Shown: piece after piece, positions 1 to 64,000 of the stretch | How positions within the stretch are numbered: the stretch's first letter is position 1 | How the letters are laid out: each line of letters opens with the position of its first letter | Assembly (NCBI GenBank): GCA_035559535.1 | Contig: DATMBG010000037.1 | Span: 1 to 64,000 of the forward strand | DNA: 64,000 nucleotides | DNA from: Candidatus Limnocylindrales bacterium | GTDB lineage: Bacteria > Moduliflexota > Moduliflexia > Moduliflexales > JAUQPW01 | Reading direction: 5' to 3' | Notes under the pieces: generated by a model | What the model saw: the letters and a program-made list of their open reading frames with translations, nothing else | What the model was told of the DNA's origin: nothing | The model's database searches: none | Program-made: the position numbers and the translations under genes

Positions 1-102
1 TTTTCATTTCAGGGGATTAATAACTGGTTTAGCTATCTTGCTGGTTGAGTAGCGAAATGCATTGAATCTCCTTCGTGAGGGCAAGCTCCCTCTTTTTGCA
101 AG

Positions 103-129
103 GTGGGTCAACCGGGACGGTTGACCTAC
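103..129. repeat. GTAG-type REP-like palindrome
   Basis: GTGGGTCAACCG-GGA-CGGTTGACCTAC inverted repeat. Confidence 0.6.
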
Positions 130-245
130 TAACCGTTTTGAGCCCATCCTCCCAAATCGAAAAATGTGGGTAAAGATAAGACACAGGAGAGGGGGAGCGA
201 GGGGGTGAGGGGGCGCCTGATTGAGCAGGAGAGGATAAACTAGAC

Positions 246-1010
246 GTGGAAAGTTATTTTATTCTGGGGCTGATACTGAGCGCAGCTATTGGGTTCTCTC
301 TCGGATTGATTGGAGGAGGTGGCTCGATTATCACGGTACCTGTTCTCGTTTATGTCCTGGGTGTTGAAGCCCATCAAGCGGTTGGAATGTCCCTTGCGGT
401 TGTTGGATCAACTAGCCTTATTGGAGCCATGTTTCACTATCGGCGAGGTACCGTGGATCTAAAAACTGGAACCTTCTTTGGTGGGTCAGGAATACTGAGC
501 GCTTACTTCGGATCCCACCTGACACATTTTCTCTCTCCGGCCGTTTTACTCCTCTCATTCGCGGGGCTTATGCTTCTTATCGCAATACTCATGCTAACTA
601 GAAAACAGACCGGTGAAGGGGAAACAAACAACAAAAATAAAAGTGCTTTAAAGGCTGTAGTTACAGGTTCAGGTGTTGGATTTCTAACAGGTTTCCTCGG
701 CGTAGGTGGGGGTTTTCTTATTGTACCGGCCCTGATGCTGTTTGGTGGACTTTCAATGAGGCATGCCATAGGCACATCTCTGATGGTTATTAGCATCAAC
801 TGTGTTGCCGGATTGTTCGGACATCTCTCTTATGGGGGCTTCGACTTTTACCTGACTTTTCTGGTAACCTTGCTTGCTGCAATGGGCACCCTCCTGGGAA
901 CTGTTCTTTCCCATAGAACCTCTCCAACCTATTTAAGAAAAGGCTTTGCTGTATTTGTGATAATGGTTGCCTTCTTTTTAATCACAAAGAACTATACGGC
1001 TCTGTTTTAA
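246..1010 (+). CDS. Sulfite exporter TauE/SafE family membrane protein
   Basis: Two repeats of GLIGGGGSIITVP / GFLGVGGGFLIVP, hydrophobic throughout; GTG start after GGAGAGG. Confidence 0.9.
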   Translation: MESYFILGLILSAAIGFSLGLIGGGGSIITVPVLVYVLGVEAHQAVGMSLAVVGSTSLIGAMFHYRRGTVDLKTGTFFGGSGILSAYFGSHLTHFLSPAVLLLSFAGLMLLIAILMLTRKQTGEGETNNKNKSALKAVVTGSGVGFLTGFLGVGGGFLIVPALMLFGGLSMRHAIGTSLMVISINCVAGLFGHLSYGGFDFYLTFLVTLLAAMGTLLGTVLSHRTSPTYLRKGFAVFVIMVAFFLITKNYTALF

Positions 1011-1386
1011 ACGGCCTTTTATAAAAGGGTTTATTTCCGAGAGCAAAAATCACAAAGGAACTTTGACTTCTTTTTAGATGGATAATTTAAAGCCTCGAGG
1101 GAAGTTTCTCTTCCCTTATACTCCCTTTCTTTGTTAGAAATATAGCAGGGTTCTGAAGCCCTCGTGGGGCTGCAATAACCTACCTCCTTCCAAAATGCAG
1201 GATTGGCTCTAAACGCTTTAAACAAACAAAGCACAAATCCTTTTTTCTTGTGGAAAGATTCCTGATGTAAGGAACCTCCTTCAAGTAAGGTTTAGCCTCT
1301 CAGAAGAGAAAGCTGTAATAGCCTTGAAACAGGGCAATGGTGTGGAACTGCTCTCTTTCTAACCTCAGCTTTCCATTTTGGAGATT

Positions 1387-1402
1387 TGGTATATTACTTG
1401 CT
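1387..1402 (+). promoter_or_regulatory. sigma54 -24/-12 promoter
   Basis: TGGTATATTACTTGCT, GG-N10-GC spacing, upstream of the response regulator. Confidence 0.6.
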
Positions 1403-1466
1403 ATTTACTGATAAATAGAGGGAAAAAACAATATCACCACCCCTACAAGTCAGATGAATTAAGATT

Positions 1467-1856
1467 ATGACCAACGCACGAATTCTGATAGTCGAGGATA
1501 ACGCTATCATAGCAAGGTATCTGGGGAGTATGCTATCCAGAGCAAATTATGAAGTTGTTGGAATAGTTCCATCTGGAGAGGAGGCCATTGAAAAAGCCAT
1601 AGAAACCCATCCAGATTTAGTATTGATGGATATTACCTTAGAAGGAAAGATGGACGGCATAGAGGCAGCCGAGCACATCTATGCCCGTTTTAATATTCCA
1701 ATAATTTACATAACTTCCCTTGAAGACTCCTCTACGATCCGACGTATAAAAGCCTCCCAAGCTTTTGGATATATTTCTAAGCCAACTAAGGATACCGAAT
1801 TACTTACAGCTATTGAAATGGCTCTCCACAGGCTTAAAACTGGCACAAATTGTTAG
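1467..1856 (+). CDS. Single-domain response regulator (receiver)
   Basis: ILIVED, DLVLMD (phospho-Asp), YISKP. Confidence 0.9.
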   Translation: MTNARILIVEDNAIIARYLGSMLSRANYEVVGIVPSGEEAIEKAIETHPDLVLMDITLEGKMDGIEAAEHIYARFNIPIIYITSLEDSSTIRRIKASQAFGYISKPTKDTELLTAIEMALHRLKTGTNC

Positions 1857-1990
1857 TCAATGAGAAAACCTCAAAGTATTTTTCTCTCTATTCTTCTCCC
1901 TTAGAAGGGGAGGTAGAGGAATAAAAAGGGGAAACCAGATTTTGATACCAGGCTTGTAATCTCAATTCCATCTGTATGAGGATGTTATAT

Positions 1991-2015
1991 TAGAGCAACC
2001 CACCGGGTTGCTCTA
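1991..2015. repeat. REP-like palindrome / possible bidirectional terminator
   Basis: TAGAGCAACCC-ACC-GGGTTGCTCTA between convergent genes. Confidence 0.55.
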
Positions 2016-2136
2016 GATTCTATAGAAAAATCGTACAAAGTTGTCCTTGCGGTTATACGGTATTTCCCTGTAGAAACCTTCCTGATCCTTAGGAATACTA
2101 TCCAGAATGAAAAGCCTCTGGCTCAAACGAATTAAA

Positions 2137-2499
2137 TTACTTCGGAACACACAAACAAACAAAATTCCTTTGAGCATATTCTTTTCCATTAAAAGGGACT
2201 AAACAGTTAAAAGTATCGGTGACATTCTTCCCGGGAACATAGCCCGAAGAGTACTTTCGTCTTCCCCTTTTTGCTGCCGTAGAGACGCCACAGACAAATA
2301 ACTGAGCCGTAGCACCTGATTTACTTCCTTCAGCTCCTGCGTATACAGGATCCATCCCCTGCCTCGTACAGGTTGTATCACAGTTAGTCCCTTGAGGAGC
2401 AGGTATCCAGCTATAGTTAGCGGCCAGGATGGAATCGGTTACTATAAAAAGTCCTATTAAGAATAGGACTAGAGAATTGATTAAGATTTTTATTTTCAT
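2137..2499 (-). CDS. Secreted Cys-rich small protein, possibly DM9/DUF3421-like
   Basis: N-terminal signal peptide; 6 Cys; LFVC...VPGK...CLVPFNGKEY resembles the DM9 repeat. Confidence 0.55.
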   Translation of the reverse strand: MKIKILINSLVLFLIGLFIVTDSILAANYSWIPAPQGTNCDTTCTRQGMDPVYAGAEGSKSGATAQLFVCGVSTAAKRGRRKYSSGYVPGKNVTDTFNCLVPFNGKEYAQRNFVCLCVPK

Positions 2500-2774
2500 A
2501 GGTTGGGTTGATTTTGAAAAAGTAGAAATGAGTTTAGTCGGAAATAACTAAACTTCTTTCTACCTATCATCAGGTAATATTAGATTCCTAAACAAAATGG
2601 AGTACTCAAATTTTAATATACTTCGCAATTAATATACCACCTCTACGAGGTAGAACCTATCAGACTGATTTTCTTGGTTAGAAGAAACGTTTCTTTGATA
2701 GATTTAATCTTCTTTGATAAATAAGATCAAGTAAATTTAGTCTGAACCATAAAGTAATGGGGGAATTTGTCTTT

Positions 2775-2849
2775 TGTCTTAATTTCTGACATCCTTTGAT
2801 ATGTCTTATATAAAAAAGGTTTTTAACTTTATTGTAAGATTTTAAGACG
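2775..2849 (+). promoter_or_regulatory. Paired enhancer-like boxes (putative sigma54 activator sites)
   Basis: TGTCTTAATTTCTGACA (2775) and TGTAAGATTTTAAGACG (2833), 58 bp apart. Confidence 0.75.
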
Positions 2850-2936
2850 AACAATATCTAACGCATAAATCGCAAATAACCGGTAACAGGTTTCTAATTT
2901 CTTATTTTCGACTCTCAATCTTCGATTTTAAAGACC

Positions 2937-2951
2937 TGGTATATGGATTGC
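2937..2951 (+). promoter_or_regulatory. sigma54 -24/-12 promoter
   Basis: TGGTATATGGATTGC. Confidence 0.7.
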
Positions 2952-3029
2952 CTTAGAAAAAGATTGGAATTAAGGACTCCGAGATGAGGAGTAAAAGTAA
3001 AAATTCTTACCAAGAAAGGAAGTGATTTT

Positions 3030-3662
3030 ATGGAGGTTAATTATAAGGTCAATATCAATACCGCGGACGATAAAGAGCTTCTAAGTGTATTTAAAACTGA
3101 AGAGTTAGTCTGGGCAGTTAAATCTGGCCGTCCTTATAACAGTATTGAAGAACTTTATCGGGTAGAAGGGATTGACGAGGACCTCTTTGAGAAAATCCGA
3201 GATAGGATTATCGTGGAAGACTTCTCAGAGCAAGGTTTTATGGGGGTTGCCGATGTACGGGAAAGTGAAGAGTTGCAGGAAGGGGTTATTCCGGGATTTG
3301 ATATGGAAGAGCCGGAGGAATTTACCGGAGCTAAGGACCTAAGGATTGCGGTGGGAGAGATCAACGACGAAGAAGCCGAGATGAAGGAAATGTTCAGGAT
3401 TATAAAAGCACCTTCCGAATTGGAACGGCTGGAGGAAGAAGAAGAACTCCTAGCTGATCAAACTATAGAGGAAGAACGAGAAATAATTCCTGGCTATGAA
3501 GCTGAGACCAAGAAAATGCAAGAGGAATGGGACTCAGAGCAGAAAGAAGATAAAACCGGAGGAAACCACACTCCAGGAAGAAAATCTAAGGTTCGAGAAA
3601 AAAAGTCAGATAAAAAGCCTAAAGGATCCATTTCTAAAACTCATACAAATGATGAATCATAA
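3030..3662 (+). CDS. Helix-hairpin-helix (ComEA-like) domain protein with acidic and basic tail
   Basis: KVNINTAD...GRPYNSIEELYRVEGI...FEKIRDRI; Glu-rich middle, Lys-rich end. Confidence 0.75.
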   Translation: MEVNYKVNINTADDKELLSVFKTEELVWAVKSGRPYNSIEELYRVEGIDEDLFEKIRDRIIVEDFSEQGFMGVADVRESEELQEGVIPGFDMEEPEEFTGAKDLRIAVGEINDEEAEMKEMFRIIKAPSELERLEEEEELLADQTIEEEREIIPGYEAETKKMQEEWDSEQKEDKTGGNHTPGRKSKVREKKSDKKPKGSISKTHTNDES

Positions 3663-3715
3663 GCTGTGAATATAAACTGATTCCTGACTCATGATTTATC
3701 GTTTCATGACTCATC

Positions 3716-4660
3716 ATGTATCGATCAATTCTTGTACCACTTGATGGATCGACGTTGGCGGAACAAGCCTTACCGATAGCACGGGGTATTGTAAGCAGGA
3801 TAGGGGCAGGAGCAAAACTTCAGTTGGTGTTGGTACACGTACCCACCCCCGCCCGGTATGCTGATGGGGTACTCATTTTCGATGAAACCCTGGAAACTCA
3901 AGTCAGGGAGCATGAACATAACTACCTGAATAATGTGATAAAAAAACTAGCATTAGGTCCAGAGGTTTCTGTCACAGCGGAAGTACTAAGTGGGAGGATT
4001 GGAAAAGTTGACGAAATACTCCATGACCATATTGTAAATACAGGTGTAAACCTGGTGGTGATGGCGACTCATGGGCATGGCCCACTGGCTCGTTTCTGGC
4101 TTGGTAGTGTCACGGATAAGCTGATACGCCAATCAGTAAAACCTATTTTACTGGTGCCTGTACGGGAAAAGACAGAAGAAACGCCAGACCTCACCCGTGA
4201 AGAGATCTTTCAGCACATACTGATTCCTCTTGATGGGTCAGCTTTTTCGGAACAAATACTGGAACATGTGGTAGGACTTGGTAAACTGATGGAGGCCGAC
4301 TATACACTCTTACAGGTTGTGGAACCAGTGGTGCAGGTTGGTTATTCAATCAATGAAGAAATCATTCGACTAAACCAGATATTGCGGGAACATATCCAGA
4401 CTGAAGCCCAAAAATACCTGGATAGTGTGGCCGAACGGTTACGAGTGTGGTCCCTTCAAGTTCAGACAAGAGTCATTATCGATCGGCATCCAGCAACAGC
4501 TATTCTTGAAGAAGCAAGCAGGCAGGGAATAGATTTGATAGCTATGGAAACACACGGTCGAGGTGGTTTAACTCGACTTCTTATAGGGAGTGTAGCTGAT
4601 AAAGTATTACGGGGAACTTCTATACCGGTATTACTCCATCGTCCGCGCAGTGAGCCCTAA
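3716..4660 (+). CDS. Universal stress protein, tandem USP domains
   Basis: Two ILVPLDGS / ILIPLDGS starts and two THG...GSV motifs. Confidence 0.92.
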   Translation: MYRSILVPLDGSTLAEQALPIARGIVSRIGAGAKLQLVLVHVPTPARYADGVLIFDETLETQVREHEHNYLNNVIKKLALGPEVSVTAEVLSGRIGKVDEILHDHIVNTGVNLVVMATHGHGPLARFWLGSVTDKLIRQSVKPILLVPVREKTEETPDLTREEIFQHILIPLDGSAFSEQILEHVVGLGKLMEADYTLLQVVEPVVQVGYSINEEIIRLNQILREHIQTEAQKYLDSVAERLRVWSLQVQTRVIIDRHPATAILEEASRQGIDLIAMETHGRGGLTRLLIGSVADKVLRGTSIPVLLHRPRSEP

Positions 4661-4801
4661 AATTCTGATTTTAAAGCTATCGGAGCATGGGTTTATTTCA
4701 AAAGGGACGATCACGCAGGATTGTTCTGGGTATATTATGTCTTCTCTTTGACAGATTGATTAAGTCCTAAAACTTAGGATTTATATTAAAGGAGTGTAGC
4801 C

Positions 4802-6304
4802 ATGGCAGAAAATAACTCTACAACCCCCTCTTCTCCAAAAGAAATTAAGGAAGTTCCCTTGGGAACCCTTCCTCCTTTGAAGATGGAAAAAATCCCCCCA
4901 TTTAAAGGGATTTTTGCTTATATCGGACCAGGCATTTTATGGGCGGCTTTGGCTCAAGGTTCTGGGGAACTTATCTGGTGGCCCTACTTAACCGCTAAGT
5001 ATGGAGCTGCTTTTTTGGGTCTCCTGATCCCGGCCTCCTTACTTCAATACTGGGTTAATCTAGAAATCTGTAGATATACCGTTGCAACGGGGGAGACTCC
5101 GATGACAGGTTTTACGAGAATAAGTCGCCTGTATGCCTGGATTATGTGGGTCGGGATCTTTATTGAGAATGCGTGGCTGGGTGCCTATGCAACCGCCGGG
5201 GGCACTGCTCTGGCGGCTTTGACAGGATTTCCAGCAGGTTGGACAGCTCGGGGTCAGTCTTTATTTTGGGGTTATTTAACCATCAGTATCTATATCCTTG
5301 CAATGGTCTTGGGTCGAGTGGTCTATAATGTGATTGAGAAAATCTCGATGGTTGTTGTAGTTATTACAATGACCGGTATTGTTTTTGCCCTATTTCAACA
5401 AAAGGTCCTTGCTGTAACCTGGGATTTCTTCGCAGCTCTGATTCCCCATTTTACAATGCCCAGTAGCTTGCCAAACTGGGATCCCAAGGATCTGAATGTC
5501 TTGGTTACGAGCATTGCCTATGCAGGCGCTGGTGGTTTCGGTCAGTTGTTTATCGGCTACTGGATGCGGGATAAAGGAATCGGAATGGGAAAACTTATTG
5601 GACGTGTTACCTCGCCTATAACCGGGGAAGCTGAAACGATTCCTGCAACGGGGTATGTTTTTGCCGACACAGAGGAAAATAAACGAAATTATAAAGGCTG
5701 GGTTCATTATTTTAGTTTTGAAAATTTCATTGGGGTCTTCTTAAATCTCCTGACCACTATTATTATGTGTTGGCTCGCTTTTGCTCTCTTGTTACCGGAG
5801 GGTAAAGTCCCGAAGGGTTGGGAAATTGCAGTAGTTCAGTCGGCGTTCTTTGAGGTAGCCTGGGGTCCCATCGGTAAAGCCCTGTTCCTTATTGTTGCTG
5901 CAGCCTTCCTTTGCGATGCCTGGCTACAGAATACAGATGGTTTTTCTCGTGTTCAAGCCGATTTTTTCTACGCCAACATCCCGGGAGCTCAAAAGCTTCA
6001 TTTTCGTACCTGGTATTACATCTTTCTGGGTATCTTCAGTGTAATAACGATGACCACCATGGTTATGGCACAACCTGGCGTCTTGATCACGATTCGAGGA
6101 GTTGCTTCATTTCTGGCTATGGGTCTCTTCTGTCCTGGACTTGTCTACCTTAATTATGTGATGTTACCGAGAGTTTTCCCTCAATGGATTAAACCTCATC
6201 CTATTACACGAATTCTTATGATTCTGGCTACCTCAGCTTATATTGTCATGGGAATTATGTACCTTTATTTGAACCGGGAACAGTTGATAGGGTTGTTCAG
6301 GTAG
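4802..6304 (+). CDS. Nramp-like / APC superfamily transporter
   Basis: IGPGILWAALAQGSGELIWWP N-terminal motif, about 11 TM segments. Confidence 0.75.
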   Translation: MAENNSTTPSSPKEIKEVPLGTLPPLKMEKIPPFKGIFAYIGPGILWAALAQGSGELIWWPYLTAKYGAAFLGLLIPASLLQYWVNLEICRYTVATGETPMTGFTRISRLYAWIMWVGIFIENAWLGAYATAGGTALAALTGFPAGWTARGQSLFWGYLTISIYILAMVLGRVVYNVIEKISMVVVVITMTGIVFALFQQKVLAVTWDFFAALIPHFTMPSSLPNWDPKDLNVLVTSIAYAGAGGFGQLFIGYWMRDKGIGMGKLIGRVTSPITGEAETIPATGYVFADTEENKRNYKGWVHYFSFENFIGVFLNLLTTIIMCWLAFALLLPEGKVPKGWEIAVVQSAFFEVAWGPIGKALFLIVAAAFLCDAWLQNTDGFSRVQADFFYANIPGAQKLHFRTWYYIFLGIFSVITMTTMVMAQPGVLITIRGVASFLAMGLFCPGLVYLNYVMLPRVFPQWIKPHPITRILMILATSAYIVMGIMYLYLNREQLIGLFR

Positions 6305-6540
6305 AAATGGAAGCCATTACAGCTCTCTTAAACCTGTCGAATACCCTATCCTTCCATCTATAGATGGGGTTTATTAATATCTGGCTATATTTCAAAAAGG
6401 GACCTGACCCCTGATTTCCTTCCCACGTCGGGGAAAGGTCCTGTTAGGTTATGCGTAATAATGCAAGTGGAGATAAAACGTGCCTGAAAAGCAATAGAAA
6501 TGGTGAATAATATAAGATGTATCCATGAATCCGCTGCTAG

Positions 6541-7188
6541 CTATTTCAAGAGATGTTGCTTAAACCATTGAGCCGCCAGGCGAGCTACCTCCTCCAGGGC
6601 ACCTGGTTCTTCAAACAAATGCGTAGCACCAGGTATAATGACTAATTGTTTTTCCGTTCTCAGGTACTCATAAGCTTTCTGATTGAGCTCAATGACAAGG
6701 TCATCGCAACCTCCAACGATCAACAAGGTAGGCGCTTGAACCCGATCAAGTATGGGAATTACAAGATCAGGACGACCTCCCCGTGATACTACAGCCCCAA
6801 TTATGGGGCCTAGACTAGCAGCTGCTTGGAGAGCCGCCGCAGCCCCTGTACTGGCTCCAAAGTAGCCTATAGCAAGATCTTTTATTTGTGACTGCTCCTT
6901 TAACCAGTGGGTAATAATTTCCAGCCTCTTAGCCAGCAAGCTAATATCAAACCGTGTTTCGTAGGTCACATCTTCTTTTTCAGTTAGTAGATCAATCAGT
7001 AGAGTACCCAGCCCTTCTGCTCGCAATACTTTGGCGACAAAATTGTTTCTGGGACTATGTCGGCTACTGCCGCTACCATGGGCAAATACCACTATAGCTT
7101 GTGCCCCGGCAGGGATATCTAGCATACCTTCGAGTCCAACAGAATTTATAGGAATATAAACCAGATGCTCAAAATTGTTCCGAAACAT
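6541..7188 (-). CDS. Dienelactone hydrolase family alpha/beta hydrolase
   Basis: FAHGSGSSRHSPRN, GYFGASTG, GATHLFEE. Confidence 0.88.
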   Translation of the reverse strand: MFRNNFEHLVYIPINSVGLEGMLDIPAGAQAIVVFAHGSGSSRHSPRNNFVAKVLRAEGLGTLLIDLLTEKEDVTYETRFDISLLAKRLEIITHWLKEQSQIKDLAIGYFGASTGAAAALQAAASLGPIIGAVVSRGGRPDLVIPILDRVQAPTLLIVGGCDDLVIELNQKAYEYLRTEKQLVIIPGATHLFEEPGALEEVARLAAQWFKQHLLK

Positions 7189-7207
7189 AATTTACCTCTT
7201 GGTTATA

Positions 7208-7311
7208 TAATACCAAATCTGATGGAGAATGTCGTATTCAAAATAAGGAGGGGTGACCGATCAGTCACCCCTCAAGGGGCTATGCGGCATATTCTATCAG
7301 AATTGATATTA
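7208..7311. repeat. MITE/REP-like nested palindromic element
   Basis: Imperfect terminal IR TAATACCAAATCTGATGG...TATCAGAATTGATATTA around the central GAGGGGTGAC...GTCACCCCTC hairpin. Confidence 0.65.
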
Positions 7312-7539
7312 AATATGTCTGAAAAGTACGACCTCTTTCCATAGAGAGTATTTAGTTTCAAGTATGAAAAGTCTATCTTATCCGGAGCGGACAAGATTTA
7401 CATCGACTTATTAAATACTTTTCAGATATACTCCAATGTCATTGTTTTAGAAATACCTTCTGCAATTTTCTTTCCTTGATTTGAAGGTCCTTTGTTTCTT
7501 ACTAACGAAGAGTTTTTAAAAGTTAACTTTTCTGTAATT

Positions 7540-7613
7540 TGTCTTAATTCCTGACAACCACGAATACGTTTGTAAACAAAGATCTTTTGCCATTATTGTA
7601 GGATTTTAGGACA
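7540..7613 (+). promoter_or_regulatory. Paired enhancer-like boxes
   Basis: TGTCTTAATTCCTGACA (7540) and TGTAGGATTTTAGGACA (7597), 57 bp apart. Confidence 0.75.
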
Positions 7614-7863
7614 ATAAGATATCAGAAAGACTGAGGCCCATCTACCTGACCTCTCCTCTGTTCACTTTGAGCTCTTCGATAAGCTTGGAACAGGCTTTTA
7701 GGGGACGAATATTCCTCTGCTTATCAAGTCCTCTCTTGAGTTTATCGAAGGGGTTTAGTACAAACAGGGAATGTTTAGCTTATCCAGGATTAACTTTACA
7801 AGGTAACTAGCATGGGGATCGTACAGAAACAGCCGGGATAAATTGTTTGTAGGCTTTAAAGCT

Positions 7864-7878
7864 TGGTATATTAATTGC
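7864..7878 (+). promoter_or_regulatory. sigma54 -24/-12 promoter of the pdh operon
   Basis: TGGTATATTAATTGC. Confidence 0.7.
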
Positions 7879-7934
7879 GTTACTTCCGTAATGAGGAGTT
7901 AAGACGAAGTTGATAAACTCAGAGGGGAAATTCC

Positions 7935-8990
7935 ATGCCAGAAAAAATTTTAGAATCTTTTGAAATCCGCCGCCTGGAGATCCTGGATCCGAAAGGTGAG
8001 GTTGATGAGTCTCTAATGCCTTCCTTATCTGCCGATGAGATAAAGAAGATGTATGAACTAATGATTCTTTCCAGGACCTTTGACCAGCGTGCCATAGATC
8101 TTCAGAGGGAAGGGAGATTGGGTACCTACGCATCTATTTTGGGGCAGGAAGCGACTCAAGTGGGGAGTGCTTTCACTATCCAGAAATCCGACTGGATATT
8201 TCCGTCCTTTCGGGAAATGGGGGTTTACATGACGTTAGGTTATCCTATTCATCAGCTCTATCAGTACTGGGCGGGGGATGAAAGAGGCCTTAAGGCGCCC
8301 GAGGATCTAAACATCTTTCCTATTTGTGTTCCCATAGGAACTCAGATGCTCCATGCCGCAGGAGCTGCTATGGCTGCAAAATATAAGCGAGATCCCATAG
8401 TTGTGATAACTTACTTTGGAGATGGAGCTACTTCCGAGGGTGATTTTCACGAGGCTTTTAATATGGCTGGGGTCTTCAAACTACCGGTTGTTTTTATCTG
8501 TCAGAATAACCACTGGGCGATATCCTTGCCCAGGGAACGACAAACTGCTGCCAAAACCCTGGCTCAGAAAGCTTATGCCTACGGTTTTGAAGGCATCCAA
8601 CTGGACGGAAATGATATCTTTGCAGTTTATAAAGGGACAAAAGACGCGATAGAGAAAGCCAGACGCGGTGAAGGTCCCGTCTTTATCGAATGTGTTACCT
8701 ACCGAATGTCGAGTCATACCACGGCAGACGATGCCACAAGGTATCGATCTAAAGAAGAAGTTGAAATGTGGAAACTTAAAGACCCTATTTTGAGGTTGAA
8801 ATTATTCATGGAGAGAAAAGGACTCTGGACGGAGCCTTACCAGAAAGAGATCGAAGAGAGATCCAGGCAGATCATCGATGAAGCCGTAAGGGTTGCAGAA
8901 TCCGTAGAACCCCCCCATCCTGAGGATATGTTCACCTACACTTACGCGAAGCCTACGTTCCGACAACTCAAGCAAATGGAGGATTTCTGA
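7935..8990 (+). CDS. pdhA: Pyruvate (2-oxoacid) dehydrogenase E1 alpha
   Basis: TPP motif GDGATSEGDF...NN; YRMSSHTTADD. Confidence 0.88.
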   Translation: MPEKILESFEIRRLEILDPKGEVDESLMPSLSADEIKKMYELMILSRTFDQRAIDLQREGRLGTYASILGQEATQVGSAFTIQKSDWIFPSFREMGVYMTLGYPIHQLYQYWAGDERGLKAPEDLNIFPICVPIGTQMLHAAGAAMAAKYKRDPIVVITYFGDGATSEGDFHEAFNMAGVFKLPVVFICQNNHWAISLPRERQTAAKTLAQKAYAYGFEGIQLDGNDIFAVYKGTKDAIEKARRGEGPVFIECVTYRMSSHTTADDATRYRSKEEVEMWKLKDPILRLKLFMERKGLWTEPYQKEIEERSRQIIDEAVRVAESVEPPHPEDMFTYTYAKPTFRQLKQMEDF

Positions 8991-8991
8991 T

Positions 8992-9957
8992 ATGCCGCAG
9001 TTAAATATGGTTCAAGCCATAAATCTGGCTTTAAAAGAGGAAATGATGCGGGATCCAGATGTGGTGATATTGGGCGAGGATGTTGGAAAAAATGGCGGCG
9101 TATTCCGTGTTACCGAAGGACTTTGGGAACAATTCGGCTCGGAACGGGTGATAGATACGCCTCTTGCAGAATCCGGTATTCTGGGAATATCCATTGGTAT
9201 GGCCGCTTATGGATTAAAACCTGTTGCAGAGATCCAGTTCGTAGGATTCACCTATCCGGCCTTAGATCAGATTTTCTCACATGCCTCACGTATCCGTTCT
9301 CGTTCGAGAGGAAGATATACCTGCCCCTTAGTTATTCGAACCCCCTATGGAGGAGGTATCAAGGCTCCGGAACTCCATGAAGAGAGCCCGGAAGCCCTCT
9401 TTTGCCATATGCCGGGAATAAAGGTGGTAGTACCTTCAACCCCTTACCATGCAAAGGGGTTATTGGTTTCTTCGATACGAGATCCAGATCCTGTTCTGTT
9501 CCTGGAAGCCACCCGACTTTATCGTCTTATAAAAGAGGAGGTTCCGGAAGGGGACTATACCTTCCCCCTTGGAAAGGCAAGGATTGTTCGGGAAGGTAAA
9601 AATATCACCTTGGTTGCATGGGGAAGCATGCTTCATAAGGTTTTACAGGCTGTAGAAGGTTATGATGATGTTGAAGTGATCGATTTAATGACGCTTCATC
9701 CCTTTGATGAAGAAACTCTATTTAAATCAGCCAGAAAGACCGGAAGAGTCATCATCGTACACGAAGCTCCTAAAACTTGTGGGTTTGGTGCAGAACTATC
9801 GGCAACTTTGGCCGAGGAAGCTATGCTTTATCTAAAAGCTCCCATTCTACGGGTTACCGGTTATGATGTGGTCATGCCTTTGCCTAAGTTAGAAGATTTC
9901 TACTTGCCCACCGTACAACGGATTAGAAAGGCCATGGAAGACATCATAAAATATTAA
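8992..9957 (+). CDS. pdhB: 2-oxoacid dehydrogenase E1 beta
   Basis: GEDVGKNGGVFRVT, DTPLAE, AEIQF. Confidence 0.88.
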   Translation: MPQLNMVQAINLALKEEMMRDPDVVILGEDVGKNGGVFRVTEGLWEQFGSERVIDTPLAESGILGISIGMAAYGLKPVAEIQFVGFTYPALDQIFSHASRIRSRSRGRYTCPLVIRTPYGGGIKAPELHEESPEALFCHMPGIKVVVPSTPYHAKGLLVSSIRDPDPVLFLEATRLYRLIKEEVPEGDYTFPLGKARIVREGKNITLVAWGSMLHKVLQAVEGYDDVEVIDLMTLHPFDEETLFKSARKTGRVIIVHEAPKTCGFGAELSATLAEEAMLYLKAPILRVTGYDVVMPLPKLEDFYLPTVQRIRKAMEDIIKY

Positions 9958-9970
9958 AGGAGTGTGGAGA

Positions 9971-11131
9971 ATGGCTTTTGAATTTGCGTTACCGGACTTA
10001 GGAGAAGGAATCACAGAAGGTGAGATCCGAGGGTGGCTGGTCAAAGAAGGGGATTTTGTTAAAGAGCACCAGCCTGTTTTGGAAATCGAAACGGATAAAG
10101 CAGTTGTGGAAGTTCCATCGCCTAAAGCAGGAAAAGTTTTGAAACTCAGTAGAAAAGAAGGTGAGGTCGTCCGGGTTGGGGAGGTTTTGATGATCCTTGG
10201 GAGAGAAGATGAGGTTATAGAAGCTGTTGAAGAATCTGTTTCCGTGGTAGGGGTACTTCCAGAAGGAGAAAAGGAAGTCCTCGCCGTTCCAGCCGTCAGG
10301 GCCCTGGCTAAAGAATTAGGCGTCAACCTAGAAACCCTTCAGGGTTCTGGTCCTGGGGGAAGTATTACGAGAGAAGATGTGATCCAGGCCTCCGAAAAGG
10401 CTAAAAAAATGGTCACAGACCTCTATGGGCCTGTGGAAGTAAGGCCAATTAAAGGGATAAGAAAAACCTTGATCAAAAACCTTCTAAAATCTAAGGGAAC
10501 AACTGCTTATGTAACCAGCATGGACGAAGCCGATGTAACCGATTTGTGGAATCTTAGGGAAAAGGAAAAGGAGGTTCTTCTTAAAAAAGGTATTCATTTA
10601 ACCTTTTTACCCTTTTTTATAAAAGCTGTACAACATGCCTTGATAGAACATCCTCTTTTTAATGCCTCCATAGATGAAGAAGAAGGAAAGATTATCCTCA
10701 AAAAATATTACCATATAGGTATTGCCGTAGATACTCCAGACGGATTAATGGTTCCTGTGATCAAAGAGGTAGATAAAAAGACGATCTTAATGCTGGCTGA
10801 AGAGATCCATAATCTGGGTGAGAAAGCCAGGCAGAGAAAGATCAGGCTGGAAGAAATGCGAGGCAGCACTTTTACCATAACGAACTATGGAAATTTAGGC
10901 GGAACCTTTGCAACCCCTATTATTAATTACCCTGATGTAGCTATTCTGGGTACCGGGAAGATCTCCGAGAAACCATGGGTAAAGGGGGGAGAGATTGTAA
11001 TTCGGAAAATTCTACCCCTTTCCTTGACGTTTGATCATCGAATAACCGATGGAGCTGAAGCAGCAAGGTTTTTGACAAAGATAATCCGTTATCTTGAAGA
11101 TCCAACATTGTTATTTATAGCAAGCGCATGA
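9971..11131 (+). CDS. pdhC: Dihydrolipoamide acyltransferase E2
   Basis: Lipoyl motif ETDKA, E3-binding PAVRALA, catalytic DHRITDG; ATG at 9971. Confidence 0.88.
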   Translation: MAFEFALPDLGEGITEGEIRGWLVKEGDFVKEHQPVLEIETDKAVVEVPSPKAGKVLKLSRKEGEVVRVGEVLMILGREDEVIEAVEESVSVVGVLPEGEKEVLAVPAVRALAKELGVNLETLQGSGPGGSITREDVIQASEKAKKMVTDLYGPVEVRPIKGIRKTLIKNLLKSKGTTAYVTSMDEADVTDLWNLREKEKEVLLKKGIHLTFLPFFIKAVQHALIEHPLFNASIDEEEGKIILKKYYHIGIAVDTPDGLMVPVIKEVDKKTILMLAEEIHNLGEKARQRKIRLEEMRGSTFTITNYGNLGGTFATPIINYPDVAILGTGKISEKPWVKGGEIVIRKILPLSLTFDHRITDGAEAARFLTKIIRYLEDPTLLFIASA

Positions 11132-12474
11132 ACCCCCTGGAATCTCTTTTTAACCCAAAATCCATTTCCCTTATTGGAGCAGCCCATACAGAGGCAAAAT
11201 TCGGTGGGATTATACTGAAAAATCTGCTTCGATTCAAAGGTAAAGTTTATCCGGTTAATCCAAACTATACCCACCTGATGGGCCTGAAAGCTTATCCATC
11301 TGTGGAAGAGTTGCCTGAATCGGTTGATCTTTCTATTATCATAAGGCCAGCACTCGAGGTACCTGAGATTTTGAAGGCCCATAAGGACAAGGCGAAATGT
11401 GTTATTATTATAAGCTCTGGCTTTGCAGAAATCGGGGAGAAAGATCGTCAGGATGAGATCTTGCATATAGCCAGAGAACTCAACATTCGAATCCTCGGCC
11501 CTAACTGTATTGGTATCTACAACCCCTACCAGAGGTTGGATACCTTGTTCCTTTCCTATGAAAGATTAAAAAGGCCTAAAAAAGGGAATATAGCCGTAGT
11601 TTCTCAGAGTGGTGCGATTTTAAGTTGTCTCTTTGGAGCGATCCGAAAGGCGAATATAGGTTTATCCAGGGCTATCCATTACGGTAATGCAGTGGATATT
11701 GATGAATCAGATATCTATGAATACCTTGCCAATAATGATGAGACAAGGGTTGTGATCTCTTATATAGAATCGGTAAGAGAGGGAAGAAAATTTATAGATC
11801 GAGCCCGCCTATTATCCGAAAAGAAACCTTTGTTAATCCTCAAATCAGGAAAAAGTTCAAGAGGCCAGGTCGCAGCCTACTCCCATACGGGAAGACTTGC
11901 AGGACGATACGAAGTATTTCATTCCATTTTGAGACAATTCCACATAAAGGAAGTGGAAGATTTTGACGAACTGATGGACGCAGCCAAAGCCATTTCCTAT
12001 CAAAAACCTTCTCCAGGTCAGCGTGTTCTTATTCTCACCAATGGAGGCGGTTCTGGAGTACTGGCGGCAGATGAGTGTATGCGGCAGAAGCTAGAGGTAA
12101 CTCCCTTACCAGAGAAGAGCTTAAAAATCCTTAAACCCTTATTTCCTTCTTTCTGCGTACTCAACAATCCCCTAGATCTCACCGCCCATGCCCGAGATGA
12201 AGACTATCTGACCGCACTCCATGAACTCAAAGAGGATTATGATGGTTTTGTAGTTATTTCCCTAACAGGGGTTACTGGAATTACAGAAAGGTTTATAGAC
12301 CTGTTAAAAGACTTTAAAATAAGTACACCTAAGCCCATCGTTTCCCATATCGCCTACGATAGTATATCCAGAAAATTAACCCTTCTTCTGGAAAAAATCG
12401 GAATACCCGTCTATCCGTCACCGGAAAGAGCTGTACGGGGATTAAAAGCACTTTTAAACCCATCACCATGCTAA
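11128..12474 (+). CDS. acdA: ADP-forming acetate/acyl-CoA ligase alpha subunit
   Basis: FNPKSI CoA-binding start, LGPNCIG, SQSGA, phospho-His SHTG, NNPLDLT. Confidence 0.85.
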   Translation: MNPLESLFNPKSISLIGAAHTEAKFGGIILKNLLRFKGKVYPVNPNYTHLMGLKAYPSVEELPESVDLSIIIRPALEVPEILKAHKDKAKCVIIISSGFAEIGEKDRQDEILHIARELNIRILGPNCIGIYNPYQRLDTLFLSYERLKRPKKGNIAVVSQSGAILSCLFGAIRKANIGLSRAIHYGNAVDIDESDIYEYLANNDETRVVISYIESVREGRKFIDRARLLSEKKPLLILKSGKSSRGQVAAYSHTGRLAGRYEVFHSILRQFHIKEVEDFDELMDAAKAISYQKPSPGQRVLILTNGGGSGVLAADECMRQKLEVTPLPEKSLKILKPLFPSFCVLNNPLDLTAHARDEDYLTALHELKEDYDGFVVISLTGVTGITERFIDLLKDFKISTPKPIVSHIAYDSISRKLTLLLEKIGIPVYPSPERAVRGLKALLNPSPC

Positions 12475-13178
12475 AGGACTTTATCGAAAAAAATAAAGGT
12501 AAGATGGTCTTTTTGGAACACGAAGTGAAAAGACTCTTGAAAGAAGCAGGGATCTCTGTGCCAAAAGGTTTATTTGTAAGTAAAGAAAAGGCAGAACAGC
12601 TTTCCACGATAGTCGATCTCTCTTACCCCCTCGTAGCTAAGGTTTCCTCTACAAAGATCTCTTCAAAAAGTAATGTTCAGGGAGTACGAATCGGACTAAA
12701 GAATGCGTGTGAGTTGAAAAAAGCTGTTACAGAACTTCTTCAAATAAAGGACGCAGAAGGTGTTCTTCTAGAAGAAATGGCTCCCCAAGGACTTGAGGTT
12801 ATTGTAGGTGGTATAGAGGATGAGCTATTTGGTCCTGTTGTTATGTTCGGCCTGGGAGGTATTTTTGTTGAATTGTTTAAAGATGTAGCCTTTGCTCTCG
12901 CACCTCTTACTGAAGAGGAAGCACTCTGGCTGATCCAGCAGGTTAAAGGTTATCAACTCCTGGAAGGCTATAGAGGAAGACCCTCTGTAGATAAAGATAC
13001 GCTTTTAAAGATTATAGTTACCATTTCTACGTTTATAGCAACAGGCCTGATCAAGGAAATAGATTTGAATCCCATAGCCCTCTATCCAGAAGGGGCAATG
13101 GTTCTGGATGCAAAGATGTTAGTCAACGCTCAAATTGGAAATCTGAGACCTAATAATAGTAATACCAACTCTCCCTGA
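12468..13178 (+). CDS. acdB: ADP-forming acetate/acyl-CoA ligase beta (ATP-grasp) subunit
   Basis: YPLVAK, FGPVVMFGLGGIFVE, EIDLNP. Confidence 0.85.
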   Translation: MLKDFIEKNKGKMVFLEHEVKRLLKEAGISVPKGLFVSKEKAEQLSTIVDLSYPLVAKVSSTKISSKSNVQGVRIGLKNACELKKAVTELLQIKDAEGVLLEEMAPQGLEVIVGGIEDELFGPVVMFGLGGIFVELFKDVAFALAPLTEEEALWLIQQVKGYQLLEGYRGRPSVDKDTLLKIIVTISTFIATGLIKEIDLNPIALYPEGAMVLDAKMLVNAQIGNLRPNNSNTNSP

Positions 13179-13289
13179 GACCCCCTGCAGGGGCAAGACC
13201 TGTCCCTGACGGAACAAATTAACGGAGCTCATGCGGATCTGTATTCCCCTCTTGGAAAACCTGAAAGCCTGACTGATATTCCATTAACT

Positions 13290-13799
13290 TTAACTCTTAA
13301 CTCTTCGGCCTATCTCCTTTATCTGCTCTTCGTTCAAACAGATTTGGGCCATAGGATAAAGTATCTGCTCTTCTCTGCGGATATGGGATCTGAAGGAGTT
13401 AATGAATTCAAATAGAGGATATTGGAGTCCTGAAACCTTCTCTGGATCCCATAAGTTATCCTTCCAATGGCCGAATATGCCAAGTAATTGAAAACCACGC
13501 TCAAGGATTTCTCTGTGCTCATCCCGCATAATGGTCGTACATCTCCTATCGAATAGGTTGTCCTCCATGACCTGAAATAACGCCTGTTCCTCCTTATAAA
13601 AATGGGAGCGGATCTTGTTATGCAGGCAACGAGCCAGCTCCATCATCTCATCCAGTTCTTGTTCGTTCGGGGTAAAGCCTAAAGCCTTATCTTGAGTCTG
13701 TCGAAGAACCATCTCAACTCTATCTTGTAAAATATCGATGTCCCTGGTTATCTCTTCATGTTCAATCAATAAAACCTTTATAGGATTTAGATTCTCCAT
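13290..13799 (-). CDS. Hemerythrin (HHE) domain protein
   Basis: EH...HFYKEE...EH...HIRREE. Confidence 0.85.
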   Translation of the reverse strand: MENLNPIKVLLIEHEEITRDIDILQDRVEMVLRQTQDKALGFTPNEQELDEMMELARCLHNKIRSHFYKEEQALFQVMEDNLFDRRCTTIMRDEHREILERGFQLLGIFGHWKDNLWDPEKVSGLQYPLFEFINSFRSHIRREEQILYPMAQICLNEEQIKEIGRRVKS

Positions 13800-14093
13800 T
13801 ACACCCTCCCATCGCTTTTTTAATCCTACCTTTTTTTCCTATCGGAAGACAAAATTACCAGTTCCCATCGCTGTAACCAATCGTCAGAGTTTAAAATACC
13901 GAAAGAATTTATCAATTTAGTACGGGAAAAAAGAACCATCCCCCTGCCCTCCCGGAGGGATTTAGTTTTAGTAAGGAAGACGTGTCGTAAGTCCCTCCCC
14001 TTTTTGAAGGGATGAGGTTACACTTACTAAACGGATATAGATACCGTCTAGGTTTTATATTAAACTTTATTATAGTGCTTTGTAAAGTTAATT

Positions 14094-15233
14094 CTATTTA
14101 TGATGTGAGGTTTTACCGGTCGATTTTAATACAGCATGGCCCGTGTTTGCAAGGAATAGCAGCAAAGCAATTGCATTAAGCAGCCCACCCCACTGACGTC
14201 CCGGTAACCAGCCGGACAGATCCCCAATTACTCGCAAGAGTAGTGAAAAATGCAACAGAGCCAGGTGGAGGTAAAAGGCCAACCGAAAAGGTACGGGTAA
14301 TCTTGTTATTGCAGGGAGGATGATGGGAGCATGACCGAAAATCATGGCAAAGACAAAACCGAGGAAGGTAGAGTGGAGTATGGCATCGTAATGCGGCCCG
14401 GCTACAACTCCGCCGAAGAGTAGGGCTAGCAGTCCGCTCACTCCCAGCCAGACGTAACCAGACAGCAGACATAGGGCAGTAAATCGGGTTAATCCGCTGT
14501 GATGTACGGTGCGCCGGGCGATGTCGTAGAACAGCAGCCATAACATCAGAGCAATCATCCCTATTCCTGCCAGACGGACTCCCATGTCATAGGTGATAGG
14601 GGTCAGGATAAGCCCGATCAGGAAGAGGCTGCCAGCTAACAGAAAAGCTCCCTGAATCCTTCGAGAAAGGAGAAGGAGGCGACTTAATTCCAGTCGCTCT
14701 CCAGCAATGGTTAATACCAGAAAGCCGATCCACCAGAAAACAATATGGTAAATCGGCCAGCCGATGAGCCACAAGATATTACCTGTCCACCAAACCAACG
14801 TCCCAAGTCCCGTAATAACTGTGAAGAGGGTGGGTTGGTGATAGATGATTTTCACAGAGGCAACTACCAGTCCTAAGCTGCCCAGGGTCATAAGTAAGGG
14901 GCCGGGTAAACCCGGTAATCCCATGATCAAGGCCAGGGCTCCTAAACCAGTCAGCAGGGGCGCTGCATAGACCCAACGATGCTTCAAGGCTACCGCCCGC
15001 TCTAAGCCAATAAGGGTTCCCAGGAATCCGGAAACCATCAAAGGACCATGGGCCGACAGTAAGGCAGGCTGCAGGAAAGGCAACTCCCAACCCAGACGTA
15101 CTAATCCTGTCCCCAGTCCAACCAGCAGGGAGAATATCCCCAAGACCATGAGGGGAAAACGGGTACGATGGGGGGGTTCTGGAGAGACATGGCTTGTGGA
15201 GTCTCTACCCGTCAGAGGATTATATCTGTCCAT
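14094..15233 (-). CDS. NnrS-like polytopic membrane protein
   Basis: About 12 TM helices, HGPLMVSGFLGTLIGLER, HSTFLGFVFAMIFGH; downstream of nirK. Confidence 0.6.
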   Translation of the reverse strand: MDRYNPLTGRDSTSHVSPEPPHRTRFPLMVLGIFSLLVGLGTGLVRLGWELPFLQPALLSAHGPLMVSGFLGTLIGLERAVALKHRWVYAAPLLTGLGALALIMGLPGLPGPLLMTLGSLGLVVASVKIIYHQPTLFTVITGLGTLVWWTGNILWLIGWPIYHIVFWWIGFLVLTIAGERLELSRLLLLSRRIQGAFLLAGSLFLIGLILTPITYDMGVRLAGIGMIALMLWLLFYDIARRTVHHSGLTRFTALCLLSGYVWLGVSGLLALLFGGVVAGPHYDAILHSTFLGFVFAMIFGHAPIILPAITRLPVPFRLAFYLHLALLHFSLLLRVIGDLSGWLPGRQWGGLLNAIALLLFLANTGHAVLKSTGKTSHHK

Positions 15234-15288
15234 GTCGGCTTTGCTTTTAATCGGAGAAGCGACTGGTGGGTCCTCCCCTCTCCTGTTG

Positions 15289-15375
15289 TACGACCAGATC
15301 TGATAGAGACTGTTGTATTCAAATGAGTAGGGGCGACCGGCCAGTCGCCCCTACTCTTCCATCAGAATGGGTATA
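15289..15375. repeat. MITE/REP-like element, same family as 7208
   Basis: ACCAGATCTGATAGAG...GAGTAGGGGCGACCGGCCAGTCGCCCCTACTC...CCATCAGAATGGGTATA. Confidence 0.65.
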
Positions 15376-15413
15376 AGCAGTTAGGGTAATCCTTCCAGAT
15401 ACGAGTTCAAAAT

Positions 15414-17063
15414 CTAGTGAAGGGAACTGGCCTGTTGAGTTTTTTCGTCGATATTCTGAGCGCCTTCCGGTCCTAATCTATGAAATACTTCAAGATTCTC
15501 CGGCCCTTCGGCCATCAGGAAACCTACCAGACCCCGTTCTAACCGCGAGAGGGCGTGGTCCACTAAGATGTAACGTCCAGGAACTTCCAGTTTAAACTCT
15601 ACCATGGCCGCCCCCCCGGGGGGTACCAGCGTTGTCTGCACATCGGTCAGGGGAGGAGCCGTGAGGGATGCCTGGTTATAAACCCGATCAAAGATTTCAC
15701 CAATCACATGGAAGGACGAAGTAAAGTTGGGACCTCCGACGCCAAAGAAGATACGTACCGTCTCCCCTACCTTGGCTTGCATAGGATATTCCTTGGTGAG
15801 AGCTCCAACTGCTCCATTCAATACGAAGTATTCAGGCGTTTCCGCCAGGAGTTTCTCTACACTGAATTCTTGATACCCATGTTTTCCAAAGGGATTTTGA
15901 GTATAAATCTCACCCTGCATCACATAAAACTCACGATTCACTTCAGGTAAGCCACCTTCCGGTTCTACCAGGATAAGACCGTACATCCCATTGGCAATGT
16001 GATGGGCTACCATGGGGGTTGCACAGTGATAGACGTAAAGGCCTGGATTCATCGCTTTAAAAGTAAAGGCTTTCTCTGTATTGGGAGAAGCCTGTGTTAC
16101 GGCTGCACCTCCGCCGGGGCCAGTCACTGCATGGAAATCTACCGAGTGGATCATTCGGCTATCTCCATGGTTTTTCAAATGGACTTCCACGGTATCGCCC
16201 ACACGTACCCGTATAAAGGGGCCTGGAACCTTGCCATTGTAAGTCCAGTAGGTGTAGGTGGTACCCTCTGCCAACTGCCCCTTCAGCTCTATAGTTTCTA
16301 GATCTACCCGTACTGTCTGAGCAGGACGGGTTCCAATGGGAGGGGGTAAATCCGTGGGATTACGAACGACGCTTACCCCCGCAGGAGAAATGATTTCTCC
16401 GGCTTCTCCAACAACGATTTTACCTTCCATTCCAGCTTGCCGATGACCGGGTAATGAGCAAAAGTAGGGGAACTCTCCTTTCTTAGTCACCCGGAATGTA
16501 ATTACACTACTGGCTCCTTTACGGGCAATCTCTTCAGACTTGGCATTAAAATCGGGAAAGGTAATATCATGTAAAACCCCATCCCCGTTAATCAAGGTAA
16601 CCTGTACCACATTATCCAACATAACCGGCAGGGTGGGATTCACAACCCCATCAATAGCTCCTCCTACGCCGATAAAGACAAGTTTTTCCTCGGCAAGGCT
16701 CGTCTTCAATGTGAAGGTAACATTAGGTGTGTAAGAGGTAGGACTTTTCTCTGTAGCAGAAGTATTCTCCCCACTCCTGGAGGCAGAGTCTGCGGGTTGG
16801 GATACAGTTTTCACACCTGTATCCGCAGATCTCGGCAGCCCTAAGGCATGTTCGTGGATCCCAGTACTTGTAGTACCCTTCGTGTCAAGGGTGGAATCCG
16901 CCGACTTGGATAAAGTTTTTACCTCTCTATCTGAAGATTGTGCAGAAATGGGAATATTCGTATTACCGAGATTATAAAGAACAATAGCAGCCACCACAAA
17001 GGCAACAAGAACCCCCATGGCCAACAGTGAAAGAATCCGATCATACTTATTGGCGTTGTTCAT
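15414..17063 (-). CDS. nirK: Copper-containing nitrite reductase with N-terminal TM anchor and extra cupredoxin domain
   Basis: HSVDFH, YHC, HIANGM, FHVIG, VDHA; extra H...CSLPGH...M site; ATG 17063 follows GAGGAGG. Confidence 0.95.
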   Translation of the reverse strand: MNNANKYDRILSLLAMGVLVAFVVAAIVLYNLGNTNIPISAQSSDREVKTLSKSADSTLDTKGTTSTGIHEHALGLPRSADTGVKTVSQPADSASRSGENTSATEKSPTSYTPNVTFTLKTSLAEEKLVFIGVGGAIDGVVNPTLPVMLDNVVQVTLINGDGVLHDITFPDFNAKSEEIARKGASSVITFRVTKKGEFPYFCSLPGHRQAGMEGKIVVGEAGEIISPAGVSVVRNPTDLPPPIGTRPAQTVRVDLETIELKGQLAEGTTYTYWTYNGKVPGPFIRVRVGDTVEVHLKNHGDSRMIHSVDFHAVTGPGGGAAVTQASPNTEKAFTFKAMNPGLYVYHCATPMVAHHIANGMYGLILVEPEGGLPEVNREFYVMQGEIYTQNPFGKHGYQEFSVEKLLAETPEYFVLNGAVGALTKEYPMQAKVGETVRIFFGVGGPNFTSSFHVIGEIFDRVYNQASLTAPPLTDVQTTLVPPGGAAMVEFKLEVPGRYILVDHALSRLERGLVGFLMAEGPENLEVFHRLGPEGAQNIDEKTQQASSLH

Positions 17064-17088
17064 ATCTATCTCCCTCCTCATTTCAAAT

Positions 17089-17571
17089 TTATCCATTTGA
17101 AAGATTTCTGCAACATATCTTATAACGCTCTTCAGGTATATTCTTCATAGCTGCAAAAATTGCTTCCCTCTCCGGATCAGAGAGGGATTTATCAATGGTG
17201 GGATAAAGAATATACTCCTCCTTTTGGTTATGCAAAGAAAGTACCGATAAAAGCATTTGCTCTTCTTCCTCACTATCAGGATCCTGCTTTTGAACCTTTT
17301 CATGAATCGCTTCTAAATGTTTTCTTATCTGCTCATGTTCTATCCGCATGACCCGGGTGGGACCACTGTAAGCCATACCGGTTTTTTGTTCAAACATGAG
17401 GAAAAGAATCTCCTCTTCCCAAACAATATGTCTTTGCAGGCCAAACTTAAATTCCTTGAAGAATTCTTTAGCTTTTGGATAATCCACCTTTTTAAGCCTT
17501 TGAAAATTTCTAAAAAGCTCATCTAAACGGTTATGGTCTTTTTCAAAGTAGGTCTTAATACTCTCTTCCAT
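17089..17571 (-). CDS. Hemerythrin (HHE) domain protein
   Basis: DH...HIVWEE...EH...HNQKEE. Confidence 0.85.
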   Translation of the reverse strand: MEESIKTYFEKDHNRLDELFRNFQRLKKVDYPKAKEFFKEFKFGLQRHIVWEEEILFLMFEQKTGMAYSGPTRVMRIEHEQIRKHLEAIHEKVQKQDPDSEEEEQMLLSVLSLHNQKEEYILYPTIDKSLSDPEREAIFAAMKNIPEERYKICCRNLSNG

Positions 17572-17731
17572 GATTATGATTCTCCTTTAGCTTGTATCCA
17601 TAGCAAGACAGGCAAATAGGATCATCCTGCCTCTACTTCAACCAGCTTGTTGCTTGCCTGTTTGTTTATTTCCTGACTTACTTACCCTCATAGATAAAAC
17701 TTATCCGACTTAATCTCACCAGAGTGAAAGG

Positions 17732-19111
17732 TCAGAAAGAGATACGGTATCGCTTTATCTTCCTATAAAGCGAGTCCCGGGAGATACCCAAGATCTCAGC
17801 CGCTTTGGATTTGTTTCCCCCGGCCACCCTTAAAGCCTGTTCAATGGCAAACTTCTCCACCTGTTCCAGGGAAAGCGCGGAAGTGCCATAAAGCGTAGCC
17901 TCTCTTGCCTGTTCAAAGTCTCCTTCCGATTTATGTTTCTTAAACATTGTTTTAATATCCTGCACCGTGAGATTCTCTTTTTTCTCCCCGGCTGTTGCTA
18001 TAATTCCTTCCATCATGCTTTCCAATTCCCGGACATTGCCGTAAAACGGATAGTCTTGAAGAAGGCCGAATACTTCCTTTTCTATCCTTAACCGGTGTCC
18101 ATATTTCTCTCCATATTTCCTTACAAACCTTTCCGCCAACAAGGGGATATCTTCCCTTCTCTCCCGCAAAGGGGGAATAACAATGGTCAACGTCGATATC
18201 CGATAATAAAGGTCTTCACGGAGGTACTGACCTTTAAGCTCCTCCACAGGTCGATTAGAAGCTGATAAAACCCGAACATCCACTTCTATTTCTCGGGTAT
18301 CTCCAATGGCTCGCACTCTCCCATCCTGAAGTACTCGAAGCAACTTAACCTGAGCGTCTTTAGGCATCTCGCTGATCTCATCCAGAAATAGAGTCCCTCC
18401 GGTAGCCGATACAAAAAGTCCTTTATGATCCCGGATGGCCCCTGTAAAAGAACCCTTCTTGTATCCAAAAAGCTCGCTCTCAATCAACTCTTTAGGTAGG
18501 GCTCCACAATTGATTGGCACAAAGGGTTTATCCCTCCTCTGACTCCTGCGATGAATTGCCCTTGCCAAAATCTCTTTGCCGGTTCCGGTCTCACCGATTA
18601 TCAGCACCGGGATGTCGGATTGGGAGGCTACCAAAGCCTTGTCAACAACCTCTCGCATCTTCCTAGAGATAGCAACGATTTCCTCAAACCCTGATATGCT
18701 ATCCACCTGATCCTGAAGCTTGGCCACTTTCTCTCTCAATTCGCACATCTCCACAGCCCGTCCTACCTTTTTCAGAATCATATTCTTATCAAATGGCTTT
18801 AAGATGAAATCGTCGGCTCCCCGCTTTATGGCCTCAACAGCTGTCTGGATGGTGCCATATCCGGTCATGAGAATGACGGCTATGTCAGGGTCCACCTCCT
18901 TGAGCTTCTCCATGAGGGCAATGCCATCGATCAACGGCATCATGAGATCTACCAGTGCCAGACTGATAGTACCCCCGGTCTTAAGGATCTCAAGAGCCTC
19001 CCCTCCAGATAGAGCCACAGAAACACCGTATCCGTTCTTTTCGAAGAGGCTAGCAAGGGTCTCGACCATCTCTCTATCGTCATCAACAATTAAAATTTTA
19101 GGCAATTCCAT
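17732..19111 (-). CDS. sigma54-dependent response regulator (NtrC family)
   Basis: Receiver DLMMP, GETGTGKE, ESELFG, GSFTGA, Fis HTH NKSKAAEILGISRDSLYRK. Confidence 0.95.
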   Translation of the reverse strand: MELPKILIVDDDREMVETLASLFEKNGYGVSVALSGGEALEILKTGGTISLALVDLMMPLIDGIALMEKLKEVDPDIAVILMTGYGTIQTAVEAIKRGADDFILKPFDKNMILKKVGRAVEMCELREKVAKLQDQVDSISGFEEIVAISRKMREVVDKALVASQSDIPVLIIGETGTGKEILARAIHRRSQRRDKPFVPINCGALPKELIESELFGYKKGSFTGAIRDHKGLFVSATGGTLFLDEISEMPKDAQVKLLRVLQDGRVRAIGDTREIEVDVRVLSASNRPVEELKGQYLREDLYYRISTLTIVIPPLRERREDIPLLAERFVRKYGEKYGHRLRIEKEVFGLLQDYPFYGNVRELESMMEGIIATAGEKKENLTVQDIKTMFKKHKSEGDFEQAREATLYGTSALSLEQVEKFAIEQALRVAGGNKSKAAEILGISRDSLYRKIKRYRISF

Positions 19112-20285
19112 TGATTTTACCCTCTAAGTTTTCATACTGGAAAAGTGGAAAACGGATACTAACCGTAGTCCCTTTTCCCTCTTTGCTAACCACTGTTATC
19201 GAACCATCATGTTCTCGGACAATGTTTTGAGCTATGGATAAACCCAGTCCGGTCCCCTTCCCGGACTCCTTAGTGGTATAAAATGGTTCAAAAATATGTG
19301 GAAGGTGTTTCTCGGGTATACCTATGCCGTTATCGGTTATGCTGATCTCAATCTGAGGGTTACCCTGAGCCTGGTGAAACCTGTTCTGAGCTAAGTCGAA
19401 GGATCTGTTTTGAGCAGGATCGAAGGAGGTTGAATTCACGAGCCTAGAGGCCACCCGAATTTCACCTCCATCAGGCATTGCGTCAATGGCATTCATGAGA
19501 ATCGCTGACAGCAAAGCTTCAATCTGGCTTCGATCTGCCAGGATCCTCTTACCTCGCAACTCACTCTCATCCAAAATAACATTGACCTTTCTAACCTTTA
19601 AAGTGGGCTTGAAGAACGTAATCACAGAATCCACCAACTCTCTAAGTTCCGTGCTTTTTTTCTCCATGCTCGTTCTACGTGCAAACTGAAGGAGCTTTTG
19701 AACAAACTCCTGACAAAATTTTATTCCCCCTTCCAGCCTGTCAAGCTCCGGTTGTAGTAGCGGATCTTGAAATCTTTCCTTTATCATCTGGACTCTAAGA
19801 AGCATTGAAGTTAAAGGAGTATTTAAGTGGTGGGCGGTTCCAGCAGCCATCTTACCCATGGAGGTGAGTTTTTCCATTTCAATCAACCATTGTCGTAGCT
19901 TGATCTTCTCGCGGATATCTTTGGCTACTTCTATGAAATAAGGTTTGTGAGTCTGGGGATCATGGAAATACGAGAGGTTGATGCTTACATCTATTTCCTC
20001 CCCATTCCTTGCCAGTCTCTTAGTTTCAAGATCGTATACCTTTTCACCATTTTTGACCCTATCCATGAGCATCTTAAACTCTTCTTCCCTGCCCCTGGGT
20101 ATCGTCTTTAACAACCTCCCAAGAACTTCCTTACGTCCATAACCGTAAAGTTTCTCTGCGGTTGGGTTCCACTCTATGATCCTTCTGTCTGGATTGAATA
20201 AAACTACTGCCTCGGCAGAGAGTACCAATAACGAACACGCCCCGCAGGTAGGAGCGAGTCTCGGCTCCTCAAACCTTCTTTTCAT
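19098..20285 (-). CDS. Cytoplasmic PAS sensor histidine kinase
   Basis: PAS WNPTAEKLYGY, H-box AHHLNTP, NAIDA, DNGIG, GTGLGL; no TM segment. Confidence 0.92.
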   Translation of the reverse strand: MKRRFEEPRLAPTCGACSLLVLSAEAVVLFNPDRRIIEWNPTAEKLYGYGRKEVLGRLLKTIPRGREEEFKMLMDRVKNGEKVYDLETKRLARNGEEIDVSINLSYFHDPQTHKPYFIEVAKDIREKIKLRQWLIEMEKLTSMGKMAAGTAHHLNTPLTSMLLRVQMIKERFQDPLLQPELDRLEGGIKFCQEFVQKLLQFARRTSMEKKSTELRELVDSVITFFKPTLKVRKVNVILDESELRGKRILADRSQIEALLSAILMNAIDAMPDGGEIRVASRLVNSTSFDPAQNRSFDLAQNRFHQAQGNPQIEISITDNGIGIPEKHLPHIFEPFYTTKESGKGTGLGLSIAQNIVREHDGSITVVSKEGKGTTVSIRFPLFQYENLEGKINGIA

Positions 20286-20472
20286 TCACTCTTATCTTCA
20301 GGCTGTACCAGGTCAAAACTGATTTTTAATCGTTCCAGTCCCCCGGCGAACTACTCTAATCCCCTTTATCAAGACCCTAAACCCAGCCTGCCTTTCCTCC
20401 TTCTAAAAGAATAACCTCTTCCTGTTCGCCCTTGGAAATGACTTTGATCCATGACTTTGATAGGAGAATATC

Positions 20473-20487
20473 GCAATGAATATGCCA
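20473..20487 (-). promoter_or_regulatory. sigma54 promoter of the kinase-regulator-nirK unit
   Basis: Minus strand TGGCATATTCATTGC. Confidence 0.75.
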
Positions 20488-20607
20488 GACTTTACAAAGT
20501 CTTGATATCTCCTTGCAAGATGCCATAGTGCAAATGATTATCAATATCCCATTAGGCTTAGGAAGAATATGTCGTACGCTTACCGAAAGGTAGGAATTCC
20601 AGGGGAT

Positions 20608-20682
20608 TGTCTTAAAATCTTACAATATTAATCCAAACTTAATAATCATAAAGTTTATCTAATATCGTCCGAAGTTAAGACA
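20608..20682 (-). promoter_or_regulatory. Paired enhancer-like boxes between divergent sigma54 promoters
   Basis: TGTCTTAAAATCTTACA (20608) and CGTCCGAAGTTAAGACA+AAAGACA (20666), 58 bp apart. Confidence 0.75.
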
Positions 20683-20814
20683 AAAGACAGATTCTCTGAA
20701 GGACCCGCCGGGTCCTTCACTGGTTTCTACCGTTCAGGCTATCATCCATCTGAGCGGCCTTTTCCGGTCATTTACAATAAGATTACCCCAGCTACCGAAA
20801 CGATTAAAAATTAC

Positions 20815-20830
20815 AGGCGTGCCTTTTGCA
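20815..20830 (+). promoter_or_regulatory. sigma54 promoter of the radical SAM gene
   Basis: AGGCGTGCCTTTTGCA, GG-N10-GC. Confidence 0.55.
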
Positions 20831-20917
20831 TACCCCAGAGGGTTAGGGTGACTGTCAACGTAGATTGCGGAAAAGGAGTTATTCAGGAAAATATCACAAA
20901 AGTGAAGAGATAACTTT

Positions 20918-22099
20918 ATGGATTTTAATGATCGTCCCTTTACAGTGGTGTGGGAAACGACAAGGGCCTGTGATCTGGCCTGTCTTCATTGTCGAGCCGA
21001 TGCGGTCGTCCAACGTAACCCTTTCGAACTTACAACCGAAGAAGCCTATCAACTCATCGGCATGATCAAGGAATTTAATCGGCCTTACCCCTTGTTCATT
21101 TTAACAGGAGGCGACCCCCTCAAACGGCCTGATATTTATGAAATTATTGCTTCGGCTACTCAGGAAGGTTTACGGGTTGCCATGACCCCTTCGGCAACTC
21201 CCCTGGTTACAAAGGATGTCATAAAACGCCTGGCTGAGGCTGGTCTAACTCGTCTTGCTTTGAGTCTGGATGGGAGTATGGCCGAAGTTCATGATGGATT
21301 CAGGGGTGTCTCCGGTTCTTTTGCCCATACCTTACATATCGTAGAATGGTGTCGAGAGTTTGGTATTGAAACCCAAATTCATACCACCGTTACCCGACAT
21401 AGCCTGGAAGACCTACCTCGTATTGTAGATAGGATTGCCCCATGGGGTATCAAGCTATGGGCTTTGTTCTTCTTAATTGCGACCGGACGTGCCGCCCGTC
21501 CTGAAATTCGAAAGCTCAATATTCGTGCCAATGACTTTGAACGGGTCTTCAACTGGCTTTACGATTTGAGTAAATCTGCCCCCTATGATATCACCCCTCG
21601 GGAGGGATACCATTACCGGCGGGTCCTGTTACAAAGGCGAGCTCAGGAAATGGGTATACCCGTAGAGAGGCTCCTTAAACAAATCTCCCAAAAGCCCACT
21701 ACGCCCGGGGAATTAGTGTCTGTCCTAAACCGACCTCAGATCCCTCGAGCCCCATTGGGGGTAAACGATGGAAAAGGAATTGTCTTCATCTCTCATACCG
21801 GAACTGTACAACCCAGTGGTTTTTTACCCCATGGGGGGGGTAATGTACGAAAAAACCCTCTGACTGAGATTTACCGTCACTCCCCCCTATTTACCCAAAT
21901 CCGAGATTACTCTCAACTCAAAGGTAAGTGCGGAGTGTGTGAGTTCAAGGATATATGTGGAGGGAGTCGGGCCCGTGCCTATGCGGTAACAGGAGATTAT
22001 ATGCAAAGCGATCCTTATTGTATCTATCGCCCTCAAAAACCCAAAGAGAGTAATAATGGTTCCTTAATTAGGTCTGGTCAGCCTCGGTCGGGCTTTTAG
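20918..22099 (+). CDS. Radical SAM/SPASM protein (NirJ/Ahb-related, TIGR04053-like)
   Basis: WETTRACDLACLHC, TGGDPL, C-terminal CGVCEFKDICGGSRARA...DPYC. Confidence 0.85.
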   Translation: MDFNDRPFTVVWETTRACDLACLHCRADAVVQRNPFELTTEEAYQLIGMIKEFNRPYPLFILTGGDPLKRPDIYEIIASATQEGLRVAMTPSATPLVTKDVIKRLAEAGLTRLALSLDGSMAEVHDGFRGVSGSFAHTLHIVEWCREFGIETQIHTTVTRHSLEDLPRIVDRIAPWGIKLWALFFLIATGRAARPEIRKLNIRANDFERVFNWLYDLSKSAPYDITPREGYHYRRVLLQRRAQEMGIPVERLLKQISQKPTTPGELVSVLNRPQIPRAPLGVNDGKGIVFISHTGTVQPSGFLPHGGGNVRKNPLTEIYRHSPLFTQIRDYSQLKGKCGVCEFKDICGGSRARAYAVTGDYMQSDPYCIYRPQKPKESNNGSLIRSGQPRSGF

Positions 22100-22254
22100 A
22101 AAATGTTCTATTAACTGGATTGAAGAGGTCGCATAACCTGCTGGGAGGAGAATATCTTTCTCACCCCCTCATCCTTTCCCCTCCTGTAGATGGGGAGGAT
22201 CTTGGTCAGATTTAATAGGATCAATGCCCGGTATTTGATGATTTTCTTACAAAT

Positions 22255-22271
22255 TGTATGATTTTAAGACA
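22255..22271 (+). promoter_or_regulatory. Single enhancer-like box
   Basis: TGTATGATTTTAAGACA; no partner at the usual spacing. Confidence 0.55.
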
Positions 22272-22419
22272 TATGATCTAAAATTGGTTGAAATAAACCA
22301 ACGGTTTATTTCAACCAATTTATTTACCCTTCTTCTCCCCTCTCTTATCCCTTCATCTTCCCTCGTAGAGACCCCATGTAGAGCGTCTTTTAAACACTTC
22401 TCATCCCTTTCTGTTCTGC

Positions 22420-22434
22420 TGGTATGGTTGTTGC
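22420..22434 (+). promoter_or_regulatory. sigma54 promoter of the TonB/PQQ operon
   Basis: TGGTATGGTTGTTGC. Confidence 0.6.
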
Positions 22435-22728
22435 TTTTCAGAAGGGAGGGATTTGCCTGCTTCATCTATGAGTCGCATAGGGCTAAGAGCAAGTCTCCCT
22501 TCCAGACTCGAGTCGTTTAGGGATCTTAGCGGATCTCCCTTCCAGACCATAGTAGATGAGAAGCACGTTTACATTTAAAGTGCCGAAATTTTCTACCAAG
22601 CTACGTTATACAACCAGGTTATAACCTTACCATTAACCAAATTTGTAAGGGTGTTCTATGCGATTACCCTTAAACGGGGCAGTTCCATGTAACTGTACTC
22701 TGAAGGGCAAACAAGTGAGGTCTCAAAG

Positions 22729-24810
22729 ATGAGGAAAAGTTTTTTTAATCCATGTATGCTATTTCTTCTGATTATGAGGATGGTTATGTTAGGGATGGAG
22801 CCCTTAAGGATTCAGGCAGTAGAAGCACCAAAAGAACCGACTAAACTGGAACCCGTTATCGTTACTTCGACACGAATCGAACAACCCCTGGTTAAAGTTC
22901 CCGCAGCGGTTGGAATTGTTGAAAAAGAGGATATTCAACTCGGTCAACAGACTGTGGGTTTAGAAGAATCTTTAGAAAAGATCCCAGGGCTCCTCTTTCA
23001 AAATCGGTTTAACTTTGCTCAGGATTTGCGAATTTCTATTCGGGGATTTGGAGCCCGGGCCGGATTCGGAATCCGTGGAATCAAGATCCTGTTAGATGGA
23101 ATTCCAGAAACTTTACCTGACGGTCAGGGTAACCTGGATAGCATTGACCTGGGTTCGGCTGAACGGATCGAGGTTATTCGAGGTCCTGTTTCTTCCCTCT
23201 ATGGAAATGCATCGGGAGGCGTAATTAGTGTCTTTACAGAAAGTGGACCGGAGCAACCGTTTCTAGAAAGTCGGGCCTCATTGGGAGAATTTGGCTTTCA
23301 ACAATATCGATTGAAATCTGGAGGTGAGTGGGGGCCCATGAATTATTTGGTGAATTTAACCCGCCTGGAACTGGATGGATGGAGAGAGCATAGTGGAACG
23401 GAGAATACATTATTTAACAGTAAATTTCAGTTTACCCTTAACGAGGCTTCCAACTTAACAGCACTGGTTAATTTTGTTGATACGACTTCAGATAGCCCGG
23501 GCGGCCTGACCCAGGCTCAGGTTGACTCAGATCGCCGGCAGGCCAGTAGCCGTAATCTGCAATTTGATGCCGGAGAAGAAGTAAACCAGGAACGGGTAGG
23601 TATGGTCTACCGAAACCAGTTTACTCCAAACCATGAACTTACAGCCACTACCTATTATACTTCCCGATCTTTGGATAGTAACCTTCCATTTCAGAGCGGA
23701 GGGGCTGTAGATCTGGAACGATTTGTGGTGGGAGGGGGAGTCAAATACATTTACTCCCGTCAGATCTTCGGTAAACAAAATCGGCTGGTAGTTGGGATAG
23801 ACCTGGAGCATCAAAATGACGATCGTCAGCGGTTTAACAATGACAATGGAAAGCGTGGCAGTTTAACCTTTGACCAAACCGAAAAGGTTAGTACGGTGGG
23901 ACCCTTTGTCCAAAACGAGTTTAGTTTCCTGGAAAATCTGACTTTAACCTTAGGAGGCCGTTATGATCGGGTTCAATTTGAGGTGGACGATCATTTCCTG
24001 TCCGATGGGGACGACTCTGGGGATCGGACTCTGGATAAATTCAGTCCCAGGGTTGGGTTACTTTACAGTTGGTCTCCATCCTTCAATTTGTATGGAAACA
24101 TCTCAACTACCTTTGAAACTCCAACTACCACAGAATTTGCCAACCCTTCAGGAGCCGGGGGGTTTAATCCGAACCTGGAACCGATGACCGCAGTCAATTA
24201 CGAAGTAGGGGTTAAAGGGGACTTCAAAGGAAAGTTACGTTACGAACTGGCCGCGTTTACCGTTCGAGCTAAGGATGAACTGATTCCCTTTCAATTACCG
24301 GACTTTCCAGGTCGTACCTTTTATCAGAATGCAGGAAAATCGACACGGAATGGAATGGAATTAGGTCTCAAGGCAGAACTCCTTAAAGGTCTCACCCTCA
24401 CCGGAGCTTATACCTATTCAGACTTCTTTTTCGAAGAATTTCAGACAGCAGAGGGGGTATTCGATGGCAATCGAATCCCGGGAATCCCTAGAAATCAGAT
24501 ATATGGAGAAATTGCTTATTTTCATCCTTCAGGGTTATACGGGGTTTGGAACGTTTTATTTGTAGATGAAGTTTTTGCAGACAATGCTAACACGGTAAAG
24601 AGTGATGCCTATACGCTTTCCGATTTACGCCTGGGATACACGAAGCACTCTGGGAATTGGGAGTTCTCTCCTTTTATTGGACTGAACAATTTATTTGATG
24701 AGGAATATAACGCCAATGTGATCATTAACGCCGGAGGGGGGAGGTTTTTCGAACCGGCACCGGGTTTCAACGTATATGGGGGAATCCAGCTAGGTTATTC
24801 TTTCTTCTAA
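22729..24810 (+). CDS. TonB-dependent receptor, YncD/PqqU-like
   Basis: Plug QNRFNFAQDLRISIRGFGARAGFGIRGI...DGIP.T.PDGQG resembles YncD/PqqU; C-terminal Phe. Confidence 0.8.
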   Translation: MRKSFFNPCMLFLLIMRMVMLGMEPLRIQAVEAPKEPTKLEPVIVTSTRIEQPLVKVPAAVGIVEKEDIQLGQQTVGLEESLEKIPGLLFQNRFNFAQDLRISIRGFGARAGFGIRGIKILLDGIPETLPDGQGNLDSIDLGSAERIEVIRGPVSSLYGNASGGVISVFTESGPEQPFLESRASLGEFGFQQYRLKSGGEWGPMNYLVNLTRLELDGWREHSGTENTLFNSKFQFTLNEASNLTALVNFVDTTSDSPGGLTQAQVDSDRRQASSRNLQFDAGEEVNQERVGMVYRNQFTPNHELTATTYYTSRSLDSNLPFQSGGAVDLERFVVGGGVKYIYSRQIFGKQNRLVVGIDLEHQNDDRQRFNNDNGKRGSLTFDQTEKVSTVGPFVQNEFSFLENLTLTLGGRYDRVQFEVDDHFLSDGDDSGDRTLDKFSPRVGLLYSWSPSFNLYGNISTTFETPTTTEFANPSGAGGFNPNLEPMTAVNYEVGVKGDFKGKLRYELAAFTVRAKDELIPFQLPDFPGRTFYQNAGKSTRNGMELGLKAELLKGLTLTGAYTYSDFFFEEFQTAEGVFDGNRIPGIPRNQIYGEIAYFHPSGLYGVWNVLFVDEVFADNANTVKSDAYTLSDLRLGYTKHSGNWEFSPFIGLNNLFDEEYNANVIINAGGGRFFEPAPGFNVYGGIQLGYSFF

Positions 24811-24860
24811 TTGTTTCAAACTATAGCTGACCCATTCCTGCTTATAAGGAGGCGAGAAAT

Positions 24861-26684
24861 ATGATGAGAAAGCTTGGTTATCTGGCAGTTATCCTGATTA
24901 GCTTAATCAGCTTACAATTATTCCAAAGCGCTCAAGGCGAAGAAGTAACCGATGACCGCTTATTAAATGCCTATCAGGATAAAAAAAATTGGCTCCTGTA
25001 CGGGCGGGACTATGCGAATCAGCGATATAGTCCCCTCGATCAGATCCATGTCCATAATGTTAAAGACCTGACTCTCCGATGGATCTATCAGACAGGGAAG
25101 GTAGGATCTTTTCAGACCAATCCCCTGGTGGTGGATGGGGTGATGTATATTACCACCCCTTATAATCACGTTATTGCCTTAGATGCCCGAACCGGCAAGC
25201 AAATCTGGCGGTATGAGCATAAACTTCGCACGGAGAAGTTCTGTTGCGGACCTGCTAATCGGGGAGCTGCTGTAGGTTATGGGAAGGTATACATGGCGAC
25301 CATCGATGCCCGATTGGTTGCCCTGGATCAAAAGACTGGTAAGGTCATATGGGATGTGGAAATCACATACCCTGGAGAGAGAAAGAGTGAGGTGCCAGAG
25401 CCCTTGCTGAGAGACAAAGAGTTACAGGGAGGAACCATTATAGGAGCTACAGGATACAGTGCCAATATAGCCCCTTTGGTCTATAAGGGGAAGGTCATTA
25501 TAGGGACCACAGGTGCCGGCTATGGCTTACATCTCAAGCTCAAAGAAGGGGATCAAACTATCATTTCGGTGGGTGGGCTCTCAGGAGGAGATCACGGCTC
25601 TCGCGGTCTCATAGTTGCCTATGATGCCCAAAGCGGAAAGGAGATTTGGAGGTGGTATAGTGTTCCAGAAAAGGGCTGGGAAGGGGAGTGGCGAACTACA
25701 ACACCGGATGGTTATGATCTCCACCGGGATATTGAAGCAGAAAAGGAAGCGTTTCCAAAATACCCGGATGCCTGGAAGGTGGGGGGAGGTTCCATCTGGT
25801 CGAGTCCTGTGGTAGATCCAGAATTGGGCCTGCTCTATGTGGGAACCGGAAACCCTTCTCCTCAGATGGATGACACAACCCGTCCTGGAGATAATCTTTA
25901 TACCGTGAGCTTGGTAGCTCTGGATGTGGAAACGGGTTTACTCAAATGGTATTATCAGCAGGTCCCCCACGACCGTTGGGATTACGATGTAGCCAGTCCT
26001 CCTATATTGTTGGAGGTAACAATAAACGGACAAAAAATCAAGGCCGTTGGGCAGGCAAGTAAGCTAGGGTGGTTTTATATCCACGATCGACAGACGGGCA
26101 AGCTCTTGCTGAAATCAGAACCTTTTTTACCCCAAGAGAACTTGTTTGCTAAACCTACCCCCCAAGGGGTCCGCATTACACCCGCCGGTGCTGAAGGTGC
26201 CACCTGGTCCCCGGTGGCCTATAGTCCTCAAACGGAGGCGGTTTATATTTCTGCCGTCCGGATACCTTCCCGATTTATTTCCAGGACCCTAATACCTGAA
26301 GAAGGCAAACCCTGGAAAAGCTATACGTTCTTTATCCCTACTCAAGAGGAGCGCTCAGGTACCTTCACAGCCATTCATACTTCCACCGGGAAGATTCTGT
26401 GGCAGAAAAAAACCGAGCAACCTATGGTAGGTGGAGCTCTGGCAACGGCGGGTGGTTTGGTCTTTACGGGCGAAGGAAATGGATATTTTGACGCTTTTGA
26501 TGCCAGGACCGGAGAGCTCCTCTGGAGGTTTCAGTGTGGGGCCGGTGTAAACGCTCCACCTATTTCCTATGAGATAGATGGAGTTCAATATATTGCTGTT
26601 GCCGCCGGAGGAAATACCCTTATGGGATCTCCCCTGGGGGATGATATCCTGGTTTTTGCCCTCCCGGAGAGGAATGAAAGGTAG
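24861..26684 (+). CDS. Periplasmic PQQ-dependent dehydrogenase (alcohol dehydrogenase family)
   Basis: Signal peptide, RYSPLDQI, vicinal CC in CCGPANRG, GNP, PHDRWDYD, Trp-docking repeats. Confidence 0.88.
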   Translation: MMRKLGYLAVILISLISLQLFQSAQGEEVTDDRLLNAYQDKKNWLLYGRDYANQRYSPLDQIHVHNVKDLTLRWIYQTGKVGSFQTNPLVVDGVMYITTPYNHVIALDARTGKQIWRYEHKLRTEKFCCGPANRGAAVGYGKVYMATIDARLVALDQKTGKVIWDVEITYPGERKSEVPEPLLRDKELQGGTIIGATGYSANIAPLVYKGKVIIGTTGAGYGLHLKLKEGDQTIISVGGLSGGDHGSRGLIVAYDAQSGKEIWRWYSVPEKGWEGEWRTTTPDGYDLHRDIEAEKEAFPKYPDAWKVGGGSIWSSPVVDPELGLLYVGTGNPSPQMDDTTRPGDNLYTVSLVALDVETGLLKWYYQQVPHDRWDYDVASPPILLEVTINGQKIKAVGQASKLGWFYIHDRQTGKLLLKSEPFLPQENLFAKPTPQGVRITPAGAEGATWSPVAYSPQTEAVYISAVRIPSRFISRTLIPEEGKPWKSYTFFIPTQEERSGTFTAIHTSTGKILWQKKTEQPMVGGALATAGGLVFTGEGNGYFDAFDARTGELLWRFQCGAGVNAPPISYEIDGVQYIAVAAGGNTLMGSPLGDDILVFALPERNER

Positions 26685-26835
26685 GAGATCAGGAACCAGA
26701 CCGAGATCGAAAAGATTCTGGAGTTGAGCCAGATGAGCTGTACCTGAGAATTAATGGCTTCTAGGGTTTTAGGAAGTAGGGTCTGGGATCCAGGGTCAAG
26801 TACCTTAGAGACCCTAAACCCTCAACTTTGGTAAG

Positions 26836-27534
26836 ATGATGGACTTTATAATACACGGAAATGGTTTAATTGAATTGATCATAAAAGGCGGGATCTTAAT
26901 GATTCCTATCGGGTTATGTTCTATCCTGGTTGTTGCCATTGTTCTTGAACGGATGTATCGATTTCACCGGGCCAGAAGTTATTCTGAGGATTTGGTTCCT
27001 AAACTGAGGGATTTAATCGCTGCGGATAAATTCGAAGAGGCTATAAGATTATGCCAAAAATCTCGAGGTATTGTAGCCCGGGTTCTTGAAGAGGTAATCC
27101 ATAACCGTCACCGATCCGTTGAAGATATCGAAACAAGGATCTCAGTCCTCGGATCTTGGTACTTAAGAGACCTATCCCGGTACCTTCGAGGGCTGGAAGT
27201 TATTGGGAATATAACCCCGTTAATGGGCCTATTGGGAACCGTGTTTGGTATGATCAAAGCCTTTATGAAGGTAGCCGAGTTAAGCGAAAAGGTAAATCCC
27301 AGTGTTCTGGCGAGTGGTATCTGGGAGGCTTTGTTAACCACGGCTGCTGGCTTGATTGTAGCTATTCCAGCTTTACTGGCTTATCATTATTTTGAGGGAA
27401 GAGTTGATGAATATGCATTTCGTATGCAAAACTATAGCATGGACTTACTACAAACCTTGAAAGGACAGGAGTATGATCAAGTTTACCAGGAGAAAGCGGG
27501 TCGAAAACAGCCTGAATATGGCTCCTTTGATTGA
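26836..27534 (+). CDS. exbB: MotA/TolQ/ExbB proton channel
   Basis: PLMGLLGTVFGMI, GIWEALLTTAAGLIVAIP. Confidence 0.9.
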   Translation: MMDFIIHGNGLIELIIKGGILMIPIGLCSILVVAIVLERMYRFHRARSYSEDLVPKLRDLIAADKFEEAIRLCQKSRGIVARVLEEVIHNRHRSVEDIETRISVLGSWYLRDLSRYLRGLEVIGNITPLMGLLGTVFGMIKAFMKVAELSEKVNPSVLASGIWEALLTTAAGLIVAIPALLAYHYFEGRVDEYAFRMQNYSMDLLQTLKGQEYDQVYQEKAGRKQPEYGSFD

Positions 27535-27892
27535 CATGGTATTCCTCTTGCTGATCTTTTTTCTTCTGACTTCCACTTTTATGCGCCTTGATCCGGGTCT
27601 GGAAGTAAACCTGCCAGAAGCTCAATCTTCCCATGTACAGGAAGCAGAAGAACCTGTTGTGATCTATTTGACCAAAGATAACCAATTATTTCTGAACGCT
27701 AAACCGATTTCCTGGGAGGATTTGAAGACGTATCTCCAGAAGAGCTTAGCCGATAAACCGAATAACGCTGTGGTCCTTAAAGCCGATGCAGGGGTACCTT
27801 TTGGGCTCTTCGTTAAAGTGATGGACATCTCGAGGCAAGCTGGTGTCTTGGATTTAACTGTTTCCACCCGTATTCCTCAGGGATTTCATTAA
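27473..27892 (+). CDS. exbD: ExbD/TolR
   Basis: NMAPLIDMVFLLLIFFLLT, LKADAGV. Confidence 0.9.
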   Translation: MIKFTRRKRVENSLNMAPLIDMVFLLLIFFLLTSTFMRLDPGLEVNLPEAQSSHVQEAEEPVVIYLTKDNQLFLNAKPISWEDLKTYLQKSLADKPNNAVVLKADAGVPFGLFVKVMDISRQAGVLDLTVSTRIPQGFH

Positions 27893-27921
27893 TTCTTTTT
27901 TGGAGATTTGGTACAACTCCT

Positions 27922-29100
27922 ATGAAAATTGCTCTGATTATCTCTATCCTGATTCACATAGGCGTTATCATCTTTTTAAATAGTCGGTCGTGGATTCCCG
28001 ATCAGCAAAAACCTCCATCCCTTCAAATACGAGTTTCTCTAAGAAACGAAGAACAAAAAGGGGTCGGGGATAATAAAGAAGTCCAGATCCTTCCAAAACC
28101 CCTAGAAGTCGGGTCGAATCCACCCTCTTCTTTCCCCCGACCGCTCGATTTCGACTTCCCATCTGTTCCTCGACCTGAAGTAACCCATCCCTTTCAGGAT
28201 AGGCAATTTGTTGAGGATACCCTCCAACCTGTCAAACCTGAATCCAGAGGTCAGAAGAGGGTTCCGGTTCTAGAAGAAGCCCCATTACCTCCAAAACCCC
28301 CGGAATTATCCAGGGTCCTGGAAAAACCGGATAGGTCAAATCAGACGATCCCAGAACCTCCGGTGAAACCGGAAATCTGGAAACCCGAACAGGTTCCCAT
28401 GCCCCCCAAACCGATTCCAACGGTAAAAGAAATCGCTCCACAGGCAAAGAAGGCGGTAGTCAGGAACCTTAAACCGGCTCAAAAAGTGCAAAAACCCAGG
28501 CCAACAACAACTCCAAAACCGACTACGCCCGTTCCGCCTTTGTATAAACCGATTGAGCAAACCCTAACTCAAAAGGTAGAACAAAACATTCCTTCTGACA
28601 AGGAAGTTTCCAAAGAGGTGTCAACTTCTATCATTCAAACGCCACCCCAGGACTCCGGGTCAAAGATTCTAGAAACAATTCCTGGAGAGGGGGAAGATTA
28701 TCTGCCCCCTGAACAGGTTGGTATGACCACCAGCCAGGTGGGTACGGATTTTCCTGTGCCTGCAGGTCAACCATCTGCTGAAACTAAACCAAAGGAACCC
28801 GCCTCCCCCGCAGATATGAAATTTGACTCGCTGACCGATCCTGTTCCACGCTATAATCCACGCCCTGAGTATCCCCGTGAGGCCAGAAGATTTGGATGGG
28901 AAGGAACCGTACTCTTAATCATACAGGTTCTTCCTGATGGAAACACCGGGAAAATCGAGATTAAAGAAAGCTCCGGATATTCAGTTCTGGATCAGGCAGC
29001 CGTACAGGCCATTCGCAGGTGGCGGTTTACACCAGCCCAGCGGCAAGGAATATCTGTTCCTGCTACCATAGAACTTCCTGTCATCTTCAAGTTGAACTAA
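27922..29100 (+). CDS. tonB: Energy transducer TonB
   Basis: TM with SxxxH, Pro-rich linker, PEYPREARRFGWEGTV...SSG...LD.AA. Confidence 0.88.
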   Translation: MKIALIISILIHIGVIIFLNSRSWIPDQQKPPSLQIRVSLRNEEQKGVGDNKEVQILPKPLEVGSNPPSSFPRPLDFDFPSVPRPEVTHPFQDRQFVEDTLQPVKPESRGQKRVPVLEEAPLPPKPPELSRVLEKPDRSNQTIPEPPVKPEIWKPEQVPMPPKPIPTVKEIAPQAKKAVVRNLKPAQKVQKPRPTTTPKPTTPVPPLYKPIEQTLTQKVEQNIPSDKEVSKEVSTSIIQTPPQDSGSKILETIPGEGEDYLPPEQVGMTTSQVGTDFPVPAGQPSAETKPKEPASPADMKFDSLTDPVPRYNPRPEYPREARRFGWEGTVLLIIQVLPDGNTGKIEIKESSGYSVLDQAAVQAIRRWRFTPAQRQGISVPATIELPVIFKLN

Positions 29101-29136
29101 TAACCTGTGATTTCTGGATCGTAAGGGGCATTTACC

Positions 29137-29463
29137 TCATTGTTGTTTTTCCGATTTAATGGCATCACTGATCCACGTCAGGGCCCGTATGGTCGCGGGG
29201 AAACCCAGCGTTGTGACGGCCAGTACCGCAACGTGTTGAAGCTCTCTGGGCTCGATCCCAACGGCCAGAGCATTGCGCACAGCCGAATGTGTTGCACCCT
29301 CAAGCCCTGCACCAACGGCCAGGGCTAGTTTGACAAGGCGTCGGGTCTTCTCATCCAGGGGTCCTGCTTCGTGGCAGCGATCCCCTAGTTGCGTGAAAGC
29401 GTTCCACACATCGGCATAGTTATTCTTAAACTCTTCAACGGGTTGTGGTAGTTTATTTGACAT
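29137..29463 (-). CDS. Carboxymuconolactone decarboxylase/AhpD-like protein
   Basis: GPLDEKTRRLVKLALA...HSAVRNA. Confidence 0.85.
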   Translation of the reverse strand: MSNKLPQPVEEFKNNYADVWNAFTQLGDRCHEAGPLDEKTRRLVKLALAVGAGLEGATHSAVRNALAVGIEPRELQHVAVLAVTTLGFPATIRALTWISDAIKSEKQQ

Positions 29464-29644
29464 AGCTTAGTTCCTCCTTATTCAGATTCAGGGCTACAGG
29501 AAAGGAAACGCTCCTTCTCCACACCCTGCAGCACGTTCACATAGTATATAGAAAGATTCATTATCCAGAAGGGAGCGTAGGAGTCCAGGAGTGTGGAAGA
29601 CTCAACACTCTTACTCCTATCTCTATACTCTACTCTACTCTTTT

Positions 29645-32600
29645 CTATCTTTTCGCCATTTGTTCGTAAAAATGCCAGCGCTCTTTGACTGTTTCCTGAG
29701 CTTCAGCCAGTAACTTGGCGGCGACTTTGGGATCACTTTGCAACAGCATGCGGTAGCGGGCCTCATTGTAAATGTAATCCCTCAGGGGAATCTTCGGCTC
29801 TTTGCAATCCAGTTGAAGCGGGTTCTTGCCTTCCGCTTTCAAGGCCGGATTGTAGCGATAGAGGAGCCAGTAACCGGACTCAACCGCCAGTTTTTGCTGA
29901 CTCATGCCCTTGCTCATATCAATGCCGTGAGCAATGCAGTGACTGTAGGCGACAATCAATGAAGGCCCTTCATAGGCCTCAGCTTCCAGGAAGGCCTTGA
30001 CGGTCTGGGCATCGTTGGCACCCATGGCTACCTGAGCGACATAGATGTTACCGTAGCTTATAGCCATCAAGCCCAGGTCCTTCTTAGAACAGGTCTTGCC
30101 TCCCGCAGCGAATTTGGCCACCGCGCCCCGTGGGGTAGCTTTGGAGGCCTGGCCGCCGGTGTTGGAATACACCTCGGTGTCCAGTACCAACACGTTAACG
30201 TTATATCCGCTGGCCAGTACGTGGTCCAGACCGCCGTAGCCGATATCATAGGCCCAACCATCGCCACCTACAATCCATACGCTCTTCCTGACCAAAACAT
30301 CAGCGAGGCTCAACAAATCCCGTGCTGCTGGCTGATTCACATCGGCTAGTTTAGCTTTCAACTCTGCCACGCGCCGGCGTTGGGCTTCGATGCCAGACTC
30401 GTCAGATTGATTAGCCTCCAGCAGGGCTATGGCCAGATCTGCACCGATGAGATCCTGAAAATGACTCACCAACTGACGTGCGTATTCAATCTGCCGGTCC
30501 AAAGCCAGGCGCATGCCCAAGCCAAACTCGGCGTTGTCTTCAAAGAGTGAATTACTCCAGGCTGGACCCCGACCTTCTTTGTTCTGAGACCAGGGCGTGG
30601 TGGGGAGGTTGCCACCATAAATGCTGGAGCAACCCGTAGCGTTGGCAACAAGGGCCCGATCTCCGAAAAGCTGCGTGAGCAGTTTCAAATATGGAGTTTC
30701 GCCACATCCAGCACAGGCTCCCGAGAACTCAAAGAGTGGCTGCAAGAGTTGTACATCCTTGATGCTGTTGAATTTTAAGACCCCATGCCGGGAAACTTCC
30801 GGCAGGCTCAGGAAGAAGTCCCAATTTTTTCTCTCTTGCTCCCGCAGAGGTCGTTGTGGTTGCATATGGATGGCCTTGCGCCATACCCGCATTTTATCTT
30901 TCACGGGACAAACTTCCACACACAAGTTGCACCCTGTACAGTCTTCTACCGCTACTTGCAGTGTATATTTTTTGTTCGATAGCTCCCGCCAACGGGCATT
31001 GGCAGACTTAAAAGTCTCTGGTGCATTGGTCAGCATGCTCTCGTCGTACACTTTGGCACGGATGGCAGCGTGGGGGCAGACCAATACGCATTTGCCGCAT
31101 TGGATGCAGAGGTCTGGCTCCCAGACAGGGATTTCTAAGGCGATGTTGCGCTTTTCCCATTGGGCGGTTCCGGTAGGGTAGGTCCCATCGGCTGGCAAGG
31201 CGCTGACCGGCAACCGATCACCCCGACCAACGATCATCTCGGCGATTACCTTTTGTACAAATTCCGGAGCAGTAGCCGGCACCACCGGCGGTAATGGGAC
31301 AACACTGGTGACCCGATCGGGTACCTTTACTGGATAAAGGTGGGCCAAGGTCTCGTCCACAGCAGCATAATTTTGCCGTACGACGGTTTCCCCCCGCTTG
31401 CCGTAGGTCCTTTGGATGGCCTGTTTGATCTTAACGATGGCCTCATCCTGTGGTAGCACGCCACTGAGGGCGAAGAAGCAGGTCTGCATAATCGTATTGA
31501 TGCGTACACCTAAACCCAGGGCCTTGGCCACTTTGTAGCCATCAATAACGTACATCTTGAGCTTTTTGGCGAGGATCTGCTCCTGGACAGGCCTGGGTAG
31601 ATGATCCCAGATTTCGTCTGGGCCGTAAGGACTGTTGAGCAGGAAGATGGCGCCCTCTTCGACGTTTTCCAGCACAGGATAGCGCTCCAGGAAACTGAAT
31701 TGGTGGACGGCTACAAAGTTGGCCTGCTGGATCAGATAGGTACTATGGATAGGTCGGGGGCCGAAGCGTAGGTGAGATACGGTAACGGCACCAGCCTTTT
31801 TGGAGTCGTAGACGAAGTAACCCTGGGCGTAGTTAGGTGTTTCTTCACCGATGATTTTAATGGTGTTCTTGTTGGCACTCACCGTACCATCGGAGCCCAG
31901 GCCCCAAAACACAGCTCGTACCTCATCCTTCGGTTCAGTCATGAAGTTGGGATCGTAATCCAAGCTGGTGAAGGTCACATCATCTGAAATGCCAATGGTG
32001 AAATGGCTTTTGGGCGTAGGTTGGGTCATTTCGTCGAAGATACCTTTGATCATGGCCGGTGTAAACTCCTTAGACGATAGGCCGTAGCGACCTCCAATCA
32101 CCCGAGGCATATCAGGGAAAGGGGCTGTGCCGTTGGTCATGGCCTCAAAGATGGCTGTGACTACATCCTGGTAGAGGGGCTCCCCAGCGCTACCCGGCTC
32201 TTTGGTGCGGTCCAGAGCAGCAATAACTTTAACCGTGGCGGGTAGAGCAGCCACCAGATGTTCAGCCGAGAAGGGGCGGTAGAGGCGCACCTTCAGTAAA
32301 CCTACCCTTTCTCCTTGGGCTATCAGAGCATTAACGGTTTCTTCAGCGGCTTCGCAGCCAGAACCCATCAGCACGATCACCCGTTCTGCGTCCGGCGCAC
32401 CCACATAATCGAACAGGTGATACGAGCGACCTACCCTCGTGGCAAATTTGTCCATGATCCTCTGCACAATAAGGGGCGTGGTCAGATAGTAGGGATTAAC
32501 GGCCTCCCGGGCCTGGAAGTAAACATCCGGATTCTGCGCAGTACCACGTAACACCGGTCGATCCGGGGATAGGCTGCGCAAGCGGTGAGCCCGTACCAAA

Positions 32601-33193
32601 TTATCATCAATCATGGCCCGGATGTCTTCTTCCGACAGCTTTTCGATCTTCATCACCTCGTGGGAGGTGCGAAAACCATCGAAAATGTGCAAAAAGGGCA
32701 CCCGAGCCTCCAGGGTGCTGGCCTGGGCAATGAGGGCAAAATCCATCACTTCCTGTACTGAATTGGCGAAGAGCATTCCCCAGCCCGTGGCCCGGGTCGC
32801 CATTACGTCGCTGTGATCACAGAAAATGGACAAGGCCTGGGTGGCTAGAGAACGGGCTGCAATGTGAAAGACCGTGCTGGTCAGTTCACCAGCAATCTTA
32901 TACATATTGGGGATCATCAACAATAAGCCCTGGCTGGCTGTGAAAGTGGTGGTTAAGGAACCTGCTTGCAGTGCTCCATGAACAGCACCGGCTGCGCCCC
33001 CTTCAGACTGCATCTCCTGGACTACGGGTACAACCCCCCAAATGTTCTTCTCCCCCGCAGCTGCCCAAGCGTCAGCAAGCTCACCCATAGGCGTGGAGGG
33101 TGTGATGGGGTAAATGGCAATCACCTCATTGGTCTTATAGGCTACGTAGGCTGCCGCTTCATTGCCATCTATCGTTACTTGGTTACGTCTCAT
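29645..33193 (-). CDS. nifJ: Pyruvate:ferredoxin (flavodoxin) oxidoreductase
   Basis: AIYPITPS, two CxxCxxC ferredoxin motifs, GACAGCGE, GGDGWAYDIG. Confidence 0.96.
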   Translation of the reverse strand: MRRNQVTIDGNEAAAYVAYKTNEVIAIYPITPSTPMGELADAWAAAGEKNIWGVVPVVQEMQSEGGAAGAVHGALQAGSLTTTFTASQGLLLMIPNMYKIAGELTSTVFHIAARSLATQALSIFCDHSDVMATRATGWGMLFANSVQEVMDFALIAQASTLEARVPFLHIFDGFRTSHEVMKIEKLSEEDIRAMIDDNLVRAHRLRSLSPDRPVLRGTAQNPDVYFQAREAVNPYYLTTPLIVQRIMDKFATRVGRSYHLFDYVGAPDAERVIVLMGSGCEAAEETVNALIAQGERVGLLKVRLYRPFSAEHLVAALPATVKVIAALDRTKEPGSAGEPLYQDVVTAIFEAMTNGTAPFPDMPRVIGGRYGLSSKEFTPAMIKGIFDEMTQPTPKSHFTIGISDDVTFTSLDYDPNFMTEPKDEVRAVFWGLGSDGTVSANKNTIKIIGEETPNYAQGYFVYDSKKAGAVTVSHLRFGPRPIHSTYLIQQANFVAVHQFSFLERYPVLENVEEGAIFLLNSPYGPDEIWDHLPRPVQEQILAKKLKMYVIDGYKVAKALGLGVRINTIMQTCFFALSGVLPQDEAIVKIKQAIQRTYGKRGETVVRQNYAAVDETLAHLYPVKVPDRVTSVVPLPPVVPATAPEFVQKVIAEMIVGRGDRLPVSALPADGTYPTGTAQWEKRNIALEIPVWEPDLCIQCGKCVLVCPHAAIRAKVYDESMLTNAPETFKSANARWRELSNKKYTLQVAVEDCTGCNLCVEVCPVKDKMRVWRKAIHMQPQRPLREQERKNWDFFLSLPEVSRHGVLKFNSIKDVQLLQPLFEFSGACAGCGETPYLKLLTQLFGDRALVANATGCSSIYGGNLPTTPWSQNKEGRGPAWSNSLFEDNAEFGLGMRLALDRQIEYARQLVSHFQDLIGADLAIALLEANQSDESGIEAQRRRVAELKAKLADVNQPAARDLLSLADVLVRKSVWIVGGDGWAYDIGYGGLDHVLASGYNVNVLVLDTEVYSNTGGQASKATPRGAVAKFAAGGKTCSKKDLGLMAISYGNIYVAQVAMGANDAQTVKAFLEAEAYEGPSLIVAYSHCIAHGIDMSKGMSQQKLAVESGYWLLYRYNPALKAEGKNPLQLDCKEPKIPLRDYIYNEARYRMLLQSDPKVAAKLLAEAQETVKERWHFYEQMAKR

Positions 33194-33280
33194 AGCGCTA
33201 TCTCCAATCCTAATCAGTTAAATACCCGGCTCCTACCTTCGACAAACCAGGGACTCTACTTTTCTGCTTGCCAAACCTTC

Positions 33281-34450
33281 TTAATAGATAACTTGAGCTC
33301 TGAACAGAAAACCAGATTCAGTCTCTTTATGGCTATCTTGAGGTTTGACAATATCATAATCAAACATAAGTCGTACATTCTTCTGAAAATAAAGATTAAA
33401 CGCAGGCGTGATTAAGGTCGCCCCATCATCCCCTACCTCCCTATTCGGATCGGTGAAATCTACCCGAAAAACAGGTTCAAAGGCTACCAACCGCTTGGTA
33501 TTTTGAACCGGAATACGATAGGCGACTACCGTGGTAAAACCCACAAAGGTGGCGGTCTTATCTCCCCTTAAAAACCCACCTGATGGGTTATCAAAATTAT
33601 CTCCAAAATCCACCTCCCCTATCAGCCACAGCCCCTGCTCTGAGTTGGGTCGATACTGAACATCAAAACCGAAAGCCTGCACATTGGTAGAATCCACCGC
33701 ATTACCCGAACTATCCCGGATGGGGTCCCCATTGAGAGTGTTGTTAACAAAATCGGCTGCCAGATCCAATCCCTTTAAAGGGGTGACCACCACCCGACCG
33801 ACTATCTGTTTTCCATTATTAATATCAAACTTATTAAGCCCCTCTCCATTGAAAACACCAACTTGATAAGAAATATTGGTCCCCTTGCCCAGAAGGTCCT
33901 TAAAGCTTCCCAACACCGTTATGCCAATATCCCGCTCGTTATAGCGGAGGGCTTGTAGGAGATTATCCAGAGCTTTCTGTCCCACCCCTTGAAGGCGAAT
34001 CCCCCTTTCCACAGTTGGATAGGCTGTATCAGCGATGAGCTGGACGACGCTAAAGGGCTTTTTATATTGACCCAATTTTAATTGGAAGCCCGGTTCAAAT
34101 CCTACATTCAAAAAAGCATCTCGAAGAATACCTGGTTGCGTGCCATCTTTATTGGGAGCTCCATCCAGTTCAAAACGTCCCGTGATCCAGTCATTAAAAT
34201 TAGCTATAGCTCCTATGCGGGCCCGACGTATTTCAAAGGAATTACTTACGGCATCGTCCACGGTACTGGTTGTGTATTGGAGTTGAACGAAGCCGGTGAT
34301 AGTTATTTTATCTGCAAATCCAGGAATAACCTGAATTTTGGGAGTCTCTTCTTTTTTCTCCTCTACTTTCTTTTCTTCTGCAGCACCCACCATCAAGGAT
34401 AAAATTAAACTCACCAGGAAAGCTAAAATAGAGCTGTAAAGGGTTTGCAT
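33281..34450 (-). CDS. OprO/OprP-like anion-selective porin
   Basis: Signal peptide, FEIRRARIG, LRDAF, GQYKKPFS, RDIG, GVFNG; C-terminal aromatic residue. Confidence 0.75.
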   Translation of the reverse strand: MQTLYSSILAFLVSLILSLMVGAAEEKKVEEKKEETPKIQVIPGFADKITITGFVQLQYTTSTVDDAVSNSFEIRRARIGAIANFNDWITGRFELDGAPNKDGTQPGILRDAFLNVGFEPGFQLKLGQYKKPFSVVQLIADTAYPTVERGIRLQGVGQKALDNLLQALRYNERDIGITVLGSFKDLLGKGTNISYQVGVFNGEGLNKFDINNGKQIVGRVVVTPLKGLDLAADFVNNTLNGDPIRDSSGNAVDSTNVQAFGFDVQYRPNSEQGLWLIGEVDFGDNFDNPSGGFLRGDKTATFVGFTTVVAYRIPVQNTKRLVAFEPVFRVDFTDPNREVGDDGATLITPAFNLYFQKNVRLMFDYDIVKPQDSHKETESGFLFRAQVIY

Positions 34451-34467
34451 AACTTACTCCTTTCTAG

Positions 34468-36111
34468 TTAAAGCTTTATTAAACGGTTTAAGCTTTTCTT
34501 CAAGCGACAAGTCGAACAGAGGGCCAGCATAGGGGGTTGGGAATTCTTCTCTGAAAGTCTGTTTTGTACCTTCGCAAGCATTTTTGCTGGAGCGATCTCT
34601 TCCTTGCACTCTCGACAATAGATTATTTGGTCTTTAGTTAGAGAGAGGGGGCCTTTTTGCAGAAGCTCAAAATCGAGCCCTCTTTCAAGACTCAATACCT
34701 GTTCTGGGCACTGGCCAACACACTCCCCGCAAGCTACACAGGAGGCATGAGCAAAATTCAGATTATATTCTCTTCCTTCCTCTTCTATGGTTAAAGCCTG
34801 AGTGGGACAGACGCTTGGACAAATCCCACAGAATGTACAGAAGGAAGGCCCTTGAAGGGCAAGAAGACCCAGGGGAGCCTCCTTCTCAACGAGTCGCTCA
34901 TGCTTCGGGGAAACTGAACCTAGAAGGACTTTGAGAAGGGAGGAGAGATCAAAGGTGGCAAGGAGGGCCTTTCGTAAAGGCTCTCCTTGAGGAAAGGGGA
35001 GAGAGGACTGTTCCAAGGTTTCGAGAAATATTTGAAGCTTTCGGGAAAGTGCCTCTTCAGATCCTTCTCCAGCATTTAAAGAACAAAGCCTTGATCCTTC
35101 AACACCCAACGCTGCAAAGAGAGCCTCAGCGAAGTGGAGCATATTCTGAAAACGAGGATTATGACAGGCACAGGTTTGGGTAGTGCAGGACAAAAGAGTA
35201 ATTCCAGCCGCTCCCAAAGAGAGTGCCTTAAGGAGTAGAAAAGGGCTTAGAAGAGCCAGGGAGGGAAGACGAAGATCAAGGATCTGTAAAGAAGAAGTGG
35301 TAAGAGGAGCTATTATCCGTTCCAAACCTTTTCCAAGGTGTGGGGTAATCTGCTGACAGGTAAAAAGGAGCATCTTTTTGGTTGTTTCCTTCTCTCCATC
35401 CCTCAGCAGCAGAGCCAGTTGGGCATCAAGTTCTTTAGGACTGAAGGGAGGAAAAAGAATAGCTTGTTGAGGGCAGATGGAGACACAGAGCCCACACCCT
35501 GTACAATCTTCCTTTTTAATTAACACATGCCCTTCCTGGAAGAGAATAGCCCCTTCAGGACAACTGGGGAGACAGAGCCGACAACCGGTTGATGCCATAC
35601 AGGAAGAAGCCTCTACAGCAGGGATCACTTCATAATGTCGATGTAAAAGAGAGAAGAGGAGGTCCCGGCGACTGAGGGTTTGCCTATCTGGCAGTGGGGT
35701 GGACTTGAGGTAATCTGGTGTAAGACCGGCCCGTGCTTTGGCCCGCAGGGTGGCTACTAGGGTGAGGGATACAAATGTCTCTGTTCGCTCCTGGCTTTGT
35801 GAAAATTGGTCTGCTTTTTTCAATGGTGGGGTAAGGAGTTCTACAGAGAACAATTGGAAACCCACTTGTTCCAGGAGGGAAGTGAAGGAAGAGGGATTTT
35901 TCTCCTGACAACATTGAGACAATACGAGGGCCCGGAATTCCTGGATCGCTAATCGTTTCACCTGTTCGGGGAATGTCGTACACAGATCCTGGATGGAAAT
36001 AACTTGCAGGGCAGAATCATAGTTCTGGAGTGCATTGACAACCTCCTCCAGGAGGATCCCTTCTCTCCTGATACAGCCACACAGAATTACACCTACTTTC
36101 ATTTGTTCCAA
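34468..36111 (-). CDS. Polyferredoxin 4Fe-4S protein with degenerate HdrA-N / MvhD-like segments
   Basis: Four ferredoxin Cys motifs (e.g. CTGCGLCVSICP, CTFCGICPSVCP), VILCGC start, terminal CxxC pairs. Confidence 0.75.
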   Translation of the reverse strand: MEQMKVGVILCGCIRREGILLEEVVNALQNYDSALQVISIQDLCTTFPEQVKRLAIQEFRALVLSQCCQEKNPSSFTSLLEQVGFQLFSVELLTPPLKKADQFSQSQERTETFVSLTLVATLRAKARAGLTPDYLKSTPLPDRQTLSRRDLLFSLLHRHYEVIPAVEASSCMASTGCRLCLPSCPEGAILFQEGHVLIKKEDCTGCGLCVSICPQQAILFPPFSPKELDAQLALLLRDGEKETTKKMLLFTCQQITPHLGKGLERIIAPLTTSSLQILDLRLPSLALLSPFLLLKALSLGAAGITLLSCTTQTCACHNPRFQNMLHFAEALFAALGVEGSRLCSLNAGEGSEEALSRKLQIFLETLEQSSLPFPQGEPLRKALLATFDLSSLLKVLLGSVSPKHERLVEKEAPLGLLALQGPSFCTFCGICPSVCPTQALTIEEEGREYNLNFAHASCVACGECVGQCPEQVLSLERGLDFELLQKGPLSLTKDQIIYCRECKEEIAPAKMLAKVQNRLSEKNSQPPMLALCSTCRLKKSLNRLIKL

Positions 36112-36259
36112 TCCTTTGTTTGTTGCCTGTTTTCCCTAATATGGGAGGGAAGGATGGAAAGGCAGTGGAGGGATAGGATTCAGGATACCCTCTCACTACC
36201 TCCCCACAAACAACAGATCCCTTTCGATCAACTATGGCCTACTATTTGCTGCCTTTCGT

Positions 36260-37021
36260 CTATGTACTTGCCTCTAACAGATCAATAAGAGTGTGGAGAT
36301 AGTCATTCTCACACAGGAGATAACCTACCGTTACCTGGGCCAGGCCCCGATAGAAAAAAGAAGAGCTTGTTTCTGATACCTTTTTGGTAAACGTGGGAAC
36401 CCACTGCAGTAGATGCCTTGCTAAAAAGCTCTGTTCAACCTGTATCACTCCGGCTATGAGGGTTTCTTCCCTCTGCCATAATGCGGCTTCTTCTTCACAC
36501 AGGAGGGCGAGGAACTCTAACTCCACAGCAACATGATCGGGAAGATCCTTTAGATCAGAAGAGAGGACTCTTCCGGCTTCTTCATAGGCTTTAAGTACCG
36601 AGAGGGTTGTTTCTCCCATCACCATATACCCGGCTTCTCGATAAATCGACTCATAAGGGGGTACAAGCGGAGGGCCGGGCCCAACAAACAAACGGGTGTA
36701 CTCGGCCTGTAATTCCATGTAAATTGCTGAACGTGTTCTTTCTCTTGCTTCCAAAGTGAAACTTTCTAAAGTGAGCATCCCGGGAGAATATCTCAAGGGA
36801 GGAAACAGGTTCTCCTTTAGAGAGGACATAAAATACCCCTCCTGGATTCCTTCTACCAACTCATAAGTTGGCGGGTAAAATCCAGAGGTGAGCAGGTTAT
36901 ATACCAGGCTCCGCCGGGCGGCAAGCCATCCTAACTCTTTGCCTGCTTCAGCTTCCATACCCTTTGTTAATCCTGCAGGACGTGAGGTTAACAGGGGAGA
37001 TTGGGAAAGGGCTTGTTTCAT
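36260..37021 (-). CDS. TorD/DmsD family molybdoenzyme chaperone
   Basis: EYTRLF, PPYESIY, PDHVAVELEFL, FLARHL. Confidence 0.92.
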   Translation of the reverse strand: MKQALSQSPLLTSRPAGLTKGMEAEAGKELGWLAARRSLVYNLLTSGFYPPTYELVEGIQEGYFMSSLKENLFPPLRYSPGMLTLESFTLEARERTRSAIYMELQAEYTRLFVGPGPPLVPPYESIYREAGYMVMGETTLSVLKAYEEAGRVLSSDLKDLPDHVAVELEFLALLCEEEAALWQREETLIAGVIQVEQSFLARHLLQWVPTFTKKVSETSSSFFYRGLAQVTVGYLLCENDYLHTLIDLLEAST

Positions 37022-38316
37022 GATTTCTTCACCTCCGCAAGAGAAGGAACTCCCTCTTCAGGGGAAGCGCCTTCTTCTTCTATTTCAACCAAAGGGAAAA
37101 GCTTGGCACAGATGGCGAAGAAGAGAACTCCCAAAGCATAAACTCCTGCGACCAGGGAGTACTCTACCCAGGTGAGGTTATAAACGCCGTGGGGATAAGG
37201 GAGGAAGTGATCGGCATGCAACTGGGAAGGAATTGTGATGTTCCAGCGCTCGGCCAGCACTCCCAGCACCACAAGAAGAGAGGCAACCCCCACACCGAAA
37301 TCGGTACGAGTTTGTGGAAAGGCCAGAATAACAAAGGGTACCAGTAATCCCAGGATCAGGTTGAACCAGAAGACGAAGGCGAAATGTCCATAAACCATCT
37401 CCTGGAAAATGCCAAGTGCTGCTGGTTCTCTGGCAAAAGTGACGGTCAACAATTCAGCAAAGAGAAAATAGCCTAGGATAGGAATCGTAAAGAAAAGGAG
37501 ACTTCCGAGTGCCTTCACTACCTCATCCTTGATCGCTAACTTCAAGAGCTTTCTCCCCAGCACGACAGCCAAACTTACAAGGGCCAGACCCGAAACGGTG
37601 GCCGAGACCACAAACAGAGGTCCAAGGAGAGCGCTGTGCCAGCCGGGACGTGCTTTAAGAAGCCCCATAATCCAGGCAGTAACAGAGTGAAGTGCCACTG
37701 CCAGAGGAAGAGCGATAATGGCCAGACCTCTTAAAATCTTACGATCCCTTTGTAACGCTTTCTCAGAAGTATCGGTATATCCCAGGGCGAGGAACCTATA
37801 GAGCCCCCGCTTCTGGGGGATCGCTTCCATACATTTCACCAGATCTGCACGGGTTCCGAAATAGCCATAAGCGAGACCCACCAACAGATAGGTTGTGATG
37901 ACGATAACATCCCAGATCAGAGGGGAACCCAGCCGCCCATAGGCCAAGAGATGCCAAATCCGATCCGGTCGCCCAAGATCAAGGGTAATAAAAATGGTGG
38001 CCAAGACCAGGCAGCCAATGGCTAAAAGCTCTGCAATCCGGGCCACTGATTTGAATTTCTGAATATTAAAGGCGTGTACCAGAGAGGCTACAATGACACC
38101 ACCGGCACTCAAGCCGATAAAGAAGATAAAGTTGACGATGTAAAACCCCCAGTAGGTTGGTGTATTCATCCCTGTGACGCCTAATCCATAGATAAGCTGA
38201 TAGGAATAGGCATATAGGGCCCAGGCAATAATAAGTCCAAGGACGACCACAGTGAGATAATACTTTGACCCTGTATGCATCAACGGTTGGAGATATTTTT
38301 CTTCTAAACGATTCAT
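37018..38316 (-). CDS. NrfD/PsrC-family quinone-interacting membrane subunit
   Basis: GLGVTGMN...WGFYI, DLGRPDR, SPLIWD, about 10 TM. Confidence 0.9.
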   Translation of the reverse strand: MNRLEEKYLQPLMHTGSKYYLTVVVLGLIIAWALYAYSYQLIYGLGVTGMNTPTYWGFYIVNFIFFIGLSAGGVIVASLVHAFNIQKFKSVARIAELLAIGCLVLATIFITLDLGRPDRIWHLLAYGRLGSPLIWDVIVITTYLLVGLAYGYFGTRADLVKCMEAIPQKRGLYRFLALGYTDTSEKALQRDRKILRGLAIIALPLAVALHSVTAWIMGLLKARPGWHSALLGPLFVVSATVSGLALVSLAVVLGRKLLKLAIKDEVVKALGSLLFFTIPILGYFLFAELLTVTFAREPAALGIFQEMVYGHFAFVFWFNLILGLLVPFVILAFPQTRTDFGVGVASLLVVLGVLAERWNITIPSQLHADHFLPYPHGVYNLTWVEYSLVAGVYALGVLFFAICAKLFPLVEIEEEGASPEEGVPSLAEVKKS

Positions 38317-38318
38317 AA

Positions 38319-38993
38319 TTATCCCTCCCCCAGATAGATCACCCTTGGTTTTGTCCCTAACTCTTCCAAGAGTCTAAAAGCTCTTTGTTCTTTAGCCAGT
38401 TTGGCCACCTGGCTGTTTGGATCCTCTAGATCGCCAAAGTAGATGGCACCACCGGTACACGTTTGTTGACAGGCCGTTTTCACATCCCCATCCCGCAGTT
38501 CTCTCCCCTCCGCCTGGGCTTTAACTTTAGCAGCCTCTATACGGTGGACACAGAAGGTACATTTCTCCACTACTCCTTTAGGCCGGAGGGGCACATCGGG
38601 ATTAAGATTTTCTGTAGTGGGATACTCTGGTTGCTTCCAATTAAAGTAGCGTACTCCATAAGGACAGGCTACCAGGCAATAGCGGCAGCCAATACAAAGG
38701 TCGTTATTCTGTGCCACAAGCCCATCGTCCCGTTTATAGGTAGCTCCCACCGGGCAGACCTGCACACAGGGGGGTTCATCACAATGCATGCAGGGACGTG
38801 GGAGGAAACGGGCTTTTACAAGAGGATATTCCCCCTCCACGATGGCCAATACCTGGTTCCAGAAGATATTTCTTCCCTTCTGGCTTTCTTCCGGGCCAGC
38901 CACCGGTTGATTATTTTCTGCCACACAGGCTACAGTACAGGCCTGACAAGCAGTACACCTATCCAGATCGATCACCATTCCCCATCTAGCCAT
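38319..38993 (-). CDS. Four-cluster Fe-S electron-transfer subunit (DmsB/QrcC-like)
   Basis: GMVIDLDRCTACQAC, CMHCDEPPC, CIGCRYC, KCTFC; ATG 38993 after GGAGG. Confidence 0.92.
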   Translation of the reverse strand: MARWGMVIDLDRCTACQACTVACVAENNQPVAGPEESQKGRNIFWNQVLAIVEGEYPLVKARFLPRPCMHCDEPPCVQVCPVGATYKRDDGLVAQNNDLCIGCRYCLVACPYGVRYFNWKQPEYPTTENLNPDVPLRPKGVVEKCTFCVHRIEAAKVKAQAEGRELRDGDVKTACQQTCTGGAIYFGDLEDPNSQVAKLAKEQRAFRLLEELGTKPRVIYLGEG

Positions 38994-41421
38994 ATAACTC
39001 ACCTCCCTCCACCTTGTAGATTTTCACACGGGTAGAGAAAAAGGCTGCAAGGCCTCCCAACAAGTCATTTTCGTGAACCAAAATTTCATTGGGATTAACA
39101 CCCCGTCCCTTTGCCCAACGACCATAGGCTTTATGTCCCAACTCATAGGGGATATTGACCACGTAAGGCATCGCTCCAGGATAGAGCTTGGCACGCGTTT
39201 TGATCCTACCAACCTGGGATTCCACCCAGACCCAATCACCGTCTGAAATTCCCAGCTTCTCTGCCGTCTTCGGATTGATCTCTACCCAGCTATCCCAACG
39301 CATCCCTACATGCAAGCCAAGGATCTGTTGCAACCAGGAAGCATTAGCTCCTCGCCCTTCCGCGTGAGTCATAAGCTTGTACGTATTTAGGAGGAATGGA
39401 TATTCTTTCTCATCCCCGACATGGCGAATTGGTTCATAATGAGGGAGATAAACTTCATCGCCACGTGCCTGAAGTTTTAAACCCTGAAGCATCTCCTCCA
39501 TTGCCTGCTCTTGGCTAATCTTCCGAGCTTCGGCGTCTTTCTTGGCCAGATCTTCTAGTTTATGCTCCAGATTTTGGGAGAAAAACTCAAACTTTTTGGA
39601 AGGGGTCTGGAACCCATGGGCCCAATCCCGAAACTTATAAGGGGGATCCGCCCAGAACCCTTCTTGTTTGAAGCGCTCCCAGAACTCTTCGAACGTTGCA
39701 GCTACAATAGTTCCTCTTTGGGCCTCAAAGAGTCCTTTTACTTTATCTTTGATCAACTCTTCGTAATTCTTCCAAGGGAAAGACTCTGCCATTGTTCCCC
39801 CCATGGTATGGGCAATCTGGATAAGGACATCGCCGGTGCTCCGGGTATTGTAAAGGGGTTTGACCACGGGCTGACGCAGGCTGATTACCGGATAACCCAG
39901 ACTCGGATAAATCACATCGTCATGCCAACGTTCCAGATAAGTATGATCCGGGAGGATGAGGTCTGCAAATTGGGCCGACTCACTCATGAAGGGAGTAAAA
40001 TCCACAATGAAGGGAACTTCTTTAAAGGCCTTGTAGAAGCGATTGACGTCAGGTGTAGAAAAGAGAGGATTTGTATAGTAAAGCAGAAGGGTATCAGCAG
40101 GATACGGCCCCTCACCCAGGAGGAATTCCGGGAGATCCTGGTAAACCTTACCGGCCAGGGGAAAACGTTTGGTACCCGCATAATCGATACGGGGTTGCTT
40201 GTTTCCCCTCTTGGCTAGATCGTCTTGTACAATATCCGGCCATTTGCTGAGGGGGGGATTGTTCTGAACGATAACCCCCCCTGGCACCTCTAAACTCCCC
40301 ACAAGGGCGTTAAGAGCATGGATGGCCATTCGGTTGTAGACCCCGTTGGACTGCATGCTGGCTCCCCGTTCCCCGGCCGCAATAGCAGGCTGGGTTGTCG
40401 CAAATTCTCGAGCCAGGCGTACAATCGTCTCTTCAGAAACGCCCGTAATGGAGGCAACTTTCTCGGGTGGATAGTCCCTAAGAACGAGGGTTTTGAAACC
40501 TATATGCTCTTTGCCCGTATTTTCATCGGTCCAATCTTCAAAGCCAAAAGTATGCTCTGTAATGAACTCTTGGTTATAGAGTCCTTCTTTAATGATCACA
40601 TGGGCGATACCCAGGGCTAGAGCACCGTCGGTACCTGGATTGATGGGCACCCATTCATCTGCCTTAGCAGCAGTGATGGAAAGACGGGGTTCGATTTGAA
40701 CAATCTTGGCCCGGATGGGACGTCCTCGACGCATATGGCCATAAGCCCGAAGGAGTCGCGTTGTGGGTCGCCAGGCCTCAATAAACCCCCCCCCAAAGCA
40801 AAGGAGATAGTTGGTATGATCCCAATCATATCCTAAATATGCTTTGACTCCCTGAGTCAGATAATGGGCTTGAGCACTTCCATCGGCACAAATACTGCTG
40901 TGCCCCACATGATTGGGAGATCCATAGGCAGCCATAAAACGGTCAATGAGACTTCCCATCTGTCCCCGATTGCGACCGCTCATGAAAATGAGTCTATGGG
41001 GTTCCCCCTTCTCTCTCAGAGCTTTGAGTCTGTTGACTACTGTGGCAATGGCTTCCTCCCAACTGATCTGCTCCCAATTTCCTGAACCCCGTTCACCTAT
41101 TCGACGTAAGGGTCCTTTGATACGATCAGGATCGTAAAGGATCTGGAGACCGATGTGCCCTTTAGGACAGAGCCGCCCTTGATTAATTGGGTGGCGGGGA
41201 TTCCCTTCAATCTTAACCGCTCGTCCATCAACAACCCGAACCAGAATCCCACAACCGGCAGGACATTGAAGGCAAACACTGGGAACTTGATGCTCCTCTC
41301 GAATCCGTTGAGGTGGCGCAACTCCTCCTTGCACAAAGTTCTTGGAAAGGTATCCTGTCGCCGCCATAGTTACGCCTCCTGCGAGAGATGTTTTAATAAA
41401 GGCTCGTCGTGAGAATTGCAT
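38986..41421 (-). CDS. Tat-exported Mo/W-bisPGD oxidoreductase catalytic subunit, Arr/Arx/Psr-related
   Basis: SRRAFIK Tat motif, FS0 CLQCPAGC...CPKG, GSPNHVGHSSIC Cys-ligand motif. Confidence 0.85.
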   Translation of the reverse strand: MQFSRRAFIKTSLAGGVTMAATGYLSKNFVQGGVAPPQRIREEHQVPSVCLQCPAGCGILVRVVDGRAVKIEGNPRHPINQGRLCPKGHIGLQILYDPDRIKGPLRRIGERGSGNWEQISWEEAIATVVNRLKALREKGEPHRLIFMSGRNRGQMGSLIDRFMAAYGSPNHVGHSSICADGSAQAHYLTQGVKAYLGYDWDHTNYLLCFGGGFIEAWRPTTRLLRAYGHMRRGRPIRAKIVQIEPRLSITAAKADEWVPINPGTDGALALGIAHVIIKEGLYNQEFITEHTFGFEDWTDENTGKEHIGFKTLVLRDYPPEKVASITGVSEETIVRLAREFATTQPAIAAGERGASMQSNGVYNRMAIHALNALVGSLEVPGGVIVQNNPPLSKWPDIVQDDLAKRGNKQPRIDYAGTKRFPLAGKVYQDLPEFLLGEGPYPADTLLLYYTNPLFSTPDVNRFYKAFKEVPFIVDFTPFMSESAQFADLILPDHTYLERWHDDVIYPSLGYPVISLRQPVVKPLYNTRSTGDVLIQIAHTMGGTMAESFPWKNYEELIKDKVKGLFEAQRGTIVAATFEEFWERFKQEGFWADPPYKFRDWAHGFQTPSKKFEFFSQNLEHKLEDLAKKDAEARKISQEQAMEEMLQGLKLQARGDEVYLPHYEPIRHVGDEKEYPFLLNTYKLMTHAEGRGANASWLQQILGLHVGMRWDSWVEINPKTAEKLGISDGDWVWVESQVGRIKTRAKLYPGAMPYVVNIPYELGHKAYGRWAKGRGVNPNEILVHENDLLGGLAAFFSTRVKIYKVEGGELYG

Positions 41422-41490
41422 AACCTTTTCCTCCTTCTTTCTCTGTTTTATGACTTCTGCCTATATTGCCTGAACTAATTAAGAAAGACC

Positions 41491-41505
41491 GCAATTAGTA
41501 TGCCA
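41491..41505 (-). promoter_or_regulatory. sigma54 promoter of the molybdoenzyme operon
   Basis: Minus strand TGGCATACTAATTGC. Confidence 0.75.
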
Positions 41506-41618
41506 GATTCAAAATATGGAAACTCTCTCCTAAGAGGTAACCACACCGGAGGGTTCCAAGCTCTGGACGAGGTATAAGCATTGTACCCTGTTCCTGAAAA
41601 GCAAAAACTTATAGCATC

Positions 41619-41692
41619 TGTCTTAAAATCTGATAATGCTAAAGGAAACCCAATGTTTATAAATATATAAAGGAATGTCAGAAATCAGGACG
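41619..41692 (-). promoter_or_regulatory. Paired enhancer-like boxes
   Basis: TGTCTTAAAATCTGATA (41619) and TGTCAGAAATCAGGACG (41676), 57 bp apart. Confidence 0.7.
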
Positions 41693-42019
41693 AGAACAGA
41701 TTAAACGGATTCACCTTTTTAAGGAAGATCCTCTTGTTCCCCGTTCCTTCTAACTGATGGGTGATTCCTGACAACAGATCACCAGGTTTTTCTAAATTCG
41801 TTAATTAACCTGGCAATGTTATAAATTACCGAAAAAAACTCCGGTGGGATGGTCTGTCTGTAGCTAATGCGGCCTTGCTTCCGGGTCTTTTAACTCTGTA
41901 GGACCTGTTTATAAAAAACATTGTCAGATTTTACAGGCTATGGGTTCCAGGTATATAGCTGTTACTACAAGCAAATGAGATAAATTTCTGAAAAAGAAAA
42001 GGGTATCAAATTTGTCTTT

Positions 42020-42094
42020 TGTCTTAATTTTTGACATAATTTAATAACTTTTATAAATCTTAAATTTCTACGAATACTGTAAGTTTTTAAGACA
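42020..42094 (+). promoter_or_regulatory. Paired enhancer-like boxes
   Basis: TGTCTTAATTTTTGACA (42020) and TGTAAGTTTTTAAGACA (42078), 58 bp apart. Confidence 0.75.
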
Positions 42095-42192
42095 CATGGC
42101 TTACATCCTGCCTTTTAATTCAGAGGTCAGCCCGAACCTGTAACTCTTTTTATGATAATATCTTAAATCTGAGTTCAATATCTTGTGAAGTC

Positions 42193-42207
42193 TGGCATTT
42201 GAATTGC
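42193..42207 (+). promoter_or_regulatory. sigma54 promoter of the amidohydrolase operon
   Basis: TGGCATTTGAATTGC. Confidence 0.75.
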
Positions 42208-42576
42208 TAATTTATATCTAATCGGTGCCTGTTCATAGGACTTTTATATAAGAGAGATCTTGGAAGCCGAGGTTGTGCCCGCAAATAGTTTCCCGATTGC
42301 CATAATCGAATATCTCAGCTTTTGCATGTGGCGGCTCATGGATAGGTACCAGGACTCCAGATCTAAAACAAGCATCAATCATTGAGAAAATGGACCTTAT
42401 ACTGGCCATTCTAAGGCTGCTTGCGAAGAAGGAGATGTGTAGGTATTGCATCTGACAGACCCTTGCAGCAATAAAGCCAGGGAGAGATAAAGCTTGAAGC
42501 AGAGGGAAGTTGTATCCTTCTTCCCCATCATCTTAGGAGGCCGAGATAAGCGTCTGGCTTGAACAGGGAGGTACGT

Positions 42577-44091
42577 ATGTGGCTTAGTAAGAAAGACTTA
42601 CGTAAAGTGGTAAAAGCAGAGACCCATGCTTTCCGCTCGCCCGCGCCCACCCAGATGATATCAAGTGGGGAGTTTATGCCCCTTGCCCAGACTCCGGCGC
42701 AGTGCCATGTAGAGCAAAGAATCAAGGAGATAGCCGATATCCATGGCAAAAAGCTTGGGCTGAACCGACGGCAGTTCCTCCGGACGAGTTGCGGTATGGC
42801 TGCAATGTTCCTGGCGATGAACGAAGTGTTCGGCCCCCTTTTCCATATTGATCCAGTAGAAGCTGCGGATCCGGAAGCTGCTGAGGAGCGCCGGGCATCC
42901 CTGGCCGGTGAGTTCATCTTCGATGCACAAACCCACCATGTTCATAATGCCTACTCCTGGGGGGGTATCCTGTTCCTGACGCAGTATGCTCAAGGGAAAA
43001 ATCCACAGAAGAAAGCCTGGAACCCTAAGTTAGGGACTATGCCGCCGACCTTGGATTGGCTGAAGTTTGACCAGTATGTCAAGGAGATTTTCCTGGACAG
43101 TGATACTAAAGTGGCACTCCTCAGTGGGTTTACATCTGAAACACCGGAAAATATGGCTCTGACATCGGACCAAATTGTAGAGAGCCGCAACCGTTTCAAT
43201 GAGTTCACGGGAACCCGACGGATGCTGGCCCATGGCCTTTTCTGGCCAGGTAAAGAAGGTAATCTCGAAGAGATGGACCGACTGGTGAAAGAACTCAAAA
43301 TTGATTCCTGGAAGGGATACACGGTGGGTGACCCGTTGTACGGGGAGTCCAAGTATCCCTGGATGATGAATGATGAGAAGATTGCCTTTCCTTGCTGGGA
43401 GCTAGCTGAAAAGTCAGGGGTCCGGAATGTATGTGTCCACAAAGGGCTGATGCCTCCCGATTATGAGCAGAGCTTCAAGAACTGGCGTTATGCTGGCGTA
43501 GAGGATGTCGGTGAGGCAGCCAAGGCCTTTCCCAACCTGAACTTCATTATCTACCACTCGGCCCTCAAACCACTCCTGGATGTTGAAGAAACAGCCGCAG
43601 AATTTGAAAAGACCGGTTATATCCCCTGGATTACCGATCTGGCCCAGATTCCGAAAAAATATGGTGTGGATAACGTTTATGCCGAGTTGGGAACAGTTTT
43701 TGGCTCAACGGTAGTTACCCATCCCCGACTGGCAGCAGCTATCCTGGGACAACTTATCCAGGGTTTTGGGGTAGACCATGTTATCTGGGGGACAGACTCA
43801 ATCTGGTATGGAACACCCCAGTGGCAGATCGAGGCATTTCGACGGCTTGAAATCCCTGAAGATCTGCAAGAAAAATACGGCTTTACTCCTTTGGGACCCG
43901 CCACAGGCTATGTCAAGCGTGCCATCTTTGGCCTTAATGGAGCCCGAGTGTTCAAAATAGACCACACGGCCAAGCTCGATCCGGTACCGCCAGATTTCAA
44001 GGATAAGATTACCACCATGAAGGCCGAATATCAAGAATTGGGCCCAGAACCCAGTAATACTTACTACGGATGGATCCGGAAACGAGTTTAG
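42577..44091 (+). CDS. Amidohydrolase-family metalloprotein
   Basis: DAQTHHV, HKG, IYH, WGTDS; internal RRQFL; ATG 42577 after GGGAGG. Confidence 0.8.
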   Translation: MWLSKKDLRKVVKAETHAFRSPAPTQMISSGEFMPLAQTPAQCHVEQRIKEIADIHGKKLGLNRRQFLRTSCGMAAMFLAMNEVFGPLFHIDPVEAADPEAAEERRASLAGEFIFDAQTHHVHNAYSWGGILFLTQYAQGKNPQKKAWNPKLGTMPPTLDWLKFDQYVKEIFLDSDTKVALLSGFTSETPENMALTSDQIVESRNRFNEFTGTRRMLAHGLFWPGKEGNLEEMDRLVKELKIDSWKGYTVGDPLYGESKYPWMMNDEKIAFPCWELAEKSGVRNVCVHKGLMPPDYEQSFKNWRYAGVEDVGEAAKAFPNLNFIIYHSALKPLLDVEETAAEFEKTGYIPWITDLAQIPKKYGVDNVYAELGTVFGSTVVTHPRLAAAILGQLIQGFGVDHVIWGTDSIWYGTPQWQIEAFRRLEIPEDLQEKYGFTPLGPATGYVKRAIFGLNGARVFKIDHTAKLDPVPPDFKDKITTMKAEYQELGPEPSNTYYGWIRKRV

Positions 44092-44278
44092 GAAAAGAGG
44101 GACAGGAAGAAAGGGTGCAGAATTCCCATGAATTACAAGACGATGATTTGAATAACACCGATTCCACATGATTACTTCACCCAGGAGGTCCGGTTTCTCC
44201 TTTCCCCTGTCAATGGGAGGAACCGGTTCCCCTAAAGTTGAAGTATTTAAGCGTTGGTATAAGGTCCGAGGAGAAGCT

Positions 44279-44779
44279 ATGAGAGTATACCCCACGAGAT
44301 GGTTAGCTGGATGGATGATGGTCACAGGATTAACTCTTATGATCTGGAGGGTAGGGTTTGCCCAGGGGGTTTCCTGTTCCAAGCCCATAGCACCTTGTAA
44401 AGCCTGTCACACCTCGGCTGCTGTGATGAGGGAGTTGGTGGGATGCATGGCTCAACCCTGGATAATCCCACCCGAAGCGAAAGAAGCGAAAAATCCGATT
44501 CCAAGTTCCCCTAAAGTCCTCGAAGAGGGCAAAGGGCTTTATAAGGTCAATTGTGAAGGTTGCCATGGAACCCAGGGAGGTGAATTAGGCCCCATCGCAG
44601 TGAAATTTACCATACCTGTTCCTAACCTCGGCGCTCCAACCGTCCAGGCCCAGACGGATGGAGAGTTATTTTGGAAGATTTCCAATGGGAAAGGTATCAT
44701 GCCTGCCTGGAGCACCATTCTGAGCGATGAAGACTGCTGGAAGCTGGTGATCTTTATTCGGACCTTCCGGAACCCATAA
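44279..44779 (+). CDS. Membrane-anchored/periplasmic cytochrome c (two CxxCH)
   Basis: CKACH and CEGCH; DGELFWKISNGKGIMP with axial Met; ATG 44279 after GAGGAG. Confidence 0.8.
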   Translation: MRVYPTRWLAGWMMVTGLTLMIWRVGFAQGVSCSKPIAPCKACHTSAAVMRELVGCMAQPWIIPPEAKEAKNPIPSSPKVLEEGKGLYKVNCEGCHGTQGGELGPIAVKFTIPVPNLGAPTVQAQTDGELFWKISNGKGIMPAWSTILSDEDCWKLVIFIRTFRNP

Positions 44780-44837
44780 CAGGGTTGTAGGGGCGAAGAG
44801 ATAGCAACAGCCATCCTTAGTTGATCAAAAAATTCCG

Positions 44838-45416
44838 ATGTCAGATGATATTCTTTGGACAGAAGAAGCTTTGCAGCGAGTTCAGAACGCACCGGATTTC
44901 GTACGGCCGGGTATCTACAAACTCATGGTCAAGCGAGCTCGAGAGCGTGGATATAAAGTCATCACCTCTGAGTTTTTAACCGAGATCCGAAATGAATCCA
45001 TGATGCGAGTCTCCAAAGTTATTAAGAAGTTTGGGTTTGAAGAACTCAGCATGGGCGCGTTTGAAGTGGCCAAAGAAAAAATGCAAAAAAATCCTCGAAA
45101 GGTAAAGGTGATTGAAGAGATTAAGAACTTTCTAAAACAACGTACGGAGAAAAATGAAAGGATTCTGGAGAAATTCAGAAGCTATATAGAGACAGTTCCA
45201 GAACGGGGTCTCCCTTGGACAGAAGAAGCCTTAAAGCGCATGGAGAGAGTACCTCCTTTTGTCAGATCTATGGCCGAAAAAACCATTGAAACAGAAGCCA
45301 AAAGGCGGGGGGAGAAGGTTGTAACCCCGGAGGTTGTGGAAACCATTTTTCACCAACTTATTCCGGATACCGTTAAACAGGCTTTAGGGATTAGAAGGAC
45401 AGAACATTCTTCCTAG
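44838..45416 (+). CDS. Tandem PCP_red (BchB C-terminal-like) domain protein
   Basis: WTEEALQRVQNAPDFVR and WTEEALKRMERVPPFVR repeats. Confidence 0.75.
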   Translation: MSDDILWTEEALQRVQNAPDFVRPGIYKLMVKRARERGYKVITSEFLTEIRNESMMRVSKVIKKFGFEELSMGAFEVAKEKMQKNPRKVKVIEEIKNFLKQRTEKNERILEKFRSYIETVPERGLPWTEEALKRMERVPPFVRSMAEKTIETEAKRRGEKVVTPEVVETIFHQLIPDTVKQALGIRRTEHSS

Positions 45417-47083
45417 GAAGGAAAGGGCAGGTGTTGTACAAACAGATCGTTGAAGCGGGGATCAGAGGAAAGCTCTAAATACTCCACAGAACGGGCGATA
45501 GAAGCAACGGTTTTCCTGAAATTTCTGTGGCAGAGGACCATTCGAGCACCGACACCGGCAGTATTTCCAATGCATACGATTCTCTCAAGGTCGATAGGTA
45601 CTAAAAGTCCTATACGGACGGCTGCGCAAGGATCCAGGGAAGTGCCAAAGGCGCCACACAGGTAAATCCGATCCAGTTGATGGGGGGATAAACCGGCATA
45701 TTCCAGCAGTCGTTCCACACCTGCGGCGATGGTAGCCTTGGCTGCTTGTAGTTCCTGCACATCCCTTTGAGAGAGAAGAATCTCCTTTCCTTCATTAGAT
45801 GCCACTACCAGTTCAGGTCCATCCCTTGTGTCCCTGAGCCGGGAAGCTAAGAGGGAACCAGTATCCTTATGGAAGCGGCCTGAGGGGAGCAATATCCCCA
45901 CGTCTACCAACAAAGCAAGTAAAGAAATCAGTCCTGAACCGGAGATGCCCCTGGGTTTGTTCTCACCCAGTACCTGATACTCCAACGAACCTCTCTCGGA
46001 ATTGTAGAAGAATCGACTTATAGCGCCGGGCTGGGCCCGTATACCACAGCAAACGCGACCTCCCTCAAAGGCAGGCCCGGCGGCTACCGAGCAGGCTAAG
46101 AGCCTTCCTTGATGGCACAGAAGTACCTTGGCATCAGTTCCTATATCTACTACAAGACAGGTGTCTTTCCGCCTCTCCATATCCAAGAAGAGAGCTGTAG
46201 CTACAACATCAGCCCCCAGATTACCTGATATCAGTGGAAGGGTCTCCAGTCTGGCCTCATCCAAAAGCCCCTTCAAGGGTAAATCTTTGAGGGGAAATAT
46301 CTTTCCTTCAGTGAAAGAAGGCTTGAAGGGAGAGACCTCTATAGGATCTATTCCTAGTAGAAAATGTAACATAACAGGATTACCTACTACCACCAGGTGA
46401 AAGATATCTTCAAGAGCGCAGCCCCCTAGGCGAGTCAACTGAAGGATGAGCCGCCACACGGCAGATAGACAAAGGAGCTGGAGTCGGCATAGACCCTTGC
46501 TGCTGGAGCGGGTGTAACAAATGCGGGAGAAACCATCGAGTCCATATGCAACCTGGGGATTTCGGGTACTGAGGGCCGCCTTTTGAACTCCCGTCTTCAG
46601 ATCTACCAGATAGGCGGCCAGGGTGGTAGTACCTATATCTAACACGATCCCCATAAGGGGATCATCCAGAGCCTGGCGTACCTGTAAAAGTTCGTCATCA
46701 AAAAAGATTAGCTCCTGGTCCCCTTCTCGCCGTGAATATACCGAGGGTCGCAACTCCACCGTAACCTCCTGGAAGACATCTAAACATTTGTAGGTAGGTC
46801 CTACATCCAAAAAAGCCACCTCCACCTGGGTATCTTCTTTCACATGAAAGAAACAGGCCAAACGGTACCCTGCTTCCAGATCTGAGGAGGCTAGAAGCCG
46901 CAAGTCTCCAGAACTGGGGGGAAAAGCATGATGGATAAGACGAACTCGGCATCGACCACAGGTTCCCCATTCAGCACATTCTGGGAAAAGAGGAAGTGAG
47001 GTGCTCCGATAGGCATCCAGAAGAGTGCTTCCCTTCGGAACCTGAACCGTTACCCTCTGGGGAAGAAAAGTTACATTGACCAT
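45413..47083 (-). CDS. RACo/DUF4445 ASKHA ATPase with 2Fe-2S domain (reductive activator of corrinoid proteins)
   Basis: CAEWGTCGRC...RLAC, DIGTTT, DIGT, AAGPAFEG, GAFG, GNTAG. Confidence 0.85.
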   Translation of the reverse strand: MVNVTFLPQRVTVQVPKGSTLLDAYRSTSLPLFPECAEWGTCGRCRVRLIHHAFPPSSGDLRLLASSDLEAGYRLACFFHVKEDTQVEVAFLDVGPTYKCLDVFQEVTVELRPSVYSRREGDQELIFFDDELLQVRQALDDPLMGIVLDIGTTTLAAYLVDLKTGVQKAALSTRNPQVAYGLDGFSRICYTRSSSKGLCRLQLLCLSAVWRLILQLTRLGGCALEDIFHLVVVGNPVMLHFLLGIDPIEVSPFKPSFTEGKIFPLKDLPLKGLLDEARLETLPLISGNLGADVVATALFLDMERRKDTCLVVDIGTDAKVLLCHQGRLLACSVAAGPAFEGGRVCCGIRAQPGAISRFFYNSERGSLEYQVLGENKPRGISGSGLISLLALLVDVGILLPSGRFHKDTGSLLASRLRDTRDGPELVVASNEGKEILLSQRDVQELQAAKATIAAGVERLLEYAGLSPHQLDRIYLCGAFGTSLDPCAAVRIGLLVPIDLERIVCIGNTAGVGARMVLCHRNFRKTVASIARSVEYLELSSDPRFNDLFVQHLPFPS

Positions 47084-47187
47084 AGGAAGTATCCCAGGCC
47101 GGTACCAAACCCCGGCCAGGGCTTTATATCACTGCTCATGTTGAAATACCTCTGATGAACCCTGTAAACTGAACCCACAGCAACAAA

Positions 47188-47259
47188 TTCCGGAGCATAT
47201 CCAGCAAACTCCTCCAGACCCAAGTCATAAACTTCCAAACCAGCTTCTTCCAGTATCTT
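47188..47259 (-). pseudogene. Possible remnant of a cobalamin-binding (corrinoid) protein gene
   Basis: Start-less frame reads KILEEAGLEVYDLG-LEEFAGYAPE, resembling the B12-binding domain segments LExAGFEVxDLG and EEFA...GYAP. Confidence 0.4.
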
Positions 47260-47269
47260 ATGAAAGGCA

Positions 47270-47340
47270 AATTGATATTACTACCAATTCTGATGGAATA
47301 GGTCGCATCCTGGGGGGGGAGCAACTCTGTATGGCCCTTA
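47270..47340. repeat. Degenerate copy of the 7208-type MITE/REP element
   Basis: AATTGATATTA and CTACCAATTCTGATGGAATAGGTCGCAT match the ends of the 7208 element. Confidence 0.5.
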
Positions 47341-47462
47341 TGCAAGCCGTCCTTCCCTTCCTTCCTCGCCGGCGAGGAGGGTTAGGGTGGGTCCATGCTT
47401 GCTTTACCTTCCCTTTCAATACTGACCTCCTATTAACTCCCTCTCAAACGTTAAGGAAAGTT

Positions 47463-47477
47463 GCAATTTATATTCCA
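47463..47477 (-). promoter_or_regulatory. sigma54 promoter upstream of RACo
   Basis: Minus strand TGGAATATAAATTGC. Confidence 0.6.
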
Positions 47478-47595
47478 GGCTTCATAAAACGCCGGGGTTT
47501 TCCCCAGGACGTTGGGATATCTCTAATTATGGATATTAAGCCGGATGCAGGTGTAACACGATATATTCTCATTGGAAGGGAGGGATTAAAGAGAT

Positions 47596-47670
47596 TGTCC
47601 TAAAGTTCTACAACTCCAATAGAAACCCAATATCCATGGGAGATATCAGATGATGTCGGAAGTTAGGGCA
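47596..47670 (-). promoter_or_regulatory. Paired enhancer-like boxes
   Basis: TGTCCTAAAGTTCTACA (47596) and TGTCGGAAGTTAGGGCA+AAAGACA (47654), 58 bp apart. Confidence 0.7.
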
Positions 47671-47815
47671 AAAGACAGATCCGGTACCATTTTAAAGATT
47701 ACAGTATCTTATCTATCCTGGTCAGGAGCGATGGGAGCTGAAGTCCTCGGCGAAGTAAAGCCGTCTTTGCTCACATGGGCCTAGATGAGCCCATATATGA
47801 CCATACCAACAGATC

Positions 47816-48646
47816 TTAAATATCTTGCTTTCGCAATACCCGGTCTGAGATAAGGAGGGGGGTAGCCACCCAGACCCCGAGGGCTGAGATCAGAAGCAGG
47901 CTGCTGGCCATCTGACCACCCAGGAATTTTACCAAAGCCGCCCCGGCAGCACCAAAAATGGTCGTACCATTCAGCAGGATGAGGCTGGAGACCCTGACCA
48001 TATCAACTGGGTTGCCGAAAAGTGAAAGGAAGATAAAGATATTAGCGGTTCTTTCTTTGAAAACAAAGGTAAGTCCGATAACAAGCAGGTCATACAAGAG
48101 TACAAAGAAAAACCAGAGAAAAAGTGAAAAGCCAAAGGCTTTTGCTTTCTTCCCGGATAAAATGGCAACCATAGCCGAAAGGGATAGGAATACCAGTGCA
48201 AGGAGAAGCCCAAGCCCAACAAAGGCGAGGAAACGGGTCAAACCCTCCGTTCCTACCTGGACAGCAATGACGAACCCCGCCAATCCAAAGCCGATGAAGG
48301 TTGCCGTTGTAATAGAAAGGAAAAGACCAAGGATTTTTCCCAGCAAGATTTCGCTGCGAGTCACCGGCTGAGAGAATAAAAGTTCATTTGCGCTTTTCTC
48401 ACCGGTGAAGCTGAGGGTTCCCATCATGAGTGAAACCACGGGAATGAGATAAAGCACAAGATTAAGCAGGCTGGCGGAAGTCCTTGTGAATCCTTGAAAA
48501 CCTACAAATCCTGCGGTTACAAGCCCGAAATATGAAATCGTCAGGGCAATAATCCCAAACCCTCCGGCAAAAACGAGTGTCCATTTAGCCCGGAGGTTGA
48601 TCTTAAGTTCCTGATGTGCAATGGTAATAACCGTATTGAGATCCAT
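47816..48646 (-). CDS. nosY: Nos ABC transporter permease
   Basis: RTSASLLNLVLYLIP, LFSQPVTRSEILLGK, NPVD; in nos operon. Confidence 0.88.
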   Translation of the reverse strand: MDLNTVITIAHQELKINLRAKWTLVFAGGFGIIALTISYFGLVTAGFVGFQGFTRTSASLLNLVLYLIPVVSLMMGTLSFTGEKSANELLFSQPVTRSEILLGKILGLFLSITTATFIGFGLAGFVIAVQVGTEGLTRFLAFVGLGLLLALVFLSLSAMVAILSGKKAKAFGFSLFLWFFFVLLYDLLVIGLTFVFKERTANIFIFLSLFGNPVDMVRVSSLILLNGTTIFGAAGAALVKFLGGQMASSLLLISALGVWVATPLLISDRVLRKQDI

Positions 48647-48659
48647 AAGCTTAATGTTT

Positions 48660-49088
48660 TCACCTCCGCCAAAGATCCTCAAAGGTGAGAATCTGCCCTC
48701 GATATTTCCTTGAAAATTCCTCGGCCTTCAATCTATCTTTAAAGGCAACCAAGCCACTGGCCATGGGGCTTGGTATCGCTTCTGATTTTACATAACTGGA
48801 GGGTTCGGCGTTGAGCCACTTTAGGTTGTCATAATCTGTGACGAAGTAAACCGCTATTTTATCTTTTAAACCACGTTCCTGGATGAATCGGATCATACAT
48901 CCGATATCATCAAATTTGAATACTGTGCCATCTTGATCAATGAATTCTGCCGCGTATCGCTTCTCAGAGATGGCCATTTTACAAAACGAGCACATATCTC
49001 CAGCCTCAATATCAACCGGCTGGAGTTGCTGGCTTTGACAGGCTATCAGGATTATGAGTAAGAGTAAAATCAGGAGAATTTTCTTCAT
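48660..49088 (-). CDS. nosL: Copper chaperone lipoprotein
   Basis: Lipobox LIAC, CSFCKMAI, FDDIGCM, SPMASG. Confidence 0.92.
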   Translation of the reverse strand: MKKILLILLLLIILIACQSQQLQPVDIEAGDMCSFCKMAISEKRYAAEFIDQDGTVFKFDDIGCMIRFIQERGLKDKIAVYFVTDYDNLKWLNAEPSSYVKSEAIPSPMASGLVAFKDRLKAEEFSRKYRGQILTFEDLWRR

Positions 49089-49983
49089 AAACATACTTTA
49101 AATAAATTTCTTCAAGGGGTGGTTCCTCTGTCGAAAAATGTTCGATGATCGCACCGGCCTTTGAAAGGGCTTGCAGGATAGAAAGGCGATCTTCGGGCTT
49201 TGAGGCTACGACCAGATGAGCATCAAGGAGTTTTGCTTCTGTAGCTCCGGCATCGAGGGCTGTCTTAATAAAATTTTCGTTTGGATTGTTCAGTAATAAG
49301 CGCATACGTGAATTGACCCTTATGGCATTTTTTAAGATTTCCACCGACTCAACGGCTGCCAGCTTACCACCGACAAGTATTGCCACTCTATCGGCCAACT
49401 GTTCGATATCAGAAAGAACATGGGAAGAAAACAGGATCGTCTTACCCTCTTGCTTAAGCATGGCGATCAATTTTCTGAATTTTATTGCTCCTTCAGGATC
49501 AAGACTGGCAGTGGGCTCATCCAGGAGGAGGAGAGGCGCATCGGGCAGAAAGGCCACAGCTATGCCCAGACGTTGAATCATTCCGCCGGAAAATTCGCTG
49601 ACTGACCTGTCAGCAAATCCATTAAAGCTGAAGTGGAGTTTTTCAAGCACCCGATCAATCCGATCCAACGGCAGTTTCCTTAAGCGACAATAGAACTCAA
49701 GAACTTCTCGAGCTGTGAGGTTTTCATAAAAAGCGACCCGCTGGGGGAGATAACTAAGTAAACTTTTCGCTTCCCACGAGTTTTTCCAGACATCTATACC
49801 GTTAATCCGTATATGGCCAGAAGTTGGCGACATGAGACCGGTAATACATTTCAGAATGGTTGTCTTGCCGCTTCCATTCGGACCCAGTAGGGCAAAAGTC
49901 TCTCCGGTCTTTACCTGAAAGGATATATCCTTCACAGCAGTAAAATTACCGAATTTTTTGGTTAACCCTTTTACCTCGATCAT
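49012..49983 (-). CDS. nosF: Nos ABC transporter ATPase
   Basis: GPNGSGKT, FSGGM, LLLDEP; between nosD and nosL. Confidence 0.88.
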   Translation of the reverse strand: MIEVKGLTKKFGNFTAVKDISFQVKTGETFALLGPNGSGKTTILKCITGLMSPTSGHIRINGIDVWKNSWEAKSLLSYLPQRVAFYENLTAREVLEFYCRLRKLPLDRIDRVLEKLHFSFNGFADRSVSEFSGGMIQRLGIAVAFLPDAPLLLLDEPTASLDPEGAIKFRKLIAMLKQEGKTILFSSHVLSDIEQLADRVAILVGGKLAAVESVEILKNAIRVNSRMRLLLNNPNENFIKTALDAGATEAKLLDAHLVVASKPEDRLSILQALSKAGAIIEHFSTEEPPLEEIYLKYVYEENSPDFTLTHNPDSLSKPATPAG

Positions 49984-51422
49984 CGCTTTTTTCCCTTTGC
50001 AATCAGGGTAATAGATACCCCCAACATGACAAAGGGTAAGATCAAGGAATAGCGCTTAAACCGGAATCCTCCATCCAACTCTGGCATCTGGATAGACCAT
50101 ACCACTGGTTTCATGAGAGGGTAAAAATCGAATTCCCTGGATCCCTCGATCACCGGGAAAGTCTTTTCAGCCAAAGCAAGGGCTTGAGACGCCGGGCTAA
50201 AAAGGTAGAGTCGGAGTCGAGGATGATTTCCTTCCAGATACTGGAAAATGTTTTGAATCTTGAAGGGTATGTCACCTATGCCGTCAGCATCTAAATCGTA
50301 GCCATCATAATCGCTCCAGTAATTTCCAACTCCTTCATGGCTCCATTGTGTTGTGGTATTTTTGCCGATCACCTGTATGGGGCTCAGGTTATCCACAAAG
50401 TTATTCCTCTGAAACACATTTCCCGAAGCGCTGGTAAAGATCTGAATGGCGGTATCGTTTGCTGCAATGAGATTACGTTTAAATAGACTATTTCTCAGTG
50501 CCTCCATAAATATGCCAACGGCATTATCCAGGATCAGATTTTCCTCGGCCAGGCAGTCATCACTGTCCTGGAACAGGAGGCCAAAAGAACTGAAACCCCG
50601 ATTATGGATAAAAATGTTTCGTCTAAATTCAATCCGCCGAGAATACATAATAGCCGCACCGGCAACATTGTTGTAAAATAGATTTTCTTCAAACTTATTG
50701 TCATCGGAAAACATATAATGTAAGCCGTAGCGGAGGTCCGATACACGGTTTCCACGAAGGATACTTTTATATGCATTTTGCAGATACATTCCATCGCGAG
50801 CCTGTTTGATGGTGTTTCCAACAATGGTGTTGTTGGTGGCGTTCCAGATGTGAATGCCGCTACCTCTTTCACCGGGTTCAAGAAAATCCCTGCCATGGAT
50901 TACATTCCCTCTGACTATATTATCACTGGAACCAAAGAAGTAGATTCCGAAAAGCACATCACGTAGTTTATTTTCTTCAATTCGGTTGCCATTTGACTTG
51001 AGTAAAATACCCGAATCTTCATCAACCAGCATATTCCCGCTATGTTCAATAATGAAACCTCGAACCACACAGCCATCGGCATTTACTGTTATGACGCTTC
51101 CCCGGCCATCTCCTTGAAGGGTGGGGTTATCTATGCCCTCGAGAACAACTTGTTTATCGAGGATAAGATTGCCTTTATAAATTCCACTTTTGACTCGAAT
51201 GGTATCCCCTGGAGTTGCATAGGTAAGAGCTTCCTGAACCGAGGTAAAAGGTTCGTCTGGGCCAACGATGAGAGTTTTGGCCTTTACTTCCAGAGGTAAA
51301 CCAGAGCCGGCCAATCCCAGCAAGACCACCAGAAAAATTCGCTTGGGCCACAAACACAGCAAAGTACGGAAATCAGATAAAAACCCTTTTAAGATTTCTA
51401 GAGGTTTAAAACTCATATTCAA
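49980..51422 (-). CDS. nosD: Nitrous oxide reductase maturation protein (start uncertain)
   Basis: Beta-helix repeats, RYGLHYMFS, GNYWSDYDGYDLDADGIGD. Confidence 0.93.
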   Translation of the reverse strand: MNMSFKPLEILKGFLSDFRTLLCLWPKRIFLVVLLGLAGSGLPLEVKAKTLIVGPDEPFTSVQEALTYATPGDTIRVKSGIYKGNLILDKQVVLEGIDNPTLQGDGRGSVITVNADGCVVRGFIIEHSGNMLVDEDSGILLKSNGNRIEENKLRDVLFGIYFFGSSDNIVRGNVIHGRDFLEPGERGSGIHIWNATNNTIVGNTIKQARDGMYLQNAYKSILRGNRVSDLRYGLHYMFSDDNKFEENLFYNNVAGAAIMYSRRIEFRRNIFIHNRGFSSFGLLFQDSDDCLAEENLILDNAVGIFMEALRNSLFKRNLIAANDTAIQIFTSASGNVFQRNNFVDNLSPIQVIGKNTTTQWSHEGVGNYWSDYDGYDLDADGIGDIPFKIQNIFQYLEGNHPRLRLYLFSPASQALALAEKTFPVIEGSREFDFYPLMKPVVWSIQMPELDGGFRFKRYSLILPFVMLGVSITLIAKGKKR

Positions 51423-51543
51423 GTGTCTAAGGTGCCTATGGGAGCGAGGAATACGGAGGTGGGGGGAGGGAATGAGCCTCTATACTCTCCCACTTCCACA
51501 TCCCCCCACTCCTACTTTAGTTCACTTTAGGGCACTTAAACGC

Positions 51544-52242
51544 TTATAACTTTTTTAGGTGTCTTCCCGATAATAAAATAGAAACAAGCAACAACAGGAG
51601 AAAACCAACCAGAAAATAGGAAGCCGGGCCAGGATAGCTGTAAACGGTAAAGTTCGCAAGTTGTTTTGATCCAATAATGGGGGGCATGAATGGGGGAACT
51701 TTTACCGGAGCTTTTGGGTCCAGGTTATGACCATACTGATAAAGTCGATTATAAAAACTCCAAAATGAGAAGAGGCTGAAGTACATAAAAAGAACCGTCG
51801 TATCCACCAGGTTCGACATCTTGCCCAATACGATTGTGCGCAGGGTAAGGATGAAGAAAATACCGATCATCAGAGGAATCCATCCAAACTCACTGAAATC
51901 ACTTTCAAGCAACGGACGCATACCGATATAGTGATTAAGGGTATTGATCTCTTGCAAGTCATTTCTCCCCTCAGGATGACCGCCGTCAAGGGTGTATGAA
52001 TAGATGTAGAGATTCAAGCCATCGGGAAATTGATTTGCATAAAGTGTCATGTTCCAAAGGGGGAAGATAAACGTTGGAATAAGCAGCACTGCGGCGATCA
52101 GGATAATGAGGCGGCTCTGTAGCCTTAGGGGGAGATCAAAAAAAGCGTTCGCCTTCTCCAACCACTTTTCCATGTCGAATTTCCCCTCCAGGGGTTGAAT
52201 AGCCGATTCCTGCCTTGAAATAAAATCTTGTAGGTTTGACAT
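51544..52242 (-). CDS. nosB: Clade II nos membrane protein
   Basis: PLW...QFPDGL, EINTLNHYIGM, YGHNLDP.AP; directly after nosZ. Confidence 0.85.
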   Translation of the reverse strand: MSNLQDFISRQESAIQPLEGKFDMEKWLEKANAFFDLPLRLQSRLIILIAAVLLIPTFIFPLWNMTLYANQFPDGLNLYIYSYTLDGGHPEGRNDLQEINTLNHYIGMRPLLESDFSEFGWIPLMIGIFFILTLRTIVLGKMSNLVDTTVLFMYFSLFSFWSFYNRLYQYGHNLDPKAPVKVPPFMPPIIGSKQLANFTVYSYPGPASYFLVGFLLLLLVSILLSGRHLKKL

Positions 52243-52367
52243 AAGTTATTCCGTCTAAAAGTAACTGATGGGACAGTTATAAGATATCCCCACCAGGAAC
52301 CTTACAGTCGATTAGCCTAGTATCTAGAGATGGCGTTTTCACATCCCTTCTTCTACCAAATCCGGTT

Positions 52368-52395
52368 GTAAGGGCGACCAACCGGTCGCCCTTAC
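52368..52395. repeat. REP-like palindrome abutting the nosZ stop codon
   Basis: GTAAGGGCGACC-AACC-GGTCGCCCTTAC. Confidence 0.6.
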
Positions 52396-54296
52396 TAGCG
52401 AATCATACCTGTCGATGCGCTTTGTTTCGGTTTTACCAGAAGATATCCTTGCATTTCTTGATGCAGTGCTGAACAGAAGTTTGTACAGTAAAACGGATGA
52501 ACACCGGGTTTGTTCGCCACAAATTCGATGGTTTTAGTCTCTCCTGGGTCGACCACTACGTTGATGTTGTACTCATTCAAACCAAAACCATGGAGCATAT
52601 CCGTCGTCTGTTCGATGTTTGTGAGGTGAATTGTCACATGATCCCCCTCATTGACCTCGATCTTCCAGGGTTCAAAACTACTGCGTACTGCTATCATCTT
52701 CACCGTTACGTGGTTCTCATTTCGTTCGACCTTTGCGTCTTTTACATCCCAGATTGCTTCTGGATGCTTATTATCTTCCTTCTTATAAACCTCAATGGGT
52801 TTGAGTTTATCGGCTTTGATGATTTGTGCATAGTGCGGTTCAGGTTCAGTGAACGCATCATAAAGGAGTTTCATCTTCTCGCCGGATATATCAATTAACT
52901 GAGAACTCTCTGGCTGCGATGGACCCACACTGATGTGTCGTCCATGCGAAAGCTTGTTCAATGCCACCAGATATTTTCCCTTGGGGTTTATGGTATCTCC
53001 CTCGGCAGCCGCAAGATGACCGATATTGTAGGAAACAGGAATTTTGTCCACGACTTCCCACGTACCGAGTTTCCACTTAGCAATAGCGCTCTCAACATAG
53101 AGGCTTGTATAAGCATAGCCTTTATCATCGAACTGGGTATGTAGGGGTCCCAGGCCCACATTGACTTCTGCCTCCTTAACGGCATCATAGTTAAGAACAG
53201 GAATGCCGTCTTCGTTACCGGTGAAGTCCTTGTTTTGAATTGCCGTTAAGATCTTTTCCATATTGAAAGCTGTGGTAATAGATTGAAGTTTACCACTCCC
53301 AATGATATACTTGCCATCCGGACTTACATCCACGCCATGTGGGCTTTTCGAGCAGGGAATCAAATAGACAATGTCCGGGACTTCCTTTGGATCAATTACC
53401 TTCACACCCCCGATCATCTTGAATTTACCATTTTGGATTGCCTGCTCTGCCGCTTTCCAATTCACCGCGGCAATATAATCGCGGTCCTTTTGCGTTGAAG
53501 TAACCTCCAGTTTACCAGTGGCACGTTCGGAGTTATAAGAGGTCCAGAATGCCCAACCGTAGCTCGGTCCTTTCCCTGCATCACCAAGGTCGTAATCGAA
53601 CGGTGGCATAAGGATTTGCCAGCCCACGCTCATTTCACCGGTTTTGGGATCCACAGCAATTCCCGCCACGACCCCCTTATAATCCGTTGCATATTGCTCA
53701 ATGGGCGCATAGGTTCCTTTAGGCAGCGGAATGGAGAAACGAGATGCCGCCAGGATATACTCTGTATTCGGTGTGACAAATGCTCCCCCATGATAACCAG
53801 AAACATTCGGAATCGGTCCCAGAATCTGTTTGGTTTTGAAATCTCTCAGATCAATTCGTGCCATGCGATTGTTTGCATTGTCATTGACGAAGAGCCAGCG
53901 TCCATCGTAGTTCCCATTGGTCTCGCTGAGGGAAGGATGATGTACGTCTCCCCAGGTGAATTCACCAAGCATTTTCCTGGTTTCTTGGTCGAATCCATAG
54001 CCTGTCGAGGGATAAAGTGAGAAAACCGGAATGGTGGCAATGTGTCGCATCGAAGGAATCCCCGCAACAAACACATTACCTGAATGCCCCCCGGAGTAAA
54101 AAAGATAATACTCGTCCATATCACCGGGAGCGATATAACTCGCAACTGCAGCTCCAATTGTACTACTTTTCTCAGTCCCCTTTTCAACCTCGGGTTTCCT
54201 GGAACAACCTGAAAACAGAGTCAGGCTTAAAATTCCTATTAAACCAAAGGTACTGATCATTCCTTTGAATATAATTTTTTTCCTTACGTTCTCCAT
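52395..54296 (-). CDS. nosZ: Sec-dependent (clade II) nitrous oxide reductase, lipoprotein
   Basis: LFSGC lipobox and no Tat motif; CuZ His motifs DVHH, PHG, PLH, GH, EPH; CuA CTNFCSALHQEM. Confidence 0.97.
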   Translation of the reverse strand: MENVRKKIIFKGMISTFGLIGILSLTLFSGCSRKPEVEKGTEKSSTIGAAVASYIAPGDMDEYYLFYSGGHSGNVFVAGIPSMRHIATIPVFSLYPSTGYGFDQETRKMLGEFTWGDVHHPSLSETNGNYDGRWLFVNDNANNRMARIDLRDFKTKQILGPIPNVSGYHGGAFVTPNTEYILAASRFSIPLPKGTYAPIEQYATDYKGVVAGIAVDPKTGEMSVGWQILMPPFDYDLGDAGKGPSYGWAFWTSYNSERATGKLEVTSTQKDRDYIAAVNWKAAEQAIQNGKFKMIGGVKVIDPKEVPDIVYLIPCSKSPHGVDVSPDGKYIIGSGKLQSITTAFNMEKILTAIQNKDFTGNEDGIPVLNYDAVKEAEVNVGLGPLHTQFDDKGYAYTSLYVESAIAKWKLGTWEVVDKIPVSYNIGHLAAAEGDTINPKGKYLVALNKLSHGRHISVGPSQPESSQLIDISGEKMKLLYDAFTEPEPHYAQIIKADKLKPIEVYKKEDNKHPEAIWDVKDAKVERNENHVTVKMIAVRSSFEPWKIEVNEGDHVTIHLTNIEQTTDMLHGFGLNEYNINVVVDPGETKTIEFVANKPGVHPFYCTNFCSALHQEMQGYLLVKPKQSASTGMIR

Positions 54297-54436
54297 AGGT
54301 GTATTCTCCTGTATCGGATCAAGACTCGCTACAAATAGCAGCGAGAATTTCCGATCTTACTTTTCTAAGAAATGCTCTACAACTCAGGTCTACCTTTCCT
54401 TTTAGGCTGGTTTTGACTTTTCTTGCCAAATTCCCT

Positions 54437-54925
54437 TTAATCCTTCCCATCGTCATGAGCTCCGGCCTGATTTTCCTCTTTAAGCTTTTTTTGATAGGCT
54501 AACTTAAGCTTTTCAATTACTTCCTGTTTCTCAGCCTCGGTAAGCTTAATCTGCTCTGAGAGAATGATGGCCATGGTCCCCGTTGGACTCGCAAAGAACT
54601 CTTCTAGAGTTTTACCGAAGCGACTTTGAACATCCACATAGGCGTTCGCCAAATCAGGTCCGGCTTTAGTTAGCGATTTGACACCTAACGAACTTACCTC
54701 ATGGCAGGTAAAACATCCCTTCTCAACAAAAAAGGCGCCTTCACCGGCAGGCTTTCCGTGTTTTTCCTCGGCTTCTTTGGATGCAGGCAGGTCAACTGCT
54801 TTTTTAGAGTCATGCTCAACAGGAAGATCCCTCTGCCTCCAGCTTAAAAATAAGCTTATACCTAAAACCATTATCACCAAACCCAGACCACCGATTAACC
54901 ATTTGAGCTTGATTTTTTTCTCCAT
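54437..54925 (-). CDS. Membrane-anchored monoheme cytochrome c (NosC-like)
   Basis: TM anchor, CFTCH, GPDL, GTM; first gene of the nos operon. Confidence 0.8.
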   Translation of the reverse strand: MEKKIKLKWLIGGLGLVIMVLGISLFLSWRQRDLPVEHDSKKAVDLPASKEAEEKHGKPAGEGAFFVEKGCFTCHEVSSLGVKSLTKAGPDLANAYVDVQSRFGKTLEEFFASPTGTMAIILSEQIKLTEAEKQEVIEKLKLAYQKKLKEENQAGAHDDGKD

Positions 54926-55042
54926 ATGAATTTCTCCCTTATTCTGTATGATCAAAACTACCAAAGCACGCCACAAATAGCAGCAAAACGTGCCTGTTTA
55001 GTCTTCTGATAACCTTCCATCGTTCGTTGCTAAAAAAATATC

Positions 55043-55057
55043 GCAATCACTATGCCA
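55043..55057 (-). promoter_or_regulatory. sigma54 promoter of the nos operon
   Basis: Minus strand TGGCATAGTGATTGC. Confidence 0.78.
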
Positions 55058-55169
55058 GGTTACACAAGGTCTTGACGAAGATGTTACAAAACTTAGGATT
55101 CCAGATAACCAACCGGTATAAAGGTTTGGTAAGGTGCAAACTTCAGGGAAAGAGAGAATTTATAGGATC

Positions 55170-55243
55170 CGTCTTAAAATCTTACATCCCTGACAAAAAC
55201 CAGGGAATTAAAGCTCTAAGTGATAATGTCGGAAATTAAGACA
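55170..55243 (-). promoter_or_regulatory. Paired enhancer-like boxes
   Basis: CGTCTTAAAATCTTACA (55170) and TGTCGGAAATTAAGACA+AAAGACA (55227), 57 bp apart. Confidence 0.78.
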
Positions 55244-55315
55244 AAAGACAAAATAACAGGTATTTATAAAGGGAAGGATCTTTGAAATCTTGAAAATTCT
55301 GGATTTTTATAGGGG

Positions 55316-55861
55316 TTATCCGGGCCAACCTCGTACCAACATAATTCCCAAAGCGATTACCAACAAGGCCAGGAGCAAGTTCAACCGTCCAAGCCATCCG
55401 GCCTGGCGACGTAACCGTATCACTTCAGGTGAGGTGGGATTTGCCTGCCACAGAGCCATGGCCCGTGGACCAAGGATAAAATCGTGTAGGGCACTGGACA
55501 GGAGAATCAAGGCTACCACTAATAATTTGATGCCTAAAGTATGACCAAAGGAACTTTGCCAGAATAGATCATTCTGAAGATCCTCCCAACTAAAACCTCG
55601 ATAGATCAGGTTAGAGATACCACTCAGGAGGAGCAAGATCAGACAGATCCAACCTACCCAACGGAAACGCACGCCGATCCAATGGATGAAAGAAGCTCTG
55701 ATATCCTGGTACTCTGATCGGCGGATTACCGGAACCAGAACCAGAACTAGGAAAATCATACCACCAATCCAGGTTACGGCAGCCAGAATATGAAGCCAGA
55801 CCGAGAACAGGTAGAAGACATTCATAAGATTAAGGGCTGAAGGGCCAGGGGTAAAAGCCAT
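55316..55861 (-). CDS. CopD/DUF4149-like membrane protein
   Basis: WLHILAAVTWIGGMIFL, KLLVV...HDF. Confidence 0.7.
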   Translation of the reverse strand: MAFTPGPSALNLMNVFYLFSVWLHILAAVTWIGGMIFLVLVLVPVIRRSEYQDIRASFIHWIGVRFRWVGWICLILLLLSGISNLIYRGFSWEDLQNDLFWQSSFGHTLGIKLLVVALILLSSALHDFILGPRAMALWQANPTSPEVIRLRRQAGWLGRLNLLLALLVIALGIMLVRGWPG

Positions 55862-56236
55862 TATTCGCTTTCCACCTTTGACCCTTTAGAACAACTCTAA
55901 AAATTATCAGGTATCAAATCCGATTCTACGGTGTCCGATACCATCCGTTGAAGCCATCGGTGGTCCTACCGTTACCGGAGAGGTAAAGGGTGCCCGGATC
56001 TTTATAGGTAACCCCTACTATGCTCATAATCCCCAACATAGGGAGCACCGATTCCTCTTGTTTTTCGCTATCCAGTCTTATATAATCCCCAGAGCTGAAA
56101 ATACCTTACTCCCATGACTCCTTGCTGAAAATCTGTTCCTTAGAAGGAATAGCCATCGCTTGAGCTGGTTGTTTTGAGGAAGGTGCCTGGAAGGGACTTG
56201 GGGATAGAAATTCCCCCCATTTAGTTGATATAAGAC

Positions 56237-57238
56237 TTAACCGGTTTGTTTAGCTTCGACTAAAGAACGGGCTTCGTACAAATCTTTACACTGCCAACAA
56301 AGGGGTTCCTGAGGGTTCCATGCCGGATGCTCTTGTTGGATTTGGACTAACAAATCGGCAGAAAGATCGACGGGATTTATTAACTGAAACGAAGGAAATT
56401 GACATAAAGCACACCTTCCTTTGGAAGAAGGAGTAGATGTGAAGCCCCTTCCTATATCTGTTGTTCCGGCAAGCCACTTTTCAGGATTTTGAGCAAACGA
56501 TAATAACTCCTGATGGGTGTGGGGGCCCTGGTCAAAAAAATAAGAAAACAAGTTCTCCAACTCCCCTTGCAGGGATGGAAAGGTGCGGCTAAAAAGCATC
56601 TTGTGGGTTTCTCGCACGGGGGGTGGAAGCCATCCTTTTTTATATAACCGCCCATCAACGGTGATATCCCAAAGAATTTTATATCGTTCTTGAAGAACGC
56701 GATGATAGGGGCCCAGGGATCTGTTGGGAAAACCGGACTCATATCCAAAGTAAGGATCCAGCATATCCACAATATGCAGCATTTCACGTTGAAGAAAAAC
56801 AAGGAATTGGGGGGACTGGCATAAAAGTTCGGGGGTTAACTGAACGACTATAGTGCGTTCAGTTCGACTAAGTTCAGGCTGGTCACTTTTTACACGAGCA
56901 AGGTACAAATCTGCTCCAATCTCCCTGGTAGATCGAGCTTTTATAAAGAGGCAGCGATGTGTTGAGGTGGTAAGGATTGGCCATAGTTTAAAAACTTGCT
57001 GTACCGGCTCTCCAAGATTTAAATGGTTGAACCAGCGTTCATGAAATTGTTGAAAAGCTTCCTCCCGCCCCTCTGGATCGGTAAACTCGTAGATGCGATT
57101 CCTTTCTTTTCTAAACAGGCCTTCCTTCGGATGCCCTCTGATAATCCGAAGAACAGCTTCTTCAACGAGTTGAGGATGATATTCTACACAATAGGATTTA
57201 CCGTGAGTTCTGAAGTCAACGGATGTCAGGTTTTTCAT
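56237..57238 (-). CDS. Hypothetical protein with C-terminal CxxC/CxxC, downstream in the nxr cluster
   Basis: 333-aa ORF; REMLHIVDM, CALC...CWQC. Confidence 0.7.
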   Translation of the reverse strand: MKNLTSVDFRTHGKSYCVEYHPQLVEEAVLRIIRGHPKEGLFRKERNRIYEFTDPEGREEAFQQFHERWFNHLNLGEPVQQVFKLWPILTTSTHRCLFIKARSTREIGADLYLARVKSDQPELSRTERTIVVQLTPELLCQSPQFLVFLQREMLHIVDMLDPYFGYESGFPNRSLGPYHRVLQERYKILWDITVDGRLYKKGWLPPPVRETHKMLFSRTFPSLQGELENLFSYFFDQGPHTHQELLSFAQNPEKWLAGTTDIGRGFTSTPSSKGRCALCQFPSFQLINPVDLSADLLVQIQQEHPAWNPQEPLCWQCKDLYEARSLVEAKQTG

Positions 57239-57390
57239 AATAAAATAACCCCTTCACTTACCGAAGCAAATGGTTACAAGAATTCCTCCTTCAAGGGAAG
57301 AGATATTCAGTTAATTTAAGAAGACTTTTGCTTTAAAGACAAAGCCTGAAATCCCTGGTTTCAAGGATATAGCAATTGACAAATCCCCCC

Positions 57391-57476
57391 CCCTTCCCCA
57401 TACGTGCCGGAATAAGGCTTAGCTGGGAGTACGACTGTTTGCCTTACTTCCCTTCCTCCTTCCCTGAAATTTCAGG
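57391..57476. repeat. 86-bp direct repeat, copy 1
   Basis: Ungapped match to 58394..58479. Confidence 0.7.
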
Positions 57477-57758
57477 AAAAGGGAGACGAGGGCATAAGTG
57501 TCAGGTTAAGGCACCCCACCCGGTTCCTTCCCCTGCAAGGCGGGGGAAGGCCAGGAAGGGGGAGGCCCTCAGGTATCTCACTCTTATCCTGGCGCTTGAG
57601 ATGCCCGCGCTCCCAGGTTACAGGATAAGCTTTTTTATCTTATTTTGGCCCGTATAGGATAAGGAATATCTCCCATAAAAGGCAGATTGATATTATTCCA
57701 TGGAAATGGGATTCTCCGGTCCTCTCGTATTCAACTTGTTCATGTCATAGACGAGATC

Positions 57759-58241
57759 TCATGAGAATCGCTCTTTCCGATATTCTAACAGGGTCGTACC
57801 TTCACGTCGTCGTTCTTCCATTTGGTTCAAGAGCTCCTCTTGTAGAGTATGGGGTAGTCTTTCCATATAGAGAGCCAATCCATCACAAGTGATAGGATGC
57901 TCCCAAATCAGTTCCAGATTCGCAGCTGCGGTTTCGGCATCGGACTGACTCCAGGTATCTTTTGCAGCCAAATTCATTAAAGCCATCACACCCCGGAATA
58001 CCCCATCGTGTTCCGTGAGCAGTCGTTGCAATCCAGCTTCTCCGATGAATTCCCTTAACTTTGGGTAAAGATGGAGTTCTTCAAACTTAAAGTGTGGACC
58101 AACCAACTTGTTTGCTTCGTTCAACGTCGCCCTGATCCGCGCAATATCTTGAGCCTGGATGGCACTTCGTAAATCCATCAGGGCCTGTACCACCTTCGTA
58201 TGGTCTGAGTGAAATTCTCCAATAAGAGTTTTTCCAGCCAT
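57759..58241 (-). CDS. Hemerythrin-like domain protein
   Basis: DH...HFKFEE...EH...HPITCD. Confidence 0.75.
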   Translation of the reverse strand: MAGKTLIGEFHSDHTKVVQALMDLRSAIQAQDIARIRATLNEANKLVGPHFKFEELHLYPKLREFIGEAGLQRLLTEHDGVFRGVMALMNLAAKDTWSQSDAETAAANLELIWEHPITCDGLALYMERLPHTLQEELLNQMEERRREGTTLLEYRKERFS

Positions 58242-58393
58242 CTTTGTTACCTCCCCACATAATCTAAGGACAGGTTTGTTTTTTAGTTAACATTTCCTGA
58301 CAGGAGTATCCTCATGACCTCCTTAAACAGGTCCCATCCTCATAGTAAACAAACATTACTTTTAATAAAGTTAAACAGGGATCATCGCGCTCC

Positions 58394-58479
58394 CCTTTCC
58401 CCATATGTGCCCGGATAAGGCTTAGCTGGGGGTGTAACCATCTACCTCACCTTCCTTTCCCCTCTCCTGAAGCTTCAGG
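58394..58479. repeat. 86-bp direct repeat, copy 2
   Basis: Ungapped match to 57391..57476. Confidence 0.7.
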
Positions 58480-58544
58480 GATTACCTGGATCCCAACTTC
58501 TCCCTTCTCTCACGGAGAAAAGCAGGAGTAACCGTTCCTACAGA

Positions 58545-59366
58545 CTATTCATTCGAGGTATCTGCACAGGAGATTTCTCGAATGAGATCATCGCCAGGAC
58601 CACAGGTAAAACACTCATCGGTGATCAGGGTGGGTCGAAGGCGTAATTGCTTTGAACCAAAGGGTATGTCGTACTGATGGCATTCCCGCCGTATAAATTC
58701 ATCACATATCTTACCCAGGGTTCCATAAAAGCCATCCGGGTCTTCCCGGCTCAGCAAGTTGGAGAAGGAGGGCACAAAGCGCCCCAGATGGTCCTTTAGA
58801 AACAACTTTTGAGCTTTGCGAGTTTCTACCACTGTAAAGGCGTCTTGCTGTTCCAGGGCATAAGCTTCTTTCCGTGTCAGAAAAGAGAGAAACTCGCATT
58901 CCCCACTGATATGATCTACCCGCTCATGTTGCTCAGAGTTCCATTCTAATCCAAAGGCTTTATAAAATCCGGCAATATCCCCCAGCTCTTGAGGTTGTTG
59001 AAATAAGGTTTCCTCTCCATATTCTGTTTCGTAGGGGGGTACCTTAGGTTGGGCAGTATGTCCAAAGAGGAAATTGTACGAGTTTTTCAACGTTTCCAGA
59101 CTTTGAGCGTCTGTACAGGATCTTAACTTGAGGATGTAGATATGAAGGGGCAGCGTTATCTCGCCCCTTCTTTTGAAGGCAACATCTAATATCCAGGTAA
59201 TTTCGGCCAGATCCGTATTCTGTTCCTCTGCTACCAAACGTTCCAAGGTTTCAGCATTCGGTGAACGAAACCCTAAAGCCAGGGCTTCATAGAGGGCGCT
59301 GCGGCACAAAGCGAGATCAATCTCATCTGACAATTGAAAAGGGTGAAGGTCGGTTTCGGTTTTCAT
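58545..59366 (-). CDS. TorD/DmsD family chaperone of the NXR/NAR cluster
   Basis: PPYETEY, DIAGFYKAFG, ERVDHISGECEFL, FLKDHLG. Confidence 0.9.
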   Translation of the reverse strand: MKTETDLHPFQLSDEIDLALCRSALYEALALGFRSPNAETLERLVAEEQNTDLAEITWILDVAFKRRGEITLPLHIYILKLRSCTDAQSLETLKNSYNFLFGHTAQPKVPPYETEYGEETLFQQPQELGDIAGFYKAFGLEWNSEQHERVDHISGECEFLSFLTRKEAYALEQQDAFTVVETRKAQKLFLKDHLGRFVPSFSNLLSREDPDGFYGTLGKICDEFIRRECHQYDIPFGSKQLRLRPTLITDECFTCGPGDDLIREISCADTSNE

Positions 59367-59474
59367 GGGTCCTCCCTATTTAGTTACAAAAACACCAGGA
59401 TACCGGGGTTTACTAAGAAAAAAAGCCTGGTGGAGCTTTGTACCCCGACATCTTTGTGACTAAAAATTTCAGAA

Positions 59475-60725
59475 TCAAATAGAATTAGCATGTTGGGCAG
59501 GTCGTTCATATACAGGCTCTTCGACGGTTGTACGAAAGAGTTCTTCTCCTTCTTTGCCATAAGCTATAACCGTGTCATTGTAAATGGTGACCGGTTTTCC
59601 ACGTAGAGTTCCTTCAAAGATTTTAGGACCTTCCTCAAACTTGTAGCTGAAAATAATTAAGTTAGATCGTCTAAATAACTGTAACACAGCCAGGAGCTCA
59701 CGATCAGGATTCATATACCGTTCGATAGCTTCATCCACACCGGGTCCAAACATCTGGTATAAATAAGGTCGTGGGACCCATCGGGGCGGAATATAGTAGC
59801 CGTTAGGGGCGGTTCCGAATTGGGGATATAAGGGCAAGGCCACCTTAGCCACATGGACCAGATAGTAAATCGGGTTATAGCGATCTTCTGCCCAGGTCCC
59901 ATCGGGATTCATTTTCACCAGGCCTTGTAAGCGGATCTGACCGATGCAGGCAGCCATACATCGGGTTTCCATGGGTTTACCGTTTGATTCGGGATCATTT
60001 CCTTCGACCCTTGGATAGCAAGCAATACACTTCTCGGAAATTCGGGTGTTACCCCTGTACATAACTTTTTTGTACGGACAGGCTTCTACACACTTACGAT
60101 AGCCACGGCATTCACTCTGATCCACCAATACGATTCCGTCCTCTGGCCGTTTGTAAATGGCATTGCGGGGACAGGCGGCCAGGCATCCCGGGTATGTACA
60201 GTGATTACAGATTCGGGCAAGATAAAAAAACCAGGTTTTATGAACCGGTAGTTGTGCGCCTTCTTTATCCCATTGAAAGGGTTGGCCTTTGGGTCCTTTG
60301 GGATTGTCTTCATAGATATTAGGGGAATTCCACTCATGGTCTTCCGGCAAGTAACCTAAAACCCTGGAGCTTTCGGGGGTAAGTTTCTTTTTGGCAGCTT
60401 CAAAGATGGTTTGACCTTCAAATTGAAAGGTTCCATCTTTTTTCGACCATACTTGACCACCTGGATTGGCTTCCTCCAAAAGTTTGAGAATCTTCATGTC
60501 CCAAAATTGAGGATAGCCTCCGTAAGGTTTGGTCTCCACGTTAGCCCACCACATGTGTTCCTGGCCCTTGCTGAAAGTCCAGGTAGACTTACAAGCCATG
60601 GTACAGCTCTGACAGGCAATGCAACGATTGATATTGAAAACAAAGGCAAACTGCCTTTTGGGAAAGGCCGCTTCATGGGGATATTCCATGTTACGACCTA
60701 ATTGCCAATTATATACTTTAGGCAT
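59475..60725 (-). CDS. nxrB: Nitrite oxidoreductase / nitrate reductase beta subunit, Nitrospira/anammox type
   Basis: VYNWQLGR...QFAFVFNINRC..CQ.C.MACKSTW.FSKGQE.MWW.NVETKPYGGYP; YPQFGT.PNGYYIPPRWVPR. Confidence 0.92.
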   Translation of the reverse strand: MPKVYNWQLGRNMEYPHEAAFPKRQFAFVFNINRCIACQSCTMACKSTWTFSKGQEHMWWANVETKPYGGYPQFWDMKILKLLEEANPGGQVWSKKDGTFQFEGQTIFEAAKKKLTPESSRVLGYLPEDHEWNSPNIYEDNPKGPKGQPFQWDKEGAQLPVHKTWFFYLARICNHCTYPGCLAACPRNAIYKRPEDGIVLVDQSECRGYRKCVEACPYKKVMYRGNTRISEKCIACYPRVEGNDPESNGKPMETRCMAACIGQIRLQGLVKMNPDGTWAEDRYNPIYYLVHVAKVALPLYPQFGTAPNGYYIPPRWVPRPYLYQMFGPGVDEAIERYMNPDRELLAVLQLFRRSNLIIFSYKFEEGPKIFEGTLRGKPVTIYNDTVIAYGKEGEELFRTTVEEPVYERPAQHANSI

Positions 60726-60735
60726 AATTATAAGT

Positions 60736-60828
60736 GAGTATGGGAGTGTGGGGGTATGGGCGTGTGAGAGTATTCAAACACTCCCATACCCCCCTACTCC
60801 CATACTCCTATACTTCCATCCTTCCACC
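60736..60828. repeat. Inverted array of octamer repeats (GGGAGTAT / ATACTCCC)
   Basis: Fills the intergenic gap upstream of nxrB; forms a long hairpin. Confidence 0.7.
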
Positions 60829-60832
60829 CGCC

Positions 60833-61123
60833 TTATTCTTTATTCGTAGCATCCTGATCCCTCCATTTGAGTCGTCCCCAAATCGCAAGGCATTCGTCCA
60901 CGATTTTTTCTATTGTTTCCTCACCTAACTCCAGGTAAGCCCGATGGGCACCTGCATAAAAGGGTCGTTTGAAAATGCGCATCAGATTCTTCTTATCAAA
61001 ACCCAATCGGGCAAATTCCTCGGCAAACACATAAGCCATATCCCAGGTAGCTTTGGGATTGGCTGGTAACTCTACACCTACCAACATGTTGGGATCGGTC
61101 GGATCCGGGTCATTGTAAGGCAT
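60833..61123 (-). CDS. Small conserved-looking protein between nxrA and nxrB
   Basis: MPYNDPDPTDPNMLVGVEL...FAEEFARLG...PFYAGAH; ATG 61123 (the ORF-track extension runs through repeats). Confidence 0.7.
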   Translation of the reverse strand: MPYNDPDPTDPNMLVGVELPANPKATWDMAYVFAEEFARLGFDKKNLMRIFKRPFYAGAHRAYLELGEETIEKIVDECLAIWGRLKWRDQDATNKE

Positions 61124-61127
61124 AAAT

Positions 61128-61200
61128 GGGGGAGTATGGGAGTGTAGGGACGGGAGGCCTCCCGCCCGTACTATGGAAGGCACCTACACTCCCATACCCC
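61128..61200. repeat. Octamer repeats enclosing a GTAG REP palindrome
   Basis: GGGAGTATGGGAGT-GTAGGGACGGGAGGCCTCCCGCCCGTAC-...CACTCCCATACCCC. Confidence 0.65.
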
Positions 61201-64000
61201 TTATTTTTTAATGTTTATTAATTCTCCAGCCAGATACCTCTGCATAAACTCATTCTCATTGTCCGGTGTAAAACCGGTGGTTGCAGGAAACCAGATTCCA
61301 ACTCCACCCATCCCACCATCCTCTGCCTTGGTGATGCGTACCAGGGTCTCTTTGGGAACGGTGTTTAAAGCATGGTTATCCGCTTCGCCGCCGAAGATAA
61401 AACCCATGAAAGTCTTTGCTTTATGAAAGAGGTTATCGGTCTGATGCATGGGCATGTGCCAGTTCCGGGTGATGGATTGCTGAGAGCCGTAGCGCAGATT
61501 GGCCTGATAGCCTGTGTTTTCAGAAAGGGCTCGACCATCCGGTCGAGTTTCATGGGCTTTAACGCTCTTTTCTGTGGCGATGAAAGGAGCGTGTTTCATC
61601 ATCACCACATTATAGGGATAGGCATGGTTGTACTTGACCCTCAACATGCACCGTGAGACGCGATAGAAGAACTCGTTGGGTTTGGCGCCTATGTAAGGTC
61701 GATCAGCCGGATTAGCATCCACATATACATAGTCTCCATCGTTGATACCCAAATCTCGAGCTGCCTGTGGATTGATGTGGAGTTGATGTTCTCCTACGGA
61801 TGGAGCGCGTTTATCCAGCCGATAGGGATCCCCAAAATTGGAATCATAAAGCATGTGCCAATCAACATTAGACCAACTACTGTGAACCCGGTGACGGGTC
61901 TTGGGGGTCAGGCAGTAAAACTGGAATCCCTTTTCCCAGAGGAAGTTTTTGGTCCCTTTAACTCGGCTCCAGGGCATTTTGATGTTACGGATAGTACGGT
62001 CATCCCAGTGCTCATCATCTATAGGAATGCCATAATCATCGGGCCGTATAAACGGATTGGAACTGACAATCACATTGGGCAGATAAGGCGTTGCTTCGGG
62101 TCCTTCACGGTGTACAATGAAGTTCTCTCCATATTCAATGGCTTCTGGAATATCGGAATAAGCATGGAGGCGGCCTGTATCCGTGTAAAAGGGTTCATTA
62201 TCATGGATCTGTTCGTAAAATGGGATGCGTGGATAAGTGCGGAATAACATCAACGCACCTCCCGGAGGGCCATATTTTCCGGCCATGATATCTTCCAGGT
62301 TATACCCTGCTGTGGTGGTCGACGAATCCAGTAACCGCTGGATGTAAACCTTACGTTTACCTTCGTATTCAAATTTAAAATAATCGGTAAACCGGGTATC
62401 CCCTGTTACTTTCGCCAGACTTTTGGCAATTCCTGCGATGATGGTCAGATCGTCTTTGCTATCGAATACCGGTGGGATGCCTCCTTTCCAGATTTGCAAA
62501 AACGGATTAGAGCAACTGGCCGTTATTTCCAGGTCTTCAAACTCCAGCCAGGAGTTAGCCGGTAAAGCCAGATCAGAATACTCGATGGAAGCGGTCATCT
62601 GGATGTCAATGGAGACGATCATCTCTACATTGGGATTGACGTTTTTGAGCATCTCGTAAACCCACTTGGCATTATTAATCAGATTGACGTTGGTAAACAA
62701 CATGGCTTTAGTAGGCGTGGGCATATGGGTTTGGCCCGTGAAATTTTTCCTTCCATACTTGGGAGTTTCTACAATCAGGGCCTTGTCTCCATGATTCCAG
62801 TAAGCCGGCTCTTCATCCTTGGTATAGGCATGGGCTTTAATATCTTTTCCATGGGCATTGGGATCCAGGTTGGGTTCAAAGGGATCTTCGGCTACCCAAC
62901 CTTTAAAACCGGGTCCGGTCCAGGGGGAGCCCTGAAACAGAGCGGCTTTATAATTCCCTGCCCAGGTATGGCAACCCGCTCCGGGTTTTCCTATATTCCC
63001 TGTCAACATAAGAGGCAAATAGGCTGCCCGGTTCATTTCGGTAGCATGGAACCAGTGGTTAATCCCTTCACCCTGATGAATGGCTACCGGCTTGAGGGTT
63101 GCAATGTCTTCGGCCAACTGCTCCACCAGGTTCCGGGGTGCGTGGGTAATCTCACAAACGGTATCAATATCATAGTCTTTGAGATGGATTTGATACAACG
63201 TCCAGAGCGTGGCCACTTCGACCTCTTTACCGTCTATTAACTTAATTTTAAACTCTCCTTCCAGGGCCGGATTGATGCCTTTCTTCTCAAGGGTCTCACC
63301 CACATCGTCCCGGGTGACTGCCCGGGGTTTGTTACCGGTAAGGTCCCACACCACAAAGTCACCCAGCTTTTCATGCTGTTCCTTCGTGAATCCCTGGATC
63401 TTCATGGAAGGTCCTTCCGGGGAAAGATCGCTTTGATAATTGGGAAAGACTTCGTGGGCCCGCAACCGTTTAAGCGTATCCTTACGAATCAGCAGGGGAA
63501 AATCGGTAAACTGTTTAACAAACTTCTCGTCATACTGCTTACGGTCTATCATCAGTTTCGTAACTCCCAACCAGAGCGCTGCATCGGTGGCAGGGCGAAT
63601 GGGAATCCAATAATCTGCTTTGGTAGACGGAGGCCCGTACTCGGGGGCAATCACCACAATTTTGGCCCCTCGTTCCATGCATTCAATAAACCAGTGGGAA
63701 TCGGTCAGCTTGTTCTCCACCAGATTTTTGCCGTCCATGATGATTAACTTCGAGAACCTCAGGTCATTAAAATCGCAGTCCGAAGCTTGAAGGCCATGCA
63801 CCCAGGGTTGACCAGGGGCCTGATCTCCGTGCCAGGTATAATTAGACCAGGTACGTCCGGCAAGGGCTTTATCAGGACCTACGCCGCGAATCTTTGCATC
63901 CAGCAGAGCAAGGGAATTACACAGACGATACATTCCATATTTGCCCATGACCCCCAACAAACCCATACCACCTCGCATTTTGATACAGCGGGTACCGGCT
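61201..64000 (-). CDS. nxrA: Nitrite oxidoreductase / nitrate reductase alpha subunit, Nitrospira/anammox type (5'-truncated by the window)
   Basis: WSNYTWHGDQAPG (Asp ligand), GEGINHWFH, TPKTRHRVHS, RYGSQQSITRNW, NTVPKETLV; frame open to the window end. Confidence 0.92.
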   Translation of the reverse strand, partial: AGTRCIKMRGGMGLLGVMGKYGMYRLCNSLALLDAKIRGVGPDKALAGRTWSNYTWHGDQAPGQPWVHGLQASDCDFNDLRFSKLIIMDGKNLVENKLTDSHWFIECMERGAKIVVIAPEYGPPSTKADYWIPIRPATDAALWLGVTKLMIDRKQYDEKFVKQFTDFPLLIRKDTLKRLRAHEVFPNYQSDLSPEGPSMKIQGFTKEQHEKLGDFVVWDLTGNKPRAVTRDDVGETLEKKGINPALEGEFKIKLIDGKEVEVATLWTLYQIHLKDYDIDTVCEITHAPRNLVEQLAEDIATLKPVAIHQGEGINHWFHATEMNRAAYLPLMLTGNIGKPGAGCHTWAGNYKAALFQGSPWTGPGFKGWVAEDPFEPNLDPNAHGKDIKAHAYTKDEEPAYWNHGDKALIVETPKYGRKNFTGQTHMPTPTKAMLFTNVNLINNAKWVYEMLKNVNPNVEMIVSIDIQMTASIEYSDLALPANSWLEFEDLEITASCSNPFLQIWKGGIPPVFDSKDDLTIIAGIAKSLAKVTGDTRFTDYFKFEYEGKRKVYIQRLLDSSTTTAGYNLEDIMAGKYGPPGGALMLFRTYPRIPFYEQIHDNEPFYTDTGRLHAYSDIPEAIEYGENFIVHREGPEATPYLPNVIVSSNPFIRPDDYGIPIDDEHWDDRTIRNIKMPWSRVKGTKNFLWEKGFQFYCLTPKTRHRVHSSWSNVDWHMLYDSNFGDPYRLDKRAPSVGEHQLHINPQAARDLGINDGDYVYVDANPADRPYIGAKPNEFFYRVSRCMLRVKYNHAYPYNVVMMKHAPFIATEKSVKAHETRPDGRALSENTGYQANLRYGSQQSITRNWHMPMHQTDNLFHKAKTFMGFIFGGEADNHALNTVPKETLVRITKAEDGGMGGVGIWFPATTGFTPDNENEFMQRYLAGELINIKK

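Follow-up and report, generated by a model that had tools for sequence, protein, structure and literature searches.

Several characterized systems resemble the locus described here, and our comparisons draw on the parts of the published accounts in which their regulons and sensors are described. NmpR of Myxococcus xanthus, from the NmpRSTU system, is an NtrC-like regulator of a hypoxia regulon, acting at sigma54 promoters through two enhancer sites and controlling its own operon, with targets that include a USP, a hemerythrin, an oxygen-independent haem enzyme of the radical-SAM type and a haem-copper oxidase accompanied by a P-type ATPase, features that we count as likenesses (PMC11841059). 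DosR (DevR) of M. tuberculosis governs ~50 hypoxia-induced genes in clustered blocks, among them USPs, alpha-crystallin, the ribosome-associated Rv0079 and the CapA/PGA_cap-like Rv0574c, and its two sensor kinases, DosS and DosT, serve one DNA specificity (PMC5309233; gene functions in part from general background). In Brucella, Paracoccus and Neisseria, NtrYX couples a PAS kinase to an NtrC-family regulator and is tied to redox sensing and to nar, nirK, nor, nos and oxidase expression (PMC9409073). The classical activators NtrC, AtoC, ZraR and NorR bind as dimers to inverted repeats ~100 bp upstream of a -24/-12 promoter, and the present boxes would serve in a comparable arrangement. Ring assembly by these bacterial enhancer-binding proteins (bEBPs) needs more than one site, and in the enhancers studied the sites lie, as generally understood, roughly 2-3 helical turns apart. 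DosR, on the other hand, is a NarL/LuxR-type regulator of sigma70 promoters and no bEBP, which sets it apart from the regulators considered below, and one Dos sensor kinase itself belongs to the DosR regulon.

We analysed a 64,000-nt stretch of a Moduliflexota genome (hereafter the window), in which an initial annotation had described seven intergenic pairs of 17-bp inverted repeats (boxes) with starts 57-58 bp apart, followed by GG-N10-GC promoters at ~90-130 bp (~250 bp at pdh). All seven pairs were located again with box starts 57 or 58 bp apart (7/7), and the promoter lies 88 bp past the proximal box at 2775/2833, 251 bp at 7540/7597 (pdh), 121 bp at 20608/20666, 114 bp at 41619/41676, 99 bp at 42020/42078, 119 bp at 47596/47654 and 113 bp at 55170/55227, a range of 88-121 bp with the exception of pdh. 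The boxes share the general form TGTC-N9-GACA and the paired boxes enclose a spacer of 40-41 bp, whereas the described NmpR sites are of the form GCGCA-N5-TGCGC with 14-15 bp between them (PMC11841059). Once the units are oriented by their promoters, the upstream box is of the TGTCTTA..TCTGACA type, directly preceded by TGTCTTT in 5/7 units, the proximal box is of the TGTAAGATTTTAAGACA type, and the -24/-12 element reads TGGYAT or TGGAAT, N5, TTGC. A third canonical box was not found inside the spacer, where mean position weight matrix (PWM) scores were negative at every offset, and no Rfam family reached its gathering score anywhere in the window.

The first double enhancer (2768..2849, + strand) consists of an extra half-site (2768-2774), a distal box (2775-2791) and a proximal box (2833-2849), the two boxes scoring 23.1 and 17.2 bits across a 41-bp spacer, and faces a predicted promoter at 2937..2952 (+) ahead of genes annotated by Pfam and NCBIfam as an HHH protein (3030-3662), a tandem USP (3716-4660) and Nramp (4802-6304); a divergent sigma54 promoter at 2624..2639 (-) precedes a 120-aa ORF (2137-2499). 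The second (7533..7613, +; boxes 7540-7556 and 7597-7613) precedes the promoter at 7864..7879 (+) and genes at 7935-13178 (+) for PDH E1alpha/E1beta/E2 and the alpha and beta subunits of an ADP-forming acetyl-CoA synthetase (PDH-ACD). The third (20608..20689, -; proximal box 20608-20624, distal box 20666-20682, extra half-site 20683-20689) faces a 29.6-bit promoter at 20472..20487 (-) and a putatively autoregulated operon that encodes HK1 (19098..20285, -), a cytoplasmic PAS-HisKA-HATPase sensor kinase scoring below every equivalog cut-off, and R1 (17732..19111, -), a REC-AAA+(GSFTGA)-HTH_8 enhancer-binding protein and candidate box binder. The remainder of this operon (13290..17571, -) encodes a hemerythrin, a cupredoxin-fused NirK (15414-17096; 337 bits against an NCBIfam Cu nitrite reductase cut-off of 296), a 379-aa unknown protein and a second hemerythrin. 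The same pair had also been assigned to a divergent radical SAM gene, an assignment we dropped, as no sigma54 promoter facing that gene reached 7 bits in 20286-20917.

Further along, the fourth enhancer (41619..41699, -; boxes 41619-41635 and 41676-41692) and the promoter at 41490..41505 (-) head an operon running from 41421 down to 29137 (-) with a Psr/Arr-like Mo-enzyme, FeS subunit, NrfD, chaperone, polyferredoxin, porin, PFOR and CMD. The fifth (42013..42094, +; extra half-site 42013-42019, boxes 42020-42036 and 42078-42094) precedes the promoter at 42193..42208 (+) and amidohydrolase_2, cytochrome c and PCP_red-domain genes (42559-45416), and the sixth (47596..47677, -; boxes 47596-47612 and 47654-47670, extra half-site 47671-47677) faces a variant promoter, TGGAAT..TTGCA, at 47462..47477 (-) upstream of RACo (45413-47083), in whose long leader no local repeats were found. 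The seventh (55170..55250, -; boxes 55170-55186 and 55227-55243, extra half-site 55244-55250), with its promoter at 55042..55057 (-), heads an operon from 54976 down to 47816 (-) encoding a 179-aa ORF, a Sec-type (clade II) NosZ, a 232-aa ORF and NosD, F, L and Y; the NosZ scores 920 bits against a cut-off of 625 for TIGR04246, and NosD, an ABC ATPase, NosL and an ABC-2 permease beside it identify a clade II (Sec-dependent) nos cluster. As initially proposed, one shared double enhancer thus appears, judged by sequence, to stand before the putative sigma54 promoters of the nos, nirK, Mo-enzyme/PFOR, PDH-ACD, RACo, USP and amidohydrolase operons. What had been read as a single box at 22255 is indeed a strong box, accompanied by a weak one (5.8 bits) 20 bp away at 22235; this irregular site (22235..22271, +), with a sigma54-like site of 11.9 bits at 22420, lies upstream of TonB receptor, PQQ dehydrogenase and ExbBD-TonB genes, its tentative target. 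A probable eighth target (55316..64000, -) lies downstream of a cyt c/EB_dh gene and a pair at 66949/67007 and encodes a type II DMSO-reductase-family alpha subunit (61201 to contig position 64692), a beta subunit, a chaperone, a hemerythrin and a CopD-like protein. The 66949/67007 pair sits just past the window end.

The extent of the regulon was estimated with a symmetric PWM built from the window's 14 boxes and run over the 5.6 Mb genome at a threshold of at least 8 bits; window sites match by construction, so only sites outside it are independent. Among 667 matches, pairs 10-200 bp apart included 20 spaced 55-59 bp (2, 2, 5, 10 and 1 per spacing) and 0-2 at any other spacing. Four first-order Markov genomes yielded 686-727 matches and 1, 0, 0 and 0 pairs at 55-59 bp, so the fixed spacing stands out on the genome-wide motif check that had been suggested (20 pairs vs. 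0-1 simulated). We assign to the regulon 18 canonical loci and three irregular clusters, with ~24 sigma54 promoters. Judged by synteny to a sister genome, 14 of the 18 canonical loci share a single super-island of ~130 kb. The initial description of an island-wide regulon captured the seven loci in the window, the rest of the 18 lying outside it.

The link to sigma54 extends across the genome, in which rpoN is present as a single gene. A TGGYWY-N5-TTGC match lies within 350 bp downstream of 14/20 pairs, against a background of 183 such matches genome-wide (83 expected from base composition); four further pairs (47596, 176764, C19 and C43) have variant promoters, the pair at 66949 has a CGGCAT-N5-TTGCG site, and C58, the one pair without a promoter, is probably a chance match. 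All 18 canonical units face a sigma54 promoter over a narrow range of distances. None of 37 truly isolated boxes of at least 13 bits had a sigma54 PWM match of at least 12 bits within 400 bp, and of the 43 unpaired boxes examined, the five with such a match (at least 12 bits) all belonged to multi-box clusters. With a GG-N10-GC element upstream of each gene set and rpoN in the genome, these elements qualify as predicted sigma54 promoters.

By annotation, the predicted regulon falls into four groups. One covers respiration of N-oxides and further anaerobic respiration (NirK, clade II NosZ, NrfHA and two Mo-enzymes), a second is a haem-copper oxidase, a third conserves ATP on the way from pyruvate to acetate (PDH-ACD and PFOR), and the fourth is a dormancy-type set (tandem USPs, Hsp20, the ribosome hibernation factor HPF, hemerythrins, NAPRTase, a Lon-like protease and a sigma70-family factor). 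Tandem USPs, Hsp20, HPF, NAPRTase, NrfHA, a type II Mo-enzyme and the haem-copper oxidase are targets beyond the window, and growth-arrest-type targets also include, with the Lon-like protease and the sigma70-family factor, BON and a PhoU/Pst-like transporter; nitrogen- or carbon-assimilation genes were not found among the targets. By analogy, the set reads as a hypoxia or energy-stress programme like the DosR and NmpR regulons. The earlier notion of an anoxia or redox master switch distinct from familiar regulators is too narrow as regards anoxia, because the predicted targets take in a haem-copper oxidase along with many genes of stress or dormancy type, and the oxidase in particular argues against a simple anoxia signal. 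Compared with the described NmpR regulon, the present one is ~3 times larger and includes N-oxide reductases (PMC11841059). It differs from that of DosR in belonging to another phylum, in having two regulators and two kinases and in targeting complete N2O, nitrite and oxidase operons.

We consider it likely that the paired boxes are the upstream activating sequences of a sigma54 regulon, read by R1 and/or its paralog R2, with oxygen limitation or respiratory/redox stress as the likeliest trigger. Less probably, by a considerable distance, the cis-architecture and binder are as proposed and the signal is instead general starvation, stationary phase, or a nitric-oxide or nitrite response: HPF, Hsp20, the Lon-like protease, BON, the PhoU/Pst-like transporter and the sigma70-family factor typify growth arrest, an oxidase shares one predicted regulon with anaerobic reductases, and the hemerythrins and NirK could point to NO. 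In addition, inspection of the HK1 PAS domain showed no obvious haem histidine at the position used by FixL/DosP-type haem sensors, so oxygen sensing is not evident from it. Against such a signal, the target list is free of nitrogen- and carbon-assimilation functions, and the dense representation of terminal reductases, hemerythrins, PFOR and PDH-ACD fits hypoxia regulons as characterized in the accounts cited above (PMC11841059; PMC5309233).

With regard to the binder, the initial annotation had proposed a single activator, with the 17732..19111 protein as its best candidate; R1 indeed keeps that place, with a pair at its own operon, yet it is joined by R2 (contig 173809-175185), which is 74% identical, has an identical recognition helix and is paired with a multi-PAS kinase. 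R1 and R2 both consist of REC, AAA+ and HTH_8 domains, and carry PF00072, PF00158, PF25601 and PF02954 and the motifs GETGTGKE, LFLDEI and DLMMP, together with GSFTGA in R1 and GAFTGA in R2, and so belong to the NtrC-family bEBPs. Among NCBIfam equivalogs, R1 reached none of the cut-offs for NtrC, AtoC, NtrX, GlrR, ZraR, NorR, NifA and LuxO (AtoC 362 against 714, NtrC 354 against 559, NtrX 331 against 600, NorR 298 against 476), and R2 likewise. R1 is therefore not NtrX at 331 bits, and the partner kinases differ too, since NtrY is described as a membrane haem-PAS kinase and HK1 is a short soluble protein; the NtrYX descriptions we draw on also contain no fixed double enhancer of the kind seen here (PMC9409073). 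Nor does the locus belong to the NmpR regulon as described, from which it differs in box sequence, spacing and PAS-type kinases, with two simple PAS kinase/regulator pairs in place of a four-component phosphorelay with a protoglobin kinase (PMC11841059); the likeness of R1 to NmpR is drawn from published description.

R1 and/or R2, which share a recognition helix, are the likeliest binders. The helix LGISRD[ST]LYRK is common to R1, R2 and Acidobacteriota homologs 46-51% identical, and absent from the genome's other 26 bEBPs and from five more distant homologs. Around close R1 homologs, a box of at least 12 bits occurs at 12/15 loci (148 kb), compared with 5/145 loci (1.43 Mb) around bEBPs of no more than 45% identity, where the 46% split between close and distant loci was chosen after the data had been seen; the Acidobacteriota boxes are tandem and 18-19 bp apart, as opposed to 57-58 bp here. 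No R1 ortholog exceeded 51% identity in genome contigs or 48% in metagenome contigs, and among 30 relatives only the same-genus genome had one (cut-off E <= 1e-100). We regard it as improbable that another of the 26 bEBPs, or a non-bEBP factor, binds the boxes and that R1 and R2 are mere regulon members. Regulators are often under the control of others, and neither a box nor a sigma54 site was found upstream of R2; however, among the genome's 28 bEBPs, R1, at a distance of 1497 bp, and R2, at 1579 bp, are the only ones encoded within 9.8 kb of a pair, the box accompanies the R1-type helix into another phylum, and the pairs lie at classical enhancer distance from sigma54 promoters, which require a bEBP.

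Between the sister genomes, boxes and promoters are conserved and spacers drift. Differences amounted to 12/255 positions in boxes, 0/49 in the extra half-site and 2/128 in promoters, compared with 33/284 in spacers and 345/4027 in other intergenic DNA (Fisher p = 0.0019 for boxes plus half-site and p = 0.0019 for promoters), and the 57-58 bp spacing was kept for 7/7 pairs. Upstream activating sequences of bEBPs are conserved sets of two or more inverted repeats, ~80-200 bp ahead of the promoter, to which the activator binds; the units resemble them in pairing, position and conservation between sister genomes, and as such are putative activator sites. That they are dispersed MITE- or REP-like copies with no regulatory role is very improbable: short dispersed repeats do exist in the genome and the units align mutually by BLAST (74-76% identity over about 85 bp), but conservation is confined to the boxes, the spacers differ from copy to copy and diverge between the sister genomes at the neutral rate or faster, 18/18 units point to a sigma54 promoter at a narrow distance and the target functions are coherent.

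Under the preferred reading of R1- and/or R2-bound activating sequences, the shared enhancer unit, ~82 bp in length, is built of an extra half-site (T-rich or TGTCTTT) followed by two 17-bp inverted repeats, first the distal and then the proximal one, and between these repeats lies an AT-rich spacer whose length is fixed and whose sequence is free. The two boxes would be occupied by dimers of an NtrC-type activator in its phosphorylated form, most likely R1 and/or R2, which would then form an AAA+ ring, reach the -24/-12 promoter by DNA looping over ~90-120 bp and open it. Since R1 and its PAS kinase are encoded in an enhancer-bearing operon, positive feedback would be expected, and R2, solely because it has no upstream box or sigma54 promoter, may act as a constitutive primer. 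The centre-to-centre distance of 57.3 bp corresponds to 5.46 helical turns, which would set the two dimers on opposite sides of the helix, and assembly may need some further factor. This spacing of 57-58 bp (5.5 turns), like the third half-site that stands alone and the invariant polarity, departs from classical enhancers, whose spacings we take from general background apart from the ranges given in PMC11841059.

A bolder proposal, which we offer tentatively and think doubtful as a whole, is that the locus combines a new enhancer geometry of dimers 5.5 turns apart, a two-paralog, two-stage switch and, as a first case, a clade II N2O reductase under the direct control of sigma54 and a bEBP. The geometry would imply either that the DNA is wound half-way around the AAA+ ring or that an HU/IHF-type protein bends it, with the lone third half-site seeding a third dimer. 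Paralogs of identical DNA specificity and different PAS sensors would converge on one enhancer, and constitutive R2 followed by self-amplifying R1 would act as a switch in two stages, comparable to DosT and then DosS, taking the Moduliflexota cell from trace-O2/N-oxide respiration into dormancy.

Our literature search, covering titles and abstract openings, returned no account of sigma54/NtrC control of clade II nosZ and none of regulation in Moduliflexota. In many soils and reactors clade II nosZ is the chief biological sink for N2O, and its control is poorly understood; if the proposed regulation is true, that control would become directly testable, with the enhancer defined and a candidate activator named. 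The strict 57-58 bp spacing also offers a clean natural test case for bEBP ring assembly on DNA. A DosR-like hypoxia/dormancy gene set could then run through sigma54, and the finding would open a regulatory way into an uncultured phylum that the literature cited here associates with bulking in anaerobic reactors (PMC4312070).

The seven pairs of 17-bp inverted repeats ("boxes") that the initial annotation placed in the window (starting at 2775/2833, 7540/7597, 20608/20666, 41619/41676, 42020/42078, 47596/47654 and 55170/55227), as well as its single box at 22255, were all recovered at exactly those positions. Oriented by the nearest -24/-12 element, the seven units follow the same order, i.e., an optional TGTCTTT half-site, a distal box (TGTCTTA-N3-TCTGACA type), a spacer of 40–41 bp, a proximal box (TGTAAGA-N3-TAAGACA type) and a TGG(C/T/A)AT-N5-TTGC sigma54 promoter, located 88, 251, 121, 114, 99, 119 and 113 bp from the proximal box, respectively. 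Since each box combines a consensus outer half (TGTCTTA) with a variant inner half, the unit is nearly dyad-symmetric, and its polarity is set by the inner halves together with the extra half-site.

A symmetric PWM built from the 14 window boxes gave 667 matches of at least 8 bits in the 5.6 Mb genome (58 contigs), and among inter-match distances of 10–200 bp, 20 pairs fell at 55–59 bp compared to 0–2 at any other distance. Four Markov-1 genomes contained similar numbers of matches (686–727) but 1, 0, 0 and 0 pairs at 55–59 bp. Single boxes therefore occur near chance level and pairs do not, which is not the genome-wide scatter independent of sigma54 promoters that the initial annotation had named as refuting its reading. 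The strict pattern TGGYWY-N5-TTGC (183 observed in the genome vs. 83 expected) lies within 350 bp downstream of 14 of the 20 pairs. Promoter variants were found at pairs 47596 and 176764 (TGGAAT), on contigs C19 (TGGCAA) and C43 (TGGAGT), and ~98 bp from pair 66949 (CGGCAT-N5-TTGCG), while the pair on C58 has no promoter at all and is probably due to chance. Two of the 20 pairs overlap at one three-box locus; the canonical loci number 18 (C37, whose positions 1-64000 are the window, carries ten, C33 three, C41 two, and C19, C43 and C46 one apiece), alongside three irregularly spaced ones (C33 757/827/906, C41 3461/3540 and window 22235/22255). In several cases (2775, C33 8854, C41 5407) one enhancer serves divergent promoters, and about 24 sigma54 promoters are predicted overall. 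For the 37 truly isolated boxes of at least 13 bits, no sigma54 PWM match of at least 12 bits was seen within 400 bp; among 43 unpaired boxes examined, five had such a match, all in multi-box clusters, and box 22255 scored 11.9 bits. We hold with high confidence that the box pairs are sigma54 enhancers.

Compared with a sister genome of the same genus (G001), differences amounted to 8.6% in ordinary intergenic DNA (345/4027), 4.7% in boxes (12/255), 0% in the extra half-site (0/49), 1.6% in promoters (2/128) and 11.6% in spacers (33/284). Fisher tests gave p = 0.0019 both for the boxes combined with the half-site and for the promoters. The 57–58 bp spacing is kept in 7 of 7 pairs, and the constraint, as read from this alignment, is on the length of the spacer and not on its sequence. 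The spacers are AT-richer than the surrounding intergenic DNA (69% vs. 61%) and hold no third canonical box; the copies share a GG-TTT(T) patch ~12–22 bp upstream of the proximal box and a T run directly before the distal box. At 57.3 bp, the two boxes of a pair are 5.46 helical turns apart, which on straight DNA would place the two activator dimers on opposite sides. This could be accommodated by a bent spacer (the genome has four HU/IHF genes), by DNA wrapped around the ring, or by separate nucleation at each box.

The genome encodes one rpoN and 28 full sigma54 enhancer-binding proteins (bEBPs), of which only two have a pair within 9.8 kb: the NtrC-type regulator R1 (17732..19111), whose operon follows pair 20608/20666, and its paralog R2 (C37:173809-175185), 1.6 kb from pair 176764. 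They share 74% identity (337/458) and the recognition helix LGISRDSLYRK. Given this identity and helix, the single activator initially proposed is probably two, one of them the initially favoured R1, whose own operon sits behind a pair. R1 would be auto-induced; the 659-bp region upstream of R2 contains neither box nor sigma54 site. Both proteins missed every NCBIfam equivalog cut-off, and an assignment of R1 as NtrX was rejected on that ground. It is likely that R1 and R2 bind the boxes. Beyond the genus, their nearest homologs (46–51% identity) are found in Acidobacteriota MAGs, where close homologs keep the helix as LGISRDTLYRK, which is absent from five more distant ones. A box of at least 12 bits (TGTCCGA-N3-TCGGACA type) occurs at 12 of 15 close-homolog loci vs. 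5 of 145 distant-bEBP loci, with the 46% split chosen after seeing the data; the three box-less close-homolog loci are contigs of 3.0–5.4 kb. These boxes stand in tandem, 18–19 bp apart, upstream of GG-N10-GC elements and of cytochrome c, Rieske, cytochrome b or multihaem operons. A PAS-kinase, bEBP and multi-domain cytochrome c set, followed by tandem boxes and GC-rich -24/-12 elements, is conserved (L020-L030, L100, L103). Because the homologs keep the helix together with boxes before respiratory operons, the box appears to travel with the helix across phyla, and the Acidobacteriota loci look like an undescribed respiratory regulon.

Contig C15 of G001 carries, in this order, counterparts of window 1502-5825, C19, C41 and the start of C33 (94–96% DNA identity), and the respective contig ends are therefore very probably adjacent. 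The joined super-island of ~130 kb would thus very probably hold 14 of the 18 canonical and all three irregular loci, leaving C37 176764, C37 182396, C43 and C46 outside. "Island" remains a fair word, for a region twice as long as the window.

Targets in the window comprise a Sec-type (clade II) nosZ cluster; HK1, R1, hemerythrin, cupredoxin-fused NirK, one unknown and a second hemerythrin; a Psr/Arr-like molybdoenzyme with FeS, NrfD, chaperone, polyferredoxin, porin, PFOR and CMD; PDH E1/E2 with ADP-forming acetyl-CoA synthetase; RACo; an HHH protein, tandem USP and Nramp; and an amidohydrolase, cytochrome c and PCP_red-domain protein. The minus-strand genes at 55316-64000 probably form an eighth target operon, for a type II DMSO-reductase-family complex, driven by pair 66949/67007 just beyond the window. 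A ~73-bp dispersed intergenic repeat lies between its genes (57523-57595, also 57389-57476 and 58392-58480) and looks like a REP/MITE-type element; BLAST gave 26 further hits in this genome, and the sister genome also has many. For the radical SAM/SPASM gene divergent from the R1 operon (20918-22099), no separate sigma54 promoter was found at 7 bits or more; its product is a TIGR04053 equivalog (471 bits, cut-off 395), a relative of the haem b synthase AhbD. Leaders between sigma54 promoter and start codon are unusually long for the amidohydrolase (42209-42558, ~350 bp) and RACo (47084-47461, ~380 bp); an Rfam scan of both gave no match, and part of the latter (47320-47440) has one 73%-identical copy on C10.

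Outside the window, targets include four further tandem-USP operons, one with NrfH-NrfA; Hsp20 with two DUF2267 proteins; an HPF-cold-shock fusion with CMD and BON proteins; NAPRTase; a PGA_cap protein; a PhoU/Pst-like transporter; a MacB-type exporter; a Lon-like protease with USP; a copper P-type ATPase; a USP, acyl-CoA ligase and second PDH operon; a four-subunit haem-copper oxidase; and a small ORF, L,D-transpeptidase and sigma70-family factor. The latter factor (290 aa; regions 1.2, 2, 3 and 4) lies with the transpeptidase behind a three-box enhancer (C33, L001:17362-19695), which suggests a secondary sigma cascade within the regulon.

HK1 (19098..20285) is a short soluble PAS kinase with a CGAC motif at residues 14-17, just before the PAS domain, possibly a redox site of the thiol or metal type; by eye, and with weak similarity only, its PAS has no histidine at the haem-binding position of FixL/DosP-type sensors. 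The gene after R2 codes for a kinase with four PAS domains (L003:2-1684). A possible third sensor, 1.6 kb from pair 66949/67007, is a GAF-GAF-HisKA-HATPase kinase (C37:68605-70317, minus strand; L002:6606-8318), whose domain order resembles that of the haem-GAF kinases DosS/DosT. We give low oxygen or redox an even chance of being the regulon's signal.

Among characterised systems, M. xanthus NmpRSTU (PMC11841059) comes nearest, a functional parallel that differs in site, spacing and sensor. In proteobacteria, NtrYX connects a regulator of the NtrC family with denitrification genes (PMC9409073). The target set resembles the mycobacterial DosR regulon, described in PMC5309233 as about 48–50 genes in blocks, including USPs, HspX, ribosome factor Rv0079 and Rv0574c, with two kinases. 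A literature search of titles and abstract openings found no sigma54 control of clade II nos. The system is a well-supported in-silico sigma54 regulon of a known kind, unusual in its enhancer geometry, paralogous activator pair and target set. With a haem-copper oxidase and stress genes among its targets, a hypoxia or energy-stress programme fits better than the anoxia switch first envisaged.
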